Source: Minisyncoccia bacterium
Lineage (GTDB): Bacteria > Patescibacteriota > Minisyncoccia > Phycocordibacterales > SBAW01
Assembly (NCBI GenBank): GCA_049997855.1
Contig: JBEKSG010000004.1
Location: 2,607 to 66,606, forward strand
DNA length: 64,000 bases
Direction of reading: 5' to 3'
Within the stretch, counting starts at the first letter, position 1, and each line of letters begins with the position of its first letter. A program made the translations under genes and the position numbers. This document shows, in pieces, positions 1-64,000 of the stretch. The notes under the pieces were generated by a model. It was not told where the DNA came from. It did not search any database and was given only the letters and a program-made list of their open reading frames with translations.

Positions 1-627
1 ATGGAGGTGCTCCTTGTTGCAATACACAACGACACTATCGCCAAGTTCCGCTCCATCGCGAGCGACGCGGCGCTCCAGACGGCATTTTTTGAGATTGAGG
101 TGTTTAGCGCGGTGCGCGCCAGCCTCGACCACGGCATCGCGCCGGTCGCGGTGGTGGACATGGGCGCCGCAACAACCAAGTTTTATGTGGTGGAGCGCGG
201 GTTGATACACGAGAGCCATATCATCAATCACGGCGCACAAGACTTAACGCTTGCCGCGTCGCGCGCGCTTGGGCTAACGGTGGTGCAGGCTGAGGAGCAC
301 AAGCGCAAGTTTGGGCTCAGTGACGCGCTCAAAGAATCGTTGGAGCTTTCGCTCACGCCGCTACTTAGTGAACTTTCGCGCACGGCAATCGCCTACGAGC
401 AGCGGATGAATCAAACCTTAAGCGCCATGGTGTTTACCGGCGGCGGCGCGACGCTTAAAGGCCTCAAAGAGTTTGCGCAGCCAAAAATCCAGACCGAGTT
501 GCGCCTCTCCGACCCGTTTGGCAAAACACAGGCACCCGCGTTTCTCGAAAAAATCCTTAAAGAAGCCGGCCCCGAGTTTAGCGTCGCGGTAGGCTTGGCG
601 CTGCGCCGTCTGCAGGAGCTTGGATAG
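1..627 (+). CDS. pilM: Type IV pilus assembly ATPase-like protein PilM, C-terminal 208 aa (5' end outside window)
   Basis: Actin-like ATPase fold sequence typical of PilM; directly upstream of pilN/O/B/T/C genes; ORF runs into window edge. Confidence 0.6.
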   Translation: MEVLLVAIHNDTIAKFRSIASDAALQTAFFEIEVFSAVRASLDHGIAPVAVVDMGAATTKFYVVERGLIHESHIINHGAQDLTLAASRALGLTVVQAEEHKRKFGLSDALKESLELSLTPLLSELSRTAIAYEQRMNQTLSAMVFTGGGATLKGLKEFAQPKIQTELRLSDPFGKTQAPAFLEKILKEAGPEFSVAVGLALRRLQELG

Positions 628-640
628 ATTGTGTTAAAAT

Positions 641-1264
641 TTGAACATGAAACTGCTTAAAAAAGTTCCTCCAATTGAAGTTAAGCGGGCTTTTGTTATA
701 TCTGACTATGTGAGTCATCAAAAATATTCCCGCCAACAGATAGGTGTTATTTCTCAGGCTCAATATCAAAAGCGTGTTACAAAAGCAAAAGAAATAATCT
801 TGCAACTGCCCGAAACAATGCTCGACATGATTTTAGCGGGTGAGTATCGCAAACGTTTTACTGCTTATAACAATGCTGATTGGCACCTTGCGGTAGCCGA
901 CACAGACGAGCTTGGTGTGTGGAGAGGCGCAGGAGGTTTGCCAACGCAGTGGACACACGGGAACCTGGCGCAAACAGCCGAGCATGTGTCGGAGGCTTTA
1001 GATAAAAATCCCAAAAAACTCAAGCATCGCTCGTTTACTGCAATCCCCGGCATAATCAAAACATCTTTATCTGTCATACAAAAAGAAAAATATCTGCTGC
1101 CCATTGCATTTAAGGGCGGTACCGGCACTAAGGGTAGAAGAGGGCTAAAGATAAAAGTCGCGGGAGACCTCGATGACGGTTGTATGCGCTCGGTTGCTTT
1201 AGCGGTGAGTGGCAAGAAAAAGATAAAGCTCTATTTTGGCATTCCAAAGAAGAAGGGGAAGTAG
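641..1264 (+). CDS. Hypothetical protein (207 aa), AT-rich inserted gene between pilM and pilN
   Basis: Intact ORF; visibly lower GC than neighbours; basic Lys-rich C-terminus; no recognisable motif. Confidence 0.4.
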   Translation: MNMKLLKKVPPIEVKRAFVISDYVSHQKYSRQQIGVISQAQYQKRVTKAKEIILQLPETMLDMILAGEYRKRFTAYNNADWHLAVADTDELGVWRGAGGLPTQWTHGNLAQTAEHVSEALDKNPKKLKHRSFTAIPGIIKTSLSVIQKEKYLLPIAFKGGTGTKGRRGLKIKVAGDLDDGCMRSVALAVSGKKKIKLYFGIPKKKGK

Positions 1265-1266
1265 TA

Positions 1267-1291
1267 CTGAGGTTAGTTAGACTAACCTCAG
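1267..1291 (+). terminator. Stem-loop (11-bp arms, CTGAGGTTAGT..ACTAACCTCAG) immediately after stop of 641..1264 gene
   Basis: Inverted repeat read directly; no T-run, so terminator function uncertain. Confidence 0.35.
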
Positions 1292-1343
1292 GGCACTATG
1301 ATATATCATAGTGCCCGACAAGCTGATAGACACGGCGTGTCTA
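1291..1343 (+). promoter_or_regulatory. Two perfect palindromes (26 bp GGGCACTATGATATATCATAGTGCCC at 1291-1316; 17 bp TAGACACGGCGTGTCTA at 1327-1343): candidate operator sites of the downstream toxin-antitoxin operon
   Basis: Perfect dyad symmetry read from sequence; located just upstream of the -35 of the TA operon; type II TA antitoxins autoregulate via palindromic operators. Confidence 0.5.
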
Positions 1344-1348
1344 CCGGC

Positions 1349-1376
1349 TTGCATTGTGTACATATAGGTGTACAAT
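1349..1376 (+). promoter_or_regulatory. Sigma70-like promoter: -35 TTGCAT (1349-1354), 16-bp spacer, -10 TACAAT (1371-1376)
   Basis: Consensus-like hexamers with 16-bp spacer 7-20 nt upstream of antitoxin start; TGTACA hexamers inside spacer. Confidence 0.4.
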
Positions 1377-1382
1377 AGGAAT

Positions 1383-1661
1383 ATGACTACTTCCATGTTC
1401 CAAAAAGTGCACAAAAGCGTTGATGTAAGCGACTTTAGGGCTGCTATGGCTTCGCATTTGGCCAAGGCAAAACATACCCCGCTGGTTGTTTCGGCGCGCA
1501 GGGGAGGTGAATCCTTCGTCGTGCTCTCGGTAGAGGCGTACAACAAGCTCGTGGAAGCCTGGGAGGATGAAATGGATGCTAAGGAACTTGCCCGTCTTGT
1601 GCGCTTGAATAAAGGTAAAAAGCTTGTACCATGGGAGCGCATAAAGGCGCGCTATGTATAA
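1383..1661 (+). CDS. Phd/YefM-family antitoxin (start ATG 1383; ORF track lists GTG 1368)
   Basis: Small acidic protein with Phd/YefM-like core (PLVVSARRGGESFVVLSVEAYNKL); overlaps downstream RelE-like gene by 8 nt. Confidence 0.7.
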   Translation: MTTSMFQKVHKSVDVSDFRAAMASHLAKAKHTPLVVSARRGGESFVVLSVEAYNKLVEAWEDEMDAKELARLVRLNKGKKLVPWERIKARYV

Positions 1662-1917
1662 TATATTTTTGACTTCTGCGGCAGTAAGAAATTTAGATAA
1701 AATTCCGCGAGACGAACAAAAGAAAATTGCTCGTGTACTTGAGACAAAATTTAAGCCCGACCCTTTTTCGCATACTCTAGATATTAAGAAATTAGAAAAG
1801 CCGGAAATTGGCTATAGGCTCAGAGTAGGTGACTACAGAGTTTCTTATACTATCGACACCGGAAAAAGAATTGTAACGATTTATAGAATCAAGCACCGTA
1901 AAGATGCATACCGATAG
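1654..1917 (+). CDS. RelE/ParE-family toxin (87 aa)
   Basis: Size, basic composition and RelE/StbE-like C-terminal region (YRVSYTID..IVTIYRIKHRKDAYR); 8-nt overlap with antitoxin. Confidence 0.7.
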   Translation: MYNIFLTSAAVRNLDKIPRDEQKKIARVLETKFKPDPFSHTLDIKKLEKPEIGYRLRVGDYRVSYTIDTGKRIVTIYRIKHRKDAYR

Positions 1918-1944
1918 TGTGCATAGCCCTACGCTTGCTTATAT

Positions 1945-2661
1945 TTGTACGATATACTAGAAGCAATGGATCCTCAGGTTCAGTCGTCATTTATACCCAA
2001 AAAGTCGCTCGACATTTCCACTTCGCGGAGTGAGGGCTCTTTTGGACTCCTGTTTCTCATCGCACTGCTGGTGTTTATTGCCTCGCTGGTCGCCGCGGGC
2101 GCCTCGTTTCTTTATACGGGATATTTAAACAATGCCATCGCATCTAAAGCTCAGTCGCTCGCGCTTGCCGAGGGAGCATTTGACCCGGGCACCATACAAG
2201 ACCTCGTGCGTCTCGACAGCAGGCTCAACCAATCAAAAACGCTTCTCGCCAACCACGTTGCCGTATCGGGCGTCTTTGCTCTGCTTGAGGCACAAACGCT
2301 CGCCAATGTGTCGTTTAGCAATTTTGAATTTGACCTCAACTCCGACGGCACCGCAAAAATAACCATGACCGGTACCGCGAACAGCTTTTCGACCGTGGCA
2401 CTGCAATCCGACCAGTTTGGCGGCAGTAAGTTGCTCAAAGATGTTGTCTTTTCAGGCATCACGGTCAATACCAACGGGAGCGTAGGATTTTCGGTAACGG
2501 CGACTGTCGACCCGTCGGTATTCTCATATGCCAACTCGCTTACCGCAAGCAACAGCACAAACGCACCGTCGCTCATGGTCGGCCTGCCTGCGCAGGCAGG
2601 CACGTCGTCTGTGCCTGTCGGTAGCACCACACCTGGCCTGCCTGCGCAGGCAGGACAATAA
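1945..2661 (+). CDS. pilN: PilN-like type IV pilus assembly protein with S/T/P-rich tail carrying two copies of the palindromic repeat
   Basis: N-terminal TM helix then periplasmic domain; position after pilM; C-terminus ..GLPAQAGTSSVPVGSTTPGLPAQAGQ encoded by two palindrome copies. Confidence 0.5.
   Translation: MYDILEAMDPQVQSSFIPKKSLDISTSRSEGSFGLLFLIALLVFIASLVAAGASFLYTGYLNNAIASKAQSLALAEGAFDPGTIQDLVRLDSRLNQSKTLLANHVAVSGVFALLEAQTLANVSFSNFEFDLNSDGTAKITMTGTANSFSTVALQSDQFGGSKLLKDVVFSGITVNTNGSVGFSVTATVDPSVFSYANSLTASNSTNAPSLMVGLPAQAGTSSVPVGSTTPGLPAQAGQ
2582..2601. repeat. Palindromic repeat copy 1 (GCCTGCCTGCGCAGGCAGGC), in frame in pilN-like tail, encodes GLPAQAG
   Basis: Perfect 20-bp palindrome read from sequence. 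Confidence 0.9.
2636..2654. repeat. Palindromic repeat copy 2 (GCCTGCCTGCGCAGGCAGG), 34 bp downstream of copy 1, encodes GLPAQAG, ends 5 nt before stop
   Basis: Read from sequence. Confidence 0.9.
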
Positions 2662-2662
2662 T

Positions 2663-3214
2663 ATGAGACTCTTCATGCCAACCATACTCGTCATTGCCGC
2701 CGTCGGCCTCTTTGTCGTGTACACCAACCCGACCTACCAAGCCACTCATACGCTCCAGGCGCAGGCAAGCGCGTACGACGACGCGCTCACCAAATCGCAA
2801 CAGCTTCGCGCCATCCGCGACCAGCTCTTGAGCAAGCGCAACACCTTTTCGGCCGACGATGTGCAAAAATTGCAAGAGGTGCTCCCCGACAATGTCGATA
2901 ACATCCGCTTTATCATCGACGTTAACAATATTGCCGCGCGGCACAATATCTCGCTCAGCGACGTACAACTCGGCACCATCGGCGGCACGGCACAAACAGA
3001 CCAAAGTGTAGCCGCCGCGTCGAGCGGGGGCGCCGTTGGCTCGGTTGATATTGGATTTACGATAAACGCCTCATACAGCGATATGCTCGCCTTTCTTGGG
3101 GACCTCGAACACAGCGTGCGTCTCATCGACGTCGAGAAGCTTAGTTTTACCGCACCCTCAAGCGGCACCACCACCAACTACACTTTCGTTGTCCGCACGT
3201 ATTGGCTCCATTAA
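2663..3214 (+). CDS. pilO: PilO-like type IV pilus assembly protein (start at ATG 2663; upstream part of listed ORF is read-through of the palindrome)
   Basis: N-terminal TM (MPTILVIAAVGLFVVY) plus coiled-coil/periplasmic domain; operon position. Confidence 0.5.
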   Translation: MRLFMPTILVIAAVGLFVVYTNPTYQATHTLQAQASAYDDALTKSQQLRAIRDQLLSKRNTFSADDVQKLQEVLPDNVDNIRFIIDVNNIAARHNISLSDVQLGTIGGTAQTDQSVAAASSGGAVGSVDIGFTINASYSDMLAFLGDLEHSVRLIDVEKLSFTAPSSGTTTNYTFVVRTYWLH

Positions 3215-3226
3215 CATGCTACCCAT

Positions 3227-3589
3227 ATGAATTTTTTGAAACAAAATAAAATAACCATAGGAGGGATCATCGCAGTTTTGCTCCTGGGATATATTTATAT
3301 TGTTTATTTTTCCGGCTCTTCCACGCCGGCGCTTACGTCGACCGACACCGACACCGCGCTCTCGCAAAACTTGCTCGTGACGCTTCAAAATCTGCAGACG
3401 ATCAAACTCGACAACAGCATCTTTTCGGACCCGGCGTTTATCTCGCTTACCGACTTTGGCGTAACCATCCCGCCGCAGGCGGTAGGCAACCCCGATCCGT
3501 TTTTGCCGCCGAGTGGCGCAGTTTCGGCAGGCAAAGCGGGGAACTCCAACATGCTCCCTGCGATACAATTACCAACTGGCGGGAATTAA
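3227..3589 (+). CDS. Small membrane-anchored pilus-associated protein (PilP-like position)
   Basis: N-terminal TM, Pro-rich C-terminus; between pilO-like and pilB. Confidence 0.3.
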   Translation: MNFLKQNKITIGGIIAVLLLGYIYIVYFSGSSTPALTSTDTDTALSQNLLVTLQNLQTIKLDNSIFSDPAFISLTDFGVTIPPQAVGNPDPFLPPSGAVSAGKAGNSNMLPAIQLPTGGN

Positions 3590-3595
3590 CGTGAT

Positions 3596-5470
3596 ATGAA
3601 TCTGCTTCAATTGCTCAGCGACAGCGGCGTTGTCGATGCAAAGGCTGTGCCGGAGATAGAGGTCGAGCTTCTAAAGCCGGGCGCCGACTTGGAGACGGTG
3701 CTCCAAAAAAACGGCGTCACGCTCGCGCAGATACTCAAAGCAAAAGGCGACTACTACAGCATTCCCACGCGCGAACTAAGTGGCAAAGCGGTTTCGTTTG
3801 ACACCTTGCGCTTCGTGCCCGAGGAGAGCGCGCGGCACTATCGTTTTGCGCCGCTTGGCGTTGTCGATGGCGCGCTCGAGGTGGGCGTCACCGATCCCGA
3901 CAACATGGAAGCGCGCGACGCGCTCACGTTTATATCGGCGAAGGTGGGCATGCCGTACAAAATATTTTTGATTACCGAAACCGATTTTGCAAAACTACTT
4001 TTGCAATATAAAGGCCTCTCCGGTGAAGTGGGCAAAGCGCTCGGCGAGTTTGAGACCGGCGAGGTGGTGGAGAAAAAGGGAGAGAAAGGGAGCCCGCGCC
4101 TGGTGGGCCTGGAAGAAAACGAAGTGACCGAGACCGAGACCTCGGCTATCACCGAGGACGCGCCGGTCACCAAAATTGTGGCGACCATTTTGCGCCATGC
4201 AAGCGAGCAGCGCGCATCCGATATCCACATCGAGCCTCTGGTAGACCAAACGCGCGTGCGTTTTCGCATCGACGGCGTGTTGATTACCAACATCACCTTG
4301 CCCACCAAGGTGCACAACGCCGTGGTGGCGCGCATCAAGGTGCTCTCCAACATGCGCCTCGACGAAAAACGCAAACCGCAAGACGGGCGCTTTAGCGCGC
4401 GTGTGGGCGGCAACAAAGTCGACTTCCGCGTCTCAACCTTCCCAACCTATTACGGCGAGAAGGTGGTGATGCGTATTTTAGGTAGCGCCACAATCGAACT
4501 CAAGCTCAACTCTTTCGGCCTCTCCGCGCGTAACCTCGAGATGATACGCGCCGCGATAAAAAAACCATACGGTCTCGTGCTCATCTCTGGTCCTACCGGA
4601 AGCGGAAAATCAACAACGCTCTACTCGATACTCAACGAGGTTGACAGGGAAAAGCAAAACGTACTTTCGCTCGAAGACCCGGTCGAGTACACCATCCCCG
4701 GCGTTGCGCAAAGCCAGGTGCGGCCCGAAATCGGCTACACCTTTGCCAACGGCTTGCGCACCACGCTCCGCCAAGATCCCAACATCATCATGGTGGGCGA
4801 GATTCGCGACGCCGAAACCGCCAACTTGGCGGTGCAGGCGGCGCTCACCGGCCACCTTGTGCTTTCCACCATCCACACCAACAACGCGATAGGCATCGTG
4901 CCGCGCCTTCTCGACATGGGCGTCGAGCCGTACCTGATACCGCCCGTGCTCATACTTGGCATGGCACAACGCCTCGTGCGCACATTATGCGAGGGCGGCG
5001 GCAAAAAAATGAAGATAGATGAGAGCATGGCGGCCATGTTTAAGGACCAATTTGCCGATTTGCCGCCTGAGTATCAAAAAGAGGTGCCGCCGCTCGACGA
5101 AGTGTATCTTAAGGATCCTTCACCCGATTGTCCGGCAGGCACGCGCGGCCGCATTGCCGTGTTTGAGATGTTCGACATGAACCTCGAGCTCGAGCACGCG
5201 ATACTCGCCGGCAAGCCGGAGGATGATATGTTTGCCGTTGTGCGCAAACACGGCATGCTCACGATGAAAGAGGATGCTATCATTAAAGCGGCAAAGGGCG
5301 TCATACCGTTTGAAGAGGTCAACACGCTCGGCGGTCAGTTTGAGTTGCCCGAAGAAGACGAGGCCGACTACGGCGCGGCAAAGCCGGAAGTGCTCGGCGA
5401 GGATGTTAAAGAAGAGGACACCAAAGAGGAGGTCATCGCCAAAACCAGCGCCAAAGAGATACAAGCATAA
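3596..5470 (+). CDS. pilB: Type IV pilus assembly ATPase PilB (GspE family)
   Basis: N-terminal GspII-like domain, Walker A GPTGSGKSTT, Asp/His boxes, C-terminal zinc-binding region. Confidence 0.9.
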   Translation: MNLLQLLSDSGVVDAKAVPEIEVELLKPGADLETVLQKNGVTLAQILKAKGDYYSIPTRELSGKAVSFDTLRFVPEESARHYRFAPLGVVDGALEVGVTDPDNMEARDALTFISAKVGMPYKIFLITETDFAKLLLQYKGLSGEVGKALGEFETGEVVEKKGEKGSPRLVGLEENEVTETETSAITEDAPVTKIVATILRHASEQRASDIHIEPLVDQTRVRFRIDGVLITNITLPTKVHNAVVARIKVLSNMRLDEKRKPQDGRFSARVGGNKVDFRVSTFPTYYGEKVVMRILGSATIELKLNSFGLSARNLEMIRAAIKKPYGLVLISGPTGSGKSTTLYSILNEVDREKQNVLSLEDPVEYTIPGVAQSQVRPEIGYTFANGLRTTLRQDPNIIMVGEIRDAETANLAVQAALTGHLVLSTIHTNNAIGIVPRLLDMGVEPYLIPPVLILGMAQRLVRTLCEGGGKKMKIDESMAAMFKDQFADLPPEYQKEVPPLDEVYLKDPSPDCPAGTRGRIAVFEMFDMNLELEHAILAGKPEDDMFAVVRKHGMLTMKEDAIIKAAKGVIPFEEVNTLGGQFELPEEDEADYGAAKPEVLGEDVKEEDTKEEVIAKTSAKEIQA

Positions 5471-5476
5471 GTCACT

Positions 5477-6541
5477 ATGCCAAATTACAAACAAAAATTG
5501 CAACAACTTATCGAGGCGCTCATTGCCCAGGGCGGCTCCGATTTGCACCTTTCCTCCGGCATACAGCCGATGATGCGCGTCTCTGGCGTCCTCACCCCAA
5601 TGTTAAGTGAGCCGCTTTTAACGAGCGCCGACATGCTCGGGCTTATCACCGAGCTTCTGCCCCCGGAGCGCAAAGACCTTTTCCTTAAAACGCAAGAGGC
5701 CGACTTTTCATTTGCCTACGGCGAAAAGGTGCGCTTTCGCGGCAACGCCTACTTTGAGCGCGGCTCGATAGGCGTGGCGTTGCGCCTCATACCGCGTACA
5801 ATCCGCACTGTCGCCGAGCTTAATTTGCCCGCCGTGCTCGAAACGTTTGCCGAACGGCAACAGGGATTTTTTTTGGTGGTGGGACCGGTGGGGCAGGGCA
5901 AAACCACGACGCTTGCCGCGCTAATAGAAAAGATCAACCAAGATCGCAGTGAGCACATCATCACTATCGAAGACCCAATCGAGTATTTGTTTGAAAATAA
6001 AAAGTCACTGGTGGAGCAGCGCGAGGTGCACGTTGATACCGCCGATTTCCCGCAGGCACTGCAGTCGGTATTCCGCCAGGATGTCGACGTGCTCATGATA
6101 GGCGAGATGCGTACGCCGGAAACCATCGCGACCGCCGTGACCGCCTCCGAAACGGGGCACCTCGTCTTTTCGACCCTCCACACCAACAACGCCGCGCAAA
6201 CAGTCGACCGCATTATCGACTCCTTCCCGCCTAACCAGCAAGAACAAATCCGCATTCAGCTTGCAGGATCTTTGGCGGGCATATTTAGTCAGCGCTTATT
6301 GCCGCGCATTGCGGGCGGCCTTATCCCGGCCTACGAGCTCCTGCTCAACAACAGCGCCATTGCAAACCTCATCCGCGAAAAACGCACGTACGAGATACAA
6401 ACCATCATCGAAACCGGCGTTGCTGACGGCATGATAGACATGAACCGCTGCCTTGCCGACCTGGTGCGTCAGGGTGAGATAACCATCGAAAGCGCGTACG
6501 CCAGAAGCTGGAATCCCAAGAGCCTCGAGCGCTTGATGTAA
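5477..6541 (+). CDS. pilT: Twitching motility / pilus retraction ATPase PilT
   Basis: Walker A GPVGQGKTTT, AHLVFSTLHT motif, ~350 aa PilT architecture. Confidence 0.9.
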   Translation: MPNYKQKLQQLIEALIAQGGSDLHLSSGIQPMMRVSGVLTPMLSEPLLTSADMLGLITELLPPERKDLFLKTQEADFSFAYGEKVRFRGNAYFERGSIGVALRLIPRTIRTVAELNLPAVLETFAERQQGFFLVVGPVGQGKTTTLAALIEKINQDRSEHIITIEDPIEYLFENKKSLVEQREVHVDTADFPQALQSVFRQDVDVLMIGEMRTPETIATAVTASETGHLVFSTLHTNNAAQTVDRIIDSFPPNQQEQIRIQLAGSLAGIFSQRLLPRIAGGLIPAYELLLNNSAIANLIREKRTYEIQTIIETGVADGMIDMNRCLADLVRQGEITIESAYARSWNPKSLERLM

Positions 6542-6557
6542 CATACAGATATCTCCT

Positions 6558-7775
6558 ATGGAATTTACGTACGAAGGACTCGATAGCCAGGGCAAGCCGC
6601 AAGGCGGCATCGTTAATGCCGCATCGCAAGACGCGGCCATACAGAGTATCCAACGCAATGGCATTACCATTACTGCGCTTAGAGCAAGCGGACAAAAAGG
6701 CGGCCTCGTAAGCTCACTCCAGCACATCACACTGTTTGGCCGTGTGCGAAGCCGCGACCTTGTGCTTCTCTCGCGCCAAATCGCGACACTCTTTGAGGCA
6801 CAAGTGTCTGCCTTGCGCGTCTTTCGTCTGCTTGCCGAGCAGGCCGAGAAGCCGGTCCTTCGCCAAGCCTTAACCGAAATCAGCGACGATCTCCAGGGAG
6901 GCACCAGCATATCCAAAGCGCTCGACAAGCACCCAAAAATCTTTTCCGACTTTTATGTCAACATGGTGCGCGCAGGCGAGGAGTCGGGCAAGCTCGACCA
7001 AACATTCCTTTTTTTGGCCGACTACATCGACCGCAATTACGCCCTCACCTCTAAGGCGCGCAACGCGCTGGTATATCCGGGCTTTATTTTCGTCACTTTT
7101 ATCGGCGTGATGATTCTCATGCTCACGGTCATTATTCCCAACATAGGCTCTATTTTGACCGACTCCGGCGGCACCCTGCCGCTTGAAACGCAAATCGTGC
7201 TCGGGCTCTCCTCCTTTTTGGTTGATTACGGCATATTTTTGCTCATAGCACTCATTATTGGAGGCTATTTTGTCATGCAATACTTTAAAACCCCCAAAGG
7301 CAAACTCACGCTCGGGCAGCTCAAACTCTCGGTTCCGTACATCGGCGACCTGTACAAAAAGCTGTATCTCACGCGCATTGCCGACAACATGCATATTATG
7401 CTCTCCTCGGGCATATCGGCGGTGCGCTCGCTTGAGATAACCGCCGCGGTGGTGGACAACGAGATTTACGAAAAAATCCTTACCGAAGCGGTCGAGGGGG
7501 TCAAGGCAGGCAGTTCGATGTCGCAGACTTTTGCCAAATATCCCAAGGAAATCCCGGCTATTTTGGTGCAAATGCTCCAAATTGGCGAGGAAACGGGCGA
7601 GATGGGCAGTGTATTGGAGCGCCTCGCCAAGTTTTACGAACGGGAGGTCAATAGCGCGGTAGATACGCTAGTGTCCCTTATCGAGCCGGCGCTTATCATC
7701 GCGCTCGCGGTTGGCGTGGGCTTTTTGCTTGCTTCCGTGCTCCTGCCTATCTACAACACCACCGCAAATATGTAA
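6558..7775 (+). CDS. pilC: Type IV pilus inner-membrane platform protein PilC (GspF family)
   Basis: Two GspF repeats with TM segments; 405 aa. Confidence 0.85.
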   Translation: MEFTYEGLDSQGKPQGGIVNAASQDAAIQSIQRNGITITALRASGQKGGLVSSLQHITLFGRVRSRDLVLLSRQIATLFEAQVSALRVFRLLAEQAEKPVLRQALTEISDDLQGGTSISKALDKHPKIFSDFYVNMVRAGEESGKLDQTFLFLADYIDRNYALTSKARNALVYPGFIFVTFIGVMILMLTVIIPNIGSILTDSGGTLPLETQIVLGLSSFLVDYGIFLLIALIIGGYFVMQYFKTPKGKLTLGQLKLSVPYIGDLYKKLYLTRIADNMHIMLSSGISAVRSLEITAAVVDNEIYEKILTEAVEGVKAGSSMSQTFAKYPKEIPAILVQMLQIGEETGEMGSVLERLAKFYEREVNSAVDTLVSLIEPALIIALAVGVGFLLASVLLPIYNTTANM

Positions 7776-7819
7776 TATAGGTTCTATTCCCTTATTTTTA
7801 CTATCCACACAGCCTCCTC

Positions 7820-7846
7820 TTGCATAGTACAAAAGACCAGTATACT
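7820..7846 (+). promoter_or_regulatory. Candidate promoter for pilin gene (-35 TTGCAT, 15-bp spacer, -10 TATACT)
   Basis: Hexamers read from sequence; spacer slightly short. Confidence 0.25.
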
Positions 7847-7908
7847 TGAGGGGCAGGAGACTAAAGTCGTTTTATTTATTAATCAGTTAGTAACCTACAG
7901 ATTAGATT

Positions 7909-8418
7909 ATGTATAAAAAAGGTTTTACCCTCATCGAGCTCTTGGTTGTTATCGCCATCATCGGCATTCTCGCGTCCATTGTGCTCGTCTCTCTTAACAG
8001 CGCCCGCTCCAAAGGTCGCGATGCACAGCGCGTCGCCAACCTCCAGGAGATGGCAAAAGGTATTGCGTTGAACGATAGTGGCGCAAATGTTACCTTTGCT
8101 TCCCCTTGTAACGCCAAAAACGCAAACGTTACAGGGTGTGCCGGTCTTACCGGAGGAGGTACTCTTACCGGGATCACGTTTTCACAGTATACGGATCCTT
8201 CGGGCACCGCTGTGTGTACAAACGCTTCTACAGCGGTATGCCAGTACTCTATTGCGACTGATGCAGGTGCGGCGGGTGCAGGGACCGAGAACTACGAGAT
8301 TTGCTCTTGGCTTGAAAATGGCAACGCTTCGTTTGCAAACCCCAACGGTTCCACAAATACTGGACTGGTCAGTGTTACCGACGCCACCTCGGGTGGCGTA
8401 ATCGCAGGTTGCAAATAG
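7909..8418 (+). CDS. pilA: Type IV pilin (prepilin leader MYKKG|FTLIELL)
   Basis: Class III signal peptide and N-methylation/cleavage motif GFTLIE, hydrophobic alpha1-N. Confidence 0.8.
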
Positions 8419-8445
8419 TCTCTACTCCTTAGTTTTGGTTTTGAG

Positions 8446-8478
8446 AAATCCCCAACTCGAGGTTGGGGATTTTCTTAG
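8446..8478 (+). terminator. Rho-independent terminator after pilin gene (AAATCCCCAAC-tcga-GGTTGGGGATTT then T-run)
   Basis: GC-rich hairpin followed by TTTCTT. Confidence 0.6.
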
Positions 8479-8494
8479 GGGGTATACTAGATAC

Positions 8495-9061
8495 ATGAAA
8501 TTTATTAAGGCAGGGAAGAAAGGCTTTACGCTCATCGAGCTCTTAACCGTTATTGCTATTATCGGCATACTCGCCTCAATTATTATGGTGTCGCTCAAAT
8601 CTGCCCAATCAAAAGGGCGCGACGCAAAGCGCGTTGCCGACATCCGCACCATCCAGCTTGCGCTCGAGGAGTACTACAATGACAACGGTGCCTACCCTAC
8701 CTCAATTTCTAATAGCGCTCTTGCAAACTACCTCCCCTCGGTACCTACCGACCCATCCACTAATGTTTCTTATTTTTACACCGTATACGACCTTACTTCG
8801 GCAGGAAGTTCAAACTGCACAACTCATCCGATAGTCAAATATCATCTAGCGGCAGCAATGGAAAGCACTGCTTCTACTAATTCAGCTCTGAATCAAGATG
8901 CTGATTGGAACGGCGATCCAGGCGCCGCCACATACACCAAATGCAGTACAGGCGGTAGCGGTCCAAGCGGTGGCGCGGTCTTTGACGGTCTCACGTCCAA
9001 CTGTGTGGGCACCACTGAAGTTTCTGCTTCAGCCGACGGCTGTTACGACGAAACCAACTGA
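8495..9061 (+). CDS. Second type IV pilin (leader MKFIKAGKKG|FTLIELL); listed ORF start 8435 is an N-terminal over-extension
   Basis: GFTLIE motif; ATG at 8495 downstream of terminator. Confidence 0.75.
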   Translation: MKFIKAGKKGFTLIELLTVIAIIGILASIIMVSLKSAQSKGRDAKRVADIRTIQLALEEYYNDNGAYPTSISNSALANYLPSVPTDPSTNVSYFYTVYDLTSAGSSNCTTHPIVKYHLAAAMESTASTNSALNQDADWNGDPGAATYTKCSTGGSGPSGGAVFDGLTSNCVGTTEVSASADGCYDETN

Positions 9062-9067
9062 TTTAGC

Positions 9068-9934
9068 TTGACCATTTTTACCATATTTTTAGTGGGTGCG
9101 ACTTTGCTGGGTGTCATCGTCGGCAGTTTTTTAAACGCGCTCTCGTTCCGCTTTAACACGGGTGTGCCTTTTTTTAGCACGCGTGGCATGGGCGGGCGCT
9201 CGCGCTGTATGCAATGCGGGCATGCGCTCGGTGGCCTCGATTTGGTGCCCGTTTTTTCGTATATTTTTTTAGGAGGCAAGTGCCGCTACTGCGGCTCGCG
9301 CATCTCGGCGCAGTATCCGCTTGTGGAGATTGTGGCGGGAATGCTTGGCGCGGGAGTGTTTGTGAGAGTGTGGGATGCGATGCCTCCTCAAGGAGGCATC
9401 GCATCCGCTCTTGCATTTTTGTTTTGGTTTGTAATATGGATGACGCTTTTGTTTGTCGTCATCTATGACCTCAAACACATGATTATCCCGTGGAGCTGTT
9501 CGCTTGTGCTTGTTGCACTTGCGGTTGTTGGTATTATGTTCAACCTCGTAGGTAAGGGCACACTTATGCCGCTCACAGCGGCTCCAACATCAAACCTATG
9601 GGCGTTGCTCGCGGGGCCGCTTTTGGCACTGCCGTTATTTCTACTCTCTCTGGTATCGTGGGGCCGATGGATGGGGTGGGCAGACAGCGCACTTGAGCTA
9701 TCAATAGGAGCGTTGCTCGGTTTAAGCGCCGGTGCGACCGCGCTTAGCTTCGCCTTTTGGAGCGGCGCACTCATAGGCGTCATACTCATTGCACTCTCGC
9801 GTGTTTTTTCTCGGCTGCATTTTTTTAGGTATACAATAAAGAGCGAGATGCCGTTTGCTCCGTTTTTGGTGTTGGGAGCCGCTCTCGCTTATTTTTGTCA
9901 TGTCGACTTCTTTTCGTCGTTCACGCTCTTTTGA
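9068..9934 (+). CDS. pilD: Prepilin peptidase PilD (A24 family); TTG start 9068 or GTG near 9095
   Basis: CxxC..CxxC zinc motif (CMQCGHALGG..CRYCGSRISAQYPLVE), multiple TMs, catalytic Asp region. Confidence 0.85.
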   Translation: MTIFTIFLVGATLLGVIVGSFLNALSFRFNTGVPFFSTRGMGGRSRCMQCGHALGGLDLVPVFSYIFLGGKCRYCGSRISAQYPLVEIVAGMLGAGVFVRVWDAMPPQGGIASALAFLFWFVIWMTLLFVVIYDLKHMIIPWSCSLVLVALAVVGIMFNLVGKGTLMPLTAAPTSNLWALLAGPLLALPLFLLSLVSWGRWMGWADSALELSIGALLGLSAGATALSFAFWSGALIGVILIALSRVFSRLHFFRYTIKSEMPFAPFLVLGAALAYFCHVDFFSSFTLF

Positions 9935-10589
9935 TAAGCGGCCTGCCTGCGCAGGCAGGGGCTTTACCTTGCTCGAGCTTATGGTAACGATGGCTATTAT
10001 GGTCATCGTTACCAGCATCATGCTGTTTAACCAGGCCAAATTCGACAGTTCCACTATTTTGCGCTCGCTCGCGTACAGCGTGGCGCTCTCGGTCCGCCAA
10101 GCGCAGGTGTACGGCACCTCGGTCCTCGGCACCTCGACGCCCCAGGTTGCATGCAGCGGTTTTTATTCGGCGGGGGAGTGTTATGTGTCCGCCTACGGCG
10201 TGTACTTTAACAGCGCAAGTCCCGGGCAATACATCCTCTTTGCCGACCTCAACAACGACGGTCGGTACGAGACGGGAGAGGCTATAAAAGTATTTTCACT
10301 CAACACCGACTATGTAGTATCGGATTTTTGTGCGGCACAATCGGGTAGTCCAGTGCCTAGCAACCCTTTAGCGTGGTGTAAAAGTACTGGCACGATAACC
10401 CAGCTAAGTATTGTATTTAAAAGACCAAACCCAGATGCTTGTTTTTCAACCGATTTGAATTCCAGTGCTTGTGCGCCTGGAAGCACGCCGTTTTACTCAA
10501 GCGCTATGATTTATTTAACCAATCAAGGCGATCCTTCAAGTGTGCGGAGCGTGATGGTTACCTCAACAGGACTTATATCGGCACAATGA
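9900..10589 (+). CDS. Pseudopilin/minor pilin with 21-aa leader MSTSFRRSRSFDKRPACAGRG|FTLLELM; overlaps pilD 3' end
   Basis: GFTLLE cleavage motif; ATG 9900 in frame; palindromic repeat encodes PACAGR at -7..-2. Confidence 0.6.
   Translation: MSTSFRRSRSFDKRPACAGRGFTLLELMVTMAIMVIVTSIMLFNQAKFDSSTILRSLAYSVALSVRQAQVYGTSVLGTSTPQVACSGFYSAGECYVSAYGVYFNSASPGQYILFADLNNDGRYETGEAIKVFSLNTDYVVSDFCAAQSGSPVPSNPLAWCKSTGTITQLSIVFKRPNPDACFSTDLNSSACAPGSTPFYSSAMIYLTNQGDPSSVRSVMVTSTGLISAQ
9941..9959. repeat. Palindromic repeat copy 3 (GCCTGCCTGCGCAGGCAGG), in pseudopilin leader, encodes PACAGR
   Basis: Read from sequence. Confidence 0.9.
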
Positions 10590-11215
10590 AAATCTATTCG
10601 CACATATTTAAAACGCGCCTGCCTGCCGGCAGGCAGGGATTTACCCTTATCGAAATGCTCGTCTCGGTCGCACTGTTTTCGGTCGTGATGGTCATGGCGC
10701 TCGGCGCGTTGCTCTCGCTCTCCACAGCCGACAGGAAGGCGCAGGCGCTCAAGTCGTCGGTAGATAACCTTAACTTTGCGCTCGACTCTATGTCGCGCAC
10801 GATACGCACCGGCTACAACTATCATTGCGGTTCTTCTTCCGGCGGAGATTGTAAAGCCGGCAACAACACGTTTTACTTTACCGCCAACAATGGCGTGGTA
10901 ACCGCCTATCGGCTTGAGAGCCTCACGGTCGACTCCAACGCCGCGGCTATATGCGGGCAAACCATTGCGACACCCGGCTGTCTTGCCATTTCGGTCGGGG
11001 GAGGCGCATGGGCGTCCATCACGAGCCCCGACGTTATCATCAATGACTTGAGCGCCTCAAACAGCTACTCGTTCCATTTGTGGGGAACAACCACCGGGGA
11101 CAATATCCAGCCGATTGTGGTGATTACGCTCAGCGGCTACGCGCAGGTGAGTACCACACAACAGTCGGCCTTCCATTTGCAAACCACCGTGACGCAACGC
11201 ATTTATGATCAATAG
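10586..11215 (+). CDS. Pseudopilin/minor pilin with 18-aa leader MKIYSHIFKTRLPAGRQG|FTLIEM; ATGA overlap with previous gene
   Basis: GFTLIE motif; palindrome variant encodes LPAGRQ at -7..-2. Confidence 0.65.
   Translation: MKIYSHIFKTRLPAGRQGFTLIEMLVSVALFSVVMVMALGALLSLSTADRKAQALKSSVDNLNFALDSMSRTIRTGYNYHCGSSSGGDCKAGNNTFYFTANNGVVTAYRLESLTVDSNAAAICGQTIATPGCLAISVGGGAWASITSPDVIINDLSASNSYSFHLWGTTTGDNIQPIVVITLSGYAQVSTTQQSAFHLQTTVTQRIYDQ
10618..10637. repeat. Palindromic repeat copy 4, CCGG-centred variant (CCTGCCTGCCGGCAGGCAGG), in pseudopilin leader
   Basis: Perfect 20-bp palindrome read from sequence. Confidence 0.9.
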
Positions 11216-11822
11216 TATGCGAATACCATTAACAAATATGCACACTCGCAAAGGTTTTACCCTGGTGGAGACTCTAATAGCCATCAGCGTGCTCGCGATT
11301 GCCATTACCGGTCCGCTCGTGATCGCGCAAGAGGGCTTGCAGGCTGCGCTTATCTCCAAAGACCAAATTACCGCGTTTTATCTGGCGCAAGACGCCATCG
11401 AATACATCCGCTACGCGCGTGATACCAACTGTCTGGTGGCTGGCTCATCATCCAGCGGGTGTCCGGCAGGGCAGTGGCTTGCCGGCAACGGCAGTGCCGC
11501 CCAGGACGTTAACCTCACTCCGTGCGTAAGCGCCAACGGCACCAATGCTTGCACAGTCGATGTGATAGCGCTCACACAACCGGCCGCATGCGCGGGCGGC
11601 GTATGTCCGGCCATTAACTACGACTCGACTAATAATTATTTTACCTACAAGAGCGGTTCGGCAAGTATCTTTACGCGCACGATTAGCATTACCTCTCCGG
11701 TATGTAATAGTGGAAACACGCTTTGCAACGCCAACGAAGCGGCGATTGCGGTGACAGTTTCGTGGAACGATCCGCTTTCTCACTCGATAACAGTCGGAGA
11801 AAATATAACCGATTGGCAATAA
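11205..11822 (+). CDS. Pseudopilin (leader ..MHTRKG|FTLVETL; alternative starts 11217/11238)
   Basis: GFTLVE motif and hydrophobic N-terminal helix. Confidence 0.6.
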   Translation: MINSMRIPLTNMHTRKGFTLVETLIAISVLAIAITGPLVIAQEGLQAALISKDQITAFYLAQDAIEYIRYARDTNCLVAGSSSSGCPAGQWLAGNGSAAQDVNLTPCVSANGTNACTVDVIALTQPAACAGGVCPAINYDSTNNYFTYKSGSASIFTRTISITSPVCNSGNTLCNANEAAIAVTVSWNDPLSHSITVGENITDWQ

Positions 11823-11827
11823 ATAGC

Positions 11828-12334
11828 ATGACTAAAGGATTTACTTTATTTTTTGCGCTGCTGGTATCGAGCCTCGCGCTCGCCATCGGGCTTGCCATTT
11901 ATGACATCACTGTCCGCGAGCTCCAGCTCTCGGAGGCGGCAACACAGTCGCAATATGCCATCTACGCCGCCGACACGGGTGCCGAGTGCGCGCTCTATTG
12001 GGAAAATAAATATGTCGGTAACGGCGGCAGTAACAGCGCGTTTGCCACCTCCTCTTCGGACACATCAGCGCAAGTACCACAAAGTGGCATTATCTGCAGC
12101 GGTCAGGACATCGCCGCAGCTGCGGTTACCGCACACAACTGGCCACAAGCCGCCGATGCAAATGATGCAACCACCACGTTTACGATTAATGGCGCCACCA
12201 CGGCTGCGCCTTGCACCATTGTGTATGTATACAAAAGAGGCAATCCATCGGTTACCACCGTGGTTTCGCATGGGTACAATACCTGCACCACGGGATCGCT
12301 TCAGATTGAGCGTGTGTTCCAGGTTACCTACTAA
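11828..12334 (+). CDS. Pseudopilin-like protein (MTKG|FTLFFALLV, lacks Glu+5)
   Basis: Prepilin-type N-terminus with Phe instead of conserved Glu5; last gene of pilus cluster. Confidence 0.5.
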   Translation: MTKGFTLFFALLVSSLALAIGLAIYDITVRELQLSEAATQSQYAIYAADTGAECALYWENKYVGNGGSNSAFATSSSDTSAQVPQSGIICSGQDIAAAAVTAHNWPQAADANDATTTFTINGATTAAPCTIVYVYKRGNPSVTTVVSHGYNTCTTGSLQIERVFQVTY

Positions 12335-12339
12335 GCTAA

Positions 12340-14370
<2,031 letters not shown>

Positions 14371-14397
14371 GGCTAATTTTTGTTATAGTATCCTTGT

Positions 14398-14718
14398 ATG
14401 ATTTCCAAAGAGGAGGTGGAACAATTGGCCGCTTTGGCACGGCTTGAGGTGACACCCAAAGAGATAGAGAGCTTGCAAAAAGACATCTCAAACATTCTCG
14501 GCTATGTCGGGCAAGTAGCGGCTGTCTCTGTCGACGGCAAAGAGCACGAGATACCTCTCGTGCGCAATGTGCTCCGCAGTGATGTGCCGCGCCTGCCTGC
14601 GCAGGCAGGCGAAGCGGGAGACACGATGGCTGGCAAAGAGGCACAGGTGATAGCGGCGTTCCCTAAACGCGAGGGCACTTTTAACGTCGTGCGCAAGATA
14701 ATCCAAAAAGATGAGTAG
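14398..14718 (+). CDS. gatC: Glutamyl/aspartyl-tRNA amidotransferase subunit C with in-frame palindrome insertion (LPAQAG)
   Basis: GatC-like N-terminus (EEVEQLAALARLEV); 8-nt overlap with gatA. Confidence 0.75.
   Translation: MISKEEVEQLAALARLEVTPKEIESLQKDISNILGYVGQVAAVSVDGKEHEIPLVRNVLRSDVPRLPAQAGEAGDTMAGKEAQVIAAFPKREGTFNVVRKIIQKDE
14590..14611. repeat. Palindromic repeat copy 5 (CGCCTGCCTGCGCAGGCAGGCG, 22-bp perfect palindrome) inside gatC
   Basis: Read from sequence. Confidence 0.9.
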
Positions 14719-16138
14719 CTTAAACGAACTTTCGATAGCAGAAGCGTCCAAAAAATTGCAAGCGGAAGAGATTACCGCGGTAGATTTGGCACGCGCCTGT
14801 TTGGATGAAATAAAAAAAAGAGACACAAGCTTGCATGCGTTTTTGGAAGTGTATGACGATGTCCTCGAGCAAGCACAGGCGGCTGATGAGAGGCGAGTCC
14901 GTTCGACAAGCTCAAGGCAAGAAGTAAGCCCGCTTCTTGGCATCCCGCTTGCGATAAAAGACAATATTTTAATCGAGGGGCGTAAAGTCTCGGCTGCTTC
15001 AAAAATGTTGGAAGGCTACGTTGCCACATTTGATGCGACCATCATTACAAAACTAAAAGAAGCGGGCGCCGTGTTTCTTGGCCGCACCAACATGGACGAG
15101 TTTGCGCACGGCGGCTCGACCGAAAACTCCGCGTTTGGCCCGACCAAAAATCCGCACGACGAGTCGCGCGTGCCCGGCGGTTCATCCGGCGGCTCCGCGA
15201 CTGCGGTTGCCGCACACATGGCGCTCTGTGCACTTGGCACCGACACCGGCGGCTCCATCCGCGAGCCGGCAAGCTTTTGCGGGTTGGTGGGGCTCAAACC
15301 AACCTACGGCGCGGTCTCGCGCTCGGGGCTCATCGCGATGGGCAGCTCGCTCGACCAAGCAGGGCCGCTCACGCACACTGTCGAAGACGCGCAACTTATT
15401 TTTGATACCATCCGCGGCAAGGATGAGCTCGACAGCACCACCATCACGCCCGATTTTTATCCAAAAAAATCTTACGGCAAACGTATTGGCGTACCAAGGC
15501 ATCTCCTTAAAGAGGGAATAGACAAAGATGTTCTGCAAGCGTTTAACAAAACACTCGAGACGTTTAAAGCGAAAGGGTATGAAATTGTCGATGTGGAATT
15601 GCCGCTCGCGGGCCTCGCGCTTGCGGTCTATTACGTCATCATGCCGGCGGAGGTCTCCGCAAATCTCGCGCGCTTTGACGGCGTGCGCTACGGGTTGTCG
15701 CGCAAAGGCAAAACACTGTTTGACGACTACGCGATTTCGCGGGGAGAGGGTTTTGGCCCCGAGGCGCGCCGCCGGATTATGCTCGGCACCTACGTGCTTT
15801 CGGCCGGCTACTATGACGCCTATTTTGGCAAAGCAACCGCCGCGCGCGCACAGTTGCGTGCCGAGGTTGAGCGCGTGCTCAAAGAGGTTGACAGTATTGT
15901 TACGCCAACCGCCACATCGCCCGCCACAAAACTTGGCGAGAAGACCGATGACCCGCTTGCGATGTACTTGATGGACATCTTTACGGTTACCGCAAACTTG
16001 ACCGGCAATCCAGCTCTCTCGGTGCCCATGGGCACCGTCCTGCGCGAAGACAAGCATCTCCCGGTGGGTATCCAATGTATGGCTGCACATGGCGACGAAG
16101 CCACGCTGTTTAGTATGGGGAAAGTAATTGAAGCTTAA
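14711..16138 (+). CDS. gatA: Glutamyl/aspartyl-tRNA amidotransferase subunit A (amidase)
   Basis: Amidase signature GGSSGGSA, catalytic Ser-cisSer-Lys context; 475 aa. Confidence 0.9.
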   Translation: MSSLNELSIAEASKKLQAEEITAVDLARACLDEIKKRDTSLHAFLEVYDDVLEQAQAADERRVRSTSSRQEVSPLLGIPLAIKDNILIEGRKVSAASKMLEGYVATFDATIITKLKEAGAVFLGRTNMDEFAHGGSTENSAFGPTKNPHDESRVPGGSSGGSATAVAAHMALCALGTDTGGSIREPASFCGLVGLKPTYGAVSRSGLIAMGSSLDQAGPLTHTVEDAQLIFDTIRGKDELDSTTITPDFYPKKSYGKRIGVPRHLLKEGIDKDVLQAFNKTLETFKAKGYEIVDVELPLAGLALAVYYVIMPAEVSANLARFDGVRYGLSRKGKTLFDDYAISRGEGFGPEARRRIMLGTYVLSAGYYDAYFGKATAARAQLRAEVERVLKEVDSIVTPTATSPATKLGEKTDDPLAMYLMDIFTVTANLTGNPALSVPMGTVLREDKHLPVGIQCMAAHGDEATLFSMGKVIEA

Positions 16139-16262
16139 CTTCAAAATCTCTTTTTAAAAATCCTTAACCCCACTTTTTATAGTCACTTCGCTCCTTAAAA
16201 AGCGGCACGCCCCCGCCTAGATTTTAAAAAAGAGATTTTGAAATATGCCTTATAATAGATAA

Positions 16263-16847
16263 ATGGACTACGTTCATTTTATAAATCTCGAGTATTTTAT
16301 TTTGCTGGCGTATCGGGTGTTTACCGGCACCAACATTGATATCTCGCAAATCCCCGCGCAGACGCTCCAGCTTACCGAGTATATCGCGTGGGCGGGCATT
16401 ATTTTTACGGTATTATTTGCCGTGCTTTTTATATACACGCAACGGCGCATACATGTCATCGAGCACGAGGGTTGGCACAGACGTGCCTCAGAAGAGGAGC
16501 ATCTTAAGGCACAACATACGGAGGAGATGCCTATTAATCCGCAATGGGAGCATATCATTATGCTCATCAGCACGCCGCAAGAAAGCGACTGGCGTCGCGC
16601 CGTTATGGAAGCCGACATCATGATGGGTAATATGCTCACCGCGCGCGGCTACCGGGGCGAGACCGTTGCCGACCAGTTGCGCGATGCAAACCCGATACAG
16701 TTTACAACGCTTGATTTGGCGTGGAAGGCACATAAAGTACGCAACGAGATAGCGCACAAGGGCGAGAGCTTTAGGCTCGACGAGCGCACCGCAAAAGCAA
16801 CGATAGACCTCTATCGCAGAGTCTTTGAAGAGTTTCAGTATTTGTGA
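16263..16847 (+). CDS. Membrane-anchored HEPN/DUF4145-like protein
   Basis: One TM helix; C-terminal R-x4-H motif (VRNEIAH) typical of HEPN-type domains. Confidence 0.35.
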   Translation: MDYVHFINLEYFILLAYRVFTGTNIDISQIPAQTLQLTEYIAWAGIIFTVLFAVLFIYTQRRIHVIEHEGWHRRASEEEHLKAQHTEEMPINPQWEHIIMLISTPQESDWRRAVMEADIMMGNMLTARGYRGETVADQLRDANPIQFTTLDLAWKAHKVRNEIAHKGESFRLDERTAKATIDLYRRVFEEFQYL

Positions 16848-16882
16848 TATCCTGGGGCCATTAGAGGCTAGGCTCTTATCAT

Positions 16883-16953
16883 CGCGGGGTGGAGGAATGG
16901 TACCTCACGAGGCTCATAACCTCGGGATCTGGGTTCGACTCCCGGCCCCGCAA
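16883..16953 (+). tRNA. tRNA-fMet (anticodon CAT), initiator type
   Basis: Cloverleaf folded by hand: acceptor CGCGGGG/CCCCGCA with C1xA72 mismatch, A11:U24 pair, anticodon loop CTCATAA, T-loop TTCGACT. Confidence 0.75.
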
Positions 16954-16960
16954 CACGTAT

Positions 16961-17572
16961 ATGTCGCATCATTTTTCCATAGGAGAGTCGCTCCATTTTG
17001 GCTGGGAAAAGACCAAAGCACACAGTCGGCTCCTGTTTCAAACGATGCTAACGTTTTTTGCGGTGGAGGTTGCGAGCGCGATAGTGCAGCATGTTCTTAC
17101 ACATAGTGTGCTCGGGTTTGTCGCACAAGTGGCGCTGTTTGTTGTAAGCATTTATATCGGCGTCGGGTTTACGGTGATAGTGCTCAAGATCGCGCGCGGT
17201 GAACATGCATCGTACAGCGCGCTTCTGCCCAACACGGCGCTTGTGTGGCGTTTCTTTTTGGCGGGTCTGCTCTCCGGCGTCCTCATATGCATCGGTCTCA
17301 TACTTTTGATTGTGCCGGGAGTCTATCTATTACTTCGCTACTCTATGGTGCGCTTTGCCGTTATCGACGGCGCAAGCGTTACCGACAGTTTGCGCAAAAG
17401 TGCCGAGCTTACAGTGGGGGTCAAATGGCATTTGCTTTGGTTTATTCTTGCAATTATTGCAATCAACATCGTCGGTGCAATACTCTTTTTGGTGCCGCTT
17501 CTCGTGACCGTGCCGGTGACTATGATAGCCTACGCGCATGTGTACCAAAAGTTGCTCAGCCGCAAAGGCTAA
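16961..17572 (+). CDS. Integral membrane protein (DUF975-like); listed ORF start 16889 overlaps the tRNA and is rejected
   Basis: 4-5 predicted TM helices; ATG 16961 right after tRNA. Confidence 0.35.
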   Translation: MSHHFSIGESLHFGWEKTKAHSRLLFQTMLTFFAVEVASAIVQHVLTHSVLGFVAQVALFVVSIYIGVGFTVIVLKIARGEHASYSALLPNTALVWRFFLAGLLSGVLICIGLILLIVPGVYLLLRYSMVRFAVIDGASVTDSLRKSAELTVGVKWHLLWFILAIIAINIVGAILFLVPLLVTVPVTMIAYAHVYQKLLSRKG

Positions 17573-17653
17573 GAGTAAAAATTGAAGAAATAGCGCAAAA
17601 ATGATACCGTGAGCGCTAGGCGTGCCCTTCGAAACTCGAAGAGTACGGGTCAT

Positions 17654-17727
17654 GTCGGCGTAGCTCAGGCAGTTAGAGCATGGGACTCATAAACCCAAGG
17701 TCGAAGGTGCAAGTCCTTCCGCCGACA
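17654..17727 (+). tRNA. tRNA-Met (anticodon CAT; elongator or Ile2-type)
   Basis: Acceptor GTCGGCG/CGCCGAC, D-arm GCTCAG..GAGC, anticodon loop CTCATAA, perfect T-stem GAAGG/CCTTC. Confidence 0.7.
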
Positions 17728-17821
17728 CACAGTTGTGACGCCAGGAACTCGTTCCGTCAGGCGTCGAAAGTGCGAAATTCCGGTACCATACCGCTGAGGG
17801 TCGAATCCTAGTCTGCCAGCC

Positions 17822-18505
17822 ATGAAAATTATAAACAACCTCAGCATAACCGGTGCATATCGAAACAGAGTGACGCTCGTTGTCTATTATGGTATGCGTG
17901 TGTTAGTCCTCATTGGGGCGGCTCTATTTCTATTGCGGGGAAACTGGGAGTCGGCGGTAAGCACTCTCCTTATTTTCCTTCTGATGTTTGTTCCGTCTAT
18001 CCTTAAAGAGCGCTACCGGCTGTATCTGCCGTTTACTCTCGACCTAGGCATTGTTATTTTTATTTTTTCCACGCTCTTTTTAGGCGAAGTGGGGCGCTTT
18101 TACGATCGGATTCCGCTGTGGGATAAATTTTTACACTTTCAATCGGGACTTTTACTGGGCGCAACCGGCTACGTACTGCTGTATATCTTAAACGAACATA
18201 AGCACTTGAAACTCAACCTGAGCCCGCTGTTTGTATCAATTTTTGCGGTCGCATTTTCTCTCGCAATAGGCGCGGTGTGGGAGATGTTCGAGTTTGCGGG
18301 AGACGCATATTTTTCAGCTCATCTCGTCAATTACTCTCCTTGGCAGGCAAGCAATGCCGATACCATGTGGGACCTTATTGCAGACGGAGGAGGAGCATTG
18401 ATCGTCAGTATGGTGGGATATTTTTGGATGCATCAATATAAGCGCCTCCCTTTTACTCCTTGGATGCTCAAGATAATCAAGATCAAAAATAAGTTCAAGA
18501 AATAG
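17822..18505 (+). CDS. Integral membrane protein (hypothetical)
   Basis: Multiple hydrophobic helices; no catalytic motif recognised. Confidence 0.35.
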   Translation: MKIINNLSITGAYRNRVTLVVYYGMRVLVLIGAALFLLRGNWESAVSTLLIFLLMFVPSILKERYRLYLPFTLDLGIVIFIFSTLFLGEVGRFYDRIPLWDKFLHFQSGLLLGATGYVLLYILNEHKHLKLNLSPLFVSIFAVAFSLAIGAVWEMFEFAGDAYFSAHLVNYSPWQASNADTMWDLIADGGGALIVSMVGYFWMHQYKRLPFTPWMLKIIKIKNKFKK

Positions 18506-18606
18506 CAGTGGAAATGTCATATACATGGTTGGTCTGGCGGCCTTTCTCCGCCACAGCAAAAGTTTAAAAGCCTCTGGAAGTTATCGAGGACTTTTTCTTT
18601 TGCTTC

Positions 18607-19938
18607 CTACATTAGAGTAATTTTCTTATCATTGATTACGAGCTTGCCGCGCAGGTGCTCCAGTAGCTCGCGCTTTTCCTCCATGCTTCCTTCCTCAAGC
18701 AGGTACTTTGCATATTTCTTTATATCCATCGCCACCCCTGTGTCTTTCTCTTTTGAACCAAGCACTGTCTTGCGGAGCTTGTTGTAGCGGGCAATCTCTT
18801 TCTCAATAAGGTGGCGGGCGCCCAACTCGTCAATCTCGACTTGGTCGATGATTCCGCACAGCTGCTCTATGACACTGTCCTCACGGATGTAAGGATTCTT
18901 GCAATTGCGGTCTTTGCCGCCAGTGCAACTGTAGTAGGTGTACCAGCGGGAAGTGCCATCTTTGTTGACCTTCTGCTTGTCCAATCCGGTCACGCCGGAG
19001 CCGCACTTGCCGCATACCATGAGGCGCACAAAGGTAAACTCGCGGTCGCGCTTTCTTGGCTTGCTCTCCTCGATAATCTTTGCACGGACCGCTTGGAATA
19101 GTTCCTGTGAGATGAGAGGCTGATGCTTCCCAACATACCAGTTGCCGCTCTTACGCGGGTACTCATACACGCCGCAGTAAAAGGGATTCTTGAGCATCTC
19201 GTACAGCGTGCTTATGTTAAGCGTCTTGTCGTTGCGTGTCTTGAAGTTCATCTCATCCTTTAGCCAAAAATATACCCGCTTGCCGCTCCAGCGTTCCTTT
19301 GCCACTTTCTCGAATATCATCCTAACTACCGGCGCCCGTAGGGGATCGAGCAGTACTTCGCACTTGTGGTCTGAGCGTTTGTCGTTGAGATATCCAGTCG
19401 GCGCATACCCCGGCAAAAGGCCCATTTCTGCACGCGTTCGCAGCCCGCGCTTCACGTTTACGCTCTTGTTGTCATTCTCCAGCTTTGCCTGAGAGCACAG
19501 TATCATCAGCATGAACTTCTCGTTCGGATTGTTGGTAAACTTCTGCGAGTACGCGCGTATCTCCAAGAGCTTGCCTTGGTCGAATAGGTCCACCACCGCA
19601 CCAAGGTCTCCGGCATTGCGGCTCAGCCTGTCCGGTGCCCACGTCAGGATGCCGTTGAATTTTCCCGTTCGTATATCAGCGAGCAACTGCTGGTACACGG
19701 GTCGTTGCCCGGCCGCTTTTGCAGAATGCTTCTCCTGTCGCACTTCAACAACTTCGAGCCCATCCCGCTCTGCCACCTGCGTCATCTCCTTGATTTGCGA
19801 CCCTATGGAGAGAGCCTGATTCTCATCGTCCTCGGTGCTCTTGCGAGCGTAAAGGCAGTAGCGCACCTTTACTGCCTCCTTAATTTCCGGCCTCGCCCCT
19901 AGAGCTCCTGTTGTACCTTCAAAAACGCTTGTGTTCAT
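18607..19938 (-). CDS. Large serine recombinase (integrase)
   Basis: N-terminal resolvase catalytic domain (YARKSTEDDENQ..), recombinase domain, C-terminal zinc ribbon CGKCG..C..C, coiled-coil; 443 aa. Confidence 0.85.
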   Translation of the reverse strand: MNTSVFEGTTGALGARPEIKEAVKVRYCLYARKSTEDDENQALSIGSQIKEMTQVAERDGLEVVEVRQEKHSAKAAGQRPVYQQLLADIRTGKFNGILTWAPDRLSRNAGDLGAVVDLFDQGKLLEIRAYSQKFTNNPNEKFMLMILCSQAKLENDNKSVNVKRGLRTRAEMGLLPGYAPTGYLNDKRSDHKCEVLLDPLRAPVVRMIFEKVAKERWSGKRVYFWLKDEMNFKTRNDKTLNISTLYEMLKNPFYCGVYEYPRKSGNWYVGKHQPLISQELFQAVRAKIIEESKPRKRDREFTFVRLMVCGKCGSGVTGLDKQKVNKDGTSRWYTYYSCTGGKDRNCKNPYIREDSVIEQLCGIIDQVEIDELGARHLIEKEIARYNKLRKTVLGSKEKDTGVAMDIKKYAKYLLEEGSMEEKRELLEHLRGKLVINDKKITLM

Positions 19939-19947
19939 ATGCCTTGT

Positions 19948-19975
19948 AGTTACTTGCTAATCTGCAAGTACAAGG
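19948..19975. promoter_or_regulatory. Inverted repeat TTACTTGC-n6-GCAAGTAC in divergent promoter region between recombinase and helicase genes
   Basis: Dyad read from sequence, 10 nt upstream of recombinase start codon. Confidence 0.3.
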
Positions 19976-20034
19976 AATGACGCAACCCCTGCTGTGAGTC
20001 TAGACCAGCTCCGGCACCCCTAAGTTGGTAAGAA

Positions 20035-23000
20035 ATGCTTCTAAAAGAGGCTCAAAGTGCTATTATTTGCCTAATAATACGAAATTTCATGAATTCCGAT
20101 CTTACATTCATAACCAACGAGGATGGTCAGAACCTTAAGGAGAGGTTCGAAGTGTTAATTAAAGACACTAAGTTCTTTGACTGTCTGGTCGGGTACTTTT
20201 ATGCCAGCGGCTTCCACGCCGTATATAAGTCTCTAGAAAAGACGGAGAAAATCAGGATTCTTATTGGCATCAGCACTGATCCGCATACCTACGATTTGAT
20301 GCAGCAAGCGCAACCGGTAGCGCAGACTGCCTTGCAGTTCTCGAGTGCAGAGACGAAAGAAAAGCTTGGTGCAGTTGTCGAGCAGGAGATGGAATCTTCC
20401 GAGGACAACGCAATAACCGAGAATGGCGTTTCAAAATTCATTGAGTGGATACAGAGCGGTAAATTGGAGATTCGTGCATATCCATCGGAGAAAATCCATG
20501 CAAAGGTTTACATCATGACGTTTGGCGAGGGCGATCGCGACAAGGGTCGCGTTATCACCGGTTCAAGCAACTTTACGCAAGCGGGTTTCGTGGACAATCT
20601 AGAGTTCAATGTCGAACTCAAAAACAGTGCCGATTATGATTTTGCTTTGAGCAAATTCAACGAACTATGGAAAGATTCAGTGGATGTCAGTCAAAAATAT
20701 GTTGACACCATACAAACGAAAACGTGGCTCAGCGATAGCATTACCCCGTATGAACTGTATCTGAAATTCCTCTATGAATATTTCAAGGATGATCTAGGTA
20801 CCCACGATGAAGTGTTCCTTAAGTATCTTCCGATTGAATTCAAGAAACTTGAGTACCAAGAACAAGCCGTTCTTAATGCGAAGAAGATTCTTGATGAATA
20901 TGGCGGTGTATTTATTTCCGACGTCGTCGGTCTAGGTAAGACGTATATTTCGGCGATGCTCGGCGGCCAACTCGTGAATGAAGGCAGGATTCTCGTCATC
21001 GCTCCGCCGGTCCTGCTGGATAAGACCAATCCGGGGTCATGGCCGAACGTGTTTAGGGATTTCAACGTGCCGGCCACGTTCCGGTCTATTGGCGAACTCG
21101 ACAAGATCATCAAGGACGGTGTCGAACAGTATTCGCATCTGTTTGTTGATGAGGCACACCGCTTCCGTACCGAGAATAATGCGACGTATGAAAAGTTGGC
21201 CGAGATTTGTCGTGGGAAGAAGGTCGTCCTTGTAACCGCGACTCCGTACAACAACTCCCCAAGGGATATTTTGAGTCAGATCAAGCTTTTCCAGAAGGCT
21301 CGAAAGAGTACAGTCCCTAATTTGCCGGATCTCGAGCAATTCTTCGCCGGTCTCGAACGCAAGCTTAAAAATCTCGACCGCCAGAAAGATTATGACGAAT
21401 ACATCGCGGCCGTCAAAGAAAACGCGAAGGAAATCCGAGAGAAAGTACTCAAGTATTTGATGGTGCGTCGTACTCGCACGGAGATCACCAAATATTTTGC
21501 GGAAGATCTGGCCGCTCAGAAGCTGAAGTTCCCGGACATAGAAAAACCGGAAGCGACTTTCTATGAATTGAACGACGATGAGGATGTGATATTTACCAAG
21601 ACCATTGAGCTGCTGGCTAAGAACTTCAAGTACGCGCGGTACACCCCGATTCTTTACTACAAGGGTGAGGTCAGTCAGCCGGAGGAATTGGCCCAAAAGA
21701 ACATGGGCAAGTTTATGAAAATACTGCTCATCAAGCGTCTCGAAAGCAGCTTTCACGCATTCCAAAACTCACTCGGTCGCTTTATACATTCTTACGAGTC
21801 ATTTATATCGGAGATGGATAACGGCAACGTATATGTAAGCAAAAAGTACACGAATAAAATCTTTGAATTTCTTGCGGATGACAATGACGACGCTGTCGAA
21901 GCACTGATTAGCCAGGGTAAGGCTGATAGGTTACCCAGCAAGGATTTCCGAGCAGAGTTTAGAAAGGACTTGCAAAGCGATCTCGATATCTTGAAAGAGA
22001 TTCATCAGATGTGGATGAGCATCAAGCGCGACCCGAAGCTTTTGGCATTTATAGAAAAACTTTCCACCAACCCGATCCTTAAAAAGAGTAAGCTCATCAT
22101 ATTTACTGAATCAAAGGAGACGGCTGAATACCTCGCCAAGAATATCGATGCCAAGTTTCCGAATGAGACGCTCTGCTTTACTGGTGCCTCCAGCATGCTG
22201 GTCCGGGAACAGGTTATTGAGAATTTTGATGCCAAGGCCAGATTCCCGAAAGACGATTACCGAATTCTCGTCTGCACTGAAATATTGGCGGAAGGTGTGA
22301 ACTTACATCGTTCCAATGTCGTTATTAATTACGATATTCCTTGGAATCCGACCCGCATGATGCAACGGGTCGGTCGCGTCAACCGAGTCGATACCAAATT
22401 CGATAAGGTCTATACATTCAATTTCTTTCCTACTAAACAAGCCAACGACCAAATCAAGCTTCGTGAGGCGGCCGAGGCGAAAATCAGCGCATTCTTGTCC
22501 TTGCTTGGCGGCGATGCACATTTGCTCACCGAAAACGAGCCAATTGGATCCCACGAGCTGTTCAACCGCCTCACCTCAAAAGAAATTATTACCGGCGAGA
22601 ATGAGGACGAGGAGAGCGAACTCAAATATCTTCGTGTCATCAAGGATATTCGAGATAAAGACCCGGATACTTTTGAAAAAGTTAAGCGTTTACCCAAGAA
22701 GGCGCGAACAGCGAGAACGAACAAAGAGCATGTCGGGCAACTGATCTCATATTTTCGTCGTGGAAAGATACAAAAGTTCTTCGCAGCCACAGGCACTCGT
22801 TCTCAAGAATTGGATTTCATTTCCGCAGCTAAAATGCTTGAGTCTGCAAAAGACACGAAGCGGCAGAAAGTTGATAAGGATTTCTACTCCCTGCTTGAGG
22901 AAAACAAGAAGGCATTTATCTTTGCGACAACAGAAGAAATGCCGGAAGTAAAAATGCGCGGCGGGCGCGACAGCGCGACGCAAATCTTGAGGATTCTGAA

Positions 23001-23283
23001 GGCGACCATGAACGACCACCGACAATTTACCGAAGAACAGGAGCTTTATCTCAAAAAGGTCGTCACCCAGCTCGAGGAAGGCGGTTTGCCTAAACAAACC
23101 ACGAAGGTAACACTGCAGGCTCTTAATGATGAAATCAAAAAAAACATTAATCCGCTAAAGATTCTCTCGGTCCTGCAGAGTCACATCTCAGTGCGGCTTC
23201 TTGGAGGTCATTTTGCCGAAACTACCACCGACCACTTCGGTAAGCGAGAGGTTATTCTGTCAGAGTATTTGACGAACTTATGA
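20035..23283 (+). CDS. PLD-family nuclease / SNF2-type SF2 helicase fusion protein (probable start ATG 20089)
   Basis: N-terminal HxK..GSxN phospholipase-D motif (HAKVYIM..GSSNFT); Walker A GLGKT, DEAH box (FVDEAH), helicase C-terminal motif VI (QRVGRVNR). Confidence 0.8.
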   Translation: MLLKEAQSAIICLIIRNFMNSDLTFITNEDGQNLKERFEVLIKDTKFFDCLVGYFYASGFHAVYKSLEKTEKIRILIGISTDPHTYDLMQQAQPVAQTALQFSSAETKEKLGAVVEQEMESSEDNAITENGVSKFIEWIQSGKLEIRAYPSEKIHAKVYIMTFGEGDRDKGRVITGSSNFTQAGFVDNLEFNVELKNSADYDFALSKFNELWKDSVDVSQKYVDTIQTKTWLSDSITPYELYLKFLYEYFKDDLGTHDEVFLKYLPIEFKKLEYQEQAVLNAKKILDEYGGVFISDVVGLGKTYISAMLGGQLVNEGRILVIAPPVLLDKTNPGSWPNVFRDFNVPATFRSIGELDKIIKDGVEQYSHLFVDEAHRFRTENNATYEKLAEICRGKKVVLVTATPYNNSPRDILSQIKLFQKARKSTVPNLPDLEQFFAGLERKLKNLDRQKDYDEYIAAVKENAKEIREKVLKYLMVRRTRTEITKYFAEDLAAQKLKFPDIEKPEATFYELNDDEDVIFTKTIELLAKNFKYARYTPILYYKGEVSQPEELAQKNMGKFMKILLIKRLESSFHAFQNSLGRFIHSYESFISEMDNGNVYVSKKYTNKIFEFLADDNDDAVEALISQGKADRLPSKDFRAEFRKDLQSDLDILKEIHQMWMSIKRDPKLLAFIEKLSTNPILKKSKLIIFTESKETAEYLAKNIDAKFPNETLCFTGASSMLVREQVIENFDAKARFPKDDYRILVCTEILAEGVNLHRSNVVINYDIPWNPTRMMQRVGRVNRVDTKFDKVYTFNFFPTKQANDQIKLREAAEAKISAFLSLLGGDAHLLTENEPIGSHELFNRLTSKEIITGENEDEESELKYLRVIKDIRDKDPDTFEKVKRLPKKARTARTNKEHVGQLISYFRRGKIQKFFAATGTRSQELDFISAAKMLESAKDTKRQKVDKDFYSLLEENKKAFIFATTEEMPEVKMRGGRDSATQILRILKATMNDHRQFTEEQELYLKKVVTQLEEGGLPKQTTKVTLQALNDEIKKNINPLKILSVLQSHISVRLLGGHFAETTTDHFGKREVILSEYLTNL

Positions 23284-23284
23284 T

Positions 23285-26200
23285 ATGCAGAAAACACAGG
23301 CACAAAATCTTGTCAGAGACACTCTACAGAATGATTTCAATAAAGAGAAGTTTCTTTATTTTGTAAAAAACCTTCTCAATAGGGTCGATGATTCGAAGGC
23401 TTTTCTGGCACGCGGCTATGTGCCCGAGGCCTATACAAGCTACATTAAGACTTATGAGCGGCTTGCAACTTATACTGACCCTATCGGTAGTAAAGTAGAT
23501 ATCCTTATTGTCTATCTCCAAAAAGAAACGTCGCTTGAACGGGCTCGTACTGCCCAGCGTAATTTTGTTGCTCGGTATCTCAAGGAAAGGAACCAAAAGG
23601 ATGCCGGCCTTGTAGCCTTTGTCTCTCCAAACCTAGCCGATTGGCGCTTCTCGCTGGTGAAGATGGAATATAAGTTCACTGAGGACAAATCTGGCAAGAC
23701 AAAGGTTAAGGAAGAGTTTACTCCGGCAAAACGCTGGTCGTTTCTTGTCGGTAAGAATGAAAATAGTCATACCGCCCAGAGCCGCCTCGCTCCAATCATG
23801 GAAGACGATGAAGCTAACCCCACTCTTAAACAGCTCGAGGATGCTTTCAATATAGAAAAAGTCACCAAAGAATTCTTTGAAAAATATCGAGAAATATTCT
23901 TGCGTGTTCATGAGACTTTGAATGATGTCATCAGTCATCACCCAAATATTAAAGCTGATTTTGCTGAGAAAAATGTTAATACCGTAGATTTTTCAAAAAA
24001 ATTACTCGGCCAGATTGTGTTCCTCTACTTCTTGCAGAAAAAAGGTTGGTTCGGTGTGCCGATGAATAAAGGCTGGGGCGATGGCAACAAGAAATTCCTC
24101 CGGACTTTATTTGAAGAGGCGGCTGGTAAAGACAAAAACTATTTTAATGACTACCTTGAACCACTTTTCTATGAAGCTTTAGCTAAAGAACGAGACGATG
24201 ATTTTTATAGCCGATTTGAATGTAAAATACCGTTCCTAAACGGCGGCCTCTTTGACCCAATCAACAACTACGATTGGGTAAATACTGCCATTGATTTACC
24301 TAACGATATTTTTTCAAATACTCGAAAAACCAAAGACGGCGACATTGGCGACGGCATTCTGGATATATTTGATCGCTATAACTTTACTGTTAAAGAAGAT
24401 GAGCCGCTGGAAAAAGAGGTGGCTGTAGACCCGGAAATGCTCGGTAAAGTGTTTGAGAACCTCTTGGAAGTCAAAGACCGTAAATCCAAAGGCACTTACT
24501 ATACGCCACGCGAGATCGTTCATTATATGTGCGAGCAGAGTTTGGTTAACTATCTATCTACTGAACTCGACGGCAAGGTCGCAAAAGAAGATTTAGAGAT
24601 GCTTGTGAAGATTGGCGAAAATGTAGCAGAGCATGAAGCCATATACGTGGCTAAAAAGAAGGACAACCCGGATTATGAGGGGCCGTACGATCAAATATTG
24701 CCAGAATCCATAGAGAAATTCGCCAAAGACATTGACCAAAAACTGGCCGATATCAAAGTTTGCGATCCGGCCATCGGCTCCGGCGCTTTTCCGGTTGGTA
24801 TGATGAATGTCATTGTTAAGGTCCGTATGGTGCTTTCGAGCTACCTCAAAAACAAAAACCGGAGCCTATACAATTTCAAACGCGATTGCATTCAGAATTC
24901 TCTTTATGGTGTGGATATTGATCCGGGTGCGGTTGAGATTGCTAAGTTACGGCTGTGGCTTTCTTTGATAGTTGACGAAGATGATATCAAGCAGATCAAG
25001 CCATTGCCGAACTTGGATTATAAAATAATGCAAGGAAATAGTCTGCTTGAGGAATTTGAAGGTATCAAGCTCTTTGATGAAAAACTTCTTGAAGCACAAA
25101 TTATTGACTCAAGAATTTTTGATCCCTTTAATCAAAAGATATCATCTCTACAAAGTGAACTCTTAAAACATTATATAAAAAACTCCGAGTGGCTGAAAAA
25201 TAAAGATGCGGATAGGCCACAGGAAGTGCGAGATCTTGAGGGGCAGTTGCGGGAACTTCTGAAAACAAAAAAACTCTTTAAAGATAAGGGCTTTGAGCAA
25301 AAAGACTTATTTGCCAATGCAATAGAATCCAGACAAATCCACGATGAGCTGGAAAGATTGCACAAGAAGTTTTTTGAGGAAACTAATAAAAACCAAAAAG
25401 ATACATTAAAGCAGCAAATCGAAAAGTTGGAATGGGAACTTATTGAAGCAACGCTCAAAGAGCAGGGCAAGATCTCTGCCCTCAAAAAGCTCCAGGAATT
25501 TAAACGTTCAAACACCAAACCATTTTTCCTATGGAAGCTCAATTTTGCCGAAGTGTTCGAGGAGAAAGGCGGCTTCGATGTGGTGATTGCAAATCCACCG
25601 TACGTTGGGGAAAGTGGAAACAAGGAAATATTCAGGCCAATTGCAAAAGGAAATTTAGAAAGATTTTATAAGGGGAAAATGGATCTTTTTTACTTCTTTT
25701 TTCATCTTGCTCTCAATCTTGGTAAACCATCCTCGCTGTGTGCATTTATTTCTACAAATTATTTTATAACCGCATCTGGCGCTAGCAATCTCAGGTCTGA
25801 CTTAAGAGAAAGGGCTGTAATTAATAATCTCGTAAATTTTAATGAACTAAGAATATTTGAATCGGCACTTGGGCAACACAATATGATTACCATCTTCAGT
25901 AAAGATCTAAATAAGGAAACTTCCGCTCATACTTGTATTACACGAAGATCTGGGTTAGCGAACGGAGAAATATTAAATAAAGTATTTTCCGGTGAAGACA
26001 AGGATTCAGATTACTACTCTGTGAAGCAGGAGCAACTTTATGATGGTATAGAAAATTACATACGTCTTAGTGGTATCGGAAATACAGAAAACCCAATAGA
26101 AAAAGTGTTAGAAAAGATGAAAGAACAAGGAACTATTCTAAAGGATGTTTGTGAAATCAATCAAGGGTTGGTAACCGGAGCAAATAAGGTCAGTTTGAAA

Positions 26201-26965
26201 CACATAAAAAAATATAAAATTGAGGCAGGGGTTGGAGATGGGATTTTTGTGTTAAGCAAAGAAGAAATAAAAAACCTTAATTTAACTAAAGATGAGAAAC
26301 GGATTTTAAGGCCGTGGTTTAAAAATAGCGATGTTTATAGATGGAGCACAAATATTGATAGTAGTGAGAGCGTTATGTATCTAGGTAGAAGTGAAAAAAG
26401 CATTGGATCTAACATGGAAGGACATTTGCAAAGATATATTGAACTATTGAATCACCGACGAGAGGTCGAAAATGAAGTTATTAAATGGTGGCAACTTCAA
26501 TGGCCAAGAGAAGAAACTATTTTCGATGAAGCCAAAATAGTGGCACCTTATAGGAGCAAGACTAATACATTTGGTTATAACGAGGTTCCTTGGTATGCAG
26601 CCTCTGACGTATACTTTTTGACGCAGAAAGATAAACAGATTTCATTGAAATATATTTTAGGATTACTAAATTCAAAATTATATCGCCTATGGCTTTACCA
26701 ACGAGGGAAAAGAAAAGGAGAAATATTAGAATTATTTTACCAACCACTCTCTGAAATTCCAGTTAAGAAATGTTTACAAGATGACCAAAAACCATTTATT
26801 GATCTCGCTGAAAAAATTCTCAAAATCACTAAATCGGATGACTACCTAAAGAATGCCGAAAAACGAGCAATAGTCCAAGACCTTGAACATCAAATAGATA
26901 AACTAGTATATAAACTTTACGGCCTCACTGAAAACGAGATTAAGATTGTGGAAAAAGAATTATGA
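23285..26965 (+). CDS. Large gamma-class N6-adenine DNA methyltransferase, PglX/Eco57I/DrmMI-like (1226 aa)
   Basis: Motif X GTYYTP, motif I DPAIGSGAFP, motif IV NPPY (VIANPPYVG), long C-terminal specificity region; 2-nt gap from helicase gene. Confidence 0.85.
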   Translation: MQKTQAQNLVRDTLQNDFNKEKFLYFVKNLLNRVDDSKAFLARGYVPEAYTSYIKTYERLATYTDPIGSKVDILIVYLQKETSLERARTAQRNFVARYLKERNQKDAGLVAFVSPNLADWRFSLVKMEYKFTEDKSGKTKVKEEFTPAKRWSFLVGKNENSHTAQSRLAPIMEDDEANPTLKQLEDAFNIEKVTKEFFEKYREIFLRVHETLNDVISHHPNIKADFAEKNVNTVDFSKKLLGQIVFLYFLQKKGWFGVPMNKGWGDGNKKFLRTLFEEAAGKDKNYFNDYLEPLFYEALAKERDDDFYSRFECKIPFLNGGLFDPINNYDWVNTAIDLPNDIFSNTRKTKDGDIGDGILDIFDRYNFTVKEDEPLEKEVAVDPEMLGKVFENLLEVKDRKSKGTYYTPREIVHYMCEQSLVNYLSTELDGKVAKEDLEMLVKIGENVAEHEAIYVAKKKDNPDYEGPYDQILPESIEKFAKDIDQKLADIKVCDPAIGSGAFPVGMMNVIVKVRMVLSSYLKNKNRSLYNFKRDCIQNSLYGVDIDPGAVEIAKLRLWLSLIVDEDDIKQIKPLPNLDYKIMQGNSLLEEFEGIKLFDEKLLEAQIIDSRIFDPFNQKISSLQSELLKHYIKNSEWLKNKDADRPQEVRDLEGQLRELLKTKKLFKDKGFEQKDLFANAIESRQIHDELERLHKKFFEETNKNQKDTLKQQIEKLEWELIEATLKEQGKISALKKLQEFKRSNTKPFFLWKLNFAEVFEEKGGFDVVIANPPYVGESGNKEIFRPIAKGNLERFYKGKMDLFYFFFHLALNLGKPSSLCAFISTNYFITASGASNLRSDLRERAVINNLVNFNELRIFESALGQHNMITIFSKDLNKETSAHTCITRRSGLANGEILNKVFSGEDKDSDYYSVKQEQLYDGIENYIRLSGIGNTENPIEKVLEKMKEQGTILKDVCEINQGLVTGANKVSLKHIKKYKIEAGVGDGIFVLSKEEIKNLNLTKDEKRILRPWFKNSDVYRWSTNIDSSESVMYLGRSEKSIGSNMEGHLQRYIELLNHRREVENEVIKWWQLQWPREETIFDEAKIVAPYRSKTNTFGYNEVPWYAASDVYFLTQKDKQISLKYILGLLNSKLYRLWLYQRGKRKGEILELFYQPLSEIPVKKCLQDDQKPFIDLAEKILKITKSDDYLKNAEKRAIVQDLEHQIDKLVYKLYGLTENEIKIVEKEL

Positions 26966-27312
26966 AAACCGTATTTATAGGGCATCCGGTCGGCGGCGAT
27001 ATAAAGGGCAATATCGAGAAAGTTTTAAAGATATGCTCGGAGGTGCACACGAAGGATATTATTCCGGTTGCCCCCTATCTTATATCGCTTCAATATCTTA
27101 ACGACGAATTGATCGAAGACCGGGAACTTGGCATGGAGGCCAACCATGAATGTTTTCGCCGCCGATATGTTGATGAGCTTTGGTTGTTTGGCGATACAAT
27201 ATCCCCGGGAATGGAGAAAGAAATTTTACTCGCGAAGGAAATGGGCATCCCAATCGTCCCAAAGACCGAGGGTGCAAAGCGAGATTTGAGCAAGCTCACT
27301 GGTGTAGAATAA
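26962..27312 (+). CDS. DUF4406-like (nucleoside 2-deoxyribosyltransferase-like fold) protein
   Basis: MKTVFIGHPVGGD.. N-terminus typical of DUF4406; ATGA overlap with MTase gene. Confidence 0.4.
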   Translation: MKTVFIGHPVGGDIKGNIEKVLKICSEVHTKDIIPVAPYLISLQYLNDELIEDRELGMEANHECFRRRYVDELWLFGDTISPGMEKEILLAKEMGIPIVPKTEGAKRDLSKLTGVE

Positions 27313-27316
27313 ATTT

Positions 27317-27448
27317 ATGGACGAGGAACTTTTTGAACTGGCAAAAGAGAACGACCTAACGCTTGATGAGGCGCAGGAGGTTCAGGATCTTGCTGATGAG
27401 ACAGGGTTAGATCTAGAAGAAGCCTTAGAGCTCTGGCAGGAGCAGTAG
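27317..27448 (+). CDS. 43-aa highly acidic small protein, copy 1 (MDEELFELAKENDLTLDEAQEVQDLADETGLDLEEALELWQEQ)
   Basis: Not in ORF track (<60 aa); a second copy at 61931 differs mainly at synonymous sites, implying a selected protein. Confidence 0.5.
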   Translation: MDEELFELAKENDLTLDEAQEVQDLADETGLDLEEALELWQEQ

Positions 27449-27495
27449 TCTGCGGTAATAAAGACAATTTCCTCGAAAAGTGTTATAATATACCT

Positions 27496-28281
27496 ATGAA
27501 GTCATTCCGAGTTTTAGCACAGCCACTTTTCGGCGAGGAGGAAAGAAGGGAATATTTCGTGGATGCCGAGGATGAGGAAGACGCAAAAAAGCTCGGTTTC
27601 GAGAAAATGTTTGCGCGTGAAAGCAAGGATGCGCTGCTCGATAGCCCTAGCCAAATGTTCACCGCCGAAGAAATAACCTTCAGGCCTCGTAGGCTTTCCG
27701 ATCTAATCGACAACATCGAATACTACGTTACGAAAATGCGAAAGACGGAGGATATGGATGTCATTCCCGAAATGCTCAGGCAGTACGCTCTAAATTATTT
27801 TAGGGACGTGCCGTTGGACGATGATGCCCTGCAGGCGGTCGCAATCTTCACGATGGATAAGACCTACCGCGTAGCGGCATACCTGGAAATATTTGATAAC
27901 TACACCAGAGCGTATTTTGCAAAAGTGATTCCCCACATTTGGGATTACCTACACCGCAGAGGACTTCCCGTTTTTTATATTGTCGACAATACGTTCCGAA
28001 ACGACGGAAGGTTTGAAGCTATTACTGAGATGTTCAAGCTCACAGGTATAACCGTAGTATCTCCTTATGACGGAGAAGGTACCCTAGAATACGAAGCTGT
28101 GGGTCGACAGATCAAGGAGGCTGTGGCGGCAAAAATGATTGTCATGTATATCGAGAAGGATGCCCGAGTTAATTACCTCGACCGAGTCAAAGAATTGGCG
28201 ACGAAGTCAAACTACCTCTGCATCTTCAGAAGCAAAGCGTCCGCGAACCACTTGATCGAGATATTAAAGAACCATTCTTAG
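27496..28281 (+). CDS. Hypothetical protein (261 aa)
   Basis: Intact ORF in AT-rich island; no motif recognised. Confidence 0.35.
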   Translation: MKSFRVLAQPLFGEEERREYFVDAEDEEDAKKLGFEKMFARESKDALLDSPSQMFTAEEITFRPRRLSDLIDNIEYYVTKMRKTEDMDVIPEMLRQYALNYFRDVPLDDDALQAVAIFTMDKTYRVAAYLEIFDNYTRAYFAKVIPHIWDYLHRRGLPVFYIVDNTFRNDGRFEAITEMFKLTGITVVSPYDGEGTLEYEAVGRQIKEAVAAKMIVMYIEKDARVNYLDRVKELATKSNYLCIFRSKASANHLIEILKNHS

Positions 28282-28350
28282 ACCTCAATTGGTTAATGTT
28301 GATAGCCCCTTCACAACGTGCTAAATCTAAACTAACATCCTCATACTATT

Positions 28351-29640
28351 ATGACTACAATTACATGCACTAAGTGTGGCGCGGAAATTGAGCTCTCGGA
28401 AGCCCTAACAAAAGACATCGAGAAAACAGTTCTCATTGCCGAGCACAAAAAGCACGAGGCTGAACTGGAGACAGTCAGAAAAGAGGCAGCCGCTAGTGCT
28501 CAAAAGAGTGCTGAATCGACGCTGGAAATTGAAAGAAAAAAGCTTGCACATGAGGCTGATGCTGCAAAAAAAGCTGCGGATGCAGAAATTGAAATTGCAA
28601 AAAAGAAGTTTGAGGCTGAGACGCTTGCGGTAAAAAAGAAAGCATCAGCCGAGAATGATCTCATAATAAAGGAATTGAAAGCTGAAGCAGAAGGTGATAA
28701 AAAATCAAATGGAGAACTCCGTGAGAAACTGAGCGAGTTGATGACGGAGTTGAGAGAAGAGCGCAAAGCTAAGGAAAACGCTGAGTTGGAAATGCAGGAG
28801 AGAATGGCGAAAGAAGAAACAAAAATTCGCGAAGAGGCTACAAAAAATGCTGATGAAAAGTATCGTTTTAAATTGGCGGAAAGTGACAAGAAATTATCAG
28901 ATACACAGAAGGCGTTAGACGAAGCTCAAAGAAAAGCGGCCCAAGGGTCTCAACAACTTCAAGGGGAAGTATTAGAGCTTGATATGGAACAGGCCCTAAG
29001 GGACGAATTTCGTGATGATATTATCGATCCTATTGGCAAGGGAGTAAAAGGAAGTGACATCCGGCAAACTGTTCGAAGTCCAAGAGAGTCAGAATGTGGA
29101 ATCATTTTGTGGGAATGCAAAAGTCACAAGAACTGGAAAGAGGAATGGATACAGACTGCCAAAGAGAATTTGCGGTCCGCTAAAGCAAACATTCCTGTCA
29201 TTGTAAGCAATATAATGCCTAAACAAATTTCTGGAGACATTGGAAATACCAATGGTGTTTGGGTTTGCAAGCCAAGTTCCATGGTGATTCTCGCAACATT
29301 GCTCCGTAAGGGATTACTAGACGTCGGTCTTCAAAAAGCCCTCGCTCAAAATCGCGGTACGAAAGCGGATGCGCTTTTTGGTTTCGTGACTAGTCACGAA
29401 TTTGTGCATCAAGTGGAGGCGATGATAGAAACCTATACTGAAATGAGAGCACAGGTGTTGAAAGAGCGCACTGCATACGAGAAATTTTGGGCTCAAAGAG
29501 AAGCACAGGCACAGAGACTTCTCATGGGAACTGCAAACATTATTGGGGGAATGGCGGGGCACATTGGTGCGACGGCAATGCCAAAAATCAAAGGGTTGGA
29601 ACTACTCGAGGGTGGCAATACAGAACCAGAGGCTGAATAA
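28351..29640 (+). CDS. Zinc-ribbon + long coiled-coil protein (DUF2130-like)
   Basis: N-terminal CTKCG zinc-ribbon-like motif, ~200-aa Lys/Glu-rich coiled coil, conserved C-terminal globular region. Confidence 0.35.
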   Translation: MTTITCTKCGAEIELSEALTKDIEKTVLIAEHKKHEAELETVRKEAAASAQKSAESTLEIERKKLAHEADAAKKAADAEIEIAKKKFEAETLAVKKKASAENDLIIKELKAEAEGDKKSNGELREKLSELMTELREERKAKENAELEMQERMAKEETKIREEATKNADEKYRFKLAESDKKLSDTQKALDEAQRKAAQGSQQLQGEVLELDMEQALRDEFRDDIIDPIGKGVKGSDIRQTVRSPRESECGIILWECKSHKNWKEEWIQTAKENLRSAKANIPVIVSNIMPKQISGDIGNTNGVWVCKPSSMVILATLLRKGLLDVGLQKALAQNRGTKADALFGFVTSHEFVHQVEAMIETYTEMRAQVLKERTAYEKFWAQREAQAQRLLMGTANIIGGMAGHIGATAMPKIKGLELLEGGNTEPEAE

Positions 29641-29672
29641 CTCCCGAGCCGCGTCAAGTTAAAAAAAACTCT

Positions 29673-30287
29673 ATGCCACTCAAATTAAGAAAATATAAAA
29701 ATGCTTGCATAAAACTAAACGGGGGTAATCCCGTTTTTATACCTGAGTCAGATCCAAAAAATGGGACGGGCAAGATAAACATAATGTTTATTAATGAAAG
29801 GCCCGGTCCTAAAACTAGAGGAACGGATCTTGTGTGTTTTGATAATCCTGATCCGACAGCAAGACTGTTTAAACATCTTTTTGAAAAAACTTTTGGTCTA
29901 GAATATCGTAGCCATATCTTTATAACAAACGCAGTAATTTGGGTTCCCGACGAAGCAAAACCAAGAAATTACAAACCCACAAACAAGGAATTGCGAGACA
30001 GTCTGCCAATTTTAAAGAATCAAATAGAAACAATTAAACCAAAGCTGATCGTTTCGTTGGGTAATAGTGCTTTATACTCACTGAAGAGATTGTATTCAGA
30101 ATCTCAAAAACTCAAAGGATATAAACTTACTAATGATATAGGGAAAGTAATAACAGACACACCAATTAGTATTTATCCGGCGTTCCATACTTCGTCTTTA
30201 GGACAGGTCACAAGAAATAAGAAACAGCAGGAAAAAGATTGGCTAAAAATGAGAGGCTTAATCACTACCACCCCATCTAACCCCTAA
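29673..30287 (+). CDS. Uracil-DNA glycosylase superfamily-like protein
   Basis: ERPGP..G motif A-like and AFHTSS motif B-like spacing resembling family 4/5 UDGs; weak. Confidence 0.3.
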   Translation: MPLKLRKYKNACIKLNGGNPVFIPESDPKNGTGKINIMFINERPGPKTRGTDLVCFDNPDPTARLFKHLFEKTFGLEYRSHIFITNAVIWVPDEAKPRNYKPTNKELRDSLPILKNQIETIKPKLIVSLGNSALYSLKRLYSESQKLKGYKLTNDIGKVITDTPISIYPAFHTSSLGQVTRNKKQQEKDWLKMRGLITTTPSNP

Positions 30288-30290
30288 CAT

Positions 30291-30482
30291 ATGAAAAAGG
30301 ACAAGGAGATTAAGATCGTGTATCACTATATCGAGCCCAAAACCGAGGAAGAATCACAGGAGGCAGAGCGGCGCTTGGATGCTGCTTTTGACATCCTTTT
30401 TGAAGCCGTTGAGAGGAAAAACAATAAAAAATTAATCGTTCAGGACACGTCGTCTGGTGAATCTGAAAGACCCACTCTATGA
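30291..30482 (+). CDS. Small hypothetical protein (63 aa)
   Basis: ORF only. Confidence 0.2.
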   Translation: MKKDKEIKIVYHYIEPKTEEESQEAERRLDAAFDILFEAVERKNNKKLIVQDTSSGESERPTL

Positions 30483-30664
30483 TAGAACTACTGACCATAA
30501 AGGAGGTTGCGGAGTTGCTGAAGGTTTCTCAAACTTCAGTGCGACGCCTGCAGCAAGGGCGACATCTCCCATTCATCAAGGTTGGGGGTAGTGTCCGTTT
30601 TGATAAAAGCGACATTATTAATTTCCTAAAGGAACAGAGGGTTGAGGCAATCAGTAGATTTTGA
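30479..30664 (+). CDS. Excisionase-family / MerR-like HTH DNA-binding protein (possible recombination directionality factor)
   Basis: LTIKEVAELLKVSQTSVRRL helix-turn-helix typical of excisionase-family proteins; last gene before att-like inverted repeat. Confidence 0.55.
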   Translation: MIELLTIKEVAELLKVSQTSVRRLQQGRHLPFIKVGGSVRFDKSDIINFLKEQRVEAISRF

Positions 30665-30734
30665 GACTTGCCGGTCGTTGGGCTATTTATTAATTAAATA
30701 GCCAAAGAGCAGTACAGGAGCGGTCGGCAAGTCT
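30665..30734. mobile_element. Candidate att site: nested imperfect inverted repeat (outer arms AGACTTGCCGGTCG / CGGTCGGCAAGTCT 12/14; inner palindrome GGCTATTTATTAATTAAATAGCC)
   Basis: Read from sequence; ~50-bp imperfect dyads are typical of serine-integrase att sites; directly follows excisionase-like gene. Confidence 0.35.
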
Positions 30735-30761
30735 TAGAACCTTCTGAGAATGAGGCTCCCA

Positions 30762-30812
30762 AAAAGTGACACGGTTAAATGCCATTCCTGTGTCACTTTT
30801 GTAACTTTTTGG
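30762..30812 (+). terminator. Hairpin AAAAGTGACAC..GTGTCACTTTT followed by T-run
   Basis: Read from sequence. Confidence 0.35.
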
Positions 30813-30942
30813 TGCGCTCAAGTCGCGTCGATCGGGTAATGTAGAATATAGCTAAACCGCCTTGCAGGACTCGGCCGACCACGGTTCTAGCTCAAGTCGG
30901 CCAGCCAATGGATTTGATGGTGCAGTAGAGTAGAATGAATGT

Positions 30943-31251
30943 ATGGCTTGGTATCTGTATATAGCTAGCTTTTTTGCCGGAATTTTTTTAGCCAATGCAA
31001 TCCCGCATTTCATGCAGGGTGTTTCGGGGAATAGATTTCCCTCACCGTTTGCCAAACCACCCGGCAGGGGACTGTCATCTCCGATGGTCAACGTGGTGTG
31101 GGCACTGTTCAATTTCGTAGTCGGTTATCTGCTGTTACAGGTGGGGCAGGTACGCTCCGGCAACATGATGTCACTCGTCATTTTCTTTGTCGGTGCCGCT
31201 GCCATCAGCATCATGTCGAGCATCAACTTTCAAAAGAAAGAAAGAGAATGA
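30943..31251 (+). CDS. Small integral membrane protein (hypothetical)
   Basis: Three hydrophobic helices. Confidence 0.3.
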   Translation: MAWYLYIASFFAGIFLANAIPHFMQGVSGNRFPSPFAKPPGRGLSSPMVNVVWALFNFVVGYLLLQVGQVRSGNMMSLVIFFVGAAAISIMSSINFQKKERE

Positions 31252-31275
31252 TTGAGATAGCGGCTTCTTAAGTCT

Positions 31276-31632
31276 ATGACTGACCAACCACAAGCAACCG
31301 ACTATTTGGGGAAATCTGTTTTAGTTAAAATAGACCGACCTCTTCATTCAAAACATCCGAAGCATGGTTTTATATATGAGTTGAATTACGGATTTATTCC
31401 CGACACATGTTCCCCCGACGGTGAGGAACTCGACGCGTATGTGCTCAGTGTTACAGAGCCACTGGAAACTTTTACGGGCAAATGCATCGCAGTTATTCAT
31501 CGAACGAACGATGACGATGACAAATTGGTTGTCATTCCGGAAGATATAAAAAATATGACCGATGAGGATATCCGCGCCGCAACGAATTTTCAAGAACAGT
31601 TTTTTAAATCTGAAATAATACGACGCGCATAA
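31276..31632 (+). CDS. Inorganic pyrophosphatase-like protein (short)
   Basis: NYGFIPDT..DGEELDAYVL closely resembles family I PPase active-site segment (YGFIPQT..DGDPLDVLV). Confidence 0.45.
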   Translation: MTDQPQATDYLGKSVLVKIDRPLHSKHPKHGFIYELNYGFIPDTCSPDGEELDAYVLSVTEPLETFTGKCIAVIHRTNDDDDKLVVIPEDIKNMTDEDIRAATNFQEQFFKSEIIRRA

Positions 31633-31996
31633 ACTTTTCGTCCCACAGTTTCTCGTTGGCTCGATTCATCTCCTTAAAACTTCCCAAAACTCCAAAAGAG
31701 CGTCCTGTAGACAACCCCCTTCGCAAGCCTCTATATCTAAGCTAAGGTGTTGGACGGTACCAAATTAGGCGGTATCATGGTTCTGTACAACTGAATAGGG
31801 CTAAGGACCTACCCCGGCGAGTTTTTCTCTCCGGCAAGGTCGAAAATCGTAAGTCACAGAAAACCCGTTATCAGGGCGTGACTTACGTTATCAGGGGAAA
31901 CTCTGATAGGGCCGCAAGGCCTCCTGGTAGCGGGCTTTGTGTTTTCCAAAGTCCATACTACCGGAGGCGATTATTAGTTTTTAGTAACCGCACTAT

Positions 31997-32899
31997 ATGG
32001 ACATACAAGAGGTCGCGAAGAAAAAGATGTTCTATAAACGCTGGTGGTTTTGGGTCGGTATTGTTATCGTCCTGCTCTTAATAATAAGTATCGCCGCAAG
32101 CTCCGGCTCTCCAACCGCCAGCAGCTCTGACATAACGAGCGCGTGCAATGGGTTCTCTCCCGACGCCACCCAGCCGATTGATTACAAGGAACTCAGCAAG
32201 AATCCCGACTCTTTCAAATCCGACCGATCTACGTTTACCGGCCAGATTCTGCAAATTCAAGAATCAGGCGGCGTTGGGTATATGCGCCTCGCGGTCGACA
32301 GAGACCAGTTCGGCTGGAATTTCAGCGACATCATCTTGGTTGATTACCAAGGTCACACCGACGCCGTCCAGAACGACGTCATGACTGTCGGCGGCACTAT
32401 GGAGGGCAGCCAAACTTACACCTCACAAGCGAACTTTCAAATCACTCTGCCTCTCATGTACGCTTGCTCAATTACAGAAGCCTCTTCTACTGCAAACGCA
32501 GCATCGACCCAAACCAAAACTGCCGCCGCCCCCACTCCGTCTGCTCCCCAGCAGACTCACAGCACCCAAAGCAGCGCGACGGTAAACAATAGCGGCACCG
32601 TCACTTCGCCACCCGCGCCGCCGGCCTCGTGGCACACAGTTACAACCTTCAGCGGCCAGACGCAGAAGAATACACCTCCATTTACCATCAAGGGATCGCA
32701 GTGGCGCATCACCTGGCAAGAGACGGGCGACGGCTACTTTGGCGCGGATACCCAAAGCCCTGATGGCAGCAACTATTGTTCCATCGCAAATCTCGCCGGT
32801 CCAGGTTCCGACTCTACTTACTGCTACACGCCGGGCACGTATTACATTTCGGTCAACACGGCTAATTCTTGGACGATGACCGTGGAGGACTACTACTAA
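31997..32899 (+). CDS. Membrane-anchored/secreted protein with Ser/Thr/Ala-rich linker (hypothetical)
   Basis: N-terminal TM helix, low-complexity linker, C-terminal beta-rich domain. Confidence 0.35.
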   Translation: MDIQEVAKKKMFYKRWWFWVGIVIVLLLIISIAASSGSPTASSSDITSACNGFSPDATQPIDYKELSKNPDSFKSDRSTFTGQILQIQESGGVGYMRLAVDRDQFGWNFSDIILVDYQGHTDAVQNDVMTVGGTMEGSQTYTSQANFQITLPLMYACSITEASSTANAASTQTKTAAAPTPSAPQQTHSTQSSATVNNSGTVTSPPAPPASWHTVTTFSGQTQKNTPPFTIKGSQWRITWQETGDGYFGADTQSPDGSNYCSIANLAGPGSDSTYCYTPGTYYISVNTANSWTMTVEDYY

Positions 32900-34743
32900 T
32901 ACCTCCGCATCATTTTGTTGAAGACATCCCGCTCCTCGTTTTTGATCCGTTCCCTCGCTATCCTATCCGCCTCCCGGTGCCGCTCGAGCAATGCGCGTGC
33001 GGGATCCCAGCCGCTGCGCGGCACTTCTTGTTTGCCGATGATCTCGAGGTCGGCTTCGTGCTCATTCATGGGGCCCTCCGGCGGCGGAGTATACGTTCCC
33101 GACGGCACCACGAATTTAGTCCTCGTGTATTCCCGCATCTCCGAATAGGCAAACCACAGCGCCATCAGCGAGTCGCCGGAGTGCCCGTCGGGGAAGGCCC
33201 GCATCTCGTTTACTAACTGGGTAACAAGTCGAAGCGTCCGCGCGTCCTTTGTATTGTATGGAAGAATAAACTTGCCCTGCGCCAAGGCGATCGCCAAACT
33301 GTTCACTCCGATGTCCGGGTCGTGTTTCTCCGCGCCCGTTTTGTAGCCTCGTACGGGAATGTTGTAATCGCCGAGGTCGAGCACCAGCGATTCTTGAAAC
33401 GCGACCGATTCGACCCGTATGCCCACAGGCTCCACTGCGGCGTCGTGTTTCAACACTATGTCTATGGTTTCCTTGGGAGCGAACTTTCCGCGCACGATAT
33501 TGCGTAAGACGAGGTCTCCTCTCTTGAATTCACCTCCGTCATATTTGATCCGGTCGATGCTGAGCAAGACGGTATCGTCGGAGGAATCTTTGAGAGAGAT
33601 AGCCAAGTCGAGTCCCGATGCCGTACACTCGGTCTCGTACTCCGTGCGGAGAGCGTCCTGCAACGTTAAATCTCTACCTTTGTGGAGAGCCTTCTCGATA
33701 TCCGCCTCGGAAAACTTTTGATTCGGCCGCGATGAGGGGTCGCACTGGAACATGCGCGCGAATGAGTAGGGGTTGGCAATCCGTCTGAGATACAGGTCGG
33801 CATAAGGGAACCGCTCAGGCCACAGCACCTCCACCCCCTTCTCCATCTCAACTTTATGTTCGGCATAGAAGGCGTTCGACCTGGACCGCTTTTCCTCCGG
33901 CGGCAAGCTTTCGTCGAGGTGAATGTTCGCCCACTGCTCCCACAGGTCCTGCCGCGTCGCCTCATGGAGAATGGCGGCCGTGCGCCTGCGGACATCGAAT
34001 TGAGGATCTTTGAGCAAGTTGTTCATAAGGTCGTCCATATGCCACACGTTGCCCATGTAGATGAACCGCCCGCCTGGTACAAGAATCGGCATAAGCGTGG
34101 TGTATACCCAGTCCTTTATTTTCTTGCGCTGTTCTTCGGTTGCGCTGTTTTCCTGATTAACTATGTCGTCGCAGATGATGATGTCGGCGCGTTTGGAGAT
34201 GAGCGGCCCAAAGAGGCCGGTCGCGACAATGGTCGCATCCTTGAGCCGGTAATCGTCGCGTTCAATGACAATTGAGTCGGTGCCCCAGCGTTCCTCTCGC
34301 TTCTGCCGCATCTTGAGCTTAGGTGTTACCCCTTTCTTCGTCGGGTCGATGGTCTGTCCCCACAGCCGGTACTTCGTATTGCGCTCGATGTGCCCGGTGA
34401 TTTCTCTCATGAACATGCGCGTCACGTCGGCGGTGCTCGACACCAAAAGAATCCGCACATTGTGGTTGCGGGCTATCTCCCACAATGCATACGCCACCGA
34501 GAGGTGTGTCGACTTGCCGAACCCACGCGGCAGGGCGATGGCGAGCTTGCGATTGAGCTGGTTAGAGAGCGTATCGTCAAGCTCATTGTGAAAGGGCGCA
34601 TTATCGAGCCCTATTATCTCCGCGATAAACATGCGGAAGTTGTCTGCCGACAAGGCACACATGACCGCCAGCTCACTGAGCCGCCCATTGTTTTCCTTAC
34701 TTTCCTTATTCTTTTTCATGGTTGTCAGACTTAGGTTGATCAT
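32896..34743 (-). CDS. Phage terminase large subunit
   Basis: Walker A-like LPRGFGKST, Walker B ADIIICDDI, C-terminal RNaseH-like nuclease region; 615 aa. Confidence 0.7.
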   Translation of the reverse strand: MINLSLTTMKKNKESKENNGRLSELAVMCALSADNFRMFIAEIIGLDNAPFHNELDDTLSNQLNRKLAIALPRGFGKSTHLSVAYALWEIARNHNVRILLVSSTADVTRMFMREITGHIERNTKYRLWGQTIDPTKKGVTPKLKMRQKREERWGTDSIVIERDDYRLKDATIVATGLFGPLISKRADIIICDDIVNQENSATEEQRKKIKDWVYTTLMPILVPGGRFIYMGNVWHMDDLMNNLLKDPQFDVRRRTAAILHEATRQDLWEQWANIHLDESLPPEEKRSRSNAFYAEHKVEMEKGVEVLWPERFPYADLYLRRIANPYSFARMFQCDPSSRPNQKFSEADIEKALHKGRDLTLQDALRTEYETECTASGLDLAISLKDSSDDTVLLSIDRIKYDGGEFKRGDLVLRNIVRGKFAPKETIDIVLKHDAAVEPVGIRVESVAFQESLVLDLGDYNIPVRGYKTGAEKHDPDIGVNSLAIALAQGKFILPYNTKDARTLRLVTQLVNEMRAFPDGHSGDSLMALWFAYSEMREYTRTKFVVPSGTYTPPPEGPMNEHEADLEIIGKQEVPRSGWDPARALLERHREADRIARERIKNEERDVFNKMMRRY

Positions 34744-35137
34744 TGTTCAAGAAAGGTTCGATGAGTTTCTTGGTCTCGGGCTTGAGTTCGCCGAACACTT
34801 CAAGAAAAAGGTTCTCATCACTATCCTGCGCTATGGCAAAGCCCGAATCGAACATGCGCTGGCGGTAATTGGTGTGATTGTTTTTGAGCCAGAAGATGAC
34901 CGCCGTGTAATTCGCGTTCTTGATGCCCGCGAGCAGCTGCGACTCGGCGGCGTCGTTTACGACGGCGATTCCTTCTGTCAGCGCTTTGTTTACTGCCTTG
35001 GCAAACTCGGGGTCATCTTCCTTCCAGCGGTAGAGCGAGGCGCGGCTGACGCCGACTTTTTCGCAGGCAATCTGGATGATGGGCGTTCTCTGCAGCTGCT
35101 CCAGCAACAGCTCTTTCATGCGCTTATTTCGCTTCAT
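34706..35137 (-). CDS. Phage terminase small subunit-like HTH protein
   Basis: HTH (IACEKVGVSRASLYRW), immediately upstream of and overlapping terminase large subunit. Confidence 0.45.
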   Translation of the reverse strand: MKRNKRMKELLLEQLQRTPIIQIACEKVGVSRASLYRWKEDDPEFAKAVNKALTEGIAVVNDAAESQLLAGIKNANYTAVIFWLKNNHTNYRQRMFDSGFAIAQDSDENLFLEVFGELKPETKKLIEPFLNNDQPKSDNHEKE

Positions 35138-35912
35138 ATATGATTTTCGCTTGCTTGCCGGTTAATTTCTCCCACCGTTCGACTGCGATGAGAACGTACT
35201 CCAAGTCCAGCTCGACTCCGAAGCACCGCCGTTTCGTCTGCTCCGCCGCCAGCAGGGTCGTGCCGCTGCCGAGGAAGCCGTCGTAGACCGTGTCGCCGAT
35301 GTCGGTTGAGTTGAGGATGAGGCGGCGGATGAGACCGATAGGTTTGGTCGTCGGATGCATCTTGCTTTTGGTCGGGCGGGGATAGAACAGCACCGACTTG
35401 TCCTTCGACCGGCGAAACTTATGGACTCCGTGCCAGCCGTAAAGGATGAGTTCATGCGCGGGCGCGTAATCGAGCCGCCCGACCACCGCCTGCGACTTCA
35501 CCCATACCAGCAACTGTGCGACTTTGAAATCTGCTTCCAGCATTCCTTCCCGCAACGCCCACACCATCTTGTCGGCGTTGAAGATGTAGGCGGCGTTGCG
35601 CCGGGCAAGAAAGGGAGTGACCGCCTCAAGCCACTCGCGTGTGAACTTTCGATACTCCGCGTCCGACTGCAAGTGGTCGTTGGCAACCGCCTTGTCTTTA
35701 GAGAGCGTCTTGAAGCCGCGCTTGGATTCGGCTACCGCCACGCCGTACGGCACGTCACAACACAGCAGATTGACGTGGGTATCTCCAATGAGCCTCTCAA
35801 GCAGCTTTTTGTCCCGTGCGTCGCCATATGCGAGGCGATGCTCGTCGAGTTGCCAGATGGTCCCGGGCTTAATTAAGTTTTTTTGCTTTGATTCCGGTTG
35901 CTTGTTCATATC
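35124..35912 (-). CDS. DNA N6/N4 methyltransferase (start at MNKQPESK..; listed longer ORF is over-extended)
   Basis: Motif IV DVPY (LLCCDVPYG), C-terminal FxGSGTT AdoMet motif typical of pfam N6_N4_Mtase. Confidence 0.65.
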   Translation of the reverse strand, partial: DMNKQPESKQKNLIKPGTIWQLDEHRLAYGDARDKKLLERLIGDTHVNLLCCDVPYGVAVAESKRGFKTLSKDKAVANDHLQSDAEYRKFTREWLEAVTPFLARRNAAYIFNADKMVWALREGMLEADFKVAQLLVWVKSQAVVGRLDYAPAHELILYGWHGVHKFRRSKDKSVLFYPRPTKSKMHPTTKPIGLIRRLILNSTDIGDTVYDGFLGSGTTLLAAEQTKRRCFGVELDLEYVLIAVERWEKLTGKQAKIIYEAK

Positions 35913-37149
35913 GTTTGATGATGAGATCCGCGAAGATAAGATTAAATTCCAAGGTGAAGCACACGCGTTTGAGCGCGTCGCAGGCAAGCAGCGTCGACCC
36001 GCTGCCGCCGAATAAATCAAGGACTGTACCTCCCGGCCGCGTGCACCGCTTGAGCGGCCGCTCGTGGAGGGTGAGGGGTTTTTGCGTAGGATGTTCGTAC
36101 TCAACTCCCGCAACGCGCTTGGCGAGCCATATGTCCATCGAGTCTTTGATATCGTCCATCAATTTATTACCCGAAGGTCCCAACTCCTTGTTGAGCACTT
36201 CGGCAAAGTTAAGGCCGACCGGGAAGATGTACGGACCCCCGCGCGTCGCATACACGCACGGCTCGTAACATTTATTAAACGCGACGTTGGGAGTCGGATT
36301 CGCCGCACCTTTTATCCACAGACACACCCGCCTGTTTTGCAGGCCAAGCTCGGCGAACAACCCCTGCACCATGCCGATGTATTTTTGGTCGGCCCAATAG
36401 AAGGTATGGCAGTCGGGTTTCGTTACCGCGAGAGCGTTCTCCATCGAGGTATGCAGAAACGCGCGGTATTCCTCGTCCGACTGCGTGTCGTCAACTACGC
36501 CGCCATAGTGCGCTTTGCCGCTGACTCCCTTGTCGTAATCGAGCGAGATATTGTACGGCGGGTCGCAGTAAATCATGTCGATTTGCGTCTTGCCGACCAG
36601 CCGCTTCACCGCCGCCGAATCGAGAGCGTCTCCCACCAATAGTCGGTGCGGTCCGAGCGCGTAGAGGTCCCCGAGTTTTGATTTCGGTTCTACACTTTTG
36701 GCGAGTTCCGCCTCGACATCAAACTCATCGTCACTTACCTCAAGCGCGTCGGCAAAAATGACCGACAAATCGTTGTCGTCAAACCCCGAGGCGAGCATGG
36801 TGTCGAGATCGAAGTACTGCCCGAGCACTCCATAGTCCCAATCGCCATGGATGCGATTACTTGAGAGGAGGTATTGCTCGTACTCTTGTTTGGTTAATTT
36901 TCTGCTGGGCACACGCACGGGGATTTCTTCTTCGCCGCGCCCAAGCAGTTGGAGCGCGAGCAGGCGTTGATGCCCGGCGATTATTTTGTCGTCCGCATCG
37001 ATGACCGGCAGCTCGACGATGTCGAACTTGCGGAGACTCTTTTTGAGGTCCTCCATTTGTTTGGGGGACATAACACGGGGATTCTTGGGGTTGGGGACGA
37101 GCACGGAGACTTTGCGGGTCTCGGTGCGCCATTGGAGCTTTTGAGCCAT
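35869..37149 (-). CDS. ParB-like nuclease domain / DNA N6-N4 methyltransferase fusion
   Basis: N-terminal ParB-like motif, motif IV DPPY (IYCDPPYN), C-terminal FGGSGST. Confidence 0.75.
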   Translation of the reverse strand: MAQKLQWRTETRKVSVLVPNPKNPRVMSPKQMEDLKKSLRKFDIVELPVIDADDKIIAGHQRLLALQLLGRGEEEIPVRVPSRKLTKQEYEQYLLSSNRIHGDWDYGVLGQYFDLDTMLASGFDDNDLSVIFADALEVSDDEFDVEAELAKSVEPKSKLGDLYALGPHRLLVGDALDSAAVKRLVGKTQIDMIYCDPPYNISLDYDKGVSGKAHYGGVVDDTQSDEEYRAFLHTSMENALAVTKPDCHTFYWADQKYIGMVQGLFAELGLQNRRVCLWIKGAANPTPNVAFNKCYEPCVYATRGGPYIFPVGLNFAEVLNKELGPSGNKLMDDIKDSMDIWLAKRVAGVEYEHPTQKPLTLHERPLKRCTRPGGTVLDLFGGSGSTLLACDALKRVCFTLEFNLIFADLIIKRYEQATGIKAKKLN

Positions 37150-37279
37150 ATATGTAATAGGTTAACGAATAATGGAGGCTACTATCGGCCTCTATATACA
37201 CTGCCCATAGGAAAAGGAGATTTTGTGACATATATGAAAAACCGCCCTTTTAGGACGGTCGTGTCAGGCGCACACGCTG

Positions 37280-38257
37280 CTATTTCTCGAGCAATTTCTT
37301 CAATTTCTTCAAGGCGCGGCTTTTCGCTTGGCGTGCGGCCACACCCAGTTTCTTTCCTTGTCCCGCATTCTCGATAGCGGCCCGTTCTGCGGGCGGCAAT
37401 TCTGCCAAAGCTTTATACAAAAGCTCTTGCCGCTCGTCGCGCAGCAGCGCTTCGGGAAGTGTGGAATAGTCAGCGAGATATTTCTCCGCGCTCAATGCTT
37501 CTTCCGTGCTCATGTCGTCCAGCGAAATATTTCCCCCTTTATTCTCAAGCGTAGGCCTCGAGCCATTTATGCGTTTGCCGTAGCGGTAGTCATCATTGCG
37601 TTTATATAACCGCTTCGGGGCTTCCGTCGCAAGCAAGGGCTTGCCGTCGCGGGGGCGCATCTTTCGCGTTTCTTCGACAGCCAACTTTAGATCTCCGAAC
37701 GCGCCAATGTACGCCAGCTTGTTGAACTGTAGTTTGAACCGCGAGCGGAGCGTAAGGAACAAATGCATGAGATCCAATGTCACAGCATCGCTGGCGTCAG
37801 TCTGCTTTGCGAGTAGCGCTCCGGTCGCGATAATCTTCGAGCGTGTTTTTTCAAGTTCGCGCATCCTGGACTGGCAGTCCTCAAGCATCCCCTTGGTTAT
37901 CGGAGGCGTATGCGCCGCCAAATCGGCCATGGCCGCATCGTCCAGCTCTTCATCCGTTTCCTCCCACAGATAACTGCGCTGCACACCGTTGCGGCTGGGC
38001 GTGTAAAATACCTTCGCCAGCATGGAGAAGCCTACTAGCATATCGGGATCGAGGCGTTTGTCTTCTATCGATGATAGGAAGTACTGTAGGCCGAGGTAGT
38101 GGGCATAGACTCCGTCTAGGTAAGTCAGCCCCGGGTGTTCGACACACCTTCGCCCGTATTCTTCAAGCTCGCGCTGGGCGGATGGGCTATTGGTTTCTGC
38201 CTCATAGCGCTCGAGCGCTTGCTCAAGAGAGGTACTTGCTGGCTTAGTACTTGGCAT
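37280..38257 (-). CDS. Sigma-70 region-4-containing protein (phage/ECF-like sigma factor candidate)
   Basis: C-terminal LAELPPAERAAIEN..KLGVAARQAKSRALKKLK matches sigma-70 region 4 HTH. Confidence 0.4.
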   Translation of the reverse strand: MPSTKPASTSLEQALERYEAETNSPSAQRELEEYGRRCVEHPGLTYLDGVYAHYLGLQYFLSSIEDKRLDPDMLVGFSMLAKVFYTPSRNGVQRSYLWEETDEELDDAAMADLAAHTPPITKGMLEDCQSRMRELEKTRSKIIATGALLAKQTDASDAVTLDLMHLFLTLRSRFKLQFNKLAYIGAFGDLKLAVEETRKMRPRDGKPLLATEAPKRLYKRNDDYRYGKRINGSRPTLENKGGNISLDDMSTEEALSAEKYLADYSTLPEALLRDERQELLYKALAELPPAERAAIENAGQGKKLGVAARQAKSRALKKLKKLLEK

Positions 38258-38891
38258 ATATTTAATTATATCAAAAAACCTTAGTTTCTTTGCGCTTTCC
38301 GCCGATTGTGAGACAGCCGAGAAAAAACCGCCGCTCCCTTTTTATAGCGTCTTTATTTTCTCACTTTACGCAGCAGAGCCGTATTTTAGTCAAAAGTGCG
38401 ACAGAAAGTTCGCCAGTTTGGAAAATTAGTCCGCGACTCCGGTGCCTTCGCGCGGCAGCAAAGTATGTTTTTGTTCAGTACCATACCGCCACTCCTCTTA
38501 ACCACCCAACATTTGTCGAAAAGCGCCAAAGTGGCTTGCAACCGACCCATTCCGACAGGCATCAGTCAGGCATACCATATATAGGTACAAGAACCCTTAT
38601 GGTGCTTGCGGGGTAGGGTACGGTACCGCCCAGGGACACAGCGTTGTGAGAGGGTGTTTTCAGACCGTCAGGCCTCAAAACCCGCACAAAAGTAGTACCA
38701 TACCGCCGCCCCTATTCGGCCAATAAATCTCTTAAATCCAGGAAAGGTTTTTTTGGTCTGTAATGTTTAGAACGTACTTTGGAGCGCAAGTCCTGTTCTC
38801 GATTAAATAGATATTTGGTGTCCTTGTCGTGAAATAACGAGTAAAAGTCTGGGAACAGACACAAATCATTAAAGGGTTATACTCATAAGGT

Positions 38892-39677
38892 ATGATCCAG
38901 GTGACTAACCTTAGCAAAAGATATGGCGATCAAGTGGCCGTGGATGATATTACTTTTACGGTAAATGATGGGGAGGTGTTTGCGTTTCTTGGTCCCAACG
39001 GCGCAGGCAAGACCACCACTGTCAAAATGCTCACAACCCTTCTTCGTCCAACTACGGGGAAGGTTAGGCTCGACAATATTGATCCTGTGCGCGAACCGGA
39101 ACTGGCGCGTCGACAGTTTGGCATCGTGTTTCAGGATCCAAGCGTTGATGACGACTTAACCGCCTGGGAAAACATGGAGTTGCACGGGGTGCTGTATGAC
39201 GTTCCGGATGCGGTACGGCGGGAGCGAAGCGAGGAGCTTTTAAAAGCTGTCGATCTGTGGGACCGGAGAGACAGCGTGGTTAAATCATTTTCCGGAGGGA
39301 TGAAACGCCGGCTCGAAATAGCCCGGGGACTTTTGCACGATCCCAAGATACTTTTTCTTGACGAGCCGACGACAGGGCTCGATCCCCAGACGAGAAATCT
39401 TTTATGGGAACGTCTCCAGAAGCTCAATCAAAGCGAGGGTATGACTATTTTTCTCACCACTCACTATATGGAAGAAGCCGAAAAGATGGCAACCCGCATT
39501 GCCATCATCGACCACGGTAAAATAATTGCCACGGGATCATCGAGCGACCTCAAGGCTCAAACGGGAACCGCTTCTCTCGAGGAAGCGTTTCTTGCGCTGA
39601 CGGGCAAGAATATCCGCGACGAAGACGCCGACTCCGCTGGCCGCATGAGAGCGATGGGGCGTCTGCACGGAAGATAA
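38892..39677 (+). CDS. ABC transporter ATP-binding protein
   Basis: Walker A GPNGAGKTT, ABC signature SGGMKRRL, Walker B LFLDEPT. Confidence 0.9.
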   Translation: MIQVTNLSKRYGDQVAVDDITFTVNDGEVFAFLGPNGAGKTTTVKMLTTLLRPTTGKVRLDNIDPVREPELARRQFGIVFQDPSVDDDLTAWENMELHGVLYDVPDAVRRERSEELLKAVDLWDRRDSVVKSFSGGMKRRLEIARGLLHDPKILFLDEPTTGLDPQTRNLLWERLQKLNQSEGMTIFLTTHYMEEAEKMATRIAIIDHGKIIATGSSSDLKAQTGTASLEEAFLALTGKNIRDEDADSAGRMRAMGRLHGR

Positions 39678-39687
39678 TCCACATCAC

Positions 39688-40434
39688 ATGAAAAAAATCT
39701 ATTATCTTTGGCTCCGGCAAATTAAAAAATACCTGCGTTCTACGCCGCGCATGATTGGTTCTCTCGCACAACCTATTATCTTTCTCGTCATGTTTGGATA
39801 TGGCTTCGGCAACGCATTCGGCAGCGGAGGCAACTACCTTGATTATCTTGCGCCCGGCATCGTCGGCATGAGCATCATATTTACTTCCATTTTTGCCGGG
39901 CTCGAAGTTATTTGGGACCGCCAGTTTGGATTTTTAAAGGAAACACTGGTGGCACCCATGTCTCGCACCGATGTCATGATTGGCAGGACCGTGGGCGCTG
40001 CTACCGTTGCTACCATACAGGGTGTCATCGTGATGCTCATGTCACTCTTGTTCGGTTTCCAACCAGTGAGTTGGATGGCGGTATTCCCGGCAGTGGGGAT
40101 CATGTTTTTGATTGCGCTCATATTTTCGTCGATTGGCACTATTATCGGTTCGCTTCTCGACGATATGCAGGCTTTTTCACTCATCATAAACTTCCTCGTC
40201 CAACCGCTTTTCTTCCTTTCGGGTGCGCTGTTTACGTTGCAAGGATTGCCTGCATGGCTTGCATTTATCTCCCGCATTGATCCGCTTACGTACGGCATCG
40301 ACGCTCTGCGCGTTCTCCTGGCTGATATCGGCCATCACGACTTAGGATTGGGAACTGACACGTTTGTTCTATTGGGAATGGCGGTGTTGTTTGTATGGAT
40401 GGGTGGTTATTTCTTCGAAAAAATCCAAATTTGA
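39688..40434 (+). CDS. ABC-2 family transporter permease
   Basis: Six TM helices; adjacent to ABC ATPase. Confidence 0.8.
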   Translation: MKKIYYLWLRQIKKYLRSTPRMIGSLAQPIIFLVMFGYGFGNAFGSGGNYLDYLAPGIVGMSIIFTSIFAGLEVIWDRQFGFLKETLVAPMSRTDVMIGRTVGAATVATIQGVIVMLMSLLFGFQPVSWMAVFPAVGIMFLIALIFSSIGTIIGSLLDDMQAFSLIINFLVQPLFFLSGALFTLQGLPAWLAFISRIDPLTYGIDALRVLLADIGHHDLGLGTDTFVLLGMAVLFVWMGGYFFEKIQI

Positions 40435-40456
40435 CTAAAAATATGCTATATAATGC

Positions 40457-42016
40457 ATGGGGGTGTGTGATGTCATGAAAAAACTTTTTATTTCTCATAT
40501 AACATATATCGTCGCGGCCGCTGTTTTTCTTACTATTGCAGTTGCGGCATGGTACATTATTTCAAATGCAGCGCCCACGCTCGGCTCTTATACCGTTTCA
40601 AATGGAACTATCACGGAGGCACTTGATGAGCCGGGGACGGTAGTTTCGGAATCTCAGGCGGATCTTGCTTTTCAAGAATCCGGCCGGATAGTGCATGTGT
40701 ATGCAACAGAAGGGGAGGTGGTACAGACTGGAGCGGTATTGGCAGAGTTAGACACTGCATCCTTAAACACAACTGTCGATCAGGCAAACGCGGCTCTCGC
40801 GTCGGCGGAGGCGAAACTTACCGCTCTGCAAATAGGCGCCACGTCGCAGTCAATTGCAGTGTCGGAGGCTGCAGTTGCAACCGCAGAGCAGTCTCTGCAA
40901 AACTCGTATGCCACTGTCCAAAACACGCTTGCTGATGCGTATGCTAAAGGAAATGATGCTGTTACAAGCCAGCTGGCGCTGTTCTTCTCGAACGCGGAGA
41001 CCAATAGTCCACAATTGACGTTTACACTCACCGATTCGCAAGTGGCGGGCGACATTGTTTCGCAACGCATTCAAGCGGGCAATGAACTCGCGGCCTGGCA
41101 GGCGGAGAACGCAAGCATTGCAGGGTCATCGGATACGTCGCAACTGGATCAGGCGCTTTCACAGGCCGACGGCCATCTTGCGGCAATGCAGACGCTCCTT
41201 AATACAGCAGTAACCGCAGTTGCCGGAAACATTAATCTATCGTCGACGGAAGCTTCTACCTATCGTAGCGCCGCGTCGACCGGACTTTCTGAAACCAATG
41301 CGGCGATTACCGAAGTGCGTGCGCTCGAACAGATAATCGCTTCGGAAAAAACTGCCGTGGCGCAAGCGCAGGCAGGACTCAATCTTACGACGGCAAGTTC
41401 GACGCCGCAGGATATTGAGCAACAGCAGGCGGCCGTAGCACAAGCACAAGCTAATGTAGCTGCGGCACAGGTCGCCTTGAATAATGCCTCGCTCACGGCG
41501 CTGTTCCCCGGCACTGTGCAAAATCTTACCGCGCAGGTCGGGCAGGTAGTTTCGCCAGGCACTCCCGTGCTTTCGCTTATCAATAGCAATGGCCTCAAAA
41601 TCCAAACGTACGTTTCCGAAGCCGATGTCGCAAAAATTAAAGTCGGCGACACGGCAGATATCACCTTGGACGCGTTCGGCATTGGCACGGTGTTTCCGGC
41701 GACCGTAACGACGATCGATAGCGCAGAAACGCAGGTAAACGGCACGCCGTCGTACCTTATCACGCTTCATTTTACGAACGTTGAGCCGCAAGTAAAAGAC
41801 GGTATGACCGGTAATGTCCATCTTATGCTCGCCCAAGATACCGGCGTGTCCGTGCCGAGCTGGCTCGTTCTTAATGATGGCAATCGTTATATTGTGCTGA
41901 TAAAAACTGCGGCTGGAATCGAGAAACAACCAGTCGACATCGGTCTGGTTGGCGATAATGGTATGACGGAAATTACGTCGGGAATTGCTGCGGGCGACAC
42001 TCTTGTAAATTACTAA
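40457..42016 (+). CDS. HlyD-family membrane fusion protein / periplasmic adaptor
   Basis: N-terminal TM, long Ala/Gln-rich coiled coil, C-terminal beta-barrel/lipoyl-like segments. Confidence 0.55.
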   Translation: MGVCDVMKKLFISHITYIVAAAVFLTIAVAAWYIISNAAPTLGSYTVSNGTITEALDEPGTVVSESQADLAFQESGRIVHVYATEGEVVQTGAVLAELDTASLNTTVDQANAALASAEAKLTALQIGATSQSIAVSEAAVATAEQSLQNSYATVQNTLADAYAKGNDAVTSQLALFFSNAETNSPQLTFTLTDSQVAGDIVSQRIQAGNELAAWQAENASIAGSSDTSQLDQALSQADGHLAAMQTLLNTAVTAVAGNINLSSTEASTYRSAASTGLSETNAAITEVRALEQIIASEKTAVAQAQAGLNLTTASSTPQDIEQQQAAVAQAQANVAAAQVALNNASLTALFPGTVQNLTAQVGQVVSPGTPVLSLINSNGLKIQTYVSEADVAKIKVGDTADITLDAFGIGTVFPATVTTIDSAETQVNGTPSYLITLHFTNVEPQVKDGMTGNVHLMLAQDTGVSVPSWLVLNDGNRYIVLIKTAAGIEKQPVDIGLVGDNGMTEITSGIAAGDTLVNY

Positions 42017-42028
42017 TTTAGTTTTTAT

Positions 42029-42688
42029 ATGGCCGAAGAAGAATTAAAAACTGGACAAGAAGAAATGACGATTGACCCCCAAAGGCTCAGGTACATTGGC
42101 GTCGGCACTTTTCTCGTGTGCACTGCAATTGCCGGCGGTGCGTATTGGTATGTATCGTCAAAAACGGTCTATATTGATTTGTCTGTCGTCCAGGCGCCGA
42201 TCATTGAGTTATCTCCGACCGCTTCCGGTCCATTGCAAGCGGTGTTTGTACATGTGGGCGATACGGTGACAGCCAACCAGCCCATTGCGCGCGTCGGAGA
42301 TGATGTGGTTGAATCAAAAACGAGTGGCGAGATAATTTCAATCGATCAAAATATTGGCGAGTACGAAAATGCTCTGACCGGACAATCGATTGTGGCGACG
42401 ATGATAGACCCCACGGAGCTTCGGGTGGTCGGTCATTTGGATGAGGACAAAGGGCTCGCATACGTACAAGTAGGCGATGTGGCGGAATTTACCGTGGATG
42501 CATTCGGTTCCAAGCAGTATTACGGGGTAGTCGATGAAATAGGCCAAACGGCAGAAGGAGATACGACGTCCAATATTTTTAATCAACGCCCGACTTATCA
42601 ATTTAATGTATATGTCCGTTTCGATCCGACGCGGTATCCCGAGCTCAAAAACGGCATGTCGGCGCGCATTTGGGTCTACGTGAAATAA
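42029..42688 (+). CDS. Short membrane-fusion/biotin-lipoyl-like protein
   Basis: N-terminal TM plus lipoyl-like hairpin (VHVGDTVTANQPIARV). Confidence 0.45.
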   Translation: MAEEELKTGQEEMTIDPQRLRYIGVGTFLVCTAIAGGAYWYVSSKTVYIDLSVVQAPIIELSPTASGPLQAVFVHVGDTVTANQPIARVGDDVVESKTSGEIISIDQNIGEYENALTGQSIVATMIDPTELRVVGHLDEDKGLAYVQVGDVAEFTVDAFGSKQYYGVVDEIGQTAEGDTTSNIFNQRPTYQFNVYVRFDPTRYPELKNGMSARIWVYVK

Positions 42689-42800
42689 ACCTAGCCAAAG
42701 GACTTTTTCATTGCCCTAAATTATGTTAGAGGAAACCAATATTATTCCTCTCAAAACCGGTAGGGTACACAAGCGAAGCAGTTTGTTTGCCGCTCTCGTC

Positions 42801-42832
42801 GCAAAATTAAAACCCCTTTCGGGGTTAATTTT
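42801..42832 (-). terminator. Terminator hairpin (AACCCC-gaaa-GGGGTT + T-run on minus strand) after tRNA-Asp
   Basis: Read from sequence. Confidence 0.55.
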
Positions 42833-42833
42833 G

Positions 42834-42907
42834 CGCGAGAGACGGGACTTGAACCCGCAACCTCTGCCGTGACAGGGCAGCGCTCTAACCAGTTGAGCTA
42901 CTCCCGC
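42834..42907 (-). tRNA. tRNA-Asp (anticodon GTC)
   Basis: Acceptor GCGGGAG/CTCTCGC, anticodon loop CTGTCAC, T-loop TTCAAGT. Confidence 0.8.
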
Positions 42908-43058
42908 GTGTGATGCCTCATCGTGCCGTCGGGTATGATGCGGGACCAGTGCGATTGTAGCGTAAAAACGCCTTTTTTCCAACCGGCAGTTCATAAAGAA
43001 TGGTTGAAAAAAACTTGCAAATACGTTACTCTGCGGGAGTTATTGTAGCGCATCAAAC

Positions 43059-43131
43059 GCCGAAGTAGCTCAGATGGTAGAGCAACTCCATGGTAAGGAG
43101 TAGGTCGCCGGTCCGATCCCGGCCTTCGGCT
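43059..43131 (+). tRNA. tRNA-Thr (anticodon GGT)
   Basis: Acceptor GCCGAAG/CTTCGGC, anticodon loop ATGGTAA, T-arm GCCGG/CCGGC. Confidence 0.75.
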
Positions 43132-43150
43132 CCCGATTTTATCGGAAGCA

Positions 43151-43223
43151 GCCAGCGTAGCTCAGTTGGTAGAGCACTTCATTCGTAACGAAGAGGTCGT
43201 CGGTTCAATCCCGACCGCTGGCT
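43151..43223 (+). tRNA. tRNA-Thr (anticodon CGT)
   Basis: Acceptor GCCAGCG/CGCTGGC, anticodon loop TTCGTAA, T-loop TTCAATC. Confidence 0.8.
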
Positions 43224-43246
43224 CAAGCAGTTAATAAAGAAAAAGA

Positions 43247-43290
43247 CCGCGGAACCCCTTGGGGGTTCCGCGGCTTTGTTTTGCTTTTTT
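43247..43290. terminator. Bidirectional rho-independent terminator (12-bp GC stem CCGCGGAACCCC/GGGGTTCCGCGG, T-runs both sides)
   Basis: Between convergent tRNA-Thr genes and NUDIX gene. Confidence 0.7.
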
Positions 43291-43918
43291 AGGCGCTGGC
43301 TTTTAAATGTCGAGTGCCAGGCAGTATAAGCCCAGTTTCCACAAGCCAATCAAAGTGCTTTTGGAGAAACTTACCCTCCCGGACGCACTGGTAGAACTCC
43401 TCAACCTTGAAAAATTTTGGCTCCTCGCCTTCGTTTTCTGGATGACGAGTATTCATCCAAGCAATATCATCCAAAGACAAAATGGCGTGGAAAAGGCATC
43501 TCCAGTGGTCTCCACGCCAACCGAGTTGTTTGCCGACGTACGTTAATGCGCTCGCAGAAAGAGTAATGCCGGTTTCACCCGCAAATTCTCGCACGGCGGT
43601 GTCGATGGGTGTAATATCGACAATTTCGTCTTCACGTTTTCTATGTCCTCCAGAAAGCTTCCACTTGGGGTCGCGTTTTTTGGGTTCGATGATAAAGACG
43701 AAACCGACAGATATGTGCCCAGTGGTGTCTTTCTCACCTTCGGCAAGGATTTTTGGCGCGGGGAGCACTCGCGCAAACACGAGTGATGCCCAATCCTTAA
43801 TCTCCCCAAGACCATATTCTTCCAATCGCATCGCGCACCTCCGCGTATATGAGTTGTATTTTGAACATCCTAGGGATTCTTCCGGAAACAACTTTACATA
43901 ATTTGTGGTAAAAGTCAA
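43289..43918 (-). CDS. NUDIX hydrolase
   Basis: Nudix box [28 protein letters not shown] (Gx5Ex7REuxEExGu). Confidence 0.7.
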
Positions 43919-44845
43919 GTGCTTGTATACTCCTTATATATGAGCGCGCGCAACGAGACAGGCAAGGGAGATAAAGCCGAACGGATTAAAGAAATCGAGA
44001 AGGCTATGCTCCTGCCCGATTTTTGGAATAATTCTGCCGAGGCACAGGCGCTTATCAAAGAACTCCAGGATTTAAAGATGGAGGTCGAAGGTGGCAGTAC
44101 CTACGACCGTGGCAGTGCGATTATCACCTTCGTGGCGGGCGCGGGCGGCGACGATGCCGAGGATTTTGCGCGCATGCTATATGACATGTATCGCGCCTAT
44201 GTAGAGAAACGCGCCCGCTTGCCGGACGGGCAGGGCTGGAACGTACGTGTGTTGCATGCCAACGAAAACGACCACGGCGGCTACCGCAATCTCTCGGTTG
44301 AAATAGAAGGTAAAAATGTTTATGGGACCTTGAAAGGTGAATACGGTGTGCATCGGCTCGTGCGCATCTCGCCGTTTAACGCCAACCAAAAGCGCCAAAC
44401 CTCTTTTGTACTGGTCGAGGTACTGCCGGTATTGGAAAAAGTTGCCGACATCGCACTCGACGAAAAAGATTTGGAGATTACTATGGCGCGCTCCGGCGGC
44501 CCCGGCGGGCAAAATGTTAACAAGCGCGAGACCGCCGTGCGCATTGTACATAAACCCACCGGCATAAGCGCGCATGTCGAAGGCGAGCGCACGCAAAGCG
44601 CCAATAAAGAAAAAGCGTTGACAATTATCAAAGCAAAACTCCTGCACCAGCTTGAAGCCGAGCGTAAAGAAAAGGTGGCTGACCTCTCCACCAATTCCTC
44701 CAAAATTGAGTGGGGGAGCCAGATCCGCTCCTATGTATTGCATCCGTACCAGTTGGTTAAAGATCATCGCACGGGCGTGGAGGTGCGCGACGCAGCAGGT
44801 GTACTTGCAGGCAACCTTGAGCCGTTTTTGGAAAAAGAAAAATAA
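43919..44845 (+). CDS. prfB: Peptide chain release factor 2
   Basis: GGQ motif ([11 protein letters not shown]), SPF tripeptide specifying UGA/UAA recognition; continuous ORF, no frameshift site seen. Confidence 0.8.
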
Positions 44846-44910
44846 AAGAAGTTGGAAAAGGAAAATAAATAAGGTATAGTGCCTACAGAAGATGTATAGG
44901 GGAGCTCAAT

Positions 44911-45387
44911 ATGAAAGCTCAGAAGCGCGTGTGCGGCTCTTGCACGGCTTGTTGCAAGACGCATGAAATAATTGAGATAGGCAAACAAGCGGGTGTATGG
45001 TGCCATCACTGCAACCCAGGAGTAGGTTGCTCCATTTATCCAGAGCGTTCATTTAGTTGCAGGGTATTTAAATGCGAATGGCTCAAAGGACGGGGGAGTG
45101 ATGCACAGCGGCCCGACCGTACAAACATAATCTTTGATTATGTAAAAACTAGAAATTGGCTTTCCGATGGGATATTACAAATTGTGGAGGTTGAGGACGG
45201 CGCTTTATCGCTCATGCAGCTTGATGAGTTAATACTCGAGGCTTTAGCAAAAAATTTTTTCTTGCTTAAAGCTTATATCTCGGGGCGCAAAGTGCTTTTT
45301 GTACCTCCGCTCAAGCATCTGACCAAAGAGTGGCGTCTCTTTGCCGCTGAAAATGGGTTTGAAGTGCAAGTCCTCACTGGGCCCTGA
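44911..45387 (+). CDS. Cys-rich YkgJ/UPF0153-like putative metal-binding protein
   Basis: CGSCTACC and CHHCNPGVGC motifs. Confidence 0.35.
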   Translation: MKAQKRVCGSCTACCKTHEIIEIGKQAGVWCHHCNPGVGCSIYPERSFSCRVFKCEWLKGRGSDAQRPDRTNIIFDYVKTRNWLSDGILQIVEVEDGALSLMQLDELILEALAKNFFLLKAYISGRKVLFVPPLKHLTKEWRLFAAENGFEVQVLTGP

Positions 45388-45466
45388 TTTCTTTGCGAAA
45401 CAAGGGTCTATTTTATATAGCAAGCGATTTTGCACATCGAGCATATAGGAGTAGAATAAAAAAGTT

Positions 45467-46147
45467 GTGATCTACTACGATCGCGTATCAAAGATATACG
45501 CCGACAATTCTGTCGCGCTCGATGAAGTGAGCTTTTCGGTCGAGCCCGGCGAGTTTATCTCATTTGTCGGGCACTCAGGCGCCGGCAAAACCACGCTCAT
45601 CAAAATGCTCCTTGCCGAAGAAAAACCAACCTCCGGCTCGGTTTTTTTTGAGTCTATCAACGTGCACGAAGTGCCGCTCAACCGCATCAACAGCTTGCGT
45701 CGCAAAATCGGCACGGTGTTCCAGGATTTTAAACTGCTTCCCGCCAAGACCGCCTACGAAAATATTGCGTTTGCCATGGAAGCCGCCGGCAGGGATGAAG
45801 AGGAAATACGCTCCGACGTGCCACACGTGCTCGGGCTGGTTGACCTGGGCGATAAAATGAACAACTTTCCGAGCGAGCTCTCGGGCGGCGAGCAACAGCG
45901 CGTTGCAATCGCGCGTGCCATTGTTAACCAGCCCGACGTTATTGTTGCCGACGAGCCGACCGGCAACCTCGACCCGGTCAACACGTTTGAGATTGTGCAA
46001 ATTTTAAAAAAGATAAATGATTTGGGTACTACGGTCATCCTCACCACGCACAACAAAGGCGTCATCGACTCTCTTCGGAAGCGCGTCATCACGATGGATA
46101 GAGGTAAAGTCATTAGGGACGACAGGGAAGGAAAGTATATCTTATAA
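45467..46147 (+). CDS. ftsE: Cell division ABC ATPase FtsE
   Basis: Walker [10 protein letters not shown], signature SGGEQQRV; followed by ftsX. Confidence 0.85.
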
Positions 46148-46230
46148 ATTAGGGGGCTTTGCGACCATAATTTATTAGCTCCCGAGGCACCCAAGGGATA
46201 ACATCAAATAAATAAGTTACAATAAACATT

Positions 46231-47163
46231 ATGAACTGGGTTACGACAAAACGAATATTCCGCGCAGGGTTCTTAAGCTTTTGGCGCAACGGCTTTGTGT
46301 CGTTTGCGTCGGTCCTCATGATGACCTTTACGCTCTTTACCATCCTGCTCGCCATTTTTACCGGCGTGATTTTAGACACGACGCTTCAGCAATTTAGAGA
46401 TAAGGCCGACATGAACGTCTATTTTGTAACCGACGCGCCCGAGGATCAGATTTTGGCGCTGCAAAAATCGGTCAACGCATTACCCGAGGTCGCTTCTACC
46501 CAATATATCTCGCAAGACGACGCGCTCGCAAACTTTCGTGAACTGCACCAAAACGACCAGCTCACACTGCAGGCACTCGACGAGCTTGGCACCAATCCGC
46601 TTGGCGCGGTTCTCAACATAAAAGCCAAAGACATCAACTCCTACGGCGCCATTGCCGATTTTTTGCAACAGCAAGAAGCGCTCGGCCAAGGCCAGCCGCA
46701 AATTATCGACAAAATAAACTACTTTGACCAACAGCACCAGGATGCCGTCAACCGCCTCGCCCAAATAACCAGCTCGGCAAAGCTCATCGGCCTCGCTATC
46801 ATTATTATTTTTGTGCTCATTACGATTGCAATCACGTTTAACACGCTCCGGCTTACCATCTACGGCTCGCGCGAGGAGATACAGGTAATGCGCCTCGTTG
46901 GCGCCGCGCAGGGCTATATCCGCGCGCCGTTTATTGTGGAGGGCATCCTCTACGGCATCATCGCGGGTATGGCAACGCTCATCATCTTTTATCCGCTCAC
47001 CTGGTGGCTCGGCAATGCCACCGAGGGCTTTTTTGGCGGCATCAATATTTTTGACTACTACATTGCCCACTTCCCGGAGCTCTTTCTTATTATCGTCGGC
47101 TCGGGTGTTGTGCTCGGAGCTGTGGCTAGCTACCTTGCGGTCCGCAGGCATTTGAGGATATAG
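46231..47163 (+). CDS. ftsX: Cell division permease FtsX
   Basis: N-terminal TM, periplasmic domain, three C-terminal TMs; downstream of ftsE. Confidence 0.8.
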   Translation: MNWVTTKRIFRAGFLSFWRNGFVSFASVLMMTFTLFTILLAIFTGVILDTTLQQFRDKADMNVYFVTDAPEDQILALQKSVNALPEVASTQYISQDDALANFRELHQNDQLTLQALDELGTNPLGAVLNIKAKDINSYGAIADFLQQQEALGQGQPQIIDKINYFDQQHQDAVNRLAQITSSAKLIGLAIIIIFVLITIAITFNTLRLTIYGSREEIQVMRLVGAAQGYIRAPFIVEGILYGIIAGMATLIIFYPLTWWLGNATEGFFGGINIFDYYIAHFPELFLIIVGSGVVLGAVASYLAVRRHLRI

Positions 47164-47179
47164 TAGTACCTGATAAAAC

Positions 47180-48901
47180 ATGGCTGTACGACCCAAACGA
47201 TCACCTGCAAAAAAAACATCTCCTAAATACATTTTTGTCGTCGGCGGGGTCATGAGCGGCATCGGCAAGGGCATCGCCTCGTCCTCCATCGGGCGCATTC
47301 TCAAATCGAAAGGTTTTAAGGTAACGGCGATAAAAATCGACCCGTATATCAACGTGGATGCCGGCACGATGAATCCCACCGAGCATGGCGAGGTGTTTGT
47401 GCTCAACGACGGCTACGAGACCGACCAGGACATGGGCAACTACGAACGCTTTTTGGACGACACATTGCCCTCTATCAACTACATGACGACCGGCCGCGTG
47501 TATCAGGAGATTATCCGCCGCGAGCGCAACTTGGAGTTTGGCGGCAAAAACGTCGAGGTGGTGCCGCACGTGCCGCTCGAGGTATTGCGCCGCATCAGCG
47601 AGGCGCAAAAAAACGCCAAAGCCGAGGTAACACTGGTTGAGGTGGGCGGCACCATCGGCGAATATCAAAACATTATTTTTTTGGAAGCGGCTCGCATGCA
47701 GAAGCAAAAATGCCCCGGCGATGTGGCTGTGGTCATGCTCTCGTATGTGCCGATACCGCACAACATCGGTGAGATGAAGACCAAGCCCACGCAGTATGCC
47801 AGCCGCGAGCTCAACTCCACCGGCCTCCAAGCCGATATTATTTTGGCGCGGGCAACTGTGCCTCTCGATGCCAAGCGCAAAGAAAAGATTGCAACCTTTT
47901 GCAACATAAGCCCCGAGCGTGTTATTTCGGCGCCAGATGTTGAGAGTATTTATGATGTCCCGGCCAATTACGAAAAAGACGGCCTCGGCGATATGTTGAC
48001 CGAGGTGCTCGGTCTGCGGAAGCGCAAAACCGATCTCTCGGAGTGGAACACGTTTGCGCGCAAAGTAAAAAACGGCAACAAAGAGCTCTCCATCGCGATT
48101 GTCGGCAAATATTTTAACTCGGGCGATTATGTGCTCTCCGATGTATACATCTCGGTCATTGAGGCGCTCAAGACTGCCGGGTATCACCACAATTCAAAAA
48201 TCAAACTCGACTACATCGACTCTGAAGATTTTGAAAACCTGCCTGCCGGCAGGCAAGTGGCAAAGCGTTCCCTCGAGGAGCTCGGTGCGTTTGACGGCAT
48301 CGTGGTGCCGGGCGGCTTTGGTTCGCGCGGCGTCGAGGGCATCGTAGCGGCTATTACATACGCGCGCGAGCATAAGATACCGTACCTCGGCCTCTGCTAC
48401 GGCATGCAATGGCTCACGATAGAGTATGCACGCAATAAAGCGGGGCTCGCGGGCGCCAACACCTCCGAGGTCGACAAAAAAACGCCGCATCCGGTCATCG
48501 ACATCATCCCCGACCAAAAAGAAAAGATGCTCAACAAAAACTACGGCGGCACGATGCGCTTGGGCAGCTATCCGTGTGTGCTCAAAGAGGGGAGCGTTGC
48601 ATGCGAAGCCTACGTGTCCTTTGGAGCCTTGGCGAAGAAGGATGGCGTTAAAAAGATAAGCGAGCGGCATCGCCATCGCTATGAAGTAAACCCCGAGTAT
48701 ATCAAGCGGCTTGAGGAGGCGGGGCTCGTGTTTTCGGGCCGTTCTCCCGACGGTGTCTTGATGGAGATAGCCGAGTTGCCAAAAGATGTGCACCCGTTTT
48801 TTGTCGGCACGCAGTTTCATCCCGAGTTTCTCTCCAGGCCGCTCTCGCCGCACCCTCTATTTTCGGCGTTCGTTAAAGCCGCTCGCGAAAAGTCAAAATA
48901 A
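47180..48901 (+). CDS. pyrG: CTP synthase PyrG (with in-frame palindrome insertion ENLPAGRQVAK)
   Basis: N-terminal synthetase domain and C-terminal glutamine amidotransferase (GLCYGMQ, catalytic Cys/His). Confidence 0.95.
   Translation: MAVRPKRSPAKKTSPKYIFVVGGVMSGIGKGIASSSIGRILKSKGFKVTAIKIDPYINVDAGTMNPTEHGEVFVLNDGYETDQDMGNYERFLDDTLPSINYMTTGRVYQEIIRRERNLEFGGKNVEVVPHVPLEVLRRISEAQKNAKAEVTLVEVGGTIGEYQNIIFLEAARMQKQKCPGDVAVVMLSYVPIPHNIGEMKTKPTQYASRELNSTGLQADIILARATVPLDAKRKEKIATFCNISPERVISAPDVESIYDVPANYEKDGLGDMLTEVLGLRKRKTDLSEWNTFARKVKNGNKELSIAIVGKYFNSGDYVLSDVYISVIEALKTAGYHHNSKIKLDYIDSEDFENLPAGRQVAKRSLEELGAFDGIVVPGGFGSRGVEGIVAAITYAREHKIPYLGLCYGMQWLTIEYARNKAGLAGANTSEVDKKTPHPVIDIIPDQKEKMLNKNYGGTMRLGSYPCVLKEGSVACEAYVSFGALAKKDGVKKISERHRHRYEVNPEYIKRLEEAGLVFSGRSPDGVLMEIAELPKDVHPFFVGTQFHPEFLSRPLSPHPLFSAFVKAAREKSK
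48238..48257. repeat. Palindromic repeat copy 6, CCGG-centred variant with one mismatch (CCTGCCTGCCGGCAGGCAAG) inside pyrG
   Basis: Read from sequence. Confidence 0.85.
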
Positions 48902-48948
48902 AAAAACATCTCGCTCTTCTGCGGGGTGTTTTTTTATTTTGACTTTTC
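48887..48948 (+). terminator. Long hairpin (22-bp AT-rich arms GAAAAGTCAAAATAAAAAAACA / TGTTTTTTTATTTTGACTTTTC, 18-nt loop) enclosing pyrG stop codon, followed by T-run
   Basis: Perfect 22-bp inverted repeat read from sequence. Confidence 0.5.
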
Positions 48949-49063
48949 TTTTTTAGGCTTCTTTTTGTCTCTTTTGTAAGCGTTGTTTCCCTTACCCATA
49001 AGCAAAATATTAGCTTGCTAATGCACTATATAATACCACGACCAATGGGCGTTTTTTAATCAG

Positions 49064-49134
49064 CTGCCAGACTTGGGGTCGAACCAAGATAAACGGATTC
49101 AGAGTCCGTTGTCCTACCATTAGACGATCTGGCA
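49064..49134 (-). tRNA. tRNA-Gln (anticodon CTG)
   Basis: Acceptor TGCCAGA/TCTGGCA (U1:A72), anticodon loop CTCTGAA, T-loop TTCGACC. Confidence 0.75.
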
Positions 49135-49276
49135 ATGTATCGCTCATGCCTCACAAGAGGGAGCAATGTTCATACAAAATACAACATTATTTGGCATAAT
49201 TCAATGAAACCTCGGCTTGTTTTAGGGCGTATGTATATATAGATATATAGGTATACATAAAAGAACAAATCCAACT

Positions 49277-49651
49277 ATGAAACACAAACTCATTTATATC
49301 ATTGGAGGTTCCCTCGTGGCAGGCTCGCTCATGTTTGGCGGCAGTGCCTTTGCCGCCGACGCCAACCGCGTGACGCCGGCGGTGTTTGGCTCGGTTATTG
49401 CGGTAACCAGCGGGGGCATCACCGTTTCCGGCAAGAGCGGCAAGCGGCGCACGACCACCACCTACACGGTCGACGTGAGCAAAGCAAAAATAACTACAGG
49501 ATTGGGGCAGGGCGCAAGCGTCGTAACTCCCTCAAATGTTGAAGTGGGCGACAAAGTGGCCGTGCTCGGAGTCATCACCGGCGACGCCATGTTTGCTAGT
49601 TCGGTATTTGACCGAAGAGCGGCAGCAACATCAAAACAAAAGCGCATGTGA
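49277..49651 (+). CDS. Secreted protein with signal peptide (hypothetical)
   Basis: Signal peptide ..GGSAFAADA; Thr/Gly-rich beta-type domain. Confidence 0.35.
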   Translation: MKHKLIYIIGGSLVAGSLMFGGSAFAADANRVTPAVFGSVIAVTSGGITVSGKSGKRRTTTTYTVDVSKAKITTGLGQGASVVTPSNVEVGDKVAVLGVITGDAMFASSVFDRRAAATSKQKRM

Positions 49652-49663
49652 TAGTATAAAAAT

Positions 49664-51139
49664 ATGAGGCGTGCGCATTTATTTTTTGCATTAGTTGTTG
49701 CAGTGTCTTTTGTAGTGCCACACGCAAGTTTTGCGGCGGTTCGCTCGCTCTCGCTCGGCCTCTCGGGGAACGATGTTACCACCTTGCAACAAGAGCTCAT
49801 CTCGCAAGGCTATTTAACCACAGGCAGTGACACCGGTTACTACGGAGCGCTCACACAAACGGCTGTTGAAAAATTCCAATGCGCGCAACATATTATTTGT
49901 GCCGGCGCGAGCGTTTCCGGCTACGGTATCGCCGGTCCCAAAACGCAGGCGGCGCTCGCAACTATTGCCGCCGCTCCCGTACAGCCGAGTTCGGTTAATA
50001 CTGCCGCACTCACGCCAGCCGCCACCGGCAAATTTGAAGTCTCTGGATGGGTGCCCGACTGGCGCGCCGCATCGGGCACGCTCGATGTTGCGCCGCACCT
50101 CGGCCAAATGACCAGCGTAATGCCATTTGGCTACTCGATAACAAACCAGGGAGTGCTCTTTGACAGCGCCAATATATCGCAAGCGCCATGGCCCGCGTTT
50201 ATTGCACAGGCAAAAGCGCAAAAAGTGCGCGTGATACCAACGGTAATGTGGGGCAATGGCGCTGCCGAGCAAGCAATATTGAGCAACACCACCACGCGCA
50301 TCGCGCTTGAGGACCAGATAGCAAATATAGTTAAACAAAACGGCTTCGACGGCATCGATATCGACTTTGAGGCAAAAGAGGCCGACACGATAAATTATTT
50401 TTCCACTTTTCTTAAAGGTCTGTACGCGCGCATGGGCAACAAATGGGTGTACTGCACGGTCGAGGCTAGGGAGCCGCTTGAGGATAGGTACAGCCCCGGC
50501 GCAACTATCCCTCCCGATGCCACCGACTACGCCAACAATTACGCGGCGATGAACCAATACTGCGACCGTGTCGAGATTATGGCCTACGACCAAGGCACCA
50601 TCGATGTGCGGCTCGACGCCGCACGTTCGGCGCCCTATGCGCCGGTCGCCGACCCGGGTTGGGTGTCCGACATCGTCACCTTGGCGGCGCAATCAATCTC
50701 ACGAAATAAATTAATTGTCGGCATTCCCGACTATGGCTACGAGTACACCGTGACGCCGATCAACGGCTCCTTCCAATACGACGTGCAGTGGGCGTTTAAT
50801 CCGGCGTATGCCATGCAAATTGCGGCTGAGCTTGGCATTACGCCGCATCGCACCAGCGCCGATGAACTCGGATTTATTTATAGTCCGAACGTTTTGGCGG
50901 CTATAGCCCCCGCCGATGGCAACAGCACACAAACGCAGCAGTCGGCGCCCGCCAATGCCACCGTGCAAAATCAGGGAAGCCAAGTAAACACTTCGCAACC
51001 GTTTAACTACGTCACCTGGAGCGACGCGCAAGCCATCGCCGACAAAGTAGAGCTCGCGCATCAGCTTGGCGTGAGGGGAGTAGCAATCTTCAGCCTTGGA
51101 GGAGCCGAAGACCAAAATATGTGGAGCGTGTTGAAATAG
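49664..51139 (+). CDS. Secreted peptidoglycan-binding domain + glycoside hydrolase family 18 protein
   Basis: Signal peptide, PG_binding_1 repeat (LSLGLSGNDVTTLQQEL..YYGALTQTAVEKFQ), GH18 catalytic DGIDIDFE. Confidence 0.75.
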   Translation: MRRAHLFFALVVAVSFVVPHASFAAVRSLSLGLSGNDVTTLQQELISQGYLTTGSDTGYYGALTQTAVEKFQCAQHIICAGASVSGYGIAGPKTQAALATIAAAPVQPSSVNTAALTPAATGKFEVSGWVPDWRAASGTLDVAPHLGQMTSVMPFGYSITNQGVLFDSANISQAPWPAFIAQAKAQKVRVIPTVMWGNGAAEQAILSNTTTRIALEDQIANIVKQNGFDGIDIDFEAKEADTINYFSTFLKGLYARMGNKWVYCTVEAREPLEDRYSPGATIPPDATDYANNYAAMNQYCDRVEIMAYDQGTIDVRLDAARSAPYAPVADPGWVSDIVTLAAQSISRNKLIVGIPDYGYEYTVTPINGSFQYDVQWAFNPAYAMQIAAELGITPHRTSADELGFIYSPNVLAAIAPADGNSTQTQQSAPANATVQNQGSQVNTSQPFNYVTWSDAQAIADKVELAHQLGVRGVAIFSLGGAEDQNMWSVLK

Positions 51140-51205
51140 CATAGTAAATAGCAAAAATTTGTGTTACAATAAAAACCAGTTAAATAGTACAAACGAGGTT
51201 AAGTC

Positions 51206-51493
51206 ATGGAAGACATCAACTTGTCTGAGCTAAATTTATCCAAATTTAGCTTATATGGGATGACCCCGGACGAGCTCTTGGCGTTTGCTATTACCAGAAA
51301 GAAGTGCTACGACCTCTTGATGGCAAAACGTGCTGAGTTTGTTAGTTGTCCTATCAATACATGGATAATCGTATCGGAGAGTGGCAACTACACCCTCGGT
51401 AACGATGTCTTTGAAGCGAATGACAAATTCGAAGAACTATACCCTGATGATAGAGGCAAGCGCAGGAGTTTTTCTGTCGGTGACATTCAATGA
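51206..51493 (+). CDS. Hypothetical protein (95 aa)
   Basis: ORF with ATGA overlap to next gene. Confidence 0.3.
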   Translation: MEDINLSELNLSKFSLYGMTPDELLAFAITRKKCYDLLMAKRAEFVSCPINTWIIVSESGNYTLGNDVFEANDKFEELYPDDRGKRRSFSVGDIQ

Positions 51494-51891
51494 TTACCGG
51501 CTCGGTAGACGACTTGGGGCGCCCCTATGTACGAGTGGATGCCCCAGGTGGTTACTCCGTTCTCCTTCAAATAGATACTGGAGTAAACAGAAAACTCGTC
51601 ATCAATCGTAATGCAATCTATCTTCTGGAGCCTAATAATTCTACTGTATATGAAAGATCTTTTTCAGAAGTAGAATTGGCGGACTTTTCAAAAACGCAAA
51701 CTTTACGAGGCGCAGTAGAGTTGATCTGGTTTGGAAAGGTCGAAGTAATCGAAACGCTTATAACGGTACAAGTGCCTCGACACCCGCCTCATCCGGACCA
51801 ACCGGTAGGGCTCATTGGGACAGAATTGCTCAAGGATTGTCGACTTATAATCGATTTTCCACAGAGACTGGTTGAGATATACAGGAATTAA
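51490..51891 (+). CDS. Retropepsin-like aspartic protease (clan AA)
   Basis: Catalytic D-T-G (LQIDTGVNRKLV) with flanking hydrophobic-hydrophobic pattern. Confidence 0.5.
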   Translation: MITGSVDDLGRPYVRVDAPGGYSVLLQIDTGVNRKLVINRNAIYLLEPNNSTVYERSFSEVELADFSKTQTLRGAVELIWFGKVEVIETLITVQVPRHPPHPDQPVGLIGTELLKDCRLIIDFPQRLVEIYRN

Positions 51892-51902
51892 ATATCTCGT
51901 TG

Positions 51903-51932
51903 GCCCCGCGGAAACGCGGGGCTTTTTTATCC
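51903..51932 (+). terminator. Rho-independent terminator GCCCCGCG-gaaa-CGCGGGGC TTTTTT
   Basis: Read from sequence. Confidence 0.65.
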
Positions 51933-51974
51933 TGATATTGCAAAAAGGCGGAGTTTGTGTTAATATTTTAACAC

Positions 51975-53240
51975 ATGCCTACTAGCCACAATTCGAGCCA
52001 CAAGCCCTCAACTGGAGCCAAATTTGCCCGTAAACCTTTTAAGCGCTTTGGCGTATCCAAAGGCGGCCGCCCGTATAGCCGTTTTAACGGCGTCAAAACC
52101 GGCGGATATAAAAAAAGCAGCAAGTTTAAGCAGGCTGTTTTTAGCGACATTTCGCGCTTTGTAAACAAAGCGGTCATCACCGAGGCGGTTGAGCATTTTG
52201 TGCCCGAGCATCAGTTTGTCGATTTTGCCATCGAAGATTCGCTTAAAAAAAATATCGCAGGCAAGGGTTATGCAACACCAACGCCGATACAAGACCGCTC
52301 GATACCGCACATCCTCCGCGGCCAGGATGTAGTGGGCATCGCCAACACCGGCACCGGCAAAACAGCCGCATTTCTTATCCCGCTCATCAACAAAGTGCTC
52401 AAAGACCGCAATCAACGGATTTTAATCATGGTGCCCACGCGCGAGCTCGCCACGCAAATCGGCGATGAGCTCCGCGGCTTTACGCCGGGCTTGGCGCTAC
52501 GCGCGGCTATTTGCGTCGGCGGCGCATCCATTTTTAATCAAATGCAGGATTTGCGCCGCAAGCCCAACTTTGTCATCGGCACGCCGGGGCGTCTTAAAGA
52601 TTTGCTCGAACGCAAAACATTGGTGCTCTCAAGTTTTGCCACCGTGGTGCTCGACGAAGCCGACCGGATGCTCGATATGGGCTTTATCAACGACATGCGC
52701 ATCATTTTGGCGCAGCTCACCACGCCACGCCACACGCTCTTTTTTTGCGCGACGCTCTCAAACGAGATAGAGGTACTCATCAAAAACTTTCTCACCGAGC
52801 CGGTGCGCATCTCGGTTAAGACGGGCGACACTGCTAAAAATGTCGATCAAGATATTATCCGTGTGCCTGCACACGGTAATAAAATAGACGTACTGGTTGA
52901 TTTGCTTAAGAAATCTGAATTTAATAAAGTATTAGTCTTTGGGCGCACTAAGCACGGCGTCGAGAAGCTCGCCAAAACGCTCGATGCAAAAGGTTTCAAG
53001 GCCGACTCCATCCACGGCAACAAAACACAAAGCCGCCGCCAAAAAGCGCTCGACCTCTTTAAAAAAGGGTACACCAAGGTGCTGGTAGCCACCGACGTTG
53101 CCGCGCGCGGCCTCGACATCAGCGATGTCTCTCACGTCATCAACTATGAGCTGCCCGCGACGCACGATGACTACGTGCATCGCATCGGCCGTACCGGCCG
53201 CGCGGGCAAAAAGGGCATCGCGCTCACGTTTGTCGAATAA
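51975..53240 (+). CDS. DEAD-box ATP-dependent RNA helicase
   Basis: Q-motif, Walker A TGTGKT, DEAD, SAT, HRIGRTGR motifs. Confidence 0.9.
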   Translation: MPTSHNSSHKPSTGAKFARKPFKRFGVSKGGRPYSRFNGVKTGGYKKSSKFKQAVFSDISRFVNKAVITEAVEHFVPEHQFVDFAIEDSLKKNIAGKGYATPTPIQDRSIPHILRGQDVVGIANTGTGKTAAFLIPLINKVLKDRNQRILIMVPTRELATQIGDELRGFTPGLALRAAICVGGASIFNQMQDLRRKPNFVIGTPGRLKDLLERKTLVLSSFATVVLDEADRMLDMGFINDMRIILAQLTTPRHTLFFCATLSNEIEVLIKNFLTEPVRISVKTGDTAKNVDQDIIRVPAHGNKIDVLVDLLKKSEFNKVLVFGRTKHGVEKLAKTLDAKGFKADSIHGNKTQSRRQKALDLFKKGYTKVLVATDVAARGLDISDVSHVINYELPATHDDYVHRIGRTGRAGKKGIALTFVE

Positions 53241-53244
53241 CACT

Positions 53245-53445
53245 ATGGCAAAAAAAGATTCAAAAGAAGATTTGCAGCACAAATATGTGCAAACCCAAGG
53301 CCCAACCAAGACCTTCCAAAAAAACGGCCACTGGGTAGAGAAAAAGAGTGTCACGCCTATTGTGGTGTGCGAGTGCGGCAACCGCTATCTCAAAACGCGC
53401 CCCAACCAAAAAGTGTGCCTGCGCTGTTTAAGCGCAATTAAATAG
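53245..53445 (+). CDS. Small zinc-ribbon protein (67 aa)
   Basis: CECG..CLRC pair; ATG 53245 just after helicase stop. Confidence 0.35.
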   Translation: MAKKDSKEDLQHKYVQTQGPTKTFQKNGHWVEKKSVTPIVVCECGNRYLKTRPNQKVCLRCLSAIK

Positions 53446-53468
53446 CAAATCTGCTACACTGGTGTGAT

Positions 53469-54086
53469 ATGGACTATCACACGCTTGCAAACAAAGAGTC
53501 TATTGCAAAAACAGCCCCGGCTCTTACGGCAAACGGCATCGAGACCGTGGTGGTAGGCACCAAAGAGGCAGCACTCGAAGAAATTAAAAAATTGATACCG
53601 CAAGGCGCCAGTGTCATGAACGGCTCCTCGCGCACGCTCGAAGAGATAGGCTACATCAGTCTACTGCAAAGTGGCGCGCATGGATGGAACAATCTGCACG
53701 CTGCTATTTTGGCCGAAACTGACAAGACAAAACAAGCCGCGCTCCGCCGGCAGGCGGTATTTTCCGACTTTTACCTCGGCAGTGTGCACGCCATTACCGA
53801 AGGCGGCGAGTTGCTTGTTGCCTCCGGCTCGGGCAGCCAATTGCCCGCGCTCGCCTTTACCGCAAAAAATATTATTATCGTTGCCGGCGCGCAAAAAATC
53901 GTGCCGACGCTCGCGGACGCGTTTAGCCGCCTCAACACCTACGTGTATCCGCTTGAGGACAAACGCATGAAGGACGCGGGGCAGGGAGGCAGTACTATTG
54001 CCAAAATACTTATTGTTGCCAAAGAACCTGCATGGATGGGCCGCACCGTGCGCCTCATCTTGGTTAACGAGCCGCTCGGCTTCTAA
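53469..54086 (+). CDS. LUD-domain (LutC/YkgG-like) protein
   Basis: AITEGGELLVASGSGSQ..IIIVAGAQKIVP pattern typical of LUD domain. Confidence 0.5.
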   Translation: MDYHTLANKESIAKTAPALTANGIETVVVGTKEAALEEIKKLIPQGASVMNGSSRTLEEIGYISLLQSGAHGWNNLHAAILAETDKTKQAALRRQAVFSDFYLGSVHAITEGGELLVASGSGSQLPALAFTAKNIIIVAGAQKIVPTLADAFSRLNTYVYPLEDKRMKDAGQGGSTIAKILIVAKEPAWMGRTVRLILVNEPLGF

Positions 54087-54176
54087 CGGTTATTTTCTGG
54101 CGATAACACAGGTGGATAACTCCACTTGCTTTATTTTCTACAGTACCTTAGTATAGCAAGGTAGCTATATAATAAT

Positions 54177-54512
54177 ATGACGTCACAACACACCGGAGAG
54201 GATAAACTTGCTCCTTTGCGCAAAGGACTCCTTGAACTCGCCGTGCTCAAGGTTATTTCGGGTCGTGCGGTATACGCGGCCGACATTTTAGAGCGTCTCC
54301 ATGACACGCCGCTTAAAACCCAGGAGGGGACACTGTACCCGCTCCTCTCCAAGTTGCGCCGCGAGGGGCTGGTCACCTACGAGTGGGAAGAGTCGGCAGC
54401 GGGGCCGCCGCGCAAGTATTACTCGCTCACCAAAGGTGGCGAGGACACACTCAAAGAACTCTCTCATTATTTAAAAACATTACAAGCAAGCATTAACAAT
54501 TTAGCCAAATAA
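54177..54512 (+). CDS. PadR-family transcriptional regulator
   Basis: Winged-HTH motif LLELAVLKVIS..Y..DILERL..GTLYPLLSKLRREGLV. Confidence 0.8.
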   Translation: MTSQHTGEDKLAPLRKGLLELAVLKVISGRAVYAADILERLHDTPLKTQEGTLYPLLSKLRREGLVTYEWEESAAGPPRKYYSLTKGGEDTLKELSHYLKTLQASINNLAK

Positions 54513-54513
54513 C

Positions 54514-55398
54514 ATGAACAAGGTAGTGACAATACATTTAGATGGGATAGCGTACAGCCTCGAAGAGGGTGCTTACGATGCGCTTCGCGCGTACCTCGAT
54601 GCCGCCGAGGTCACACTCTCGCAAAATCCCGACAAGGACGAAATAATTAGAGACCTAGAGCAAGCTATCGGGACAAAACTGAGCGCGTATTTAAACGCAC
54701 ACAAAAATGTCGTAATCCAGTCTGATATAGACGCCGTGCTTGCCGAGATGGGCCCTGTCGCGGCCGAAGGAGATACGTATCCCGAAGGCGATGCTGAAAA
54801 AACAGCCAACGCAGCGCCCGCGCCCAAACAGCTCTACCGCCTTAAACAAAATGGCGTGCTATTTGGCGTGTGCGCCGGCCTCGCCGCATACTTCGGCGTC
54901 GATGTTGCGCTCGTGCGTTTTATTTTTATTATCCTCACCTTTATTACCGGCGGCGGCTTTGCGATTGTATATGTGCTTGCGGTGATATTTATCCCCGAAG
55001 CACACACGTCGGCAGAGCAGGCCGAAGCCTATGGTACGGCGCCGCTTACCGCGCAAGATTTAGTCAATCGCGCCAAAGAGGGCTTTAATCAATTTGCAAA
55101 TTCCGAGCAATGGCACACATGGAAACAGCAGATGCGCCAACAACGAAAGCAGTGGAGACAGGAGCGCCGGGCATACCGGCATATGCATCGCGGCTATACA
55201 TGGCACGACCATCCGCGGGGTTTTTTAACCGAACTCAATGAGTTTATCTGGAGCATGTTTAGCCTCGTTGTTTTGGTGTTCTTTATTTGGATTCTCTACC
55301 ATCATATATCCTTGGTACATCAATTTTTAGACAACCTTAAAACGTTGTGGGATCGCTTTATTTACGCGCTTGCGCAAGTCATAAGCAATCACCGTTAA
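54514..55398 (+). CDS. PspC-domain membrane protein
   Basis: PspC motif LYRLKQNGVLFGVCAGLAAYFGVDVALVRFIFII; directly downstream of PadR (common pairing). Confidence 0.7.
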   Translation: MNKVVTIHLDGIAYSLEEGAYDALRAYLDAAEVTLSQNPDKDEIIRDLEQAIGTKLSAYLNAHKNVVIQSDIDAVLAEMGPVAAEGDTYPEGDAEKTANAAPAPKQLYRLKQNGVLFGVCAGLAAYFGVDVALVRFIFIILTFITGGGFAIVYVLAVIFIPEAHTSAEQAEAYGTAPLTAQDLVNRAKEGFNQFANSEQWHTWKQQMRQQRKQWRQERRAYRHMHRGYTWHDHPRGFLTELNEFIWSMFSLVVLVFFIWILYHHISLVHQFLDNLKTLWDRFIYALAQVISNHR

Positions 55399-55438
55399 CA
55401 ATACTTGTTTCTTCGTGAAGATGCGTTAGTATCAAGCC

Positions 55439-56410
55439 ATGCAAAAAGGCAAAGTTACCGGCGTGTTATTGATTGTCGTTATCGTCCTTATCGGTGTGTT
55501 TTTGTGGTACAACCGCAGTGCCTCGTGGTTTGTGCCGTTTCTCGGTTCAAATAAGACATCAACCGAGCAGCAAGAGACCGCAAAAGTAACCTACGCGTGC
55601 GATGCGAACAAAACGATAGTTGCCACGTATTATTCCGGCCCATCGCTCCCCGTGCCTGTCGGCTCCACCATGCCGCCCGCGCCAAACGGCAGCGTGGCGC
55701 TCACGCTCGGCGATGGCCGCGCGATGACCTTGCCGCAAACAATATCCGGCTCGGGCATCCGCTATGCCAATGCCGACGAATCACTGGTGTTTTGGAGCAA
55801 AGGCAACACCGCGTTTATCACCGAAGGCCTGCCTGCGCAGGCAGGTGTCGCCACCAGCTCGGTACAGACGTTTGCCAACTGTGTTGTGTTGAGCGACATA
55901 AGCGGCCAGGATAGTTGGAACTTTTTTGCCTCCTCGACGCTCGGCTACTCGATTAAATATCCGCAAGGGTACACCATGACCGCGCCCTACGACTATCAAG
56001 AGCTCGGTCCCGGCAAAGATATTGCGGGTGTTAAATTTACTATCGACCCTGCTATTGCCACAGGCACCAATCTTTCGCGCGACAGCTATGTGAGCGTCGA
56101 GCAATTGCCAAACGACGCAGCCGACTGCACAGCCGGTCTCTTTTTAGACGATCAACACATAAGCACCAGCACGCTTACCGACAACGGCGTCACCTACTCG
56201 GTGGCGGTGAGCAACGGCGCGGGCGCAGGCAATCTCTACAGCGAAACAGTGTATGCCATACCGGGCTCAAGCGCGTGTACCGCGGTGCGGTACTTTATTC
56301 ACTCGTCAGAGATAGGCAACTATCCGCCGGGCATGGTGGTGGCGTTCGATAAACAAACACTGCTCAATCAGTTTGACGCCATCCGCCGCTCGCTCGTACT
56401 TGCAAGGTAA
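55439..56410 (+). CDS. Membrane-anchored MliC-domain protein with C-terminal extra domain; palindrome-encoded LPAQAG linker
   Basis: YACDANKTIVATYY..LTLGDGRAMTLPQTISGSGIRYANADESLVFWSKGNTAFI matches MliC lysozyme-inhibitor fold. Confidence 0.5.
   Translation: MQKGKVTGVLLIVVIVLIGVFLWYNRSASWFVPFLGSNKTSTEQQETAKVTYACDANKTIVATYYSGPSLPVPVGSTMPPAPNGSVALTLGDGRAMTLPQTISGSGIRYANADESLVFWSKGNTAFITEGLPAQAGVATSSVQTFANCVVLSDISGQDSWNFFASSTLGYSIKYPQGYTMTAPYDYQELGPGKDIAGVKFTIDPAIATGTNLSRDSYVSVEQLPNDAADCTAGLFLDDQHISTSTLTDNGVTYSVAVSNGAGAGNLYSETVYAIPGSSACTAVRYFIHSSEIGNYPPGMVVAFDKQTLLNQFDAIRRSLVLAR
55828..55845. repeat. Palindromic repeat copy 7 (CCTGCCTGCGCAGGCAGG) in MliC-domain protein, encodes GLPAQAG
   Basis: Read from sequence. 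Confidence 0.9.
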
Positions 56411-56523
56411 AAAGCAAAAACGAAAACGTTCTTTCTTCCGGAGAGATGAACGGGACCCCAACTCCTCCAGAAAGAAGTTTCCGTTTTTGCTTCCGGCTAC
56501 TTGATAAGGTAGCATGAGTCTCT

Positions 56524-58149
56524 ATGACTCAGACGCAGGCTTTAGCGATACTCAAAACGGGCGCAAATGTTTTTTTAACCGGCGAGCCGGGCTCGGGCAA
56601 GTCGCACACCGTCAACGAGTTTACAGGGTGGCTCCGTTCGCGGGGCATCGAGCCCGCCATCACCGCATCCACCGGCATTGCCGCCACGCACATCGGCGGC
56701 CTTACCATCCACTCGTGGGCGGGCATCGGCATCAAGCGGCGCCTAAGCCAATATGACTTGGACCGCATTGCCTCGACCGAGCACGTGGTCAAGCGCATGC
56801 GCCGCACCAAAATTTTAATTATCGACGAAGTTTCGATGCTCTCACCGGATACGCTCTCGATGGTTGATGCCGTATGCCGCGAGGTGTTGGGCAGCGCCCA
56901 AGCGTTTGGCGGCTTGCAGGTGGTGTTTGTCGGCGACTTTTTCCAACTGCCGCCTATCATCGCGCGCGACGCCGAGCCCGAGGTTGATGAGGATGGCATG
57001 TTTCAAGTCGGCGCTGAAGTGCCGCGCTTTGCCTACTCCTCGCAGGCATGGAAGCGCGCCAACCCGGTCGCGTGTTACTTAACCGAGCAACATCGTCAGG
57101 AGAGCGGCGCGTTTCTCGGCGTGCTTTCGGCAATCCGCCGCAATCAGTTTGGTGAGAAACACATGGAGCATATCGCGTCGCGCAAAATCGGGAGAGACAA
57201 GGCACCTGCCCAGGCACCCAAACTCTACTCGCACAACGCCGACGTCGACAAAATCAACGACGACACGCTCGGCAGTCTCGAGGGCTCGCCAAAAAGTTTT
57301 GTGATGGAAGGGCGCGGCACGCCGGCGATTGTCAAAGCGCTCAAAAAATCGTGCCTCTCGCCCGAAGCATTGTTTTTAAAACTCAATGCTTCGGTCATGT
57401 TTACCAAAAATAATCCCAAAGAGGGTTTTGTAAATGGCACGCTTGGATTAGTTACCGGTTTTAGTTCATACAACAATTATCCGATGGTAAAAACGCGCGA
57501 AGGCCGCACTATTTTGGTAGAGCCGATGGAATGGAGCATCGAGGAGGGCGGCGTCGTGCGCGGGAGCATCAGCCAGTTGCCATTGCGTCTCGCGTGGGCA
57601 ATCACCGTGCACAAAAGCCAGGGGCTATCGCTCGACGAAGCCGTGATGGACCTAAGCCGGGTATTTGAGTACGGCCAGGGCTACGTGGCGCTCTCGCGCG
57701 TGCGCAGCCTGGAGGGGCTCTACCTCTTGGGATGGAATCGCCGCACGTTTGAGGTGCACCCGGAGGTGCTTGCCAAAGACGAGCAGTTTAGAGAGGCGAG
57801 CGAGGAAGCCTCGATTGCGTTTGATAAAATCCCGCGCGGCGATCTGCAAAAAATGCACAACAACTTTTTGATTGCGTGCGGTGGTACATTAGAAACAGCA
57901 ACGCCCGCCAAGGCTGCCTTGGCGGGCAATAAAATCCAAGAGCGCACTCAGCAAGTGGGGCGGCTTGCGGAGATTAGAGAAAAGCATCCTAATGCCTATC
58001 GGCCGTGGAGCGAGGATGACGACGACAAATTAAAAGATATGTACGAGAGCGGCAGCACACCGGCACAACTCCAAAAAACCTTCGGTCGCCAGCGCGGCTC
58101 CATCCACGCCCGCCTCATCAAGCTTGGATTAATCGAGGATACGCAGTAA
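56524..58149 (+). CDS. PIF1/RecD-like SF1 DNA helicase with C-terminal HTH
   Basis: Walker A GEPGSGKSH, AAA_30-type motifs, SF1 motif VI region, C-terminal HTH (STPAQLQKTFGRQRGSIHARLIKLGL). Confidence 0.8.
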   Translation: MTQTQALAILKTGANVFLTGEPGSGKSHTVNEFTGWLRSRGIEPAITASTGIAATHIGGLTIHSWAGIGIKRRLSQYDLDRIASTEHVVKRMRRTKILIIDEVSMLSPDTLSMVDAVCREVLGSAQAFGGLQVVFVGDFFQLPPIIARDAEPEVDEDGMFQVGAEVPRFAYSSQAWKRANPVACYLTEQHRQESGAFLGVLSAIRRNQFGEKHMEHIASRKIGRDKAPAQAPKLYSHNADVDKINDDTLGSLEGSPKSFVMEGRGTPAIVKALKKSCLSPEALFLKLNASVMFTKNNPKEGFVNGTLGLVTGFSSYNNYPMVKTREGRTILVEPMEWSIEEGGVVRGSISQLPLRLAWAITVHKSQGLSLDEAVMDLSRVFEYGQGYVALSRVRSLEGLYLLGWNRRTFEVHPEVLAKDEQFREASEEASIAFDKIPRGDLQKMHNNFLIACGGTLETATPAKAALAGNKIQERTQQVGRLAEIREKHPNAYRPWSEDDDDKLKDMYESGSTPAQLQKTFGRQRGSIHARLIKLGLIEDTQ

Positions 58150-58175
58150 AATTATAAAGCTACACTATATTACAG

Positions 58176-58320
58176 ATGATTAAAAAGATAAAAAGCAAAT
58201 ACGTGGTGCTGTCCGAAAAAGGCGACCGCTCCTTTGGTACCTACAAAACTCTTGCCGAAGCCAAAAAGCGCCTGGGGCAAGTTGAGTTTTTTAAACATAG
58301 AGCAGCCAAAAAGGGAAGAT
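58176..58320 (+). CDS. Small basic protein (48 aa, MIKKIKSKYVVLSEKGDRSFGTYKTLAEAKKRLGQVEFFKHRAAKKGR)
   Basis: ORF below track threshold; speculative. Confidence 0.2.
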
Positions 58321-58353
58321 AGTAATATTCCTCATATTTGGTAGGCTTGGGCC

Positions 58354-58965
58354 GTGAATCCGGATGAAATAAAGACATTTTTGGAATCTTTTAAGGACAG
58401 GGCAGCACGAACAATTGTTGTGGTGGATTTCGGAAATGTAGATAAGTGGGAAAAGAATCTTGGCTGGCGGATAGGCCTTCAAGAGCTCGGACGATTAGTT
58501 AAGCATTTTGCACAAGGAAATAAATCATTGCGACGCTTTTATTACGGTTCAGATTATGGTCCTAAAGAGTATTCAACATCGCTTTCACTCTGGTCAGGAA
58601 GTATTCTAAATCGTGCGGAAATGAATCGGTTTGAAGTAATAACTAAGCCTGTAAAATATATCCACGACACGTCAAAGTCCGGCGGGTATGAAAAGAAGTG
58701 CGACTTTGATGTTGAAATGGCGGTTGATCTAGTTCGTATGAGAAATGATTACGACGATATTGTTTTGTTTTCTGGTGATGGAGATTTAGTATATGCGCTT
58801 CGCTATTTAAAAGATGCTTTTGGAAAGACTTCACACGTATTTAGTGCTCGTGGTCACGTAGGTCGGGAAGTGGTTGATGCTGCCAAAGACGGTGTGATTA
58901 AGCGACTTTTATATGCTGACGATTTTCGTTACCGATTAGATATGACTCGCTTCCATAAACACTAA
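58354..58965 (+). CDS. NYN/LabA-like (PIN-fold RNase) domain protein, GTG start
   Basis: VVVDFGNV, DFDVEMAVDL, VLFSGDGDL acidic motifs of NYN domain. Confidence 0.65.
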   Translation: MNPDEIKTFLESFKDRAARTIVVVDFGNVDKWEKNLGWRIGLQELGRLVKHFAQGNKSLRRFYYGSDYGPKEYSTSLSLWSGSILNRAEMNRFEVITKPVKYIHDTSKSGGYEKKCDFDVEMAVDLVRMRNDYDDIVLFSGDGDLVYALRYLKDAFGKTSHVFSARGHVGREVVDAAKDGVIKRLLYADDFRYRLDMTRFHKH

Positions 58966-59118
58966 AATTTCAAAGGCCCGCCCCTTTCGAGGCAGGCCTT
59001 GATCAAAGTCCGGTAGGGGTTACCTACAAGGCCCACTATACCCATATTCAGATTAAAAATCAATGAGGTGTTGAGAACTCTAAAAAGATAAGCAGTATAT
59101 GGCTAAAATCCCTCATAT

Positions 59119-59484
59119 TTGATAAGCTTGAATCATATGGCTGATCTTCAAGATTTGATAAAACTAGTTAGAGAATTTAGAGACGCACGTGATTGGAAGC
59201 AATTTCATAATCCTAAAGATTCGGCAATTTCTCTTACTCTCGAAGCTACAGAAGTTTTGGAACATTTCCAGTGGAAAAATAAGGAGGAAATGGAGAAATA
59301 TATTAAGTCTAATAAAGCAGACATAGCTGAAGAATTGGCGGACGTGCTCTATTGGGTTTTTCTTATGGGTAATGATTTAGATATTGATCTTTCTGAAGCG
59401 TTTATTAAAAAGTTAAAAAAGAACGGAGAAAAATACCCTATAGATAAGGCAAAAGGGAACCATACGAAGTACAATAAACTATGA
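59119..59484 (+). CDS. MazG-like nucleoside triphosphate pyrophosphohydrolase (start TTG 59128 or ATG 59137)
   Basis: All-alpha NTP-PPase motif (LQDLIKLVREFRDARDWKQFHNPKDSAISLTLEATEVLEHFQW, EELADVLYW); ATGA overlap with downstream gene. Confidence 0.65.
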   Translation: MISLNHMADLQDLIKLVREFRDARDWKQFHNPKDSAISLTLEATEVLEHFQWKNKEEMEKYIKSNKADIAEELADVLYWVFLMGNDLDIDLSEAFIKKLKKNGEKYPIDKAKGNHTKYNKL

Positions 59485-61793
59485 GACTTTACTCAGGCTC
59501 ATCCACTCAGTTTTTGGATGATACCGTGCATAATCAAATAGGGGACAAACTCAAGGAATCTTTTTTCCAATATTTTCGCTACTACCCTTCCCCAAATGAA
59601 GTGCAATCATGGAGAAATTCACTCCGTGCTGTTTCTCAAGTATTCGATTATTCAAAATTACATGATCATGGAGTAATTCTTGAATATCAACTCCCTCAGA
59701 CATCCAAGCGCCTCGATTGCATGATAACCGGCAAAGATCAACCCGGGAGCGATAGAGCGGTTGTCATTGAGCTCAAACAATGGGAGAAATGTGAAGCCTC
59801 AGATGGAGAAAACGAAGTGACTACATGGGTCGGGGGAGCAAAAAGGGAGGTTCTTCATCCATCTGTTCAAGTTGGCCAATATAAAATGTATTTACAAGAT
59901 CTTCATCCAGCATTTGATGGTGAGAATTCTATTAAACTTGATGCAGTTTCTTACCTTCACAATTATTCTCCTGTAGAAAATGACGAGCTTCTAACGGCAA
60001 AATTTACAGAAAAAATAAAAAGCAATCCGGTCTTTTGTGCAAATGATGTGAATATTTTTAGTGTATATCTTAAAAACAGACTCTCAGCCGGAAGTGGTTT
60101 ACCAATACTCGAACGTGTGGAAAAGACAGAATACAAAGTGAGCAAGAAGTTAATGGACCACGTCAGTAAGATAATAAAAGAGAAAAGCGAATATATACTT
60201 CTTGATGAACAACTTATCGTATATGACAAAGTATTTTCTCTTGTTAAACAAGAACTTAAAAAAGACGAGAAATCAGTAGTTATTATTAGTGGTGGTCCCG
60301 GCACTGGAAAATCTGTAATTGCTATTAATCTTATGGCAGATTTGTTGCGAGCAGGATATGACACTAACTACGCTACTGGATCGAAAGCATTTACTGAAAC
60401 CCTGAGGAAAAAAATTGGGGTGCGCGGCGCTGTTCAATTCAAATATTTTAATAGTTATATGAATTCGAATAAAAATATTCTAGATGTCCTTATTGCAGAC
60501 GAAGCCCATCGTATTAGAGAGACGAGCAATAATCGGTTTACGAAGAAGGAAATGCGATCAGATACCCCGCAAATTGAAGAGCTTATCAAAGCATCAAAAA
60601 TTGGAGTGTTTTTCATTGACGACAATCAAAATGTTCGTCCTAATGAAACTGGGTCTGCAGAATTCATTAAAGATACTGCTATTAAGATGGGATGCGAGGT
60701 GTACGAATATGAATTAGAAGCGCAATTTCGGTGCAGTGGGTCAGATGCATTCGTAAGCTGGATAAATAATACACTTGGAGTTAGACGTACTGCGAATGTC
60801 ATTTGGGATCAGAAAGAAGAGTTTGATTTTCAAATTATGGATTCGCCACAAGAATTATATGAAAAAATAAAACAAAAGAATAACGAAAAACATAGTTCCG
60901 CACGACTTGTTGCGGGTTTTTGTTGGCCATGGAGTAACCCGAACTTAGATGGAACACTGGTAAACGACGTCAAAATTGGCGACTTTGAAATGCCATGGGA
61001 AGGTAAAGACGGTTACAAATTAGCTCCAGGGATACCGCCCGCTTCACTCTGGCCAAATGATCCAAATGGGGTGAATCAAATAGGCAGTATTTATACAATT
61101 CAAGGATTTGAATTTGATTATGTAGGAGTAATCATTGGCTCGGATCTTGTCTATAACTTTGAAAACCAAACTTGGATTGCATTAAGAGAAAAATCTGCAG
61201 ATAGTGTGGTAAAGCGCTCTGGAGAAAAACTTGTTGATCTCCTTAAAAATACTTACCGCGTCCTTCTTACTCGAGGCATGAAAGGATGTTATGTATATTT
61301 TGTAGACAAGGAGACAGAAAAGTTTTTTAAGAGTAGAATCGAAGCAAAAAAGAGCTATCAAAAATCTTCGGTACTTATTTTGTCTCCAATTACTGTAGAT
61401 ATGGTCCGTATTCCACTTGTCGGATCTGCTCCATGTGGTGCTCCACTGCTTGGTGAGGAAAATATAGAGGAGTATATAAACGTAGAAAAATCAAAAATTA
61501 AACCCGGTTTTAAGTATTTTATTCTTCGGGCTGAGGGCGACTCCATGAATCTTGCTGGCATAAATAACGATGATCTCGTCTTATGTCGTCAGCAATTAAA
61601 GGCCGATACAGGCAATAGAGTTGTTTCTTTGCTTGGTGATAACGTGACTATCAAGGTTTATGGTGAACGAATCGGAGGTGTGAGAAAATTATTACCAAAA
61701 AGTACAAACAAAAAACATCAACCAATAATCCCAGGAGAGGGAGATACTGTGCAGGGAGTCGTACAAGAAGTACTTGCACCGAACAACAAATAA
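59481..61793 (+). CDS. PD-(D/E)xK nuclease / DUF2075 AAA ATPase / LexA-UmuD-like S24 peptidase fusion (770 aa)
   Basis: N-terminal LDCMI..VVIELKQWEK nuclease-like motif; Walker A GGPGTGKS, Walker B LIADEAHRI; C-terminal PLVGSAPCGAPLLGE (UmuD-like Cys-Gly cleavage site), GDSM Ser and Lys exactly 37 residues later as in LexA. Confidence 0.75.
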   Translation: MRLYSGSSTQFLDDTVHNQIGDKLKESFFQYFRYYPSPNEVQSWRNSLRAVSQVFDYSKLHDHGVILEYQLPQTSKRLDCMITGKDQPGSDRAVVIELKQWEKCEASDGENEVTTWVGGAKREVLHPSVQVGQYKMYLQDLHPAFDGENSIKLDAVSYLHNYSPVENDELLTAKFTEKIKSNPVFCANDVNIFSVYLKNRLSAGSGLPILERVEKTEYKVSKKLMDHVSKIIKEKSEYILLDEQLIVYDKVFSLVKQELKKDEKSVVIISGGPGTGKSVIAINLMADLLRAGYDTNYATGSKAFTETLRKKIGVRGAVQFKYFNSYMNSNKNILDVLIADEAHRIRETSNNRFTKKEMRSDTPQIEELIKASKIGVFFIDDNQNVRPNETGSAEFIKDTAIKMGCEVYEYELEAQFRCSGSDAFVSWINNTLGVRRTANVIWDQKEEFDFQIMDSPQELYEKIKQKNNEKHSSARLVAGFCWPWSNPNLDGTLVNDVKIGDFEMPWEGKDGYKLAPGIPPASLWPNDPNGVNQIGSIYTIQGFEFDYVGVIIGSDLVYNFENQTWIALREKSADSVVKRSGEKLVDLLKNTYRVLLTRGMKGCYVYFVDKETEKFFKSRIEAKKSYQKSSVLILSPITVDMVRIPLVGSAPCGAPLLGEENIEEYINVEKSKIKPGFKYFILRAEGDSMNLAGINNDDLVLCRQQLKADTGNRVVSLLGDNVTIKVYGERIGGVRKLLPKSTNKKHQPIIPGEGDTVQGVVQEVLAPNNK

Positions 61794-61847
61794 AATAACT
61801 GGATTCTCTACATTTTTATCCCGGCCTTTCCTTCTCTCTCTTATACT

Positions 61848-61865
61848 AGTGTTTTGCAAAACACT
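61848..61865. promoter_or_regulatory. Perfect 18-bp palindrome AGTGTTTTGCAAAACACT between DUF2075-S24 gene and small acidic ORF copy 2
   Basis: Read from sequence; possible operator or terminator stem. Confidence 0.3.
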
Positions 61866-61930
61866 ACAATAACGAGCCCACAACTCTACTCCGGGCTTTA
61901 CTTTACTTACCAAATCTCTACACTTTAGAC

Positions 61931-62062
61931 ATGGACGAAGAACTTTTTGAACTGGCAAAAGAGAACGACCTCACGCTCGACGAGGCAGAAGAGGTGCAGG
62001 ACTTAGCCGATGAGCTAGGGGTTGATCTAGACGAGGCCCTGGAAATTTGGCAGGAGCAATAA
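61931..62062 (+). CDS. 43-aa highly acidic small protein, copy 2 (MDEELFELAKENDLTLDEAEEVQDLADELGVDLDEALEIWQEQ)
   Basis: About 80% nt identity to 27317..27448 with mostly synonymous differences; not in ORF track. Confidence 0.5.
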   Translation: MDEELFELAKENDLTLDEAEEVQDLADELGVDLDEALEIWQEQ

Positions 62063-62096
62063 TATTTTAGCCCTATATAATAGTGGATATCACGGT

Positions 62097-62903
62097 ATGT
62101 ATTCAGAATATAATCACAAAAAGGCATATATCATCGGCGCCGTAGCCCTTGCGGTTATCTTGCTGCTTTGGTTTGTTGTCCCTCGCACGCACTCTTGCAA
62201 CGTGGCGTACATTCCGCTCCACGGCGACCTTGTAACGTATGTGCCCGCATCCGAGGCCACCAGCACCGGCAACGCATACGACCAAACCTCGTCCGAGGAC
62301 GTAACAGCCGCCATACGGCAAGCGGCAGCCGACCCGAGCATCAAAGCCATCGTGCTTGAGATTGACTCTCCCGGCGGTTCGCCGGTTGGGGGGCAAGAGA
62401 TTGAGTTGGCACTCAAACAAATACACAAGCCCACCGTTGCACTCATACGCGGCGAGGGAGACTCTGCTGCATACCTGGCTGCCACCGGCGCCGATACTAT
62501 CTTTGCCTCTGTCTTTTCAGGTGTTGGCGACATCGGCATTACAGAGTCCTACGTAGACAACGCACAGCAGGATATTACTAACGGGCTCACGTTCAATCAG
62601 CTTTCAATTGGCAAATACAAAGATATGTTTGATACCGATAAGCCGCTGACCGCGGACGAGCAAGCGCTCGCCATGAAAGAGCTGCAAATCAACTATCAAG
62701 ACTTTGTGCAGATTGTTGCCCAAAATCGCCACATGAGCATCGGCACCGCCACAACGCTGGCTAACGGCGCAGAGGTAACCGGGGAAGAAGCGCTGCAGGA
62801 TGGCTTGATTGATAAGCTCGGCAACATCGATGATGTGCGGAACTATCTGTCGGGCGAACTAAAACAAAACGCGGTTATTTGCGGTGTCGACATCAATCCC
62901 TAG
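62097..62903 (+). CDS. sppA: Signal peptide peptidase SppA (S49 family, 36K type)
   Basis: N-terminal TM, IVLEIDSPGGS catalytic Ser region, ClpP/crotonase fold. Confidence 0.8.
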   Translation: MYSEYNHKKAYIIGAVALAVILLLWFVVPRTHSCNVAYIPLHGDLVTYVPASEATSTGNAYDQTSSEDVTAAIRQAAADPSIKAIVLEIDSPGGSPVGGQEIELALKQIHKPTVALIRGEGDSAAYLAATGADTIFASVFSGVGDIGITESYVDNAQQDITNGLTFNQLSIGKYKDMFDTDKPLTADEQALAMKELQINYQDFVQIVAQNRHMSIGTATTLANGAEVTGEEALQDGLIDKLGNIDDVRNYLSGELKQNAVICGVDINP

Positions 62904-62939
62904 GGCTCTACGGAGGTTTAACCTCCGTATTGTTGCTGG

Positions 62940-63227
62940 GTGTATACTTACGATATGTATATGCATCATTGGGGCGAACAGGGTTGGTTTATCAATGTGC
63001 CTTTTTGGTCTGCGCCGCTTTTTAGTTTGATATTGTTGGCAGCGCTTTGGTCTTTGGTTTGGAAGGGGTTGGCTTTGTGGCACTCCGGGCGTCGGGGCGA
63101 CGCGTGGTGGTTTGTCATACTCCTTGTCATTAACACGCTCGGCATTTTGGAAATTATTTATCTGTTTGCCGTTGCAAAGCTCAAGTTCCACGAACTCTTC
63201 ACCAAACACGAGCATCATCACGGCTAG
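62940..63227 (+). CDS. Small integral membrane protein (hypothetical)
   Basis: Two TM helices, Trp-rich. Confidence 0.3.
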   Translation: MYTYDMYMHHWGEQGWFINVPFWSAPLFSLILLAALWSLVWKGLALWHSGRRGDAWWFVILLVINTLGILEIIYLFAVAKLKFHELFTKHEHHHG

Positions 63228-63233
63228 CGCGCG

Positions 63234-63623
63234 ATGCCGTGGTTTAGGATAGTGCGTCGCCGCGCAGTTGTGCGGCGGTCAACTCGCAAAAGCCGCGCCG
63301 AGCACCTTGTGCTCGGCGCGGCCGCGCGCATACTCGTGCGTGAGCGCCTCGCGCACTTTAATCGTCACTACGGCTTTGCATACAAAAAAGTTTTTATCCG
63401 CAACACGCGCACGCGGTGGGGGAGTTGCTCCAGCCGCGGCAACTTAGGATTTAATTACCGCATTGTAAAATTGCCGCCGCACCTCATTGATTACGTTGTC
63501 GTGCACGAACTCTGTCATCTTAAAGAGTTTAACCACTCGTCAAAGTTTTGGGCGCTGGTGGCCGAGACTATCCCGAGGTGGAAGCTTTGCCGGACAATAT
63601 TGCGCAAAACTCGCATCGGTTAA
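63234..63623 (+). CDS. DUF45/YgjP-like zinc metallopeptidase (HExxH)
   Basis: RWGSCS..GNL.FN and [14 protein letters not shown] motifs. Confidence 0.55.
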
Positions 63624-63677
63624 TTTCATATACATGCAAAAAGAGACCACCCCCCTCAGGTGGCCTGTTTTAGTTTT

Positions 63678-63899
63678 CTAAAAAAAGCAAAGTTTGCCAT
63701 TATCTAGCGACGCAATAACAATGGAACATGCTTGTTCAATGTCAAGCGTTTCGTTTCCATCTGGTATTCTCTCCCAGACCGAAATCTCTCTGCACGATAT
63801 TATTTCCCCATCATTATCGTCGCAAAAATACTGGCCGTCTTGAAAGCGCTTCGCGCTCCAATTAAGAACGCGTCCACACCCTGCACATACCGCTATCAT
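63678..63899 (-). CDS. Small Cys-containing hypothetical protein (73 aa)
   Basis: ORF only; CAGCG..C..C pattern. Confidence 0.2.
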   Translation of the reverse strand: MIAVCAGCGRVLNWSAKRFQDGQYFCDDNDGEIISCREISVWERIPDGNETLDIEQACSIVIASLDNGKLCFF

Positions 63900-64000
63900 A
63901 TCAGTACGCCTGTTTCATCGTTCATGATCTCCTCCCGCTTGTTGCGGTAGACACCAAACTATCCGCCTTAATCATGTGCTCATGTGTATAAAACGCAATG

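Follow-up and report, generated by a model that had tools for sequence, protein, structure and literature searches.

Two adjacent genes of a Minisyncoccia bacterium, one coding for a PLD(HKD) nuclease–Swi2/Snf2 ATPase fusion (HEL) and the other for a putative gamma-class N6-adenine DNA methyltransferase equipped with its own target-recognition domain (MT), probably constitute a two-subunit, ATP-dependent restriction-modification (RM) system that is self-contained and horizontally mobile, and is organised like a split type ISP or type III enzyme. Domain content, invariance of the catalytic motifs, reciprocal linkage of the two genes, hypervariability of the target-recognition domain (TRD) and the lack of other conserved partners were all directly observed, and carry this reading.

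Domain architecture of HEL and MT

The window, that is the whole 64,000-nucleotide stretch analysed (GCA_049997855.1 JBEKSG010000004.1:2607-66606), had been described in an initial annotation as encoding a PLD–SNF2 fusion followed by a 1226-aa N6A methyltransferase. Both open reading frames were recovered at its coordinates on the plus strand, with their motifs and Pfam domains present (Table 1). The spacing of two nucleotides that had been reported between them is in fact 1 nt, the HEL stop codon (TGA, 23281-23283) being separated by a single position from the MT start codon (ATG, 23285).

Table 1. Coordinates of the HEL–MT pair, its domains and the neighbouring island genes in the window
Feature	Coordinates	Strand	Remarks
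Island integrase, a large serine recombinase	18607..19938	-	Pfam Resolvase, Recombinase, Zn_ribbon_recom; phrog_95 integrase
HEL, PLD(HKD) nuclease–Swi2/Snf2 ATPase fusion	20035..23283	+	1082-aa ORF
HEL PLD/HKD nuclease domain, residues ~60-212	20212..20670	+	Pfam PLDc_2 60-212
HEL Swi2/Snf2-type SF2 ATPase core, residues ~270-830	20842..22524	+	Pfam SNF2-rel_dom, ResIII, Helicase_C
HEL conserved C-terminal region, residues ~831-1082	22525..23283	+	Rich in invariant columns as far as residue 1076
MT, N6-adenine DNA methyltransferase with own TRD, read as gamma-class	23285..26965	+	1226 aa; 'type IIG' by homology
MT N-terminal alpha/beta domain, residues 1-175, family-specific	23285..23809	+	Without conserved PD-(D/E)xK motif
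MT helical domain, residues 176-400	23810..24484	+	Best-conserved part of MT
MT catalytic domain, residues 401-880	24485..25924	+	Pfam Eco57I, N6_Mtase, MmeI_Mtase; GTYYTP, motif I DPAIGSGAFP, motif IV NPPY
MT target-recognition domain, residues ~881-1165	25925..26779	+	Pfam TaqI_C 1063-1160
DUF7768, nucleoside 2-deoxyribosyltransferase-like gene	26962..27312	+	116 aa; Pfam DUF7768; PHROGs; overlaps MT by ATGA
HTH ORF resembling an excisionase, close to the distal end of the low-GC island	30479..30664	+	PHROGs excisionase and HTH families, E ~1e-10

Homologues of HEL align only from residue ~19 onwards, and the true start is therefore probably the ATG at position 20089, which would give a protein of 1064 aa. 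All the Pfam matches of HEL exceed their gathering thresholds (PLDc_2, 38.1 bits; SNF2-rel_dom, 35.4; ResIII, 35.3; Helicase_C, 76.2); in addition, the PLD domain gives a weaker match, under its cut-off, to RE_NgoFVII. Specifically, the nuclease domain bears one HxK...GSSN motif per chain (H155, K157 and N179, within HAKVYIM at 155-161 and GSSNFT at 176-181), in which H155, K157, G176, S177, S178 and N179 are unchanged in 32 homologues and which is also retained in distant archaeal and bacterial relatives. The ATPase motifs, namely the Walker A GLGKT (299-303), DEAH (372-375) and the motif VI QRVGR (777-781, extending to QRVGRVNR, 777-784), are likewise invariant in 32 homologues. Such invariance of the catalytic motifs goes far beyond chance, and they are kept at 25-31% identity in Bacteroidota, Cyanobacteria, Deinococcota and Halobacteria.

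The structure model of HEL is poor (pLDDT 61), and its top Foldseek matches, which have to be read with the only moderate confidence of the model, are RapA (E ~1e-12), CSB, Chd1, INO80, Rad54 and ZorD, the alignment with RapA extending over ~1000 columns. The conserved C-terminal region, for which a Pfam scan of residues ~831-1082 returned no match, is a candidate docking or DNA-binding module.

MT matches Pfam Eco57I (115 bits), TaqI_C (46 bits), N6_Mtase and MmeI_Mtase and carries GTYYTP at 403-408, DPAIGSGAFP at 494-503 and NPPY at 770-773. Motif I thus precedes motif IV, with the TRD at the C-terminus, an order that we read as that of the gamma class. Across 38 sequences, the residues of YTP and motif I do not vary and conservation of N-P-P-Y reaches at least 90%; a variable insert (residues ~591-745, median identity 26%) splits the catalytic domain. 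The closest PDB sequence match of the TRD is CamA (8cxz/7lni, residues 763-1186). A protein of a Minisyncoccia MAG (P0121) is 100% identical to MT, and the MT N-domain is represented by about 800 clusters at 50% identity. MT had initially been regarded as PglX/DrmMI-like; its best PADLOC match, over the full length, is instead REase_MTase_IIG (PDLC03596, E = 1e-246, against 4e-34 for DrmMI), which places it closest to the 'type IIG' enzymes of REBASE and PADLOC. 'Type IIG' is also the label that databases attach to MT.

Genomic linkage and mobility of the pair

The pair lies on a low-GC island (GC 0.426 over 20035-31700, against 0.52-0.53 in the flanks) next to a serine integrase, as initially annotated, and integrases 53-54% identical occupy the same divergent position upstream of HEL at two related loci (L003 and L004). 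The host is a small-genome CPR bacterium. The gene downstream of MT, initially described as a translationally coupled DUF4406 gene, overlaps MT by ATGA, but Pfam assigns its product to DUF7768 and not to DUF4406. This gene is found in none of 80 related loci, and thus represents local cargo outside the system.

In about 75 of these 80 species-representative genome loci, which span more than 10 phyla and over which HEL is 66-91% identical, HEL is immediately followed by an MT homologue. The two proteins are encoded by separate genes in all related loci, with a gap of less than 20 nt in 47 of the 80. The other five loci show no alignable MT N-terminus downstream; in four of them the sequence ends less than ~1.5 kb from the HEL gene, and the fifth (L024) has a TRD-like fragment only. 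A comparable result was obtained starting from MT residues 1-400, which match 17 plasmid records, archaeal ones included: in 16 of them the strand with the match also encodes, no more than ~7 kb away, a helicase of PLD or SNF2 type (8 by inspected annotation and 8 by agreeing tblastn coordinates), the 17th being a gene fragment. On plasmids the gene order varies between HEL-MT, MT-HEL and MT-x-x-HEL. The family is present in at least 338 species genomes, and HEL is represented by at least 7989 database clusters (90% identity) at E <= 1e-10 among 8000 candidates scored; identity to HEL is 69-98% in the 120 best clusters listed. No further conserved partner gene emerged from the 80 related loci, in which only HEL and MT recur. 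The pair is, all together, a self-contained module that has been very widely moved horizontally.

While HEL is conserved and the identity of the MT helical domain never falls below 57% among homologues, the TRD is hypervariable between close relatives, with 7% to 71% identity to homologues, a pattern suggestive of a constant motor with swappable specificity. One locus, in Prevotella nigrescens, contains inverted MTase fragments and an invertase, in what looks like a TRD shufflon, and programmed inversions have been listed for the same kind of gene pair (PMC9881135). Moreover, Pfam scans of genes located in or beside the pair at related loci identified SLFN_AlbA_2, Bro-N, DUF1016/YhcG and an AAA_13 ATPase. 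Other such genes are presumably RhuM-like and ORF6N-like, judging from their sequences. Inserted genes of this sort are typical hitch-hikers of RM loci, and the ecology of the locus is that of restriction-modification systems.

As for genes of larger defence systems, 19 ORFs of the window (those of the island and the largest ORFs elsewhere) were scanned with Pfam and PADLOC and gave no match to DrmA, DrmB, PglZ, BrxC, the DUF499 ATPase or DUF3780, none of which recurs in the 80 loci either. HEL scores 123 bits with the NCBIfam DISARM_DrmD model (cut-off 610) and 142 bits with NF042964, the MANTIS-type PLD-helicase model (cut-off 1100), while the NCBIfam PglX model yields 99 bits against a cut-off of 500. 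Given that its architecture is alike and its NF042964 score is far under the cut-off, HEL appears related to, but distinct from, the MANTIS family. The initial annotation had noted the absence of drmA/drmB and pglZ/brxC and had proposed a compact helicase-nuclease plus methyltransferase module, restriction-like and other than canonical DISARM or BREX; both points agree with the scan, and the second is supported by these scores and by the conserved pair.

Competing readings and proposed mechanism

MT could act autonomously as a type IIG/IIL enzyme and use its N-terminal domain as a nuclease, HEL being an accessory or a mere frequent neighbour. The full-length PADLOC match to a 'type IIG REase-MTase' model points in this direction, and so do the weak REase-fold similarity of the N-terminal domain and its invariant polar residues (R88, R92, N93, R121, S123, R150, S152, E159 and H162). 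However, comparison of 38 sequences revealed no conserved PD-(D/E)xK in this domain, since residue D72 is D/E in 37 and K80 is kept in 33 of them, while ExK occurs in none; E159 and H162 are missing from the Parabacteroides homologue, and a Foldseek search of the PDB with the domain found no nuclease. In addition, the domain cannot be detected in members of the family from cyanobacteria and haloarchaea, which still possess the PLD-Snf2 partner. Ouellette et al. likewise reported no REase similarity at the N-terminus (PMC5867850). As far as can be judged from these comparisons, MT seems not to be a nuclease in its own right. Linkage in 16 of 17 plasmid records and ~75 of 80 loci is also far tighter than a casual neighbour would give and, being reciprocal, argues against autonomous action of MT; its occurrence in bacteria and archaea equally speaks against a helicase unrelated to the methyltransferase, a possibility raised initially. 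We therefore consider an autonomous MT unlikely.

Somewhat less probable still is a role that is not primarily defensive, the module being either a selfish addiction cassette that stabilises the island or a methylation-linked system of DNA remodelling or regulation. Its location on an integrase-bearing island, its very wide horizontal transfer and the small-genome CPR host are compatible with such a role, but restriction fits the unchanging nuclease motif, the diversification of the TRD and the hitch-hiker genes of RM type, and for RM systems addiction and defence can coexist.

There is very little to recommend HEL as a modification-dependent type IV nuclease akin to SauUSI, with MT serving another purpose such as epigenetic regulation or the shielding of DNA from another enzyme. 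SauUSI shares the PLD plus SF2 layout (PMC7913695), and the conserved C-terminal region of HEL could read DNA. Against this, a reader needs no co-inherited, specificity-switching m6A methylase, whereas here a nearly invariant HEL accompanies a hypervariable TRD, and an m6A reader beside an m6A methylase would be self-toxic; furthermore, Pfam detects no SRA-like or other reader domain in HEL, and SauUSI is outside its top 50 Foldseek matches, albeit with a weak model (pLDDT 61). Finally, that the pair belongs, as a fragment, to a canonical DISARM, BREX or MANTIS/DUF499 locus with its other genes elsewhere, as envisaged initially and as the partial HMM matches to DrmD, BrxHII, DrmMI, PglX and the MANTIS-type PLD-helicase might suggest, is extremely improbable, because every such score is far below its curated cut-off, the scan of 19 window ORFs revealed none of the signature genes, nothing besides HEL and MT recurs in the 80 loci, and MT is Eco57I-type, from which the MTase of Hma and MANTIS systems differs.

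Under the favoured two-subunit RM reading, the C-terminal TaqI-like TRD would let MT read a short asymmetric site, of which MT would mark one adenine (m6A) on host DNA, resulting in hemimethylation. At unmethylated sites on incoming DNA, MT would recruit or activate HEL, and we infer that the two proteins are physically coupled, probably through the N-terminal and helical domains of MT and the C-terminal region of HEL. The single HxK...N half-site per chain leads us to propose that HEL dimerises, two chains building one PLD active site. The Swi2/Snf2 motor would then move along double-stranded DNA, and HEL would cleave upon stalled translocation or the meeting of two complexes, as in type ISP, type III, SauUSI and the MANTIS MtsD model.

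Pin17FIII of P. intermedia, a 1117-aa 'type IIG' protein with an SNF2/RAD54 helicase encoded upstream, produces on its own in E. coli m6A at the asymmetric GGYGAB (PMC5608340); it probably belongs to the MT family, judging from its size, the order of the genes and a related locus in P. nigrescens rather than from its sequence. HVO_A0079 of H. volcanii gave no detectable methylation (PMC5867850), a result that is ambiguous because its helicase partner is cut off by an IS element. The description of the system as possibly undescribed holds in that we found no functional study of the family in the literature, but not for the pairing, since two papers mention the neighbouring helicase in passing (PMC9881135, PMC5608340). 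Most likely, the cutting subunit has been overlooked by databases. On balance, we lean slightly towards regarding the pair as the type specimen of a large class of ATP-dependent RM systems that crosses domains and is functionally uncharacterised, a 'split type ISP', in which a stand-alone type-IIG-looking MTase directs a dimeric PLD-Swi2/Snf2 motor-nuclease. If so, many REBASE 'type IIG' entries would have been assigned the wrong restriction subunit, and the pair would offer a minimal two-protein model, without AAA+ loaders, for the coupling of MTase and motor nuclease in hemimethylating systems (BREX, MANTIS, DISARM).

Comparison with known systems

Like this pair, class 1 DISARM brings together PLD nuclease, SNF2 helicase and large N6A MTase components, with partial HMM similarity in DrmD and DrmMI, but its PLD and SNF2 modules are separate proteins, and its DrmA/DrmB signature pair is absent here. 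SauUSI, CglI and NgoAVII share with HEL a PLD-family nuclease driven or controlled by an SF2 ATPase and dimeric, single-active-site PLD chemistry. Unlike HEL-MT, the type IV SauUSI reads 5mC through its own TRD and has no MTase, while CglI and NgoAVII carry PLD (R) and ATPase (H) on separate chains, with a B3 DNA-binding domain and a C5 MTase partner.

In MANTIS (Gao_RL, 'Type-2 BREX-related', MtsA-D), MtsD similarly joins a PLD/HKD nuclease, at its N-terminus, to a Swi2/Snf2-type ATPase, and specificity, for asymmetric 6-bp sites, comes from an N6A MTase. MtsD has been described as a PLD-SF2 nuclease whose dimer shares one active site, although its nuclease was not reconstituted in vitro (bioRxiv 10.64898/2026.09.23.753747). 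The two systems differ in that loading of the MANTIS MTase needs a DUF499 AAA+ ATPase (MtsA) and DUF3780 (MtsB), neither of which is present at the HEL-MT locus, whereas a probable MT relative methylates by itself in E. coli; the MTase families differ as well, that of MT being Eco57I/TaqI_C.

Type IIG/IIL enzymes (MmeI, Eco57I, Cj0031, DrdV) resemble MT in that a single chain holds both a gamma-class N6A MTase and, at its C-terminus, a TRD, but they act alone and without ATP through an active N-terminal PD-ExK nuclease, whereas MT has no conserved PD-(D/E)xK and is obligatorily linked to its PLD-Snf2 partner. Type III enzymes (Mod/Res) offer the two-subunit plan, with a specificity-bearing methylase, a dependent SF2-ATPase-nuclease and asymmetric hemimethylated sites. 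In that case, however, Mod is beta-class with an internal TRD, and Res carries its PD-ExK nuclease at the C-terminus and uses a motor other than Snf2, in contrast to the N-terminal PLD-type nuclease of HEL and the gamma-class order of MT.

Type ISP enzymes (LlaGI, LlaBIII) are single polypeptides, whereas a stop codon and 1 nt separate the two ORFs here; their N-terminal nuclease is Mrr/PD-ExK instead of PLDc_2/HKD, and HEL has a Swi2/Snf2-like motor (best matches RapA and CSB), while MT possesses an extra family-specific N-terminal domain. Nevertheless, the order of nuclease, SF2 ATPase, coupling region, gamma-class N6A MTase and single TRD is the same when read across HEL and MT, and the asymmetric sites, hemimethylation and cleavage after ATP-driven translocation that characterise type ISP enzymes are those predicted for the HEL-MT pair.

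A two-gene module on a low-GC island

HEL, which encodes a PLD (HKD) nuclease fused to a Swi2/Snf2 ATPase, and MT, which encodes a gamma-class N6-adenine methyltransferase, constitute a real, widespread and mobile two-gene module of restriction type. The initial annotation had positioned both ORFs exactly, and translation confirmed the length of HEL as well as the motifs listed for the two proteins; the spacing, given there as two nucleotides, is actually a single nucleotide between the HEL stop and the MT start. The ATG at 20089 is the likely start of HEL, because homologue alignments begin only at residue ~19. In addition, a protein 100% identical to MT was found in a Minisyncoccia (CPR) metagenome-assembled genome.

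The module sits on a ~12 kb island (18607-30664), bounded by a serine recombinase on one side and an excisionase-like ORF on the other. As had been proposed, this integrase-associated island is poor in GC (0.426 over 20035-31700 vs 0.52-0.53 in the flanks). A search of 17000-33000 for att repeats or a shufflon of the MT target-recognition domain (TRD) returned only short, chance-level repeats, and promoter and terminator scans gave nothing above background. In two further CPR genomes (L003, 6744-8075, and L004, 3015-4334, both on the minus strand), a serine integrase 53-54% identical to that of the window likewise lies upstream of HEL in divergent orientation, which suggests a recurrent integrase-HEL-MT cassette in Patescibacteria.

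The gene following MT had been described as a translationally coupled DUF4406 gene: it does overlap the MT stop, and Pfam gives DUF7768. Since it was absent from all of the best 80 related loci, its candidacy as a third component was rejected.

Features of the window and of the HEL and MT proteins (protein features in residues)
Feature	Position	Strand	Remarks
tRNA-Met	17654-17728		immediately outside the island
Large serine recombinase/integrase	18607-19938	-	island boundary
HEL ORF	20035-23283	+	1082 aa
HEL motifs	HAKVYIM 155-161; GSSNFT 176-181; GLGKT 299-303; DEAH 372-375; QRVGRVNR 777-784
HEL PLDc_2	60-212		Pfam, above gathering threshold
HEL SNF2-rel_dom + ResIII	339-519		Pfam, above gathering thresholds
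HEL Helicase_C	682-785		Pfam, above gathering threshold
MT ORF	23285-26965	+	1226 aa
MT motifs	GTYYTP 403-408; DPAIGSGAFP 494-503; NPPY 770-773
MT Pfam matches			Eco57I, N6_Mtase, MmeI_Mtase, C-terminal TaqI_C recognition domain
116-aa gene	overlaps MT stop (ATGA)		DUF7768, nucleoside 2-deoxyribosyltransferase-like
261-aa ORF			island, between the DUF7768 gene and DUF2130
DUF2130	28351-29640		island
Family-4 uracil-DNA glycosylase	29673-30287		island
Excisionase-like HTH ORF	30479-30664		other island boundary
Tandem N4/N6 type II-like DNA methyltransferase ORFs	35124-36113; 35869-37149	-	within 32896-38257
NYN-domain protein	58354-58965	+	second low-GC island
Schlafen-group-3/DUF2075 helicase + C-terminal Peptidase_S24 fusion	59481-61793	+	770 aa, second low-GC island

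Two further regions of the window deserve mention. The second low-GC island (58354-61793, plus strand, GC 0.37-0.43), whose PADLOC matches to AbiO, Nhi and PDC-S41 are weak, appears to hold a further defence-gene candidate. The region 32896-38257 (minus strand) could hold a type II restriction-modification system whose endonuclease has escaped recognition: PADLOC matched neither the 615-aa nor the 325-aa ORF flanking the tandem methyltransferases, and Pfam did not match the former.

Linkage of HEL and MT across genomes

In a scan of one genome per species, 338 stretches encoded HEL relatives, and the best 80 loci, in which HEL is 66-91% identical, were analysed. They include Patescibacteria, Omnitrophota, Desulfobacterota, Nitrospirota and Planctomycetota, as well as Bacteroidota, Acidobacteriota, Spirochaetota, Chloroflexota and others. 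The comparison of gene neighbourhoods proposed in the initial annotation bears out the pairing: an MT homologue lies directly downstream of HEL in ~75 of the 80 loci, and clustering of all ORFs showed only HEL (80/80) and MT to be recurrent. In the remaining five loci no alignable MT N-terminus lies downstream; four of these end within ~1.5 kb of the HEL gene, and the fifth (L024) carries a TRD-like fragment only. The gap between the two genes is shorter than 20 nt in 47 loci, and in ~24 it measures 0.65-2.1 kb and is filled by inserted genes.

Genes inserted in or adjacent to the pair in the 80 loci were labelled SLFN_AlbA_2 + HATPase_c_4, Bro-N (8 loci), DUF1016/YhcG and AAA_13 ATPase through Pfam scans, and RhuM-like and ORF6N-like by reading the sequences. 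Genes of these types are usual hitch-hikers of restriction-modification operons. The ~450-aa SLFN_AlbA_2 + HATPase_c_4 gene occurs in 15 loci, in 13 of them between HEL and MT (L016-L018, L031, L038, L041, L043, L045, L071-L073, L075 and L077), and on a Parabacteroides plasmid (L081, 5430-6974) it immediately precedes HEL; possibly it serves the system as a recurrent accessory or regulator.

The reverse test, a tblastn search of MT residues 1-400 against 72,556 plasmids, yielded 17 records. In 16 of them a PLD- or SNF2-type helicase gene lies within ~7 kb on the same strand, the seventeenth being a gene fragment. Eight of these pairings were established on inspected examples, and the other eight by matching HEL and MT tblastn coordinates in the same record. 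HEL precedes MT on the Parabacteroides plasmid and on a Prevotella nigrescens plasmid, MT precedes HEL in Halorussus and Haloferax alexandrinus, one gene separates MT from a downstream HEL in Allomeiothermus, and two or three do so in Nostoc and Planktothrix. The HxK...GSSN, GxGK[TS] and DExH motifs are kept in all the distant HELs compared. Therefore, the linkage outlasts divergence to 25-31% identity, changes in gene order and the divide between bacteria and archaea.

Variants and remnants of the pair were also observed. The Nostoc (L083, 3956-12223) and Planktothrix (L090, 8671-18544) loci contain MT, a small ORF, a ~435-aa hypothetical gene, sometimes a sigma-70-like gene, and HEL, an arrangement suggestive of a variant of the system enlarged to three to five genes. 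A conjugative plasmid of Sulfitobacter dubius (L092, 3325-4700), in which a 153-aa ORF 49% identical to MT residues 1-131 lies beside a 304-aa hypothetical gene, apparently carries a decayed remnant of the module. Among IMG/VR viral contigs, one retains only the last 64 residues of HEL (L086, 7794-7985) upstream of an intact-looking MT, and two others (L087 and L088) carry the full pair.

Proposed division of labour between HEL and MT

The HEL alignment has a mean column identity of 75%, with invariant catalytic residues. The AlphaFold2 model of HEL, built on a shallow alignment in which every row was at least 69% identical, is poor (pLDDT 61, below 50 in the PLD domain; pTM 0.36), and its Foldseek matches were used solely to class the ATPase core. 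Specifically, the core in this model best resembles Swi2/Snf2 proteins (RapA, CSB, Chd1, INO80, Rad54 and ZorD), with RapA matching the same low-confidence model at E ~1e-12 over ~1000 columns. Sequence and profile searches of PDB sequences found nothing beyond generic helicase C-lobe matches. Snf2 enzymes translocate on double-stranded DNA without strand separation, and the modelled likeness thus points to HEL as a double-stranded DNA translocase rather than a strand-separating helicase. Each HEL chain carries one HxK...N motif; PLD nucleases of this kind (Nuc, BfiI, SauUSI, MtsD) build a single active site by dimerisation.

It was also considered whether MT carries a nuclease of its own. Its best PADLOC match is the REBASE-derived 'type IIG REase-MTase' model, over the full length (E = 1e-246). 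An AlphaFold2 model of residues 1-500 (pLDDT 81) comprises an alpha/beta domain (1-175) and a helical domain (180-400). Across 38 sequences the N-terminal domain lacks a conserved (D/E)xK motif; the residues R88, R92, N93, W120, R121, S123, R150, S152, E159, H162 and T163 are invariant in this set, and a Parabacteroides homologue is without E159 and H162. The domain was matched by 803 clusters (50% identity); in all but one of the best 150 it begins no later than residue ~20, and these proteins are mostly of 1000-1300 aa. It is detectable in Bacteroidota MTs, and hhalign found no homology to it in cyanobacterial or haloarchaeal MT N-termini; these MTs nonetheless retain the PLD-Snf2 partner. 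The N-terminal domain is best read as a family-specific adaptor, possibly a decayed REase fold, and may harbour cryptic activity.

Identity to the window protein differs along MT: the helical domain (176-400) has a median of 72% and a minimum of 57%, the insert (591-745) a median of 26%, and the TRD (881-1165) a median of 44% with a range of 7-71%. Judged from sequence conservation, a constant HEL and a variable TRD are the signature of a constant motor-nuclease whose specificity subunit would swap recognition domains. On the P. nigrescens plasmid (L089, 12419-16756), HEL and MT are followed by two inverted fragments labelled 'Eco57I methylase domain', by a gene for an ATP-binding protein and by one for an Mpi-family serine invertase. 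The layout resembles a recognition-domain shufflon and fits the three motifs that have been reported for P. intermedia 17F. This shufflon-like Prevotella locus and the programmed inversions described for gene pairs of this kind (PMC9881135) both agree with such swapping.

Taken together, the pair is probably a restriction system of two subunits, HEL being the nuclease. MT would recognise an asymmetric site and methylate one strand, as suggested by its single TRD, by an architecture like that of MmeI and ISP enzymes and by the asymmetric motifs seen in relatives. At an unmethylated site, MT would recruit or license a HEL dimer, which would translocate with ATP and cut through the shared PLD site on stall or collision; type ISP and type III enzymes, SauUSI and the model proposed for MANTIS serve as the templates for this step. 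Collision as a trigger and the details of hemimethylation are tentative and rather doubtful.

Relation to known systems

The suggestion that the pair is possibly undescribed holds in part: the literature contains related systems, and neither a functional study of the two-gene system nor a named system of this composition was found, but the pairing was already seen in passing twice (PMC9881135 and PMC5608340). Pin17FIII of P. intermedia, a 1117-aa 'type IIG' protein with a SNF2/RAD54 helicase upstream and an inverted fragment downstream, produces m6A at GGYGAB when expressed alone in E. coli (PMC5608340); it is placed putatively in the MT family by its size, by the order of the genes and by the homologous locus of P. 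nigrescens, rather than by its own sequence. HVO_A0079 of H. volcanii and its REBASE 'type IIG' relatives, one of which recognises CCRGAG, are without N-terminal REase similarity, and no methylation was detected for HVO_A0079 (PMC5867850). On pHV4, another of the eight inspected plasmid examples (L085, 5369-10958), HVO_A0079 is followed by an apparently truncated PLD-domain gene abutting an IS4 transposase (777 aa vs ~1100 aa for full-length helicases), and this truncation may bear on why HVO_A0079 has no assigned methylation or restriction.

If this reading is true, a very common gene pair, spanning CPR bacteria, Omnitrophota, Desulfobacterota, Nitrospirota, Planctomycetota, Bacteroidota, Cyanobacteria and haloarchaea, has been mis-filed, MT as a type IIG enzyme of a single chain and HEL as an anonymous 'helicase-related protein', and its real nuclease thereby overlooked. 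For gut and oral Bacteroidota (Prevotella, Parabacteroides) and for Haloferax, it would count as a candidate restriction barrier and could therefore matter for their genetic tractability. It would also be the simplest known arrangement of a PLD-Snf2 motor nuclease steered by a hemimethylating methyltransferase, and would offer a tractable model of two proteins in which to address questions that MANTIS, BREX and DISARM have raised, such as how the methyltransferase passes recognition on to a motor nuclease and what spares hemimethylated self DNA from being cut.

In conclusion, the HEL-MT pair does not represent a fragment of DISARM, BREX or MANTIS (Gao_RL, 'Type-2 BREX-related'), in line with the initial annotation, which had set it apart from canonical DISARM and BREX. 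The NCBIfam scores lie far below the cut-offs for DrmD (123 vs 610 bits), PglX of BREX-1 (99 vs 500) and the MANTIS-type 'phospholipD_antiphage' (142 vs 1100), and PADLOC found no DrmA, DrmB, PglZ, BrxC or DUF499 ATPase among 19 window ORFs, namely those of the island and the largest elsewhere. The best PADLOC match of HEL, a partial one, is 'C3a139 HKD+Snf2', a type III CRISPR accessory family (Shah et al. 2018). The closest studied effector is MtsD of MANTIS, a dimeric PLD-SF2 nuclease (bioRxiv 10.64898/2026.09.23.753747); MANTIS additionally requires a DUF499 AAA+ ATPase and DUF3780 for methyltransferase loading. The pair resembles a split type ISP enzyme, or a MANTIS without its loader, yet is a member of neither.

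Follow-up and report, generated by a model that had tools for sequence, protein, structure and literature searches.

A family of 43-residue acidic proteins encoded at the 3' edge of nuclease and restriction-modification cassettes in Patescibacteria

Two 43-amino acid ORFs in a 64-kb stretch of Minisyncoccia DNA (64,000 nucleotides, the window) belong to a previously undescribed protein family which seems to be limited to the Minisyncoccia/Kaiserbacteria/Adlerbacteria group of the Patescibacteria. The 5' cassette and the 3' flank of the gene are exchanged between genomes independently of each other, and nuclease and restriction-modification (R-M) genes are found upstream only. The explanation which we favour, at about an even chance, is that this new small-protein gene is a conserved joint at the 3' edge of exchangeable nuclease/R-M cassettes, the cassettes being swapped by recombination and the product serving as a generic polyanionic ligand.

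Patescibacteria account for much of bacterial diversity, do not grow on their own and depend chiefly on defence of the R-M type; to our knowledge the manner in which they acquire and turn over their defence systems is poorly known. The gene would mark where these bacteria swap defence genes, and so tiny, easily recognised and near-invariant a gene offers a practical landmark by which to find defence islands, and defence genes not yet described, in fragmentary MAGs; many of its upstream neighbours are without known domain. Its 5-kDa product, which can be synthesised, is a candidate host-encoded DNA mimic or nuclease moderator, and the gene provides a first genomic context for the orphan LOOT RNA. 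Were it only a positional marker, it would still stand for a conserved small-protein family that is new and has no entry in Pfam or NCBIfam.

The two copies and the protein family

The features of the window are collected in Table 1. Copy 1 specifies MDEELFELAKENDLTLDEAQEVQDLADETGLDLEEALELWQEQ, from which the product of copy 2 differs by five substitutions, all conservative (Q20E, T29L, L31V, E34D and L39I). Both ORFs are 132 nt in length and are identical at 107 of the 132 positions (81%); when they are aligned together with their flanks the similarity begins at the ATG and stops at the stop codon, the surrounding DNA being unrelated. Such a pair is far beyond chance: over 90 independent contigs carry the ORF. 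By the Nei-Gojobori method the copies show approximately 16.5 synonymous and 7.5 non-synonymous differences, giving a dS of ~1.5 and a dN/dS of ~0.05. Among the family copies compared dN/dS lies between 0.03 and 0.1 with dS saturated, and across 17 loci (loci are given L numbers below) the synonymous codons differ at almost every position. The protein of L009 and L010, which is identical to that of the window, is encoded at only 86% DNA identity.

Table 1. Features of the window (positions in nucleotides)
Feature	Position	Strand	Remarks
Large serine recombinase, left edge of the copy-1 low-GC island	18607..19938	-	Homologous to L016 island recombinase
HKD/PLD-SNF2 helicase, first gene of the cassette upstream of copy 1	20035..23283	+	Pfam; PADLOC HKD+Snf2 3e-46
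Type IIG restriction enzyme-methyltransferase (Eco57I/MmeI-type)	23285..26965	+	Pfam; PADLOC REase_MTase_IIG 1e-246
DUF7768/nucleoside 2-deoxyribosyltransferase-like gene, 116 aa	26962..27312	+	Pfam DUF7768 1e-22; PHROGs nucleoside 2-deoxyribosyltransferase
Copy 1 of the gene for the 43-aa acidic three-helix protein	27317..27448	+	GenBank ABSE76_01990, hypothetical protein
HTH_17 (excisionase-like) small gene near right edge of the low-GC island	30479..30664	+	BLASTP 2e-8 to L016 gene with Pfam HTH_17 match
LOOT RNA (RF03000)	31806..31922	+	68.9 bits
Phage-type module: TerL 32896-34743, TerS 34706-35137, DNA MTase 35124-36113, ParB-MTase 35869-37149	32896..37149	-	
MazG-like gene and DUF2075(SLFN-g3 helicase)-Peptidase_S24 gene, low-GC cassette upstream of copy 2	59119..61793	+	PADLOC PDC-S41/AbiO/Nhi-like
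Perfect 18-bp palindrome AGTGTTTTGCAAAACACT	61848..61865	none	Unique in window
Copy 2 of the gene for the 43-aa acidic protein	61931..62062	+	GenBank ABSE76_02195
Membrane-anchored Peptidase_S49 (SppA-like), conserved downstream partner of copy 2	62097..62903	+	Same arrangement in L004, L031, L054

The family comprises 113 clusters at 90% identity, almost all of exactly 43 amino acids and with constant ATG and length. Profile searching of 1.84 billion proteins yielded 119 clusters at 50% identity, nearly all of them standalone proteins of 40–80 amino acids, and every named source of the 43-residue family is a member of the Patescibacteria (Minisyncoccia, Kaiserbacteria, Adlerbacteria). Three apparent fusions (P0164, P0189 and P0218) were judged to be read-through or extended gene calls and are uninformative. 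The search also returned long matches (1095 and 4323 amino acids) with many matched stretches, which we assume to be acidic repeat proteins. The gene is a genuine protein-coding gene and, judged by the selection acting upon it, is probably translated. The original prediction had described two 43-amino acid ORFs, about 80% identical within unrelated flanks, and had proposed purifying selection on a real protein family rather than a repeat; its coordinates and translations agree with ours, the dN/dS of 0.05 between the copies and the free synonymous variation over 17 loci argue for such selection, and relatives proved to be numerous.

Seventeen or eighteen of the 43 residues are Asp or Glu and one is Lys, and the computed pI is 4.05. 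AlphaFold models the monomer with confidence as a three-helix mini-domain (pLDDT 91; helices at residues 3–11, 16–29 and 33–42). Foldseek found nothing below E=1 in PDB or BFVD, a 43-residue three-helix unit being too small for an informative fold search. No family was found for the protein in Pfam, NCBIfam, PHROGs or PADLOC, nor did it match any HTH family in Pfam. Profile searches of the PDB gave a single sub-threshold match, to the designed toroid repeat protein dTor_6x35L (E 3.2e-5, summed over its six repeats); all others, including weak TopoV HhH matches, had E>0.1. No relative was detected among IMG/VR viral contigs, INPHARED phages or PLSDB plasmids, searches whose sensitivity the BLAST low-complexity filter may have cut, and our literature searches located no description of the protein, nor of the genomic context of LOOT RNA.

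In a few MAGs the number of copies per genome was one to three, the MAG bin-1576 carrying three (one in L006 and two in L008). The two copies of L038 lie 1 kb apart and L003 includes a stump of 17 amino acids; arrays of the form gene-small-gene-small occur in L038, L003, L008 and L093. Truncated copies are frequent, and L087, L089 and L090 carry damaged ones. The small gene might have a promoter of its own: at 3–9 nt upstream of the ATG, TAnnnT motifs are present in 30 of 65 cases as against 8–12 in control windows, and Shine-Dalgarno-like motifs are almost absent (2/65), a combination which fits leaderless transcription and translational coupling alike. A distant sister family, of 47–48 amino acids, is placed likewise, behind R-M systems of Type I, IIG and III.

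Neighbourhoods and exchange of cassettes

In the window, copy 1 begins 4 nt past the stop codon of the DUF7768 gene, with which a three-gene cassette ends. Its low-GC island is bordered on the left by the serine recombinase, which adjoins tRNA-Met (17654–17727), and searches around the 16.5–33 kb island for att-type direct repeats gave only short chance matches. The LOOT RNA, a recurrent neighbour of the small gene, sits where GC of backbone level (~0.54) resumes, and the TerS/TerL/MTase/ParB-MTase module recurs 3' of the small gene in other genomes. Copy 2 starts 137 nt after the DUF2075-Peptidase_S24 gene, itself preceded by the MazG-like gene. The GC content is 0.38–0.39 in the 1 kb upstream of the copies as against 0.49–0.51 in the small genes, which are backbone-like in this respect, and the step falls at their ATG. 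The palindrome ahead of copy 2 was considered as part of the conserved unit and rejected; it is on the variable, cassette side, and L031 and the window become similar precisely at the ATG of copy 2.

Of the 62 distinct contexts, 55 have an upstream neighbour that runs in the direction of the small gene; the gap between the two has a median of 9 nt and in 37 contexts is 15 nt or less. The upstream families are mostly ResIII/SWI2_SNF2, HSDR_N, T1RH-like_C, DUF2779, PDDEXK_1/Cas4, N6_N4_Mtase, NYN, AbiU2 and Hypoth_Ymh (Pfam), and at single loci one finds Type I, ISP, IIG and III systems and an OLD-family nuclease. No R-M family was found among the 51 downstream neighbours. Many upstream neighbours have no Pfam match and the composition is partly unlabelled, so that the fraction related to defence is a lower bound. 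Some contexts lack a recognisable nuclease upstream (Obg, PrsW, photolyase, the housekeeping block of L027, and a divergent ParB-MTase at the second copy of L008, L008b). The identical protein follows DUF7768/type IIG in the window, Type I plus PDDEXK_1 in L009 and Type ISP plus PDDEXK_1 in L010. The small gene with Peptidase_S49 is preceded by DUF2075-S24 in the window, by a 764-amino acid gene in L031 and by a Type III system in L004; the order LOOT, Type III, small gene is seen in L004 and L017, and the small gene followed by TerL comes after Type I, ISP and IIG systems. The L016 island has a recombinase and HTH pair like that of the window, and serine recombinases are confined to some of the loci. 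Twenty-one of 58 metagenome contigs break off within 600 nt on the downstream side of the gene, as against four on the upstream side (p ~0.001).

The great majority of informative locus pairs (1177/1261) share the small gene alone. Several pairs share the upstream gene as well, the homology stopping 3–45 nt past the stop codon (L009/L010; the L071/72/77/82 group), and modules of PDDEXK_1 or HsdR with the small gene remain intact in front of different downstream DNA. The reverse, in which the small gene keeps its downstream DNA and the upstream cassette differs, is seen in no fewer pairs, homology setting in from 0–15 nt before the ATG; L031 compared with copy 2 is an example.

The original prediction had the small gene closing low-GC cassettes and travelling with them. 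Their low GC, the order of the genes before copy 1 with its 4-nt gap, and the MazG/DUF2075-S24 pair and perfect palindrome before copy 2 all hold; the label DUF4406 gives way to DUF7768 in the current Pfam. The association with defence and R-M cassettes extends to the other genomes, where nuclease and R-M families dominate upstream as against none downstream, and the suggestion of a cassette-boundary gene agrees with breakpoints which fall at the ends of the gene. As to travelling with the cassettes, this is true of the pairs in which nuclease and small gene move together, but at least as many follow the opposite pattern.

Role of the small gene

It is possible, if doubtful, that we are dealing with a dedicated last gene of defence operons, encoding a cassette-borne DNA mimic or moderator which would be co-expressed with the upstream nuclease and limit self-damage or aid the establishment of a new R-M cassette, its position then being functional and not recombinational. 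The short gaps to a co-directional nuclease or R-M gene with hardly any Shine-Dalgarno sequences, the restriction of R-M families to the upstream side, the PDDEXK_1 and HsdR modules which remain intact, the different cassettes that precede each copy within one genome (window; L006/L008), the two anciently diverged families in the same position and the extreme acidity of the protein are all as one would expect. Yet the same, even the identical, protein stands behind unrelated enzymes, which means that no specific partner can co-evolve with it; in several pairs the cassette is exchanged and the small gene is left with its downstream DNA, some copies have no nuclease upstream, and no similarity to a known mimic or regulator emerged from Pfam, NCBIfam, PHROGs, PADLOC, PDB or BFVD. 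Furthermore, no precedent for a host-encoded universal R-M moderator is known to us, nor did limited literature searches yield one, which also counts against this explanation. The gene might instead encode a conserved mini-protein with an ordinary cellular task, such as binding a basic housekeeping protein, and lie beside integration hotspots, its link to defence being one of position only. This we regard as distinctly unlikely. Multiple copies per genome and tandem arrays, frequent truncation, hypervariability of both flanks (62 upstream and 51 downstream neighbour clusters), a diverged sister family with the same R-M adjacency and modules that move with the upstream nuclease are hard to reconcile with it, even though synteny with Peptidase_S49 (copy 2, L004, L031, L054), the TerL module and LOOT is kept, the gene has backbone-like GC and very high conservation whatever its neighbour, housekeeping surroundings are on record (the contexts L027–29, and Obg, GatB, YchF and ClpS as neighbours), and the viral and plasmid collections (IMG/VR, INPHARED, PLSDB) gave no relative.

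That last result tells, together with the lack of PHROG or BFVD matches, against an anti-restriction gene carried by some element (prophage, satellite or integrative), expressed on entry in the manner of Ocr or ArdA and shielding the DNA of the element. Many copies are in plain chromosomal contexts and the gene follows R-M genes that belong to the host, not being situated in the leading region of an element, and we consider this origin very improbable despite the acidity of the protein, the serine recombinase and Xis-like HTH_17 gene of the island around copy 1, the same pair in the related L016 island, and the orphan TerS/TerL/ParB-MTase module as a frequent neighbour. Finally, the ORF is short and is found at recombination junctions, and one might take it for a DNA repeat, an att site, a small RNA or the 3' remnant of a longer frameshifted gene; this is already contradicted and has practically no probability. 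The amino acids are fixed while synonymous positions vary freely, which together with the lack of an Rfam match over either ORF rules out a repeat, an att site or an RNA, and the constancy of ATG and length over more than 100 clusters speaks against the frameshifted remnant, an alternative which the original prediction had itself raised.

Returning to the conserved joint, we suppose from the positions of the breakpoints that cassettes would be swapped by recombination with the small gene serving as one homology arm and a LOOT RNA gene, a tRNA gene or a second copy of the small gene as the other, and that some cassettes may be brought in on serine-recombinase islands. Against such an arm it must be said that divergent copies, ~80% identical over 132 nt, offer homologous recombination little to work on, close relatives excepted. 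Since the synonymous sites are without constraint at the DNA level, the role of homology arm would be a by-product and not the selected function. The protein would presumably be made from a start lacking Shine-Dalgarno sequence, in AT-rich DNA directly behind the last gene of the cassette. It may act as a generic polyanion which, resembling nucleic acid, binds a conserved DNA-binding partner and perhaps tempers DNA-targeting enzymes, and would not be the specific partner of any single system; its charge, size and position make DNA-mimic or moderator activity plausible. A bolder scheme, which we think unlikely, is that patescibacterial defence cassettes each end in a conserved "tail" gene belonging to one of two ancient families (43 and 47–48 amino acids), the product of which is a universal polyanionic, DNA-like moderator, and which forms with the LOOT RNA gene the joints for shuffling. 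If true, cassette boundaries would here have a counterpart coded as protein, for which no equivalent has been described.

Comparison with known systems

SHOCT and SHOCT-like domains (PF09851, PF22746) share with the family a short helix-turn-helix-like motif of the type L..La..g.it.eEa, but the 43-residue proteins gave no SHOCT hit in Pfam even at E<=10 and only the sister family has a "faint" precomputed PF22746 hit, below any threshold. The controller (C) proteins of R-M systems possess an HTH and are encoded upstream of, or overlapping, the restriction endonuclease gene, whereas this protein is acidic, has no HTH match and is encoded last, downstream. The immunity genes of polymorphic toxins, colicin-Im and barnase-barstar are likewise small, acidic and situated a few nt downstream of a nuclease on the same strand (here 55/62, median 9 nt). 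Immunity proteins co-vary with their toxins, whereas the present protein is nearly invariant behind unrelated enzymes. The proposal of an antitoxin-like partner of the adjacent effector is accordingly not supported as far as a specific antitoxin or immunity role is concerned, the identical protein following unrelated nucleases.

Ocr/ArdA, Ugi and φ29 p56 are also small and very acidic, and the neighbourhood of the small gene is centred on restriction enzymes and nucleases. Ocr and ArdA, with which the original prediction compared the protein, are carried by phages and plasmids; our gene belongs to the cell itself and adjoins the R-M genes of that cell, and no relative turned up in IMG/VR, INPHARED or PLSDB. 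Proteins of the Ocr/ArdA type are elongated oligomers which inhibit Type I R-M, their carboxylates imitating the backbone of B-DNA; our model is of a monomer. The protein is far smaller, with three helices, and shares with them neither sequence nor fold similarity; homology to any DNA mimic was not found by either kind of search, the likeness being one of charge and position alone.

Integron cassettes (ORF plus attC) resemble the present arrangement in having a conserved unit at the 3' end of unrelated cassettes, of which there are here 62 unrelated upstream genes, and in forming arrays. The attC site is a structured DNA site, unlike the small gene, which is protein-coding and selected at the amino-acid level with free synonymous sites, and no tyrosine integron integrase was seen beside the small-gene arrays.

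At defence hotspots flanked by core genes, as at the small gene, unrelated R-M or defence cassettes take each other's place in different strains at a site next to a conserved gene, and homology breaks at the edge of that gene (the S49 locus of the window compared with L031 and L004; LOOT, R-M and small gene in L004 and L017). Different defence systems do occupy the same site beside the small gene. The flanking gene of a hotspot is a single-copy core gene; ours is a multi-copy mini-gene of 132 nt, present twice in the 64-kb window and three times in bin-1576, found also in tandem arrays and as stumps, and either side of it can vary. In the "minimal mobile elements" of naturally competent bacteria, R-M and defence cassettes are interchanged beside a conserved gene, as they are at the small gene described here.

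The mini-gene as a selected protein-coding gene

Both predicted ORFs (mini-genes, each of 132 nt and specifying a 43-aa acidic protein) are present in the window (Table), and their products differ by five conservative substitutions: Q20E, T29L, L31V, E34D and L39I. The anticipated nucleotide identity of about 80% corresponds to 107 of 132 positions and, when the copies were aligned with 100-nt flanks, similarity was confined to the interval from ATG to stop, in keeping with the claim that the surroundings are unrelated. Nei-Gojobori counting gave approximately 16.5 synonymous and 7.5 non-synonymous differences; at a dS of ~1.5 and a dN/dS of 0.05 between the copies, the proposed purifying selection on the protein is upheld. 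Two other loci, L009 and L010 (L-numbers designate loci from other genomes or metagenome contigs), specify a protein identical to that of copy 1 from DNA which is only ~86% identical, so that the changes are essentially all synonymous. Among 17 loci nearly every codon shows a fixed amino acid in several synonymous forms. This free synonymous variation rules out a DNA repeat, an att site or an RNA; Rfam gave no match over either ORF. The mini-gene is a selected protein-coding gene belonging to a new family, and it is multi-copy.

Homologues, on whose existence the original prediction depended, were found as 113 clusters at 90% identity in a word-indexed search, nearly all exactly 43 aa long and 64–100% identical to copy 1. 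Source names, where supplied, are all Patescibacteria, and the genome records are from Kaiserbacteria, Adlerbacteria and Minisyncoccia. Two outlying labels, Saccharibacteria and Pseudobdellovibrionaceae (the latter a 1.8-kb contig), may be mis-assigned, and the family appears to be restricted to Patescibacteria. When 1.84 billion representative sequences were searched exhaustively with a profile, 119 clusters (50% identity) emerged, almost without exception standalone proteins of 40–80 aa. Acidic residues number 17–18 per protein, against a single lysine, and Trp40 is invariant. Modelling from the family alignment with AlphaFold2 gave three helices (3–11, 16–29 and 33–42; pLDDT 91). No family in Pfam, NCBIfam, PHROG or PADLOC matches it, nor was a meaningful match found among solved and viral structures.

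At L013 a 48-aa acidic ORF located 16 nt past a type IIG methyltransferase (MTase) defines a second Patescibacteria family (27 clusters, consensus MDPEEILELVKEGVIEPDQIEDFENLDPEVQQLVADGDLDMDDA.DL). Profile-profile comparison relates this sister family to the 43-aa family with 88% probability (E 2.8e-6) and a 7-residue insertion. Its members also follow Type I and, in L093–96, Type III systems. The shared position of two anciently diverged families speaks for a maintained, not an accidental, link to restriction-modification (R-M) cassettes.

A and T predominate in the 12 nt preceding the mini-gene ATG, and position -1 is T in 48 of 65 loci. Shine-Dalgarno-like motifs occur in two of these 65, and TAnnnT hexamers lie 3–9 nt before the gene in 30, versus 8–12 in control windows. 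These signals could reflect leaderless transcription, or else coupling of the mini-gene to the gene 5' of it. The genes 3' of both window copies start 7–16 nt after a TATAAT-like box and have no Shine-Dalgarno sequence; throughout this genome, initiation may usually be leaderless or independent of such a sequence.

Cassettes and neighbouring genes

More than 90 mini-gene loci were gathered and dereplicated to 62 distinct upstream neighbours, among which only six small groups of homologues occur. The neighbour is on the same strand as the mini-gene in 55 cases, with a median gap of 9 nt (≤15 nt in 37). Aggregated Pfam and PADLOC tallies for these 62 proteins are led by ResIII/SWI2_SNF2, HSDR_N and T1RH-like_C, together with DUF2779, PDDEXK_1/Cas4, N6_N4_Mtase, NYN, REase_I and REase_III. 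The 51 distinct downstream neighbours include no R-M families; among them are Peptidase_S49 (3), HTH_24 (4), SocA_Panacea (2), terminase, GatB, YchF, ClpS and FtsK. Nuclease and R-M genes are therefore found upstream only. Photolyase (L016), a housekeeping block (L027–29), Obg and PrsW represent upstream genes without an obvious nuclease. The mini-gene marks the 3' edge of variable nuclease/R-M cassettes. Diversity-generating retroelement parts (bAvd in L022 and L024, RVT_1 in L022) lie a few kb from the mini-gene at two unrelated loci.

In the window, copy 1 does begin 4 nt past its neighbour, but this gene is DUF7768 (nucleoside-deoxyribosyltransferase-like), not DUF4406 as had been proposed; it is the last of an operon with an HKD/PLD-SNF2 helicase and a type IIG restriction-methyltransferase. 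Copy 2 follows the expected MazG-like and DUF2075-helicase/Peptidase_S24 genes by 137 nt, and a membrane-anchored Peptidase_S49 (S49) gene begins 34 nt 3' of it. The cassettes are low in GC as predicted (0.38–0.39 upstream) and the mini-genes are backbone-like (0.49–0.51), hence a GC step at the ATG. The perfect 18-bp palindrome reported before copy 2 occurs once in the window. Its site, 3' of the DUF2075-S24 gene, belongs to the variable side of the junction, and it might serve as a terminator or as an operator bound by the S24/LexA-like protein.

Features of the window and of mini-gene and sister-family loci
Feature	Locus	Position (strand)	Remark
Mini-gene copy 1	window	27317–27448 (+)	ABSE76_01990, hypothetical protein, Minisyncoccia MAG (GenBank)
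Mini-gene copy 2	window	61931–62062 (+)	ABSE76_02195, hypothetical protein, Minisyncoccia MAG (GenBank)
TATAAT-like box	window	27461–27489	promoter scan
TATAAT-like box	window	62064–62096	before S49, by eye
Palindrome AGTGTTTTGCAAAACACT	window	61848–61865	
Putative integrative island	window	17654–31700	includes tRNA-Met and Xis-like gene
Large serine recombinase	window	18607–19938 (-)	adjoins tRNA-Met
Low-GC stretch	window	20.0–31.7 kb	11.7 kb
HTH_17 Xis-like gene	window	30479–30664	
TerL/TerS/DNA MTase/ParB-MTase	window	32896–37149 (-)	PHROG TerL 2e-71
LOOT (RF03000)	window	31806–31922 (+)	
LOOT	L004; L017; L008	763–892; 1560–1690; 2117–2235	
LOOT	L010; L009; L006	5953–6079; 10758–10877; 10193–10314 (-)	
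LOOT	L033; L042; L067	1800–1918; 1477–1603; 3763–3876	
Group I intron match	L016	14472–14792 (-)	70 bits
Retroelement parts	L022; L024	8627–9952; 183–524	
Mini-gene stump	L003	5085–5138	
Damaged mini-genes	L087; L089; L090	1446; 692–816; 792	truncated/frameshifted
Sister family	L013	4724–4870	after type IIG
Sister family	L092	7001–7147	after Type I
Sister family	L093	7001–7144; 8392–8535	after Type III; 1.2 kb apart
Upstream cassette	L009/L011		Type I R-M + YgjP + PDDEXK_1
Upstream cassette	L010/L012		Type ISP + PDDEXK_1
Upstream cassette	L024		Type ISP + DUF2779
Upstream cassette	L004, L017–21		Type III Res/Mod
Upstream cassette	window, L013		HKD-helicase + type IIG
Upstream cassette	L001		N6_Mtase/Eco57I-domain methyltransferase, HSDR_N-like N-terminus
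Upstream cassette	L003		MTase-S fusion + DUF4357
Upstream cassette	L006		OLD-family nuclease + ResIII
Upstream cassette	L007		RNase_T exonuclease

Recurrent loci and recombination at the mini-gene ends

Two arrangements recur. At locus A (window, L003, L008, L009, L010, L013, L024 and probably L032 and L039) the mini-gene is convergent with a phage-type module of TerL, TerS, DNA MTase and ParB-MTase, often with the orphan RNA LOOT between them. The spacing to this module is 5–25 nt in L003, L013, L024, L032 and L039. The window's packaging module stands alone with no adjoining structural genes, and is conserved in several Minisyncoccia genomes. At locus B (window copy 2, L004, L031, L054) the mini-gene lies 5' of Peptidase_S49.

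Copy 1 is inside a low-GC stretch bounded on the left by a large serine recombinase, with the Xis-like gene and LOOT towards its right; its cargo comprises the HKD-helicase/type IIG system, DUF2130 and a UDG-family gene. We regard this region as a putative integrative island. Homologues of the recombinase and of the HTH gene are paired in the L016 island, whose R-M system is MvaI_BcnI and whose mini-gene is at the opposite end; a group I intron match directly follows its serine recombinase. LOOT lies 0.1–6 kb from the mini-gene in about one quarter of distinct loci, and 102–103 nt past its stop in L008a, L042 and L049. The Type III R-M cassettes of L004 and L017 have LOOT on one side and the mini-gene on the other. 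This RNA may represent the islands' second conserved edge or their attachment site.

When 3 kb on each side of the mini-gene was scanned for all locus pairs, homology was limited to the mini-gene in 1177 of 1261 informative pairs. In about three independent cases upstream genes and mini-gene are homologous, ending 3–45 nt past the stop: L009 and L010 share an 858-bp PDDEXK_1-mini-gene block at 93.5% identity, their ParB-MTase genes being only 67% identical, and HsdR plus mini-gene are ~90% identical in L071/72/77/82. In about six, homology starts 0–15 nt before the ATG and continues downstream: into S49 for L031 and window copy 2 (86.8%), into TerL for L003/L013, and into LOOT for L008a/L042/L049. 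Recombination breakpoints are thus located at the mini-gene ends and, since homology breaks at either end, the gene is a joint whose left and right flanks recombined independently. The suggestion that it travels with defence cassettes holds for the former cases, but in the latter it stays with the downstream DNA; its suggested role as a cassette-boundary gene agrees with both the breakpoints and the one-sided distribution of nucleases.

Arrays occur in L038 (two copies 1 kb apart), in L008 (two, with a third in the same MAG) and, for the sister family, in L093. In L003 a stump of 17 codons with its own AT-rich start, encoding MDEELFELAKEDDFTLC*, is followed by the DUF4357 gene and then a full copy; it resembles a scar left by recombination within the mini-gene or by a cassette inserting there. 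Among 58 metagenome contigs (loci L030–L091), contig ends fall within 600 nt of the mini-gene downstream in 21 and upstream in 4 (binomial p ~0.001), pointing to polymorphism within populations or to a repeat shortly past its 3' end. Arrays, stumps, damaged copies and this bias are consistent with turnover at the joint.

Possible role and comparison with known systems

We would suggest that cassettes are exchanged with the mini-gene as one homology arm, the opposite arm presumably being LOOT, a tRNA or another mini-gene copy, and that some may be delivered by serine-recombinase islands. The polyanionic three-helix protein is predicted to act as a generic nucleic-acid-like ligand. The original prediction also raised an antitoxin-like role; a specific immunity protein or antitoxin of the adjacent effector is unlikely because identical mini-proteins sit behind unrelated enzymes. 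A purely positional housekeeping role seems less probable: it is hard to reconcile with the copy number and arrays, with two hypervariable flanks and with a sister family that is also R-M-adjacent. Origin as a phage anti-restriction gene finds no support; no relative was detected in IMG/VR viral contigs, INPHARED phages or PLSDB plasmids.

The protein resembles the DNA mimics Ocr and ArdA in charge and neighbourhood only, and shows neither homology to them nor their association with mobile elements. Unlike immunity proteins it does not co-vary with its neighbour, unlike R-M C proteins it has neither the HTH nor the position, and unlike attC the mini-gene is not a DNA site. It behaves most like a conserved defence-hotspot flank or cassette boundary, and we rate it as a boundary of defence islands whose basis is a family of small proteins not described before.
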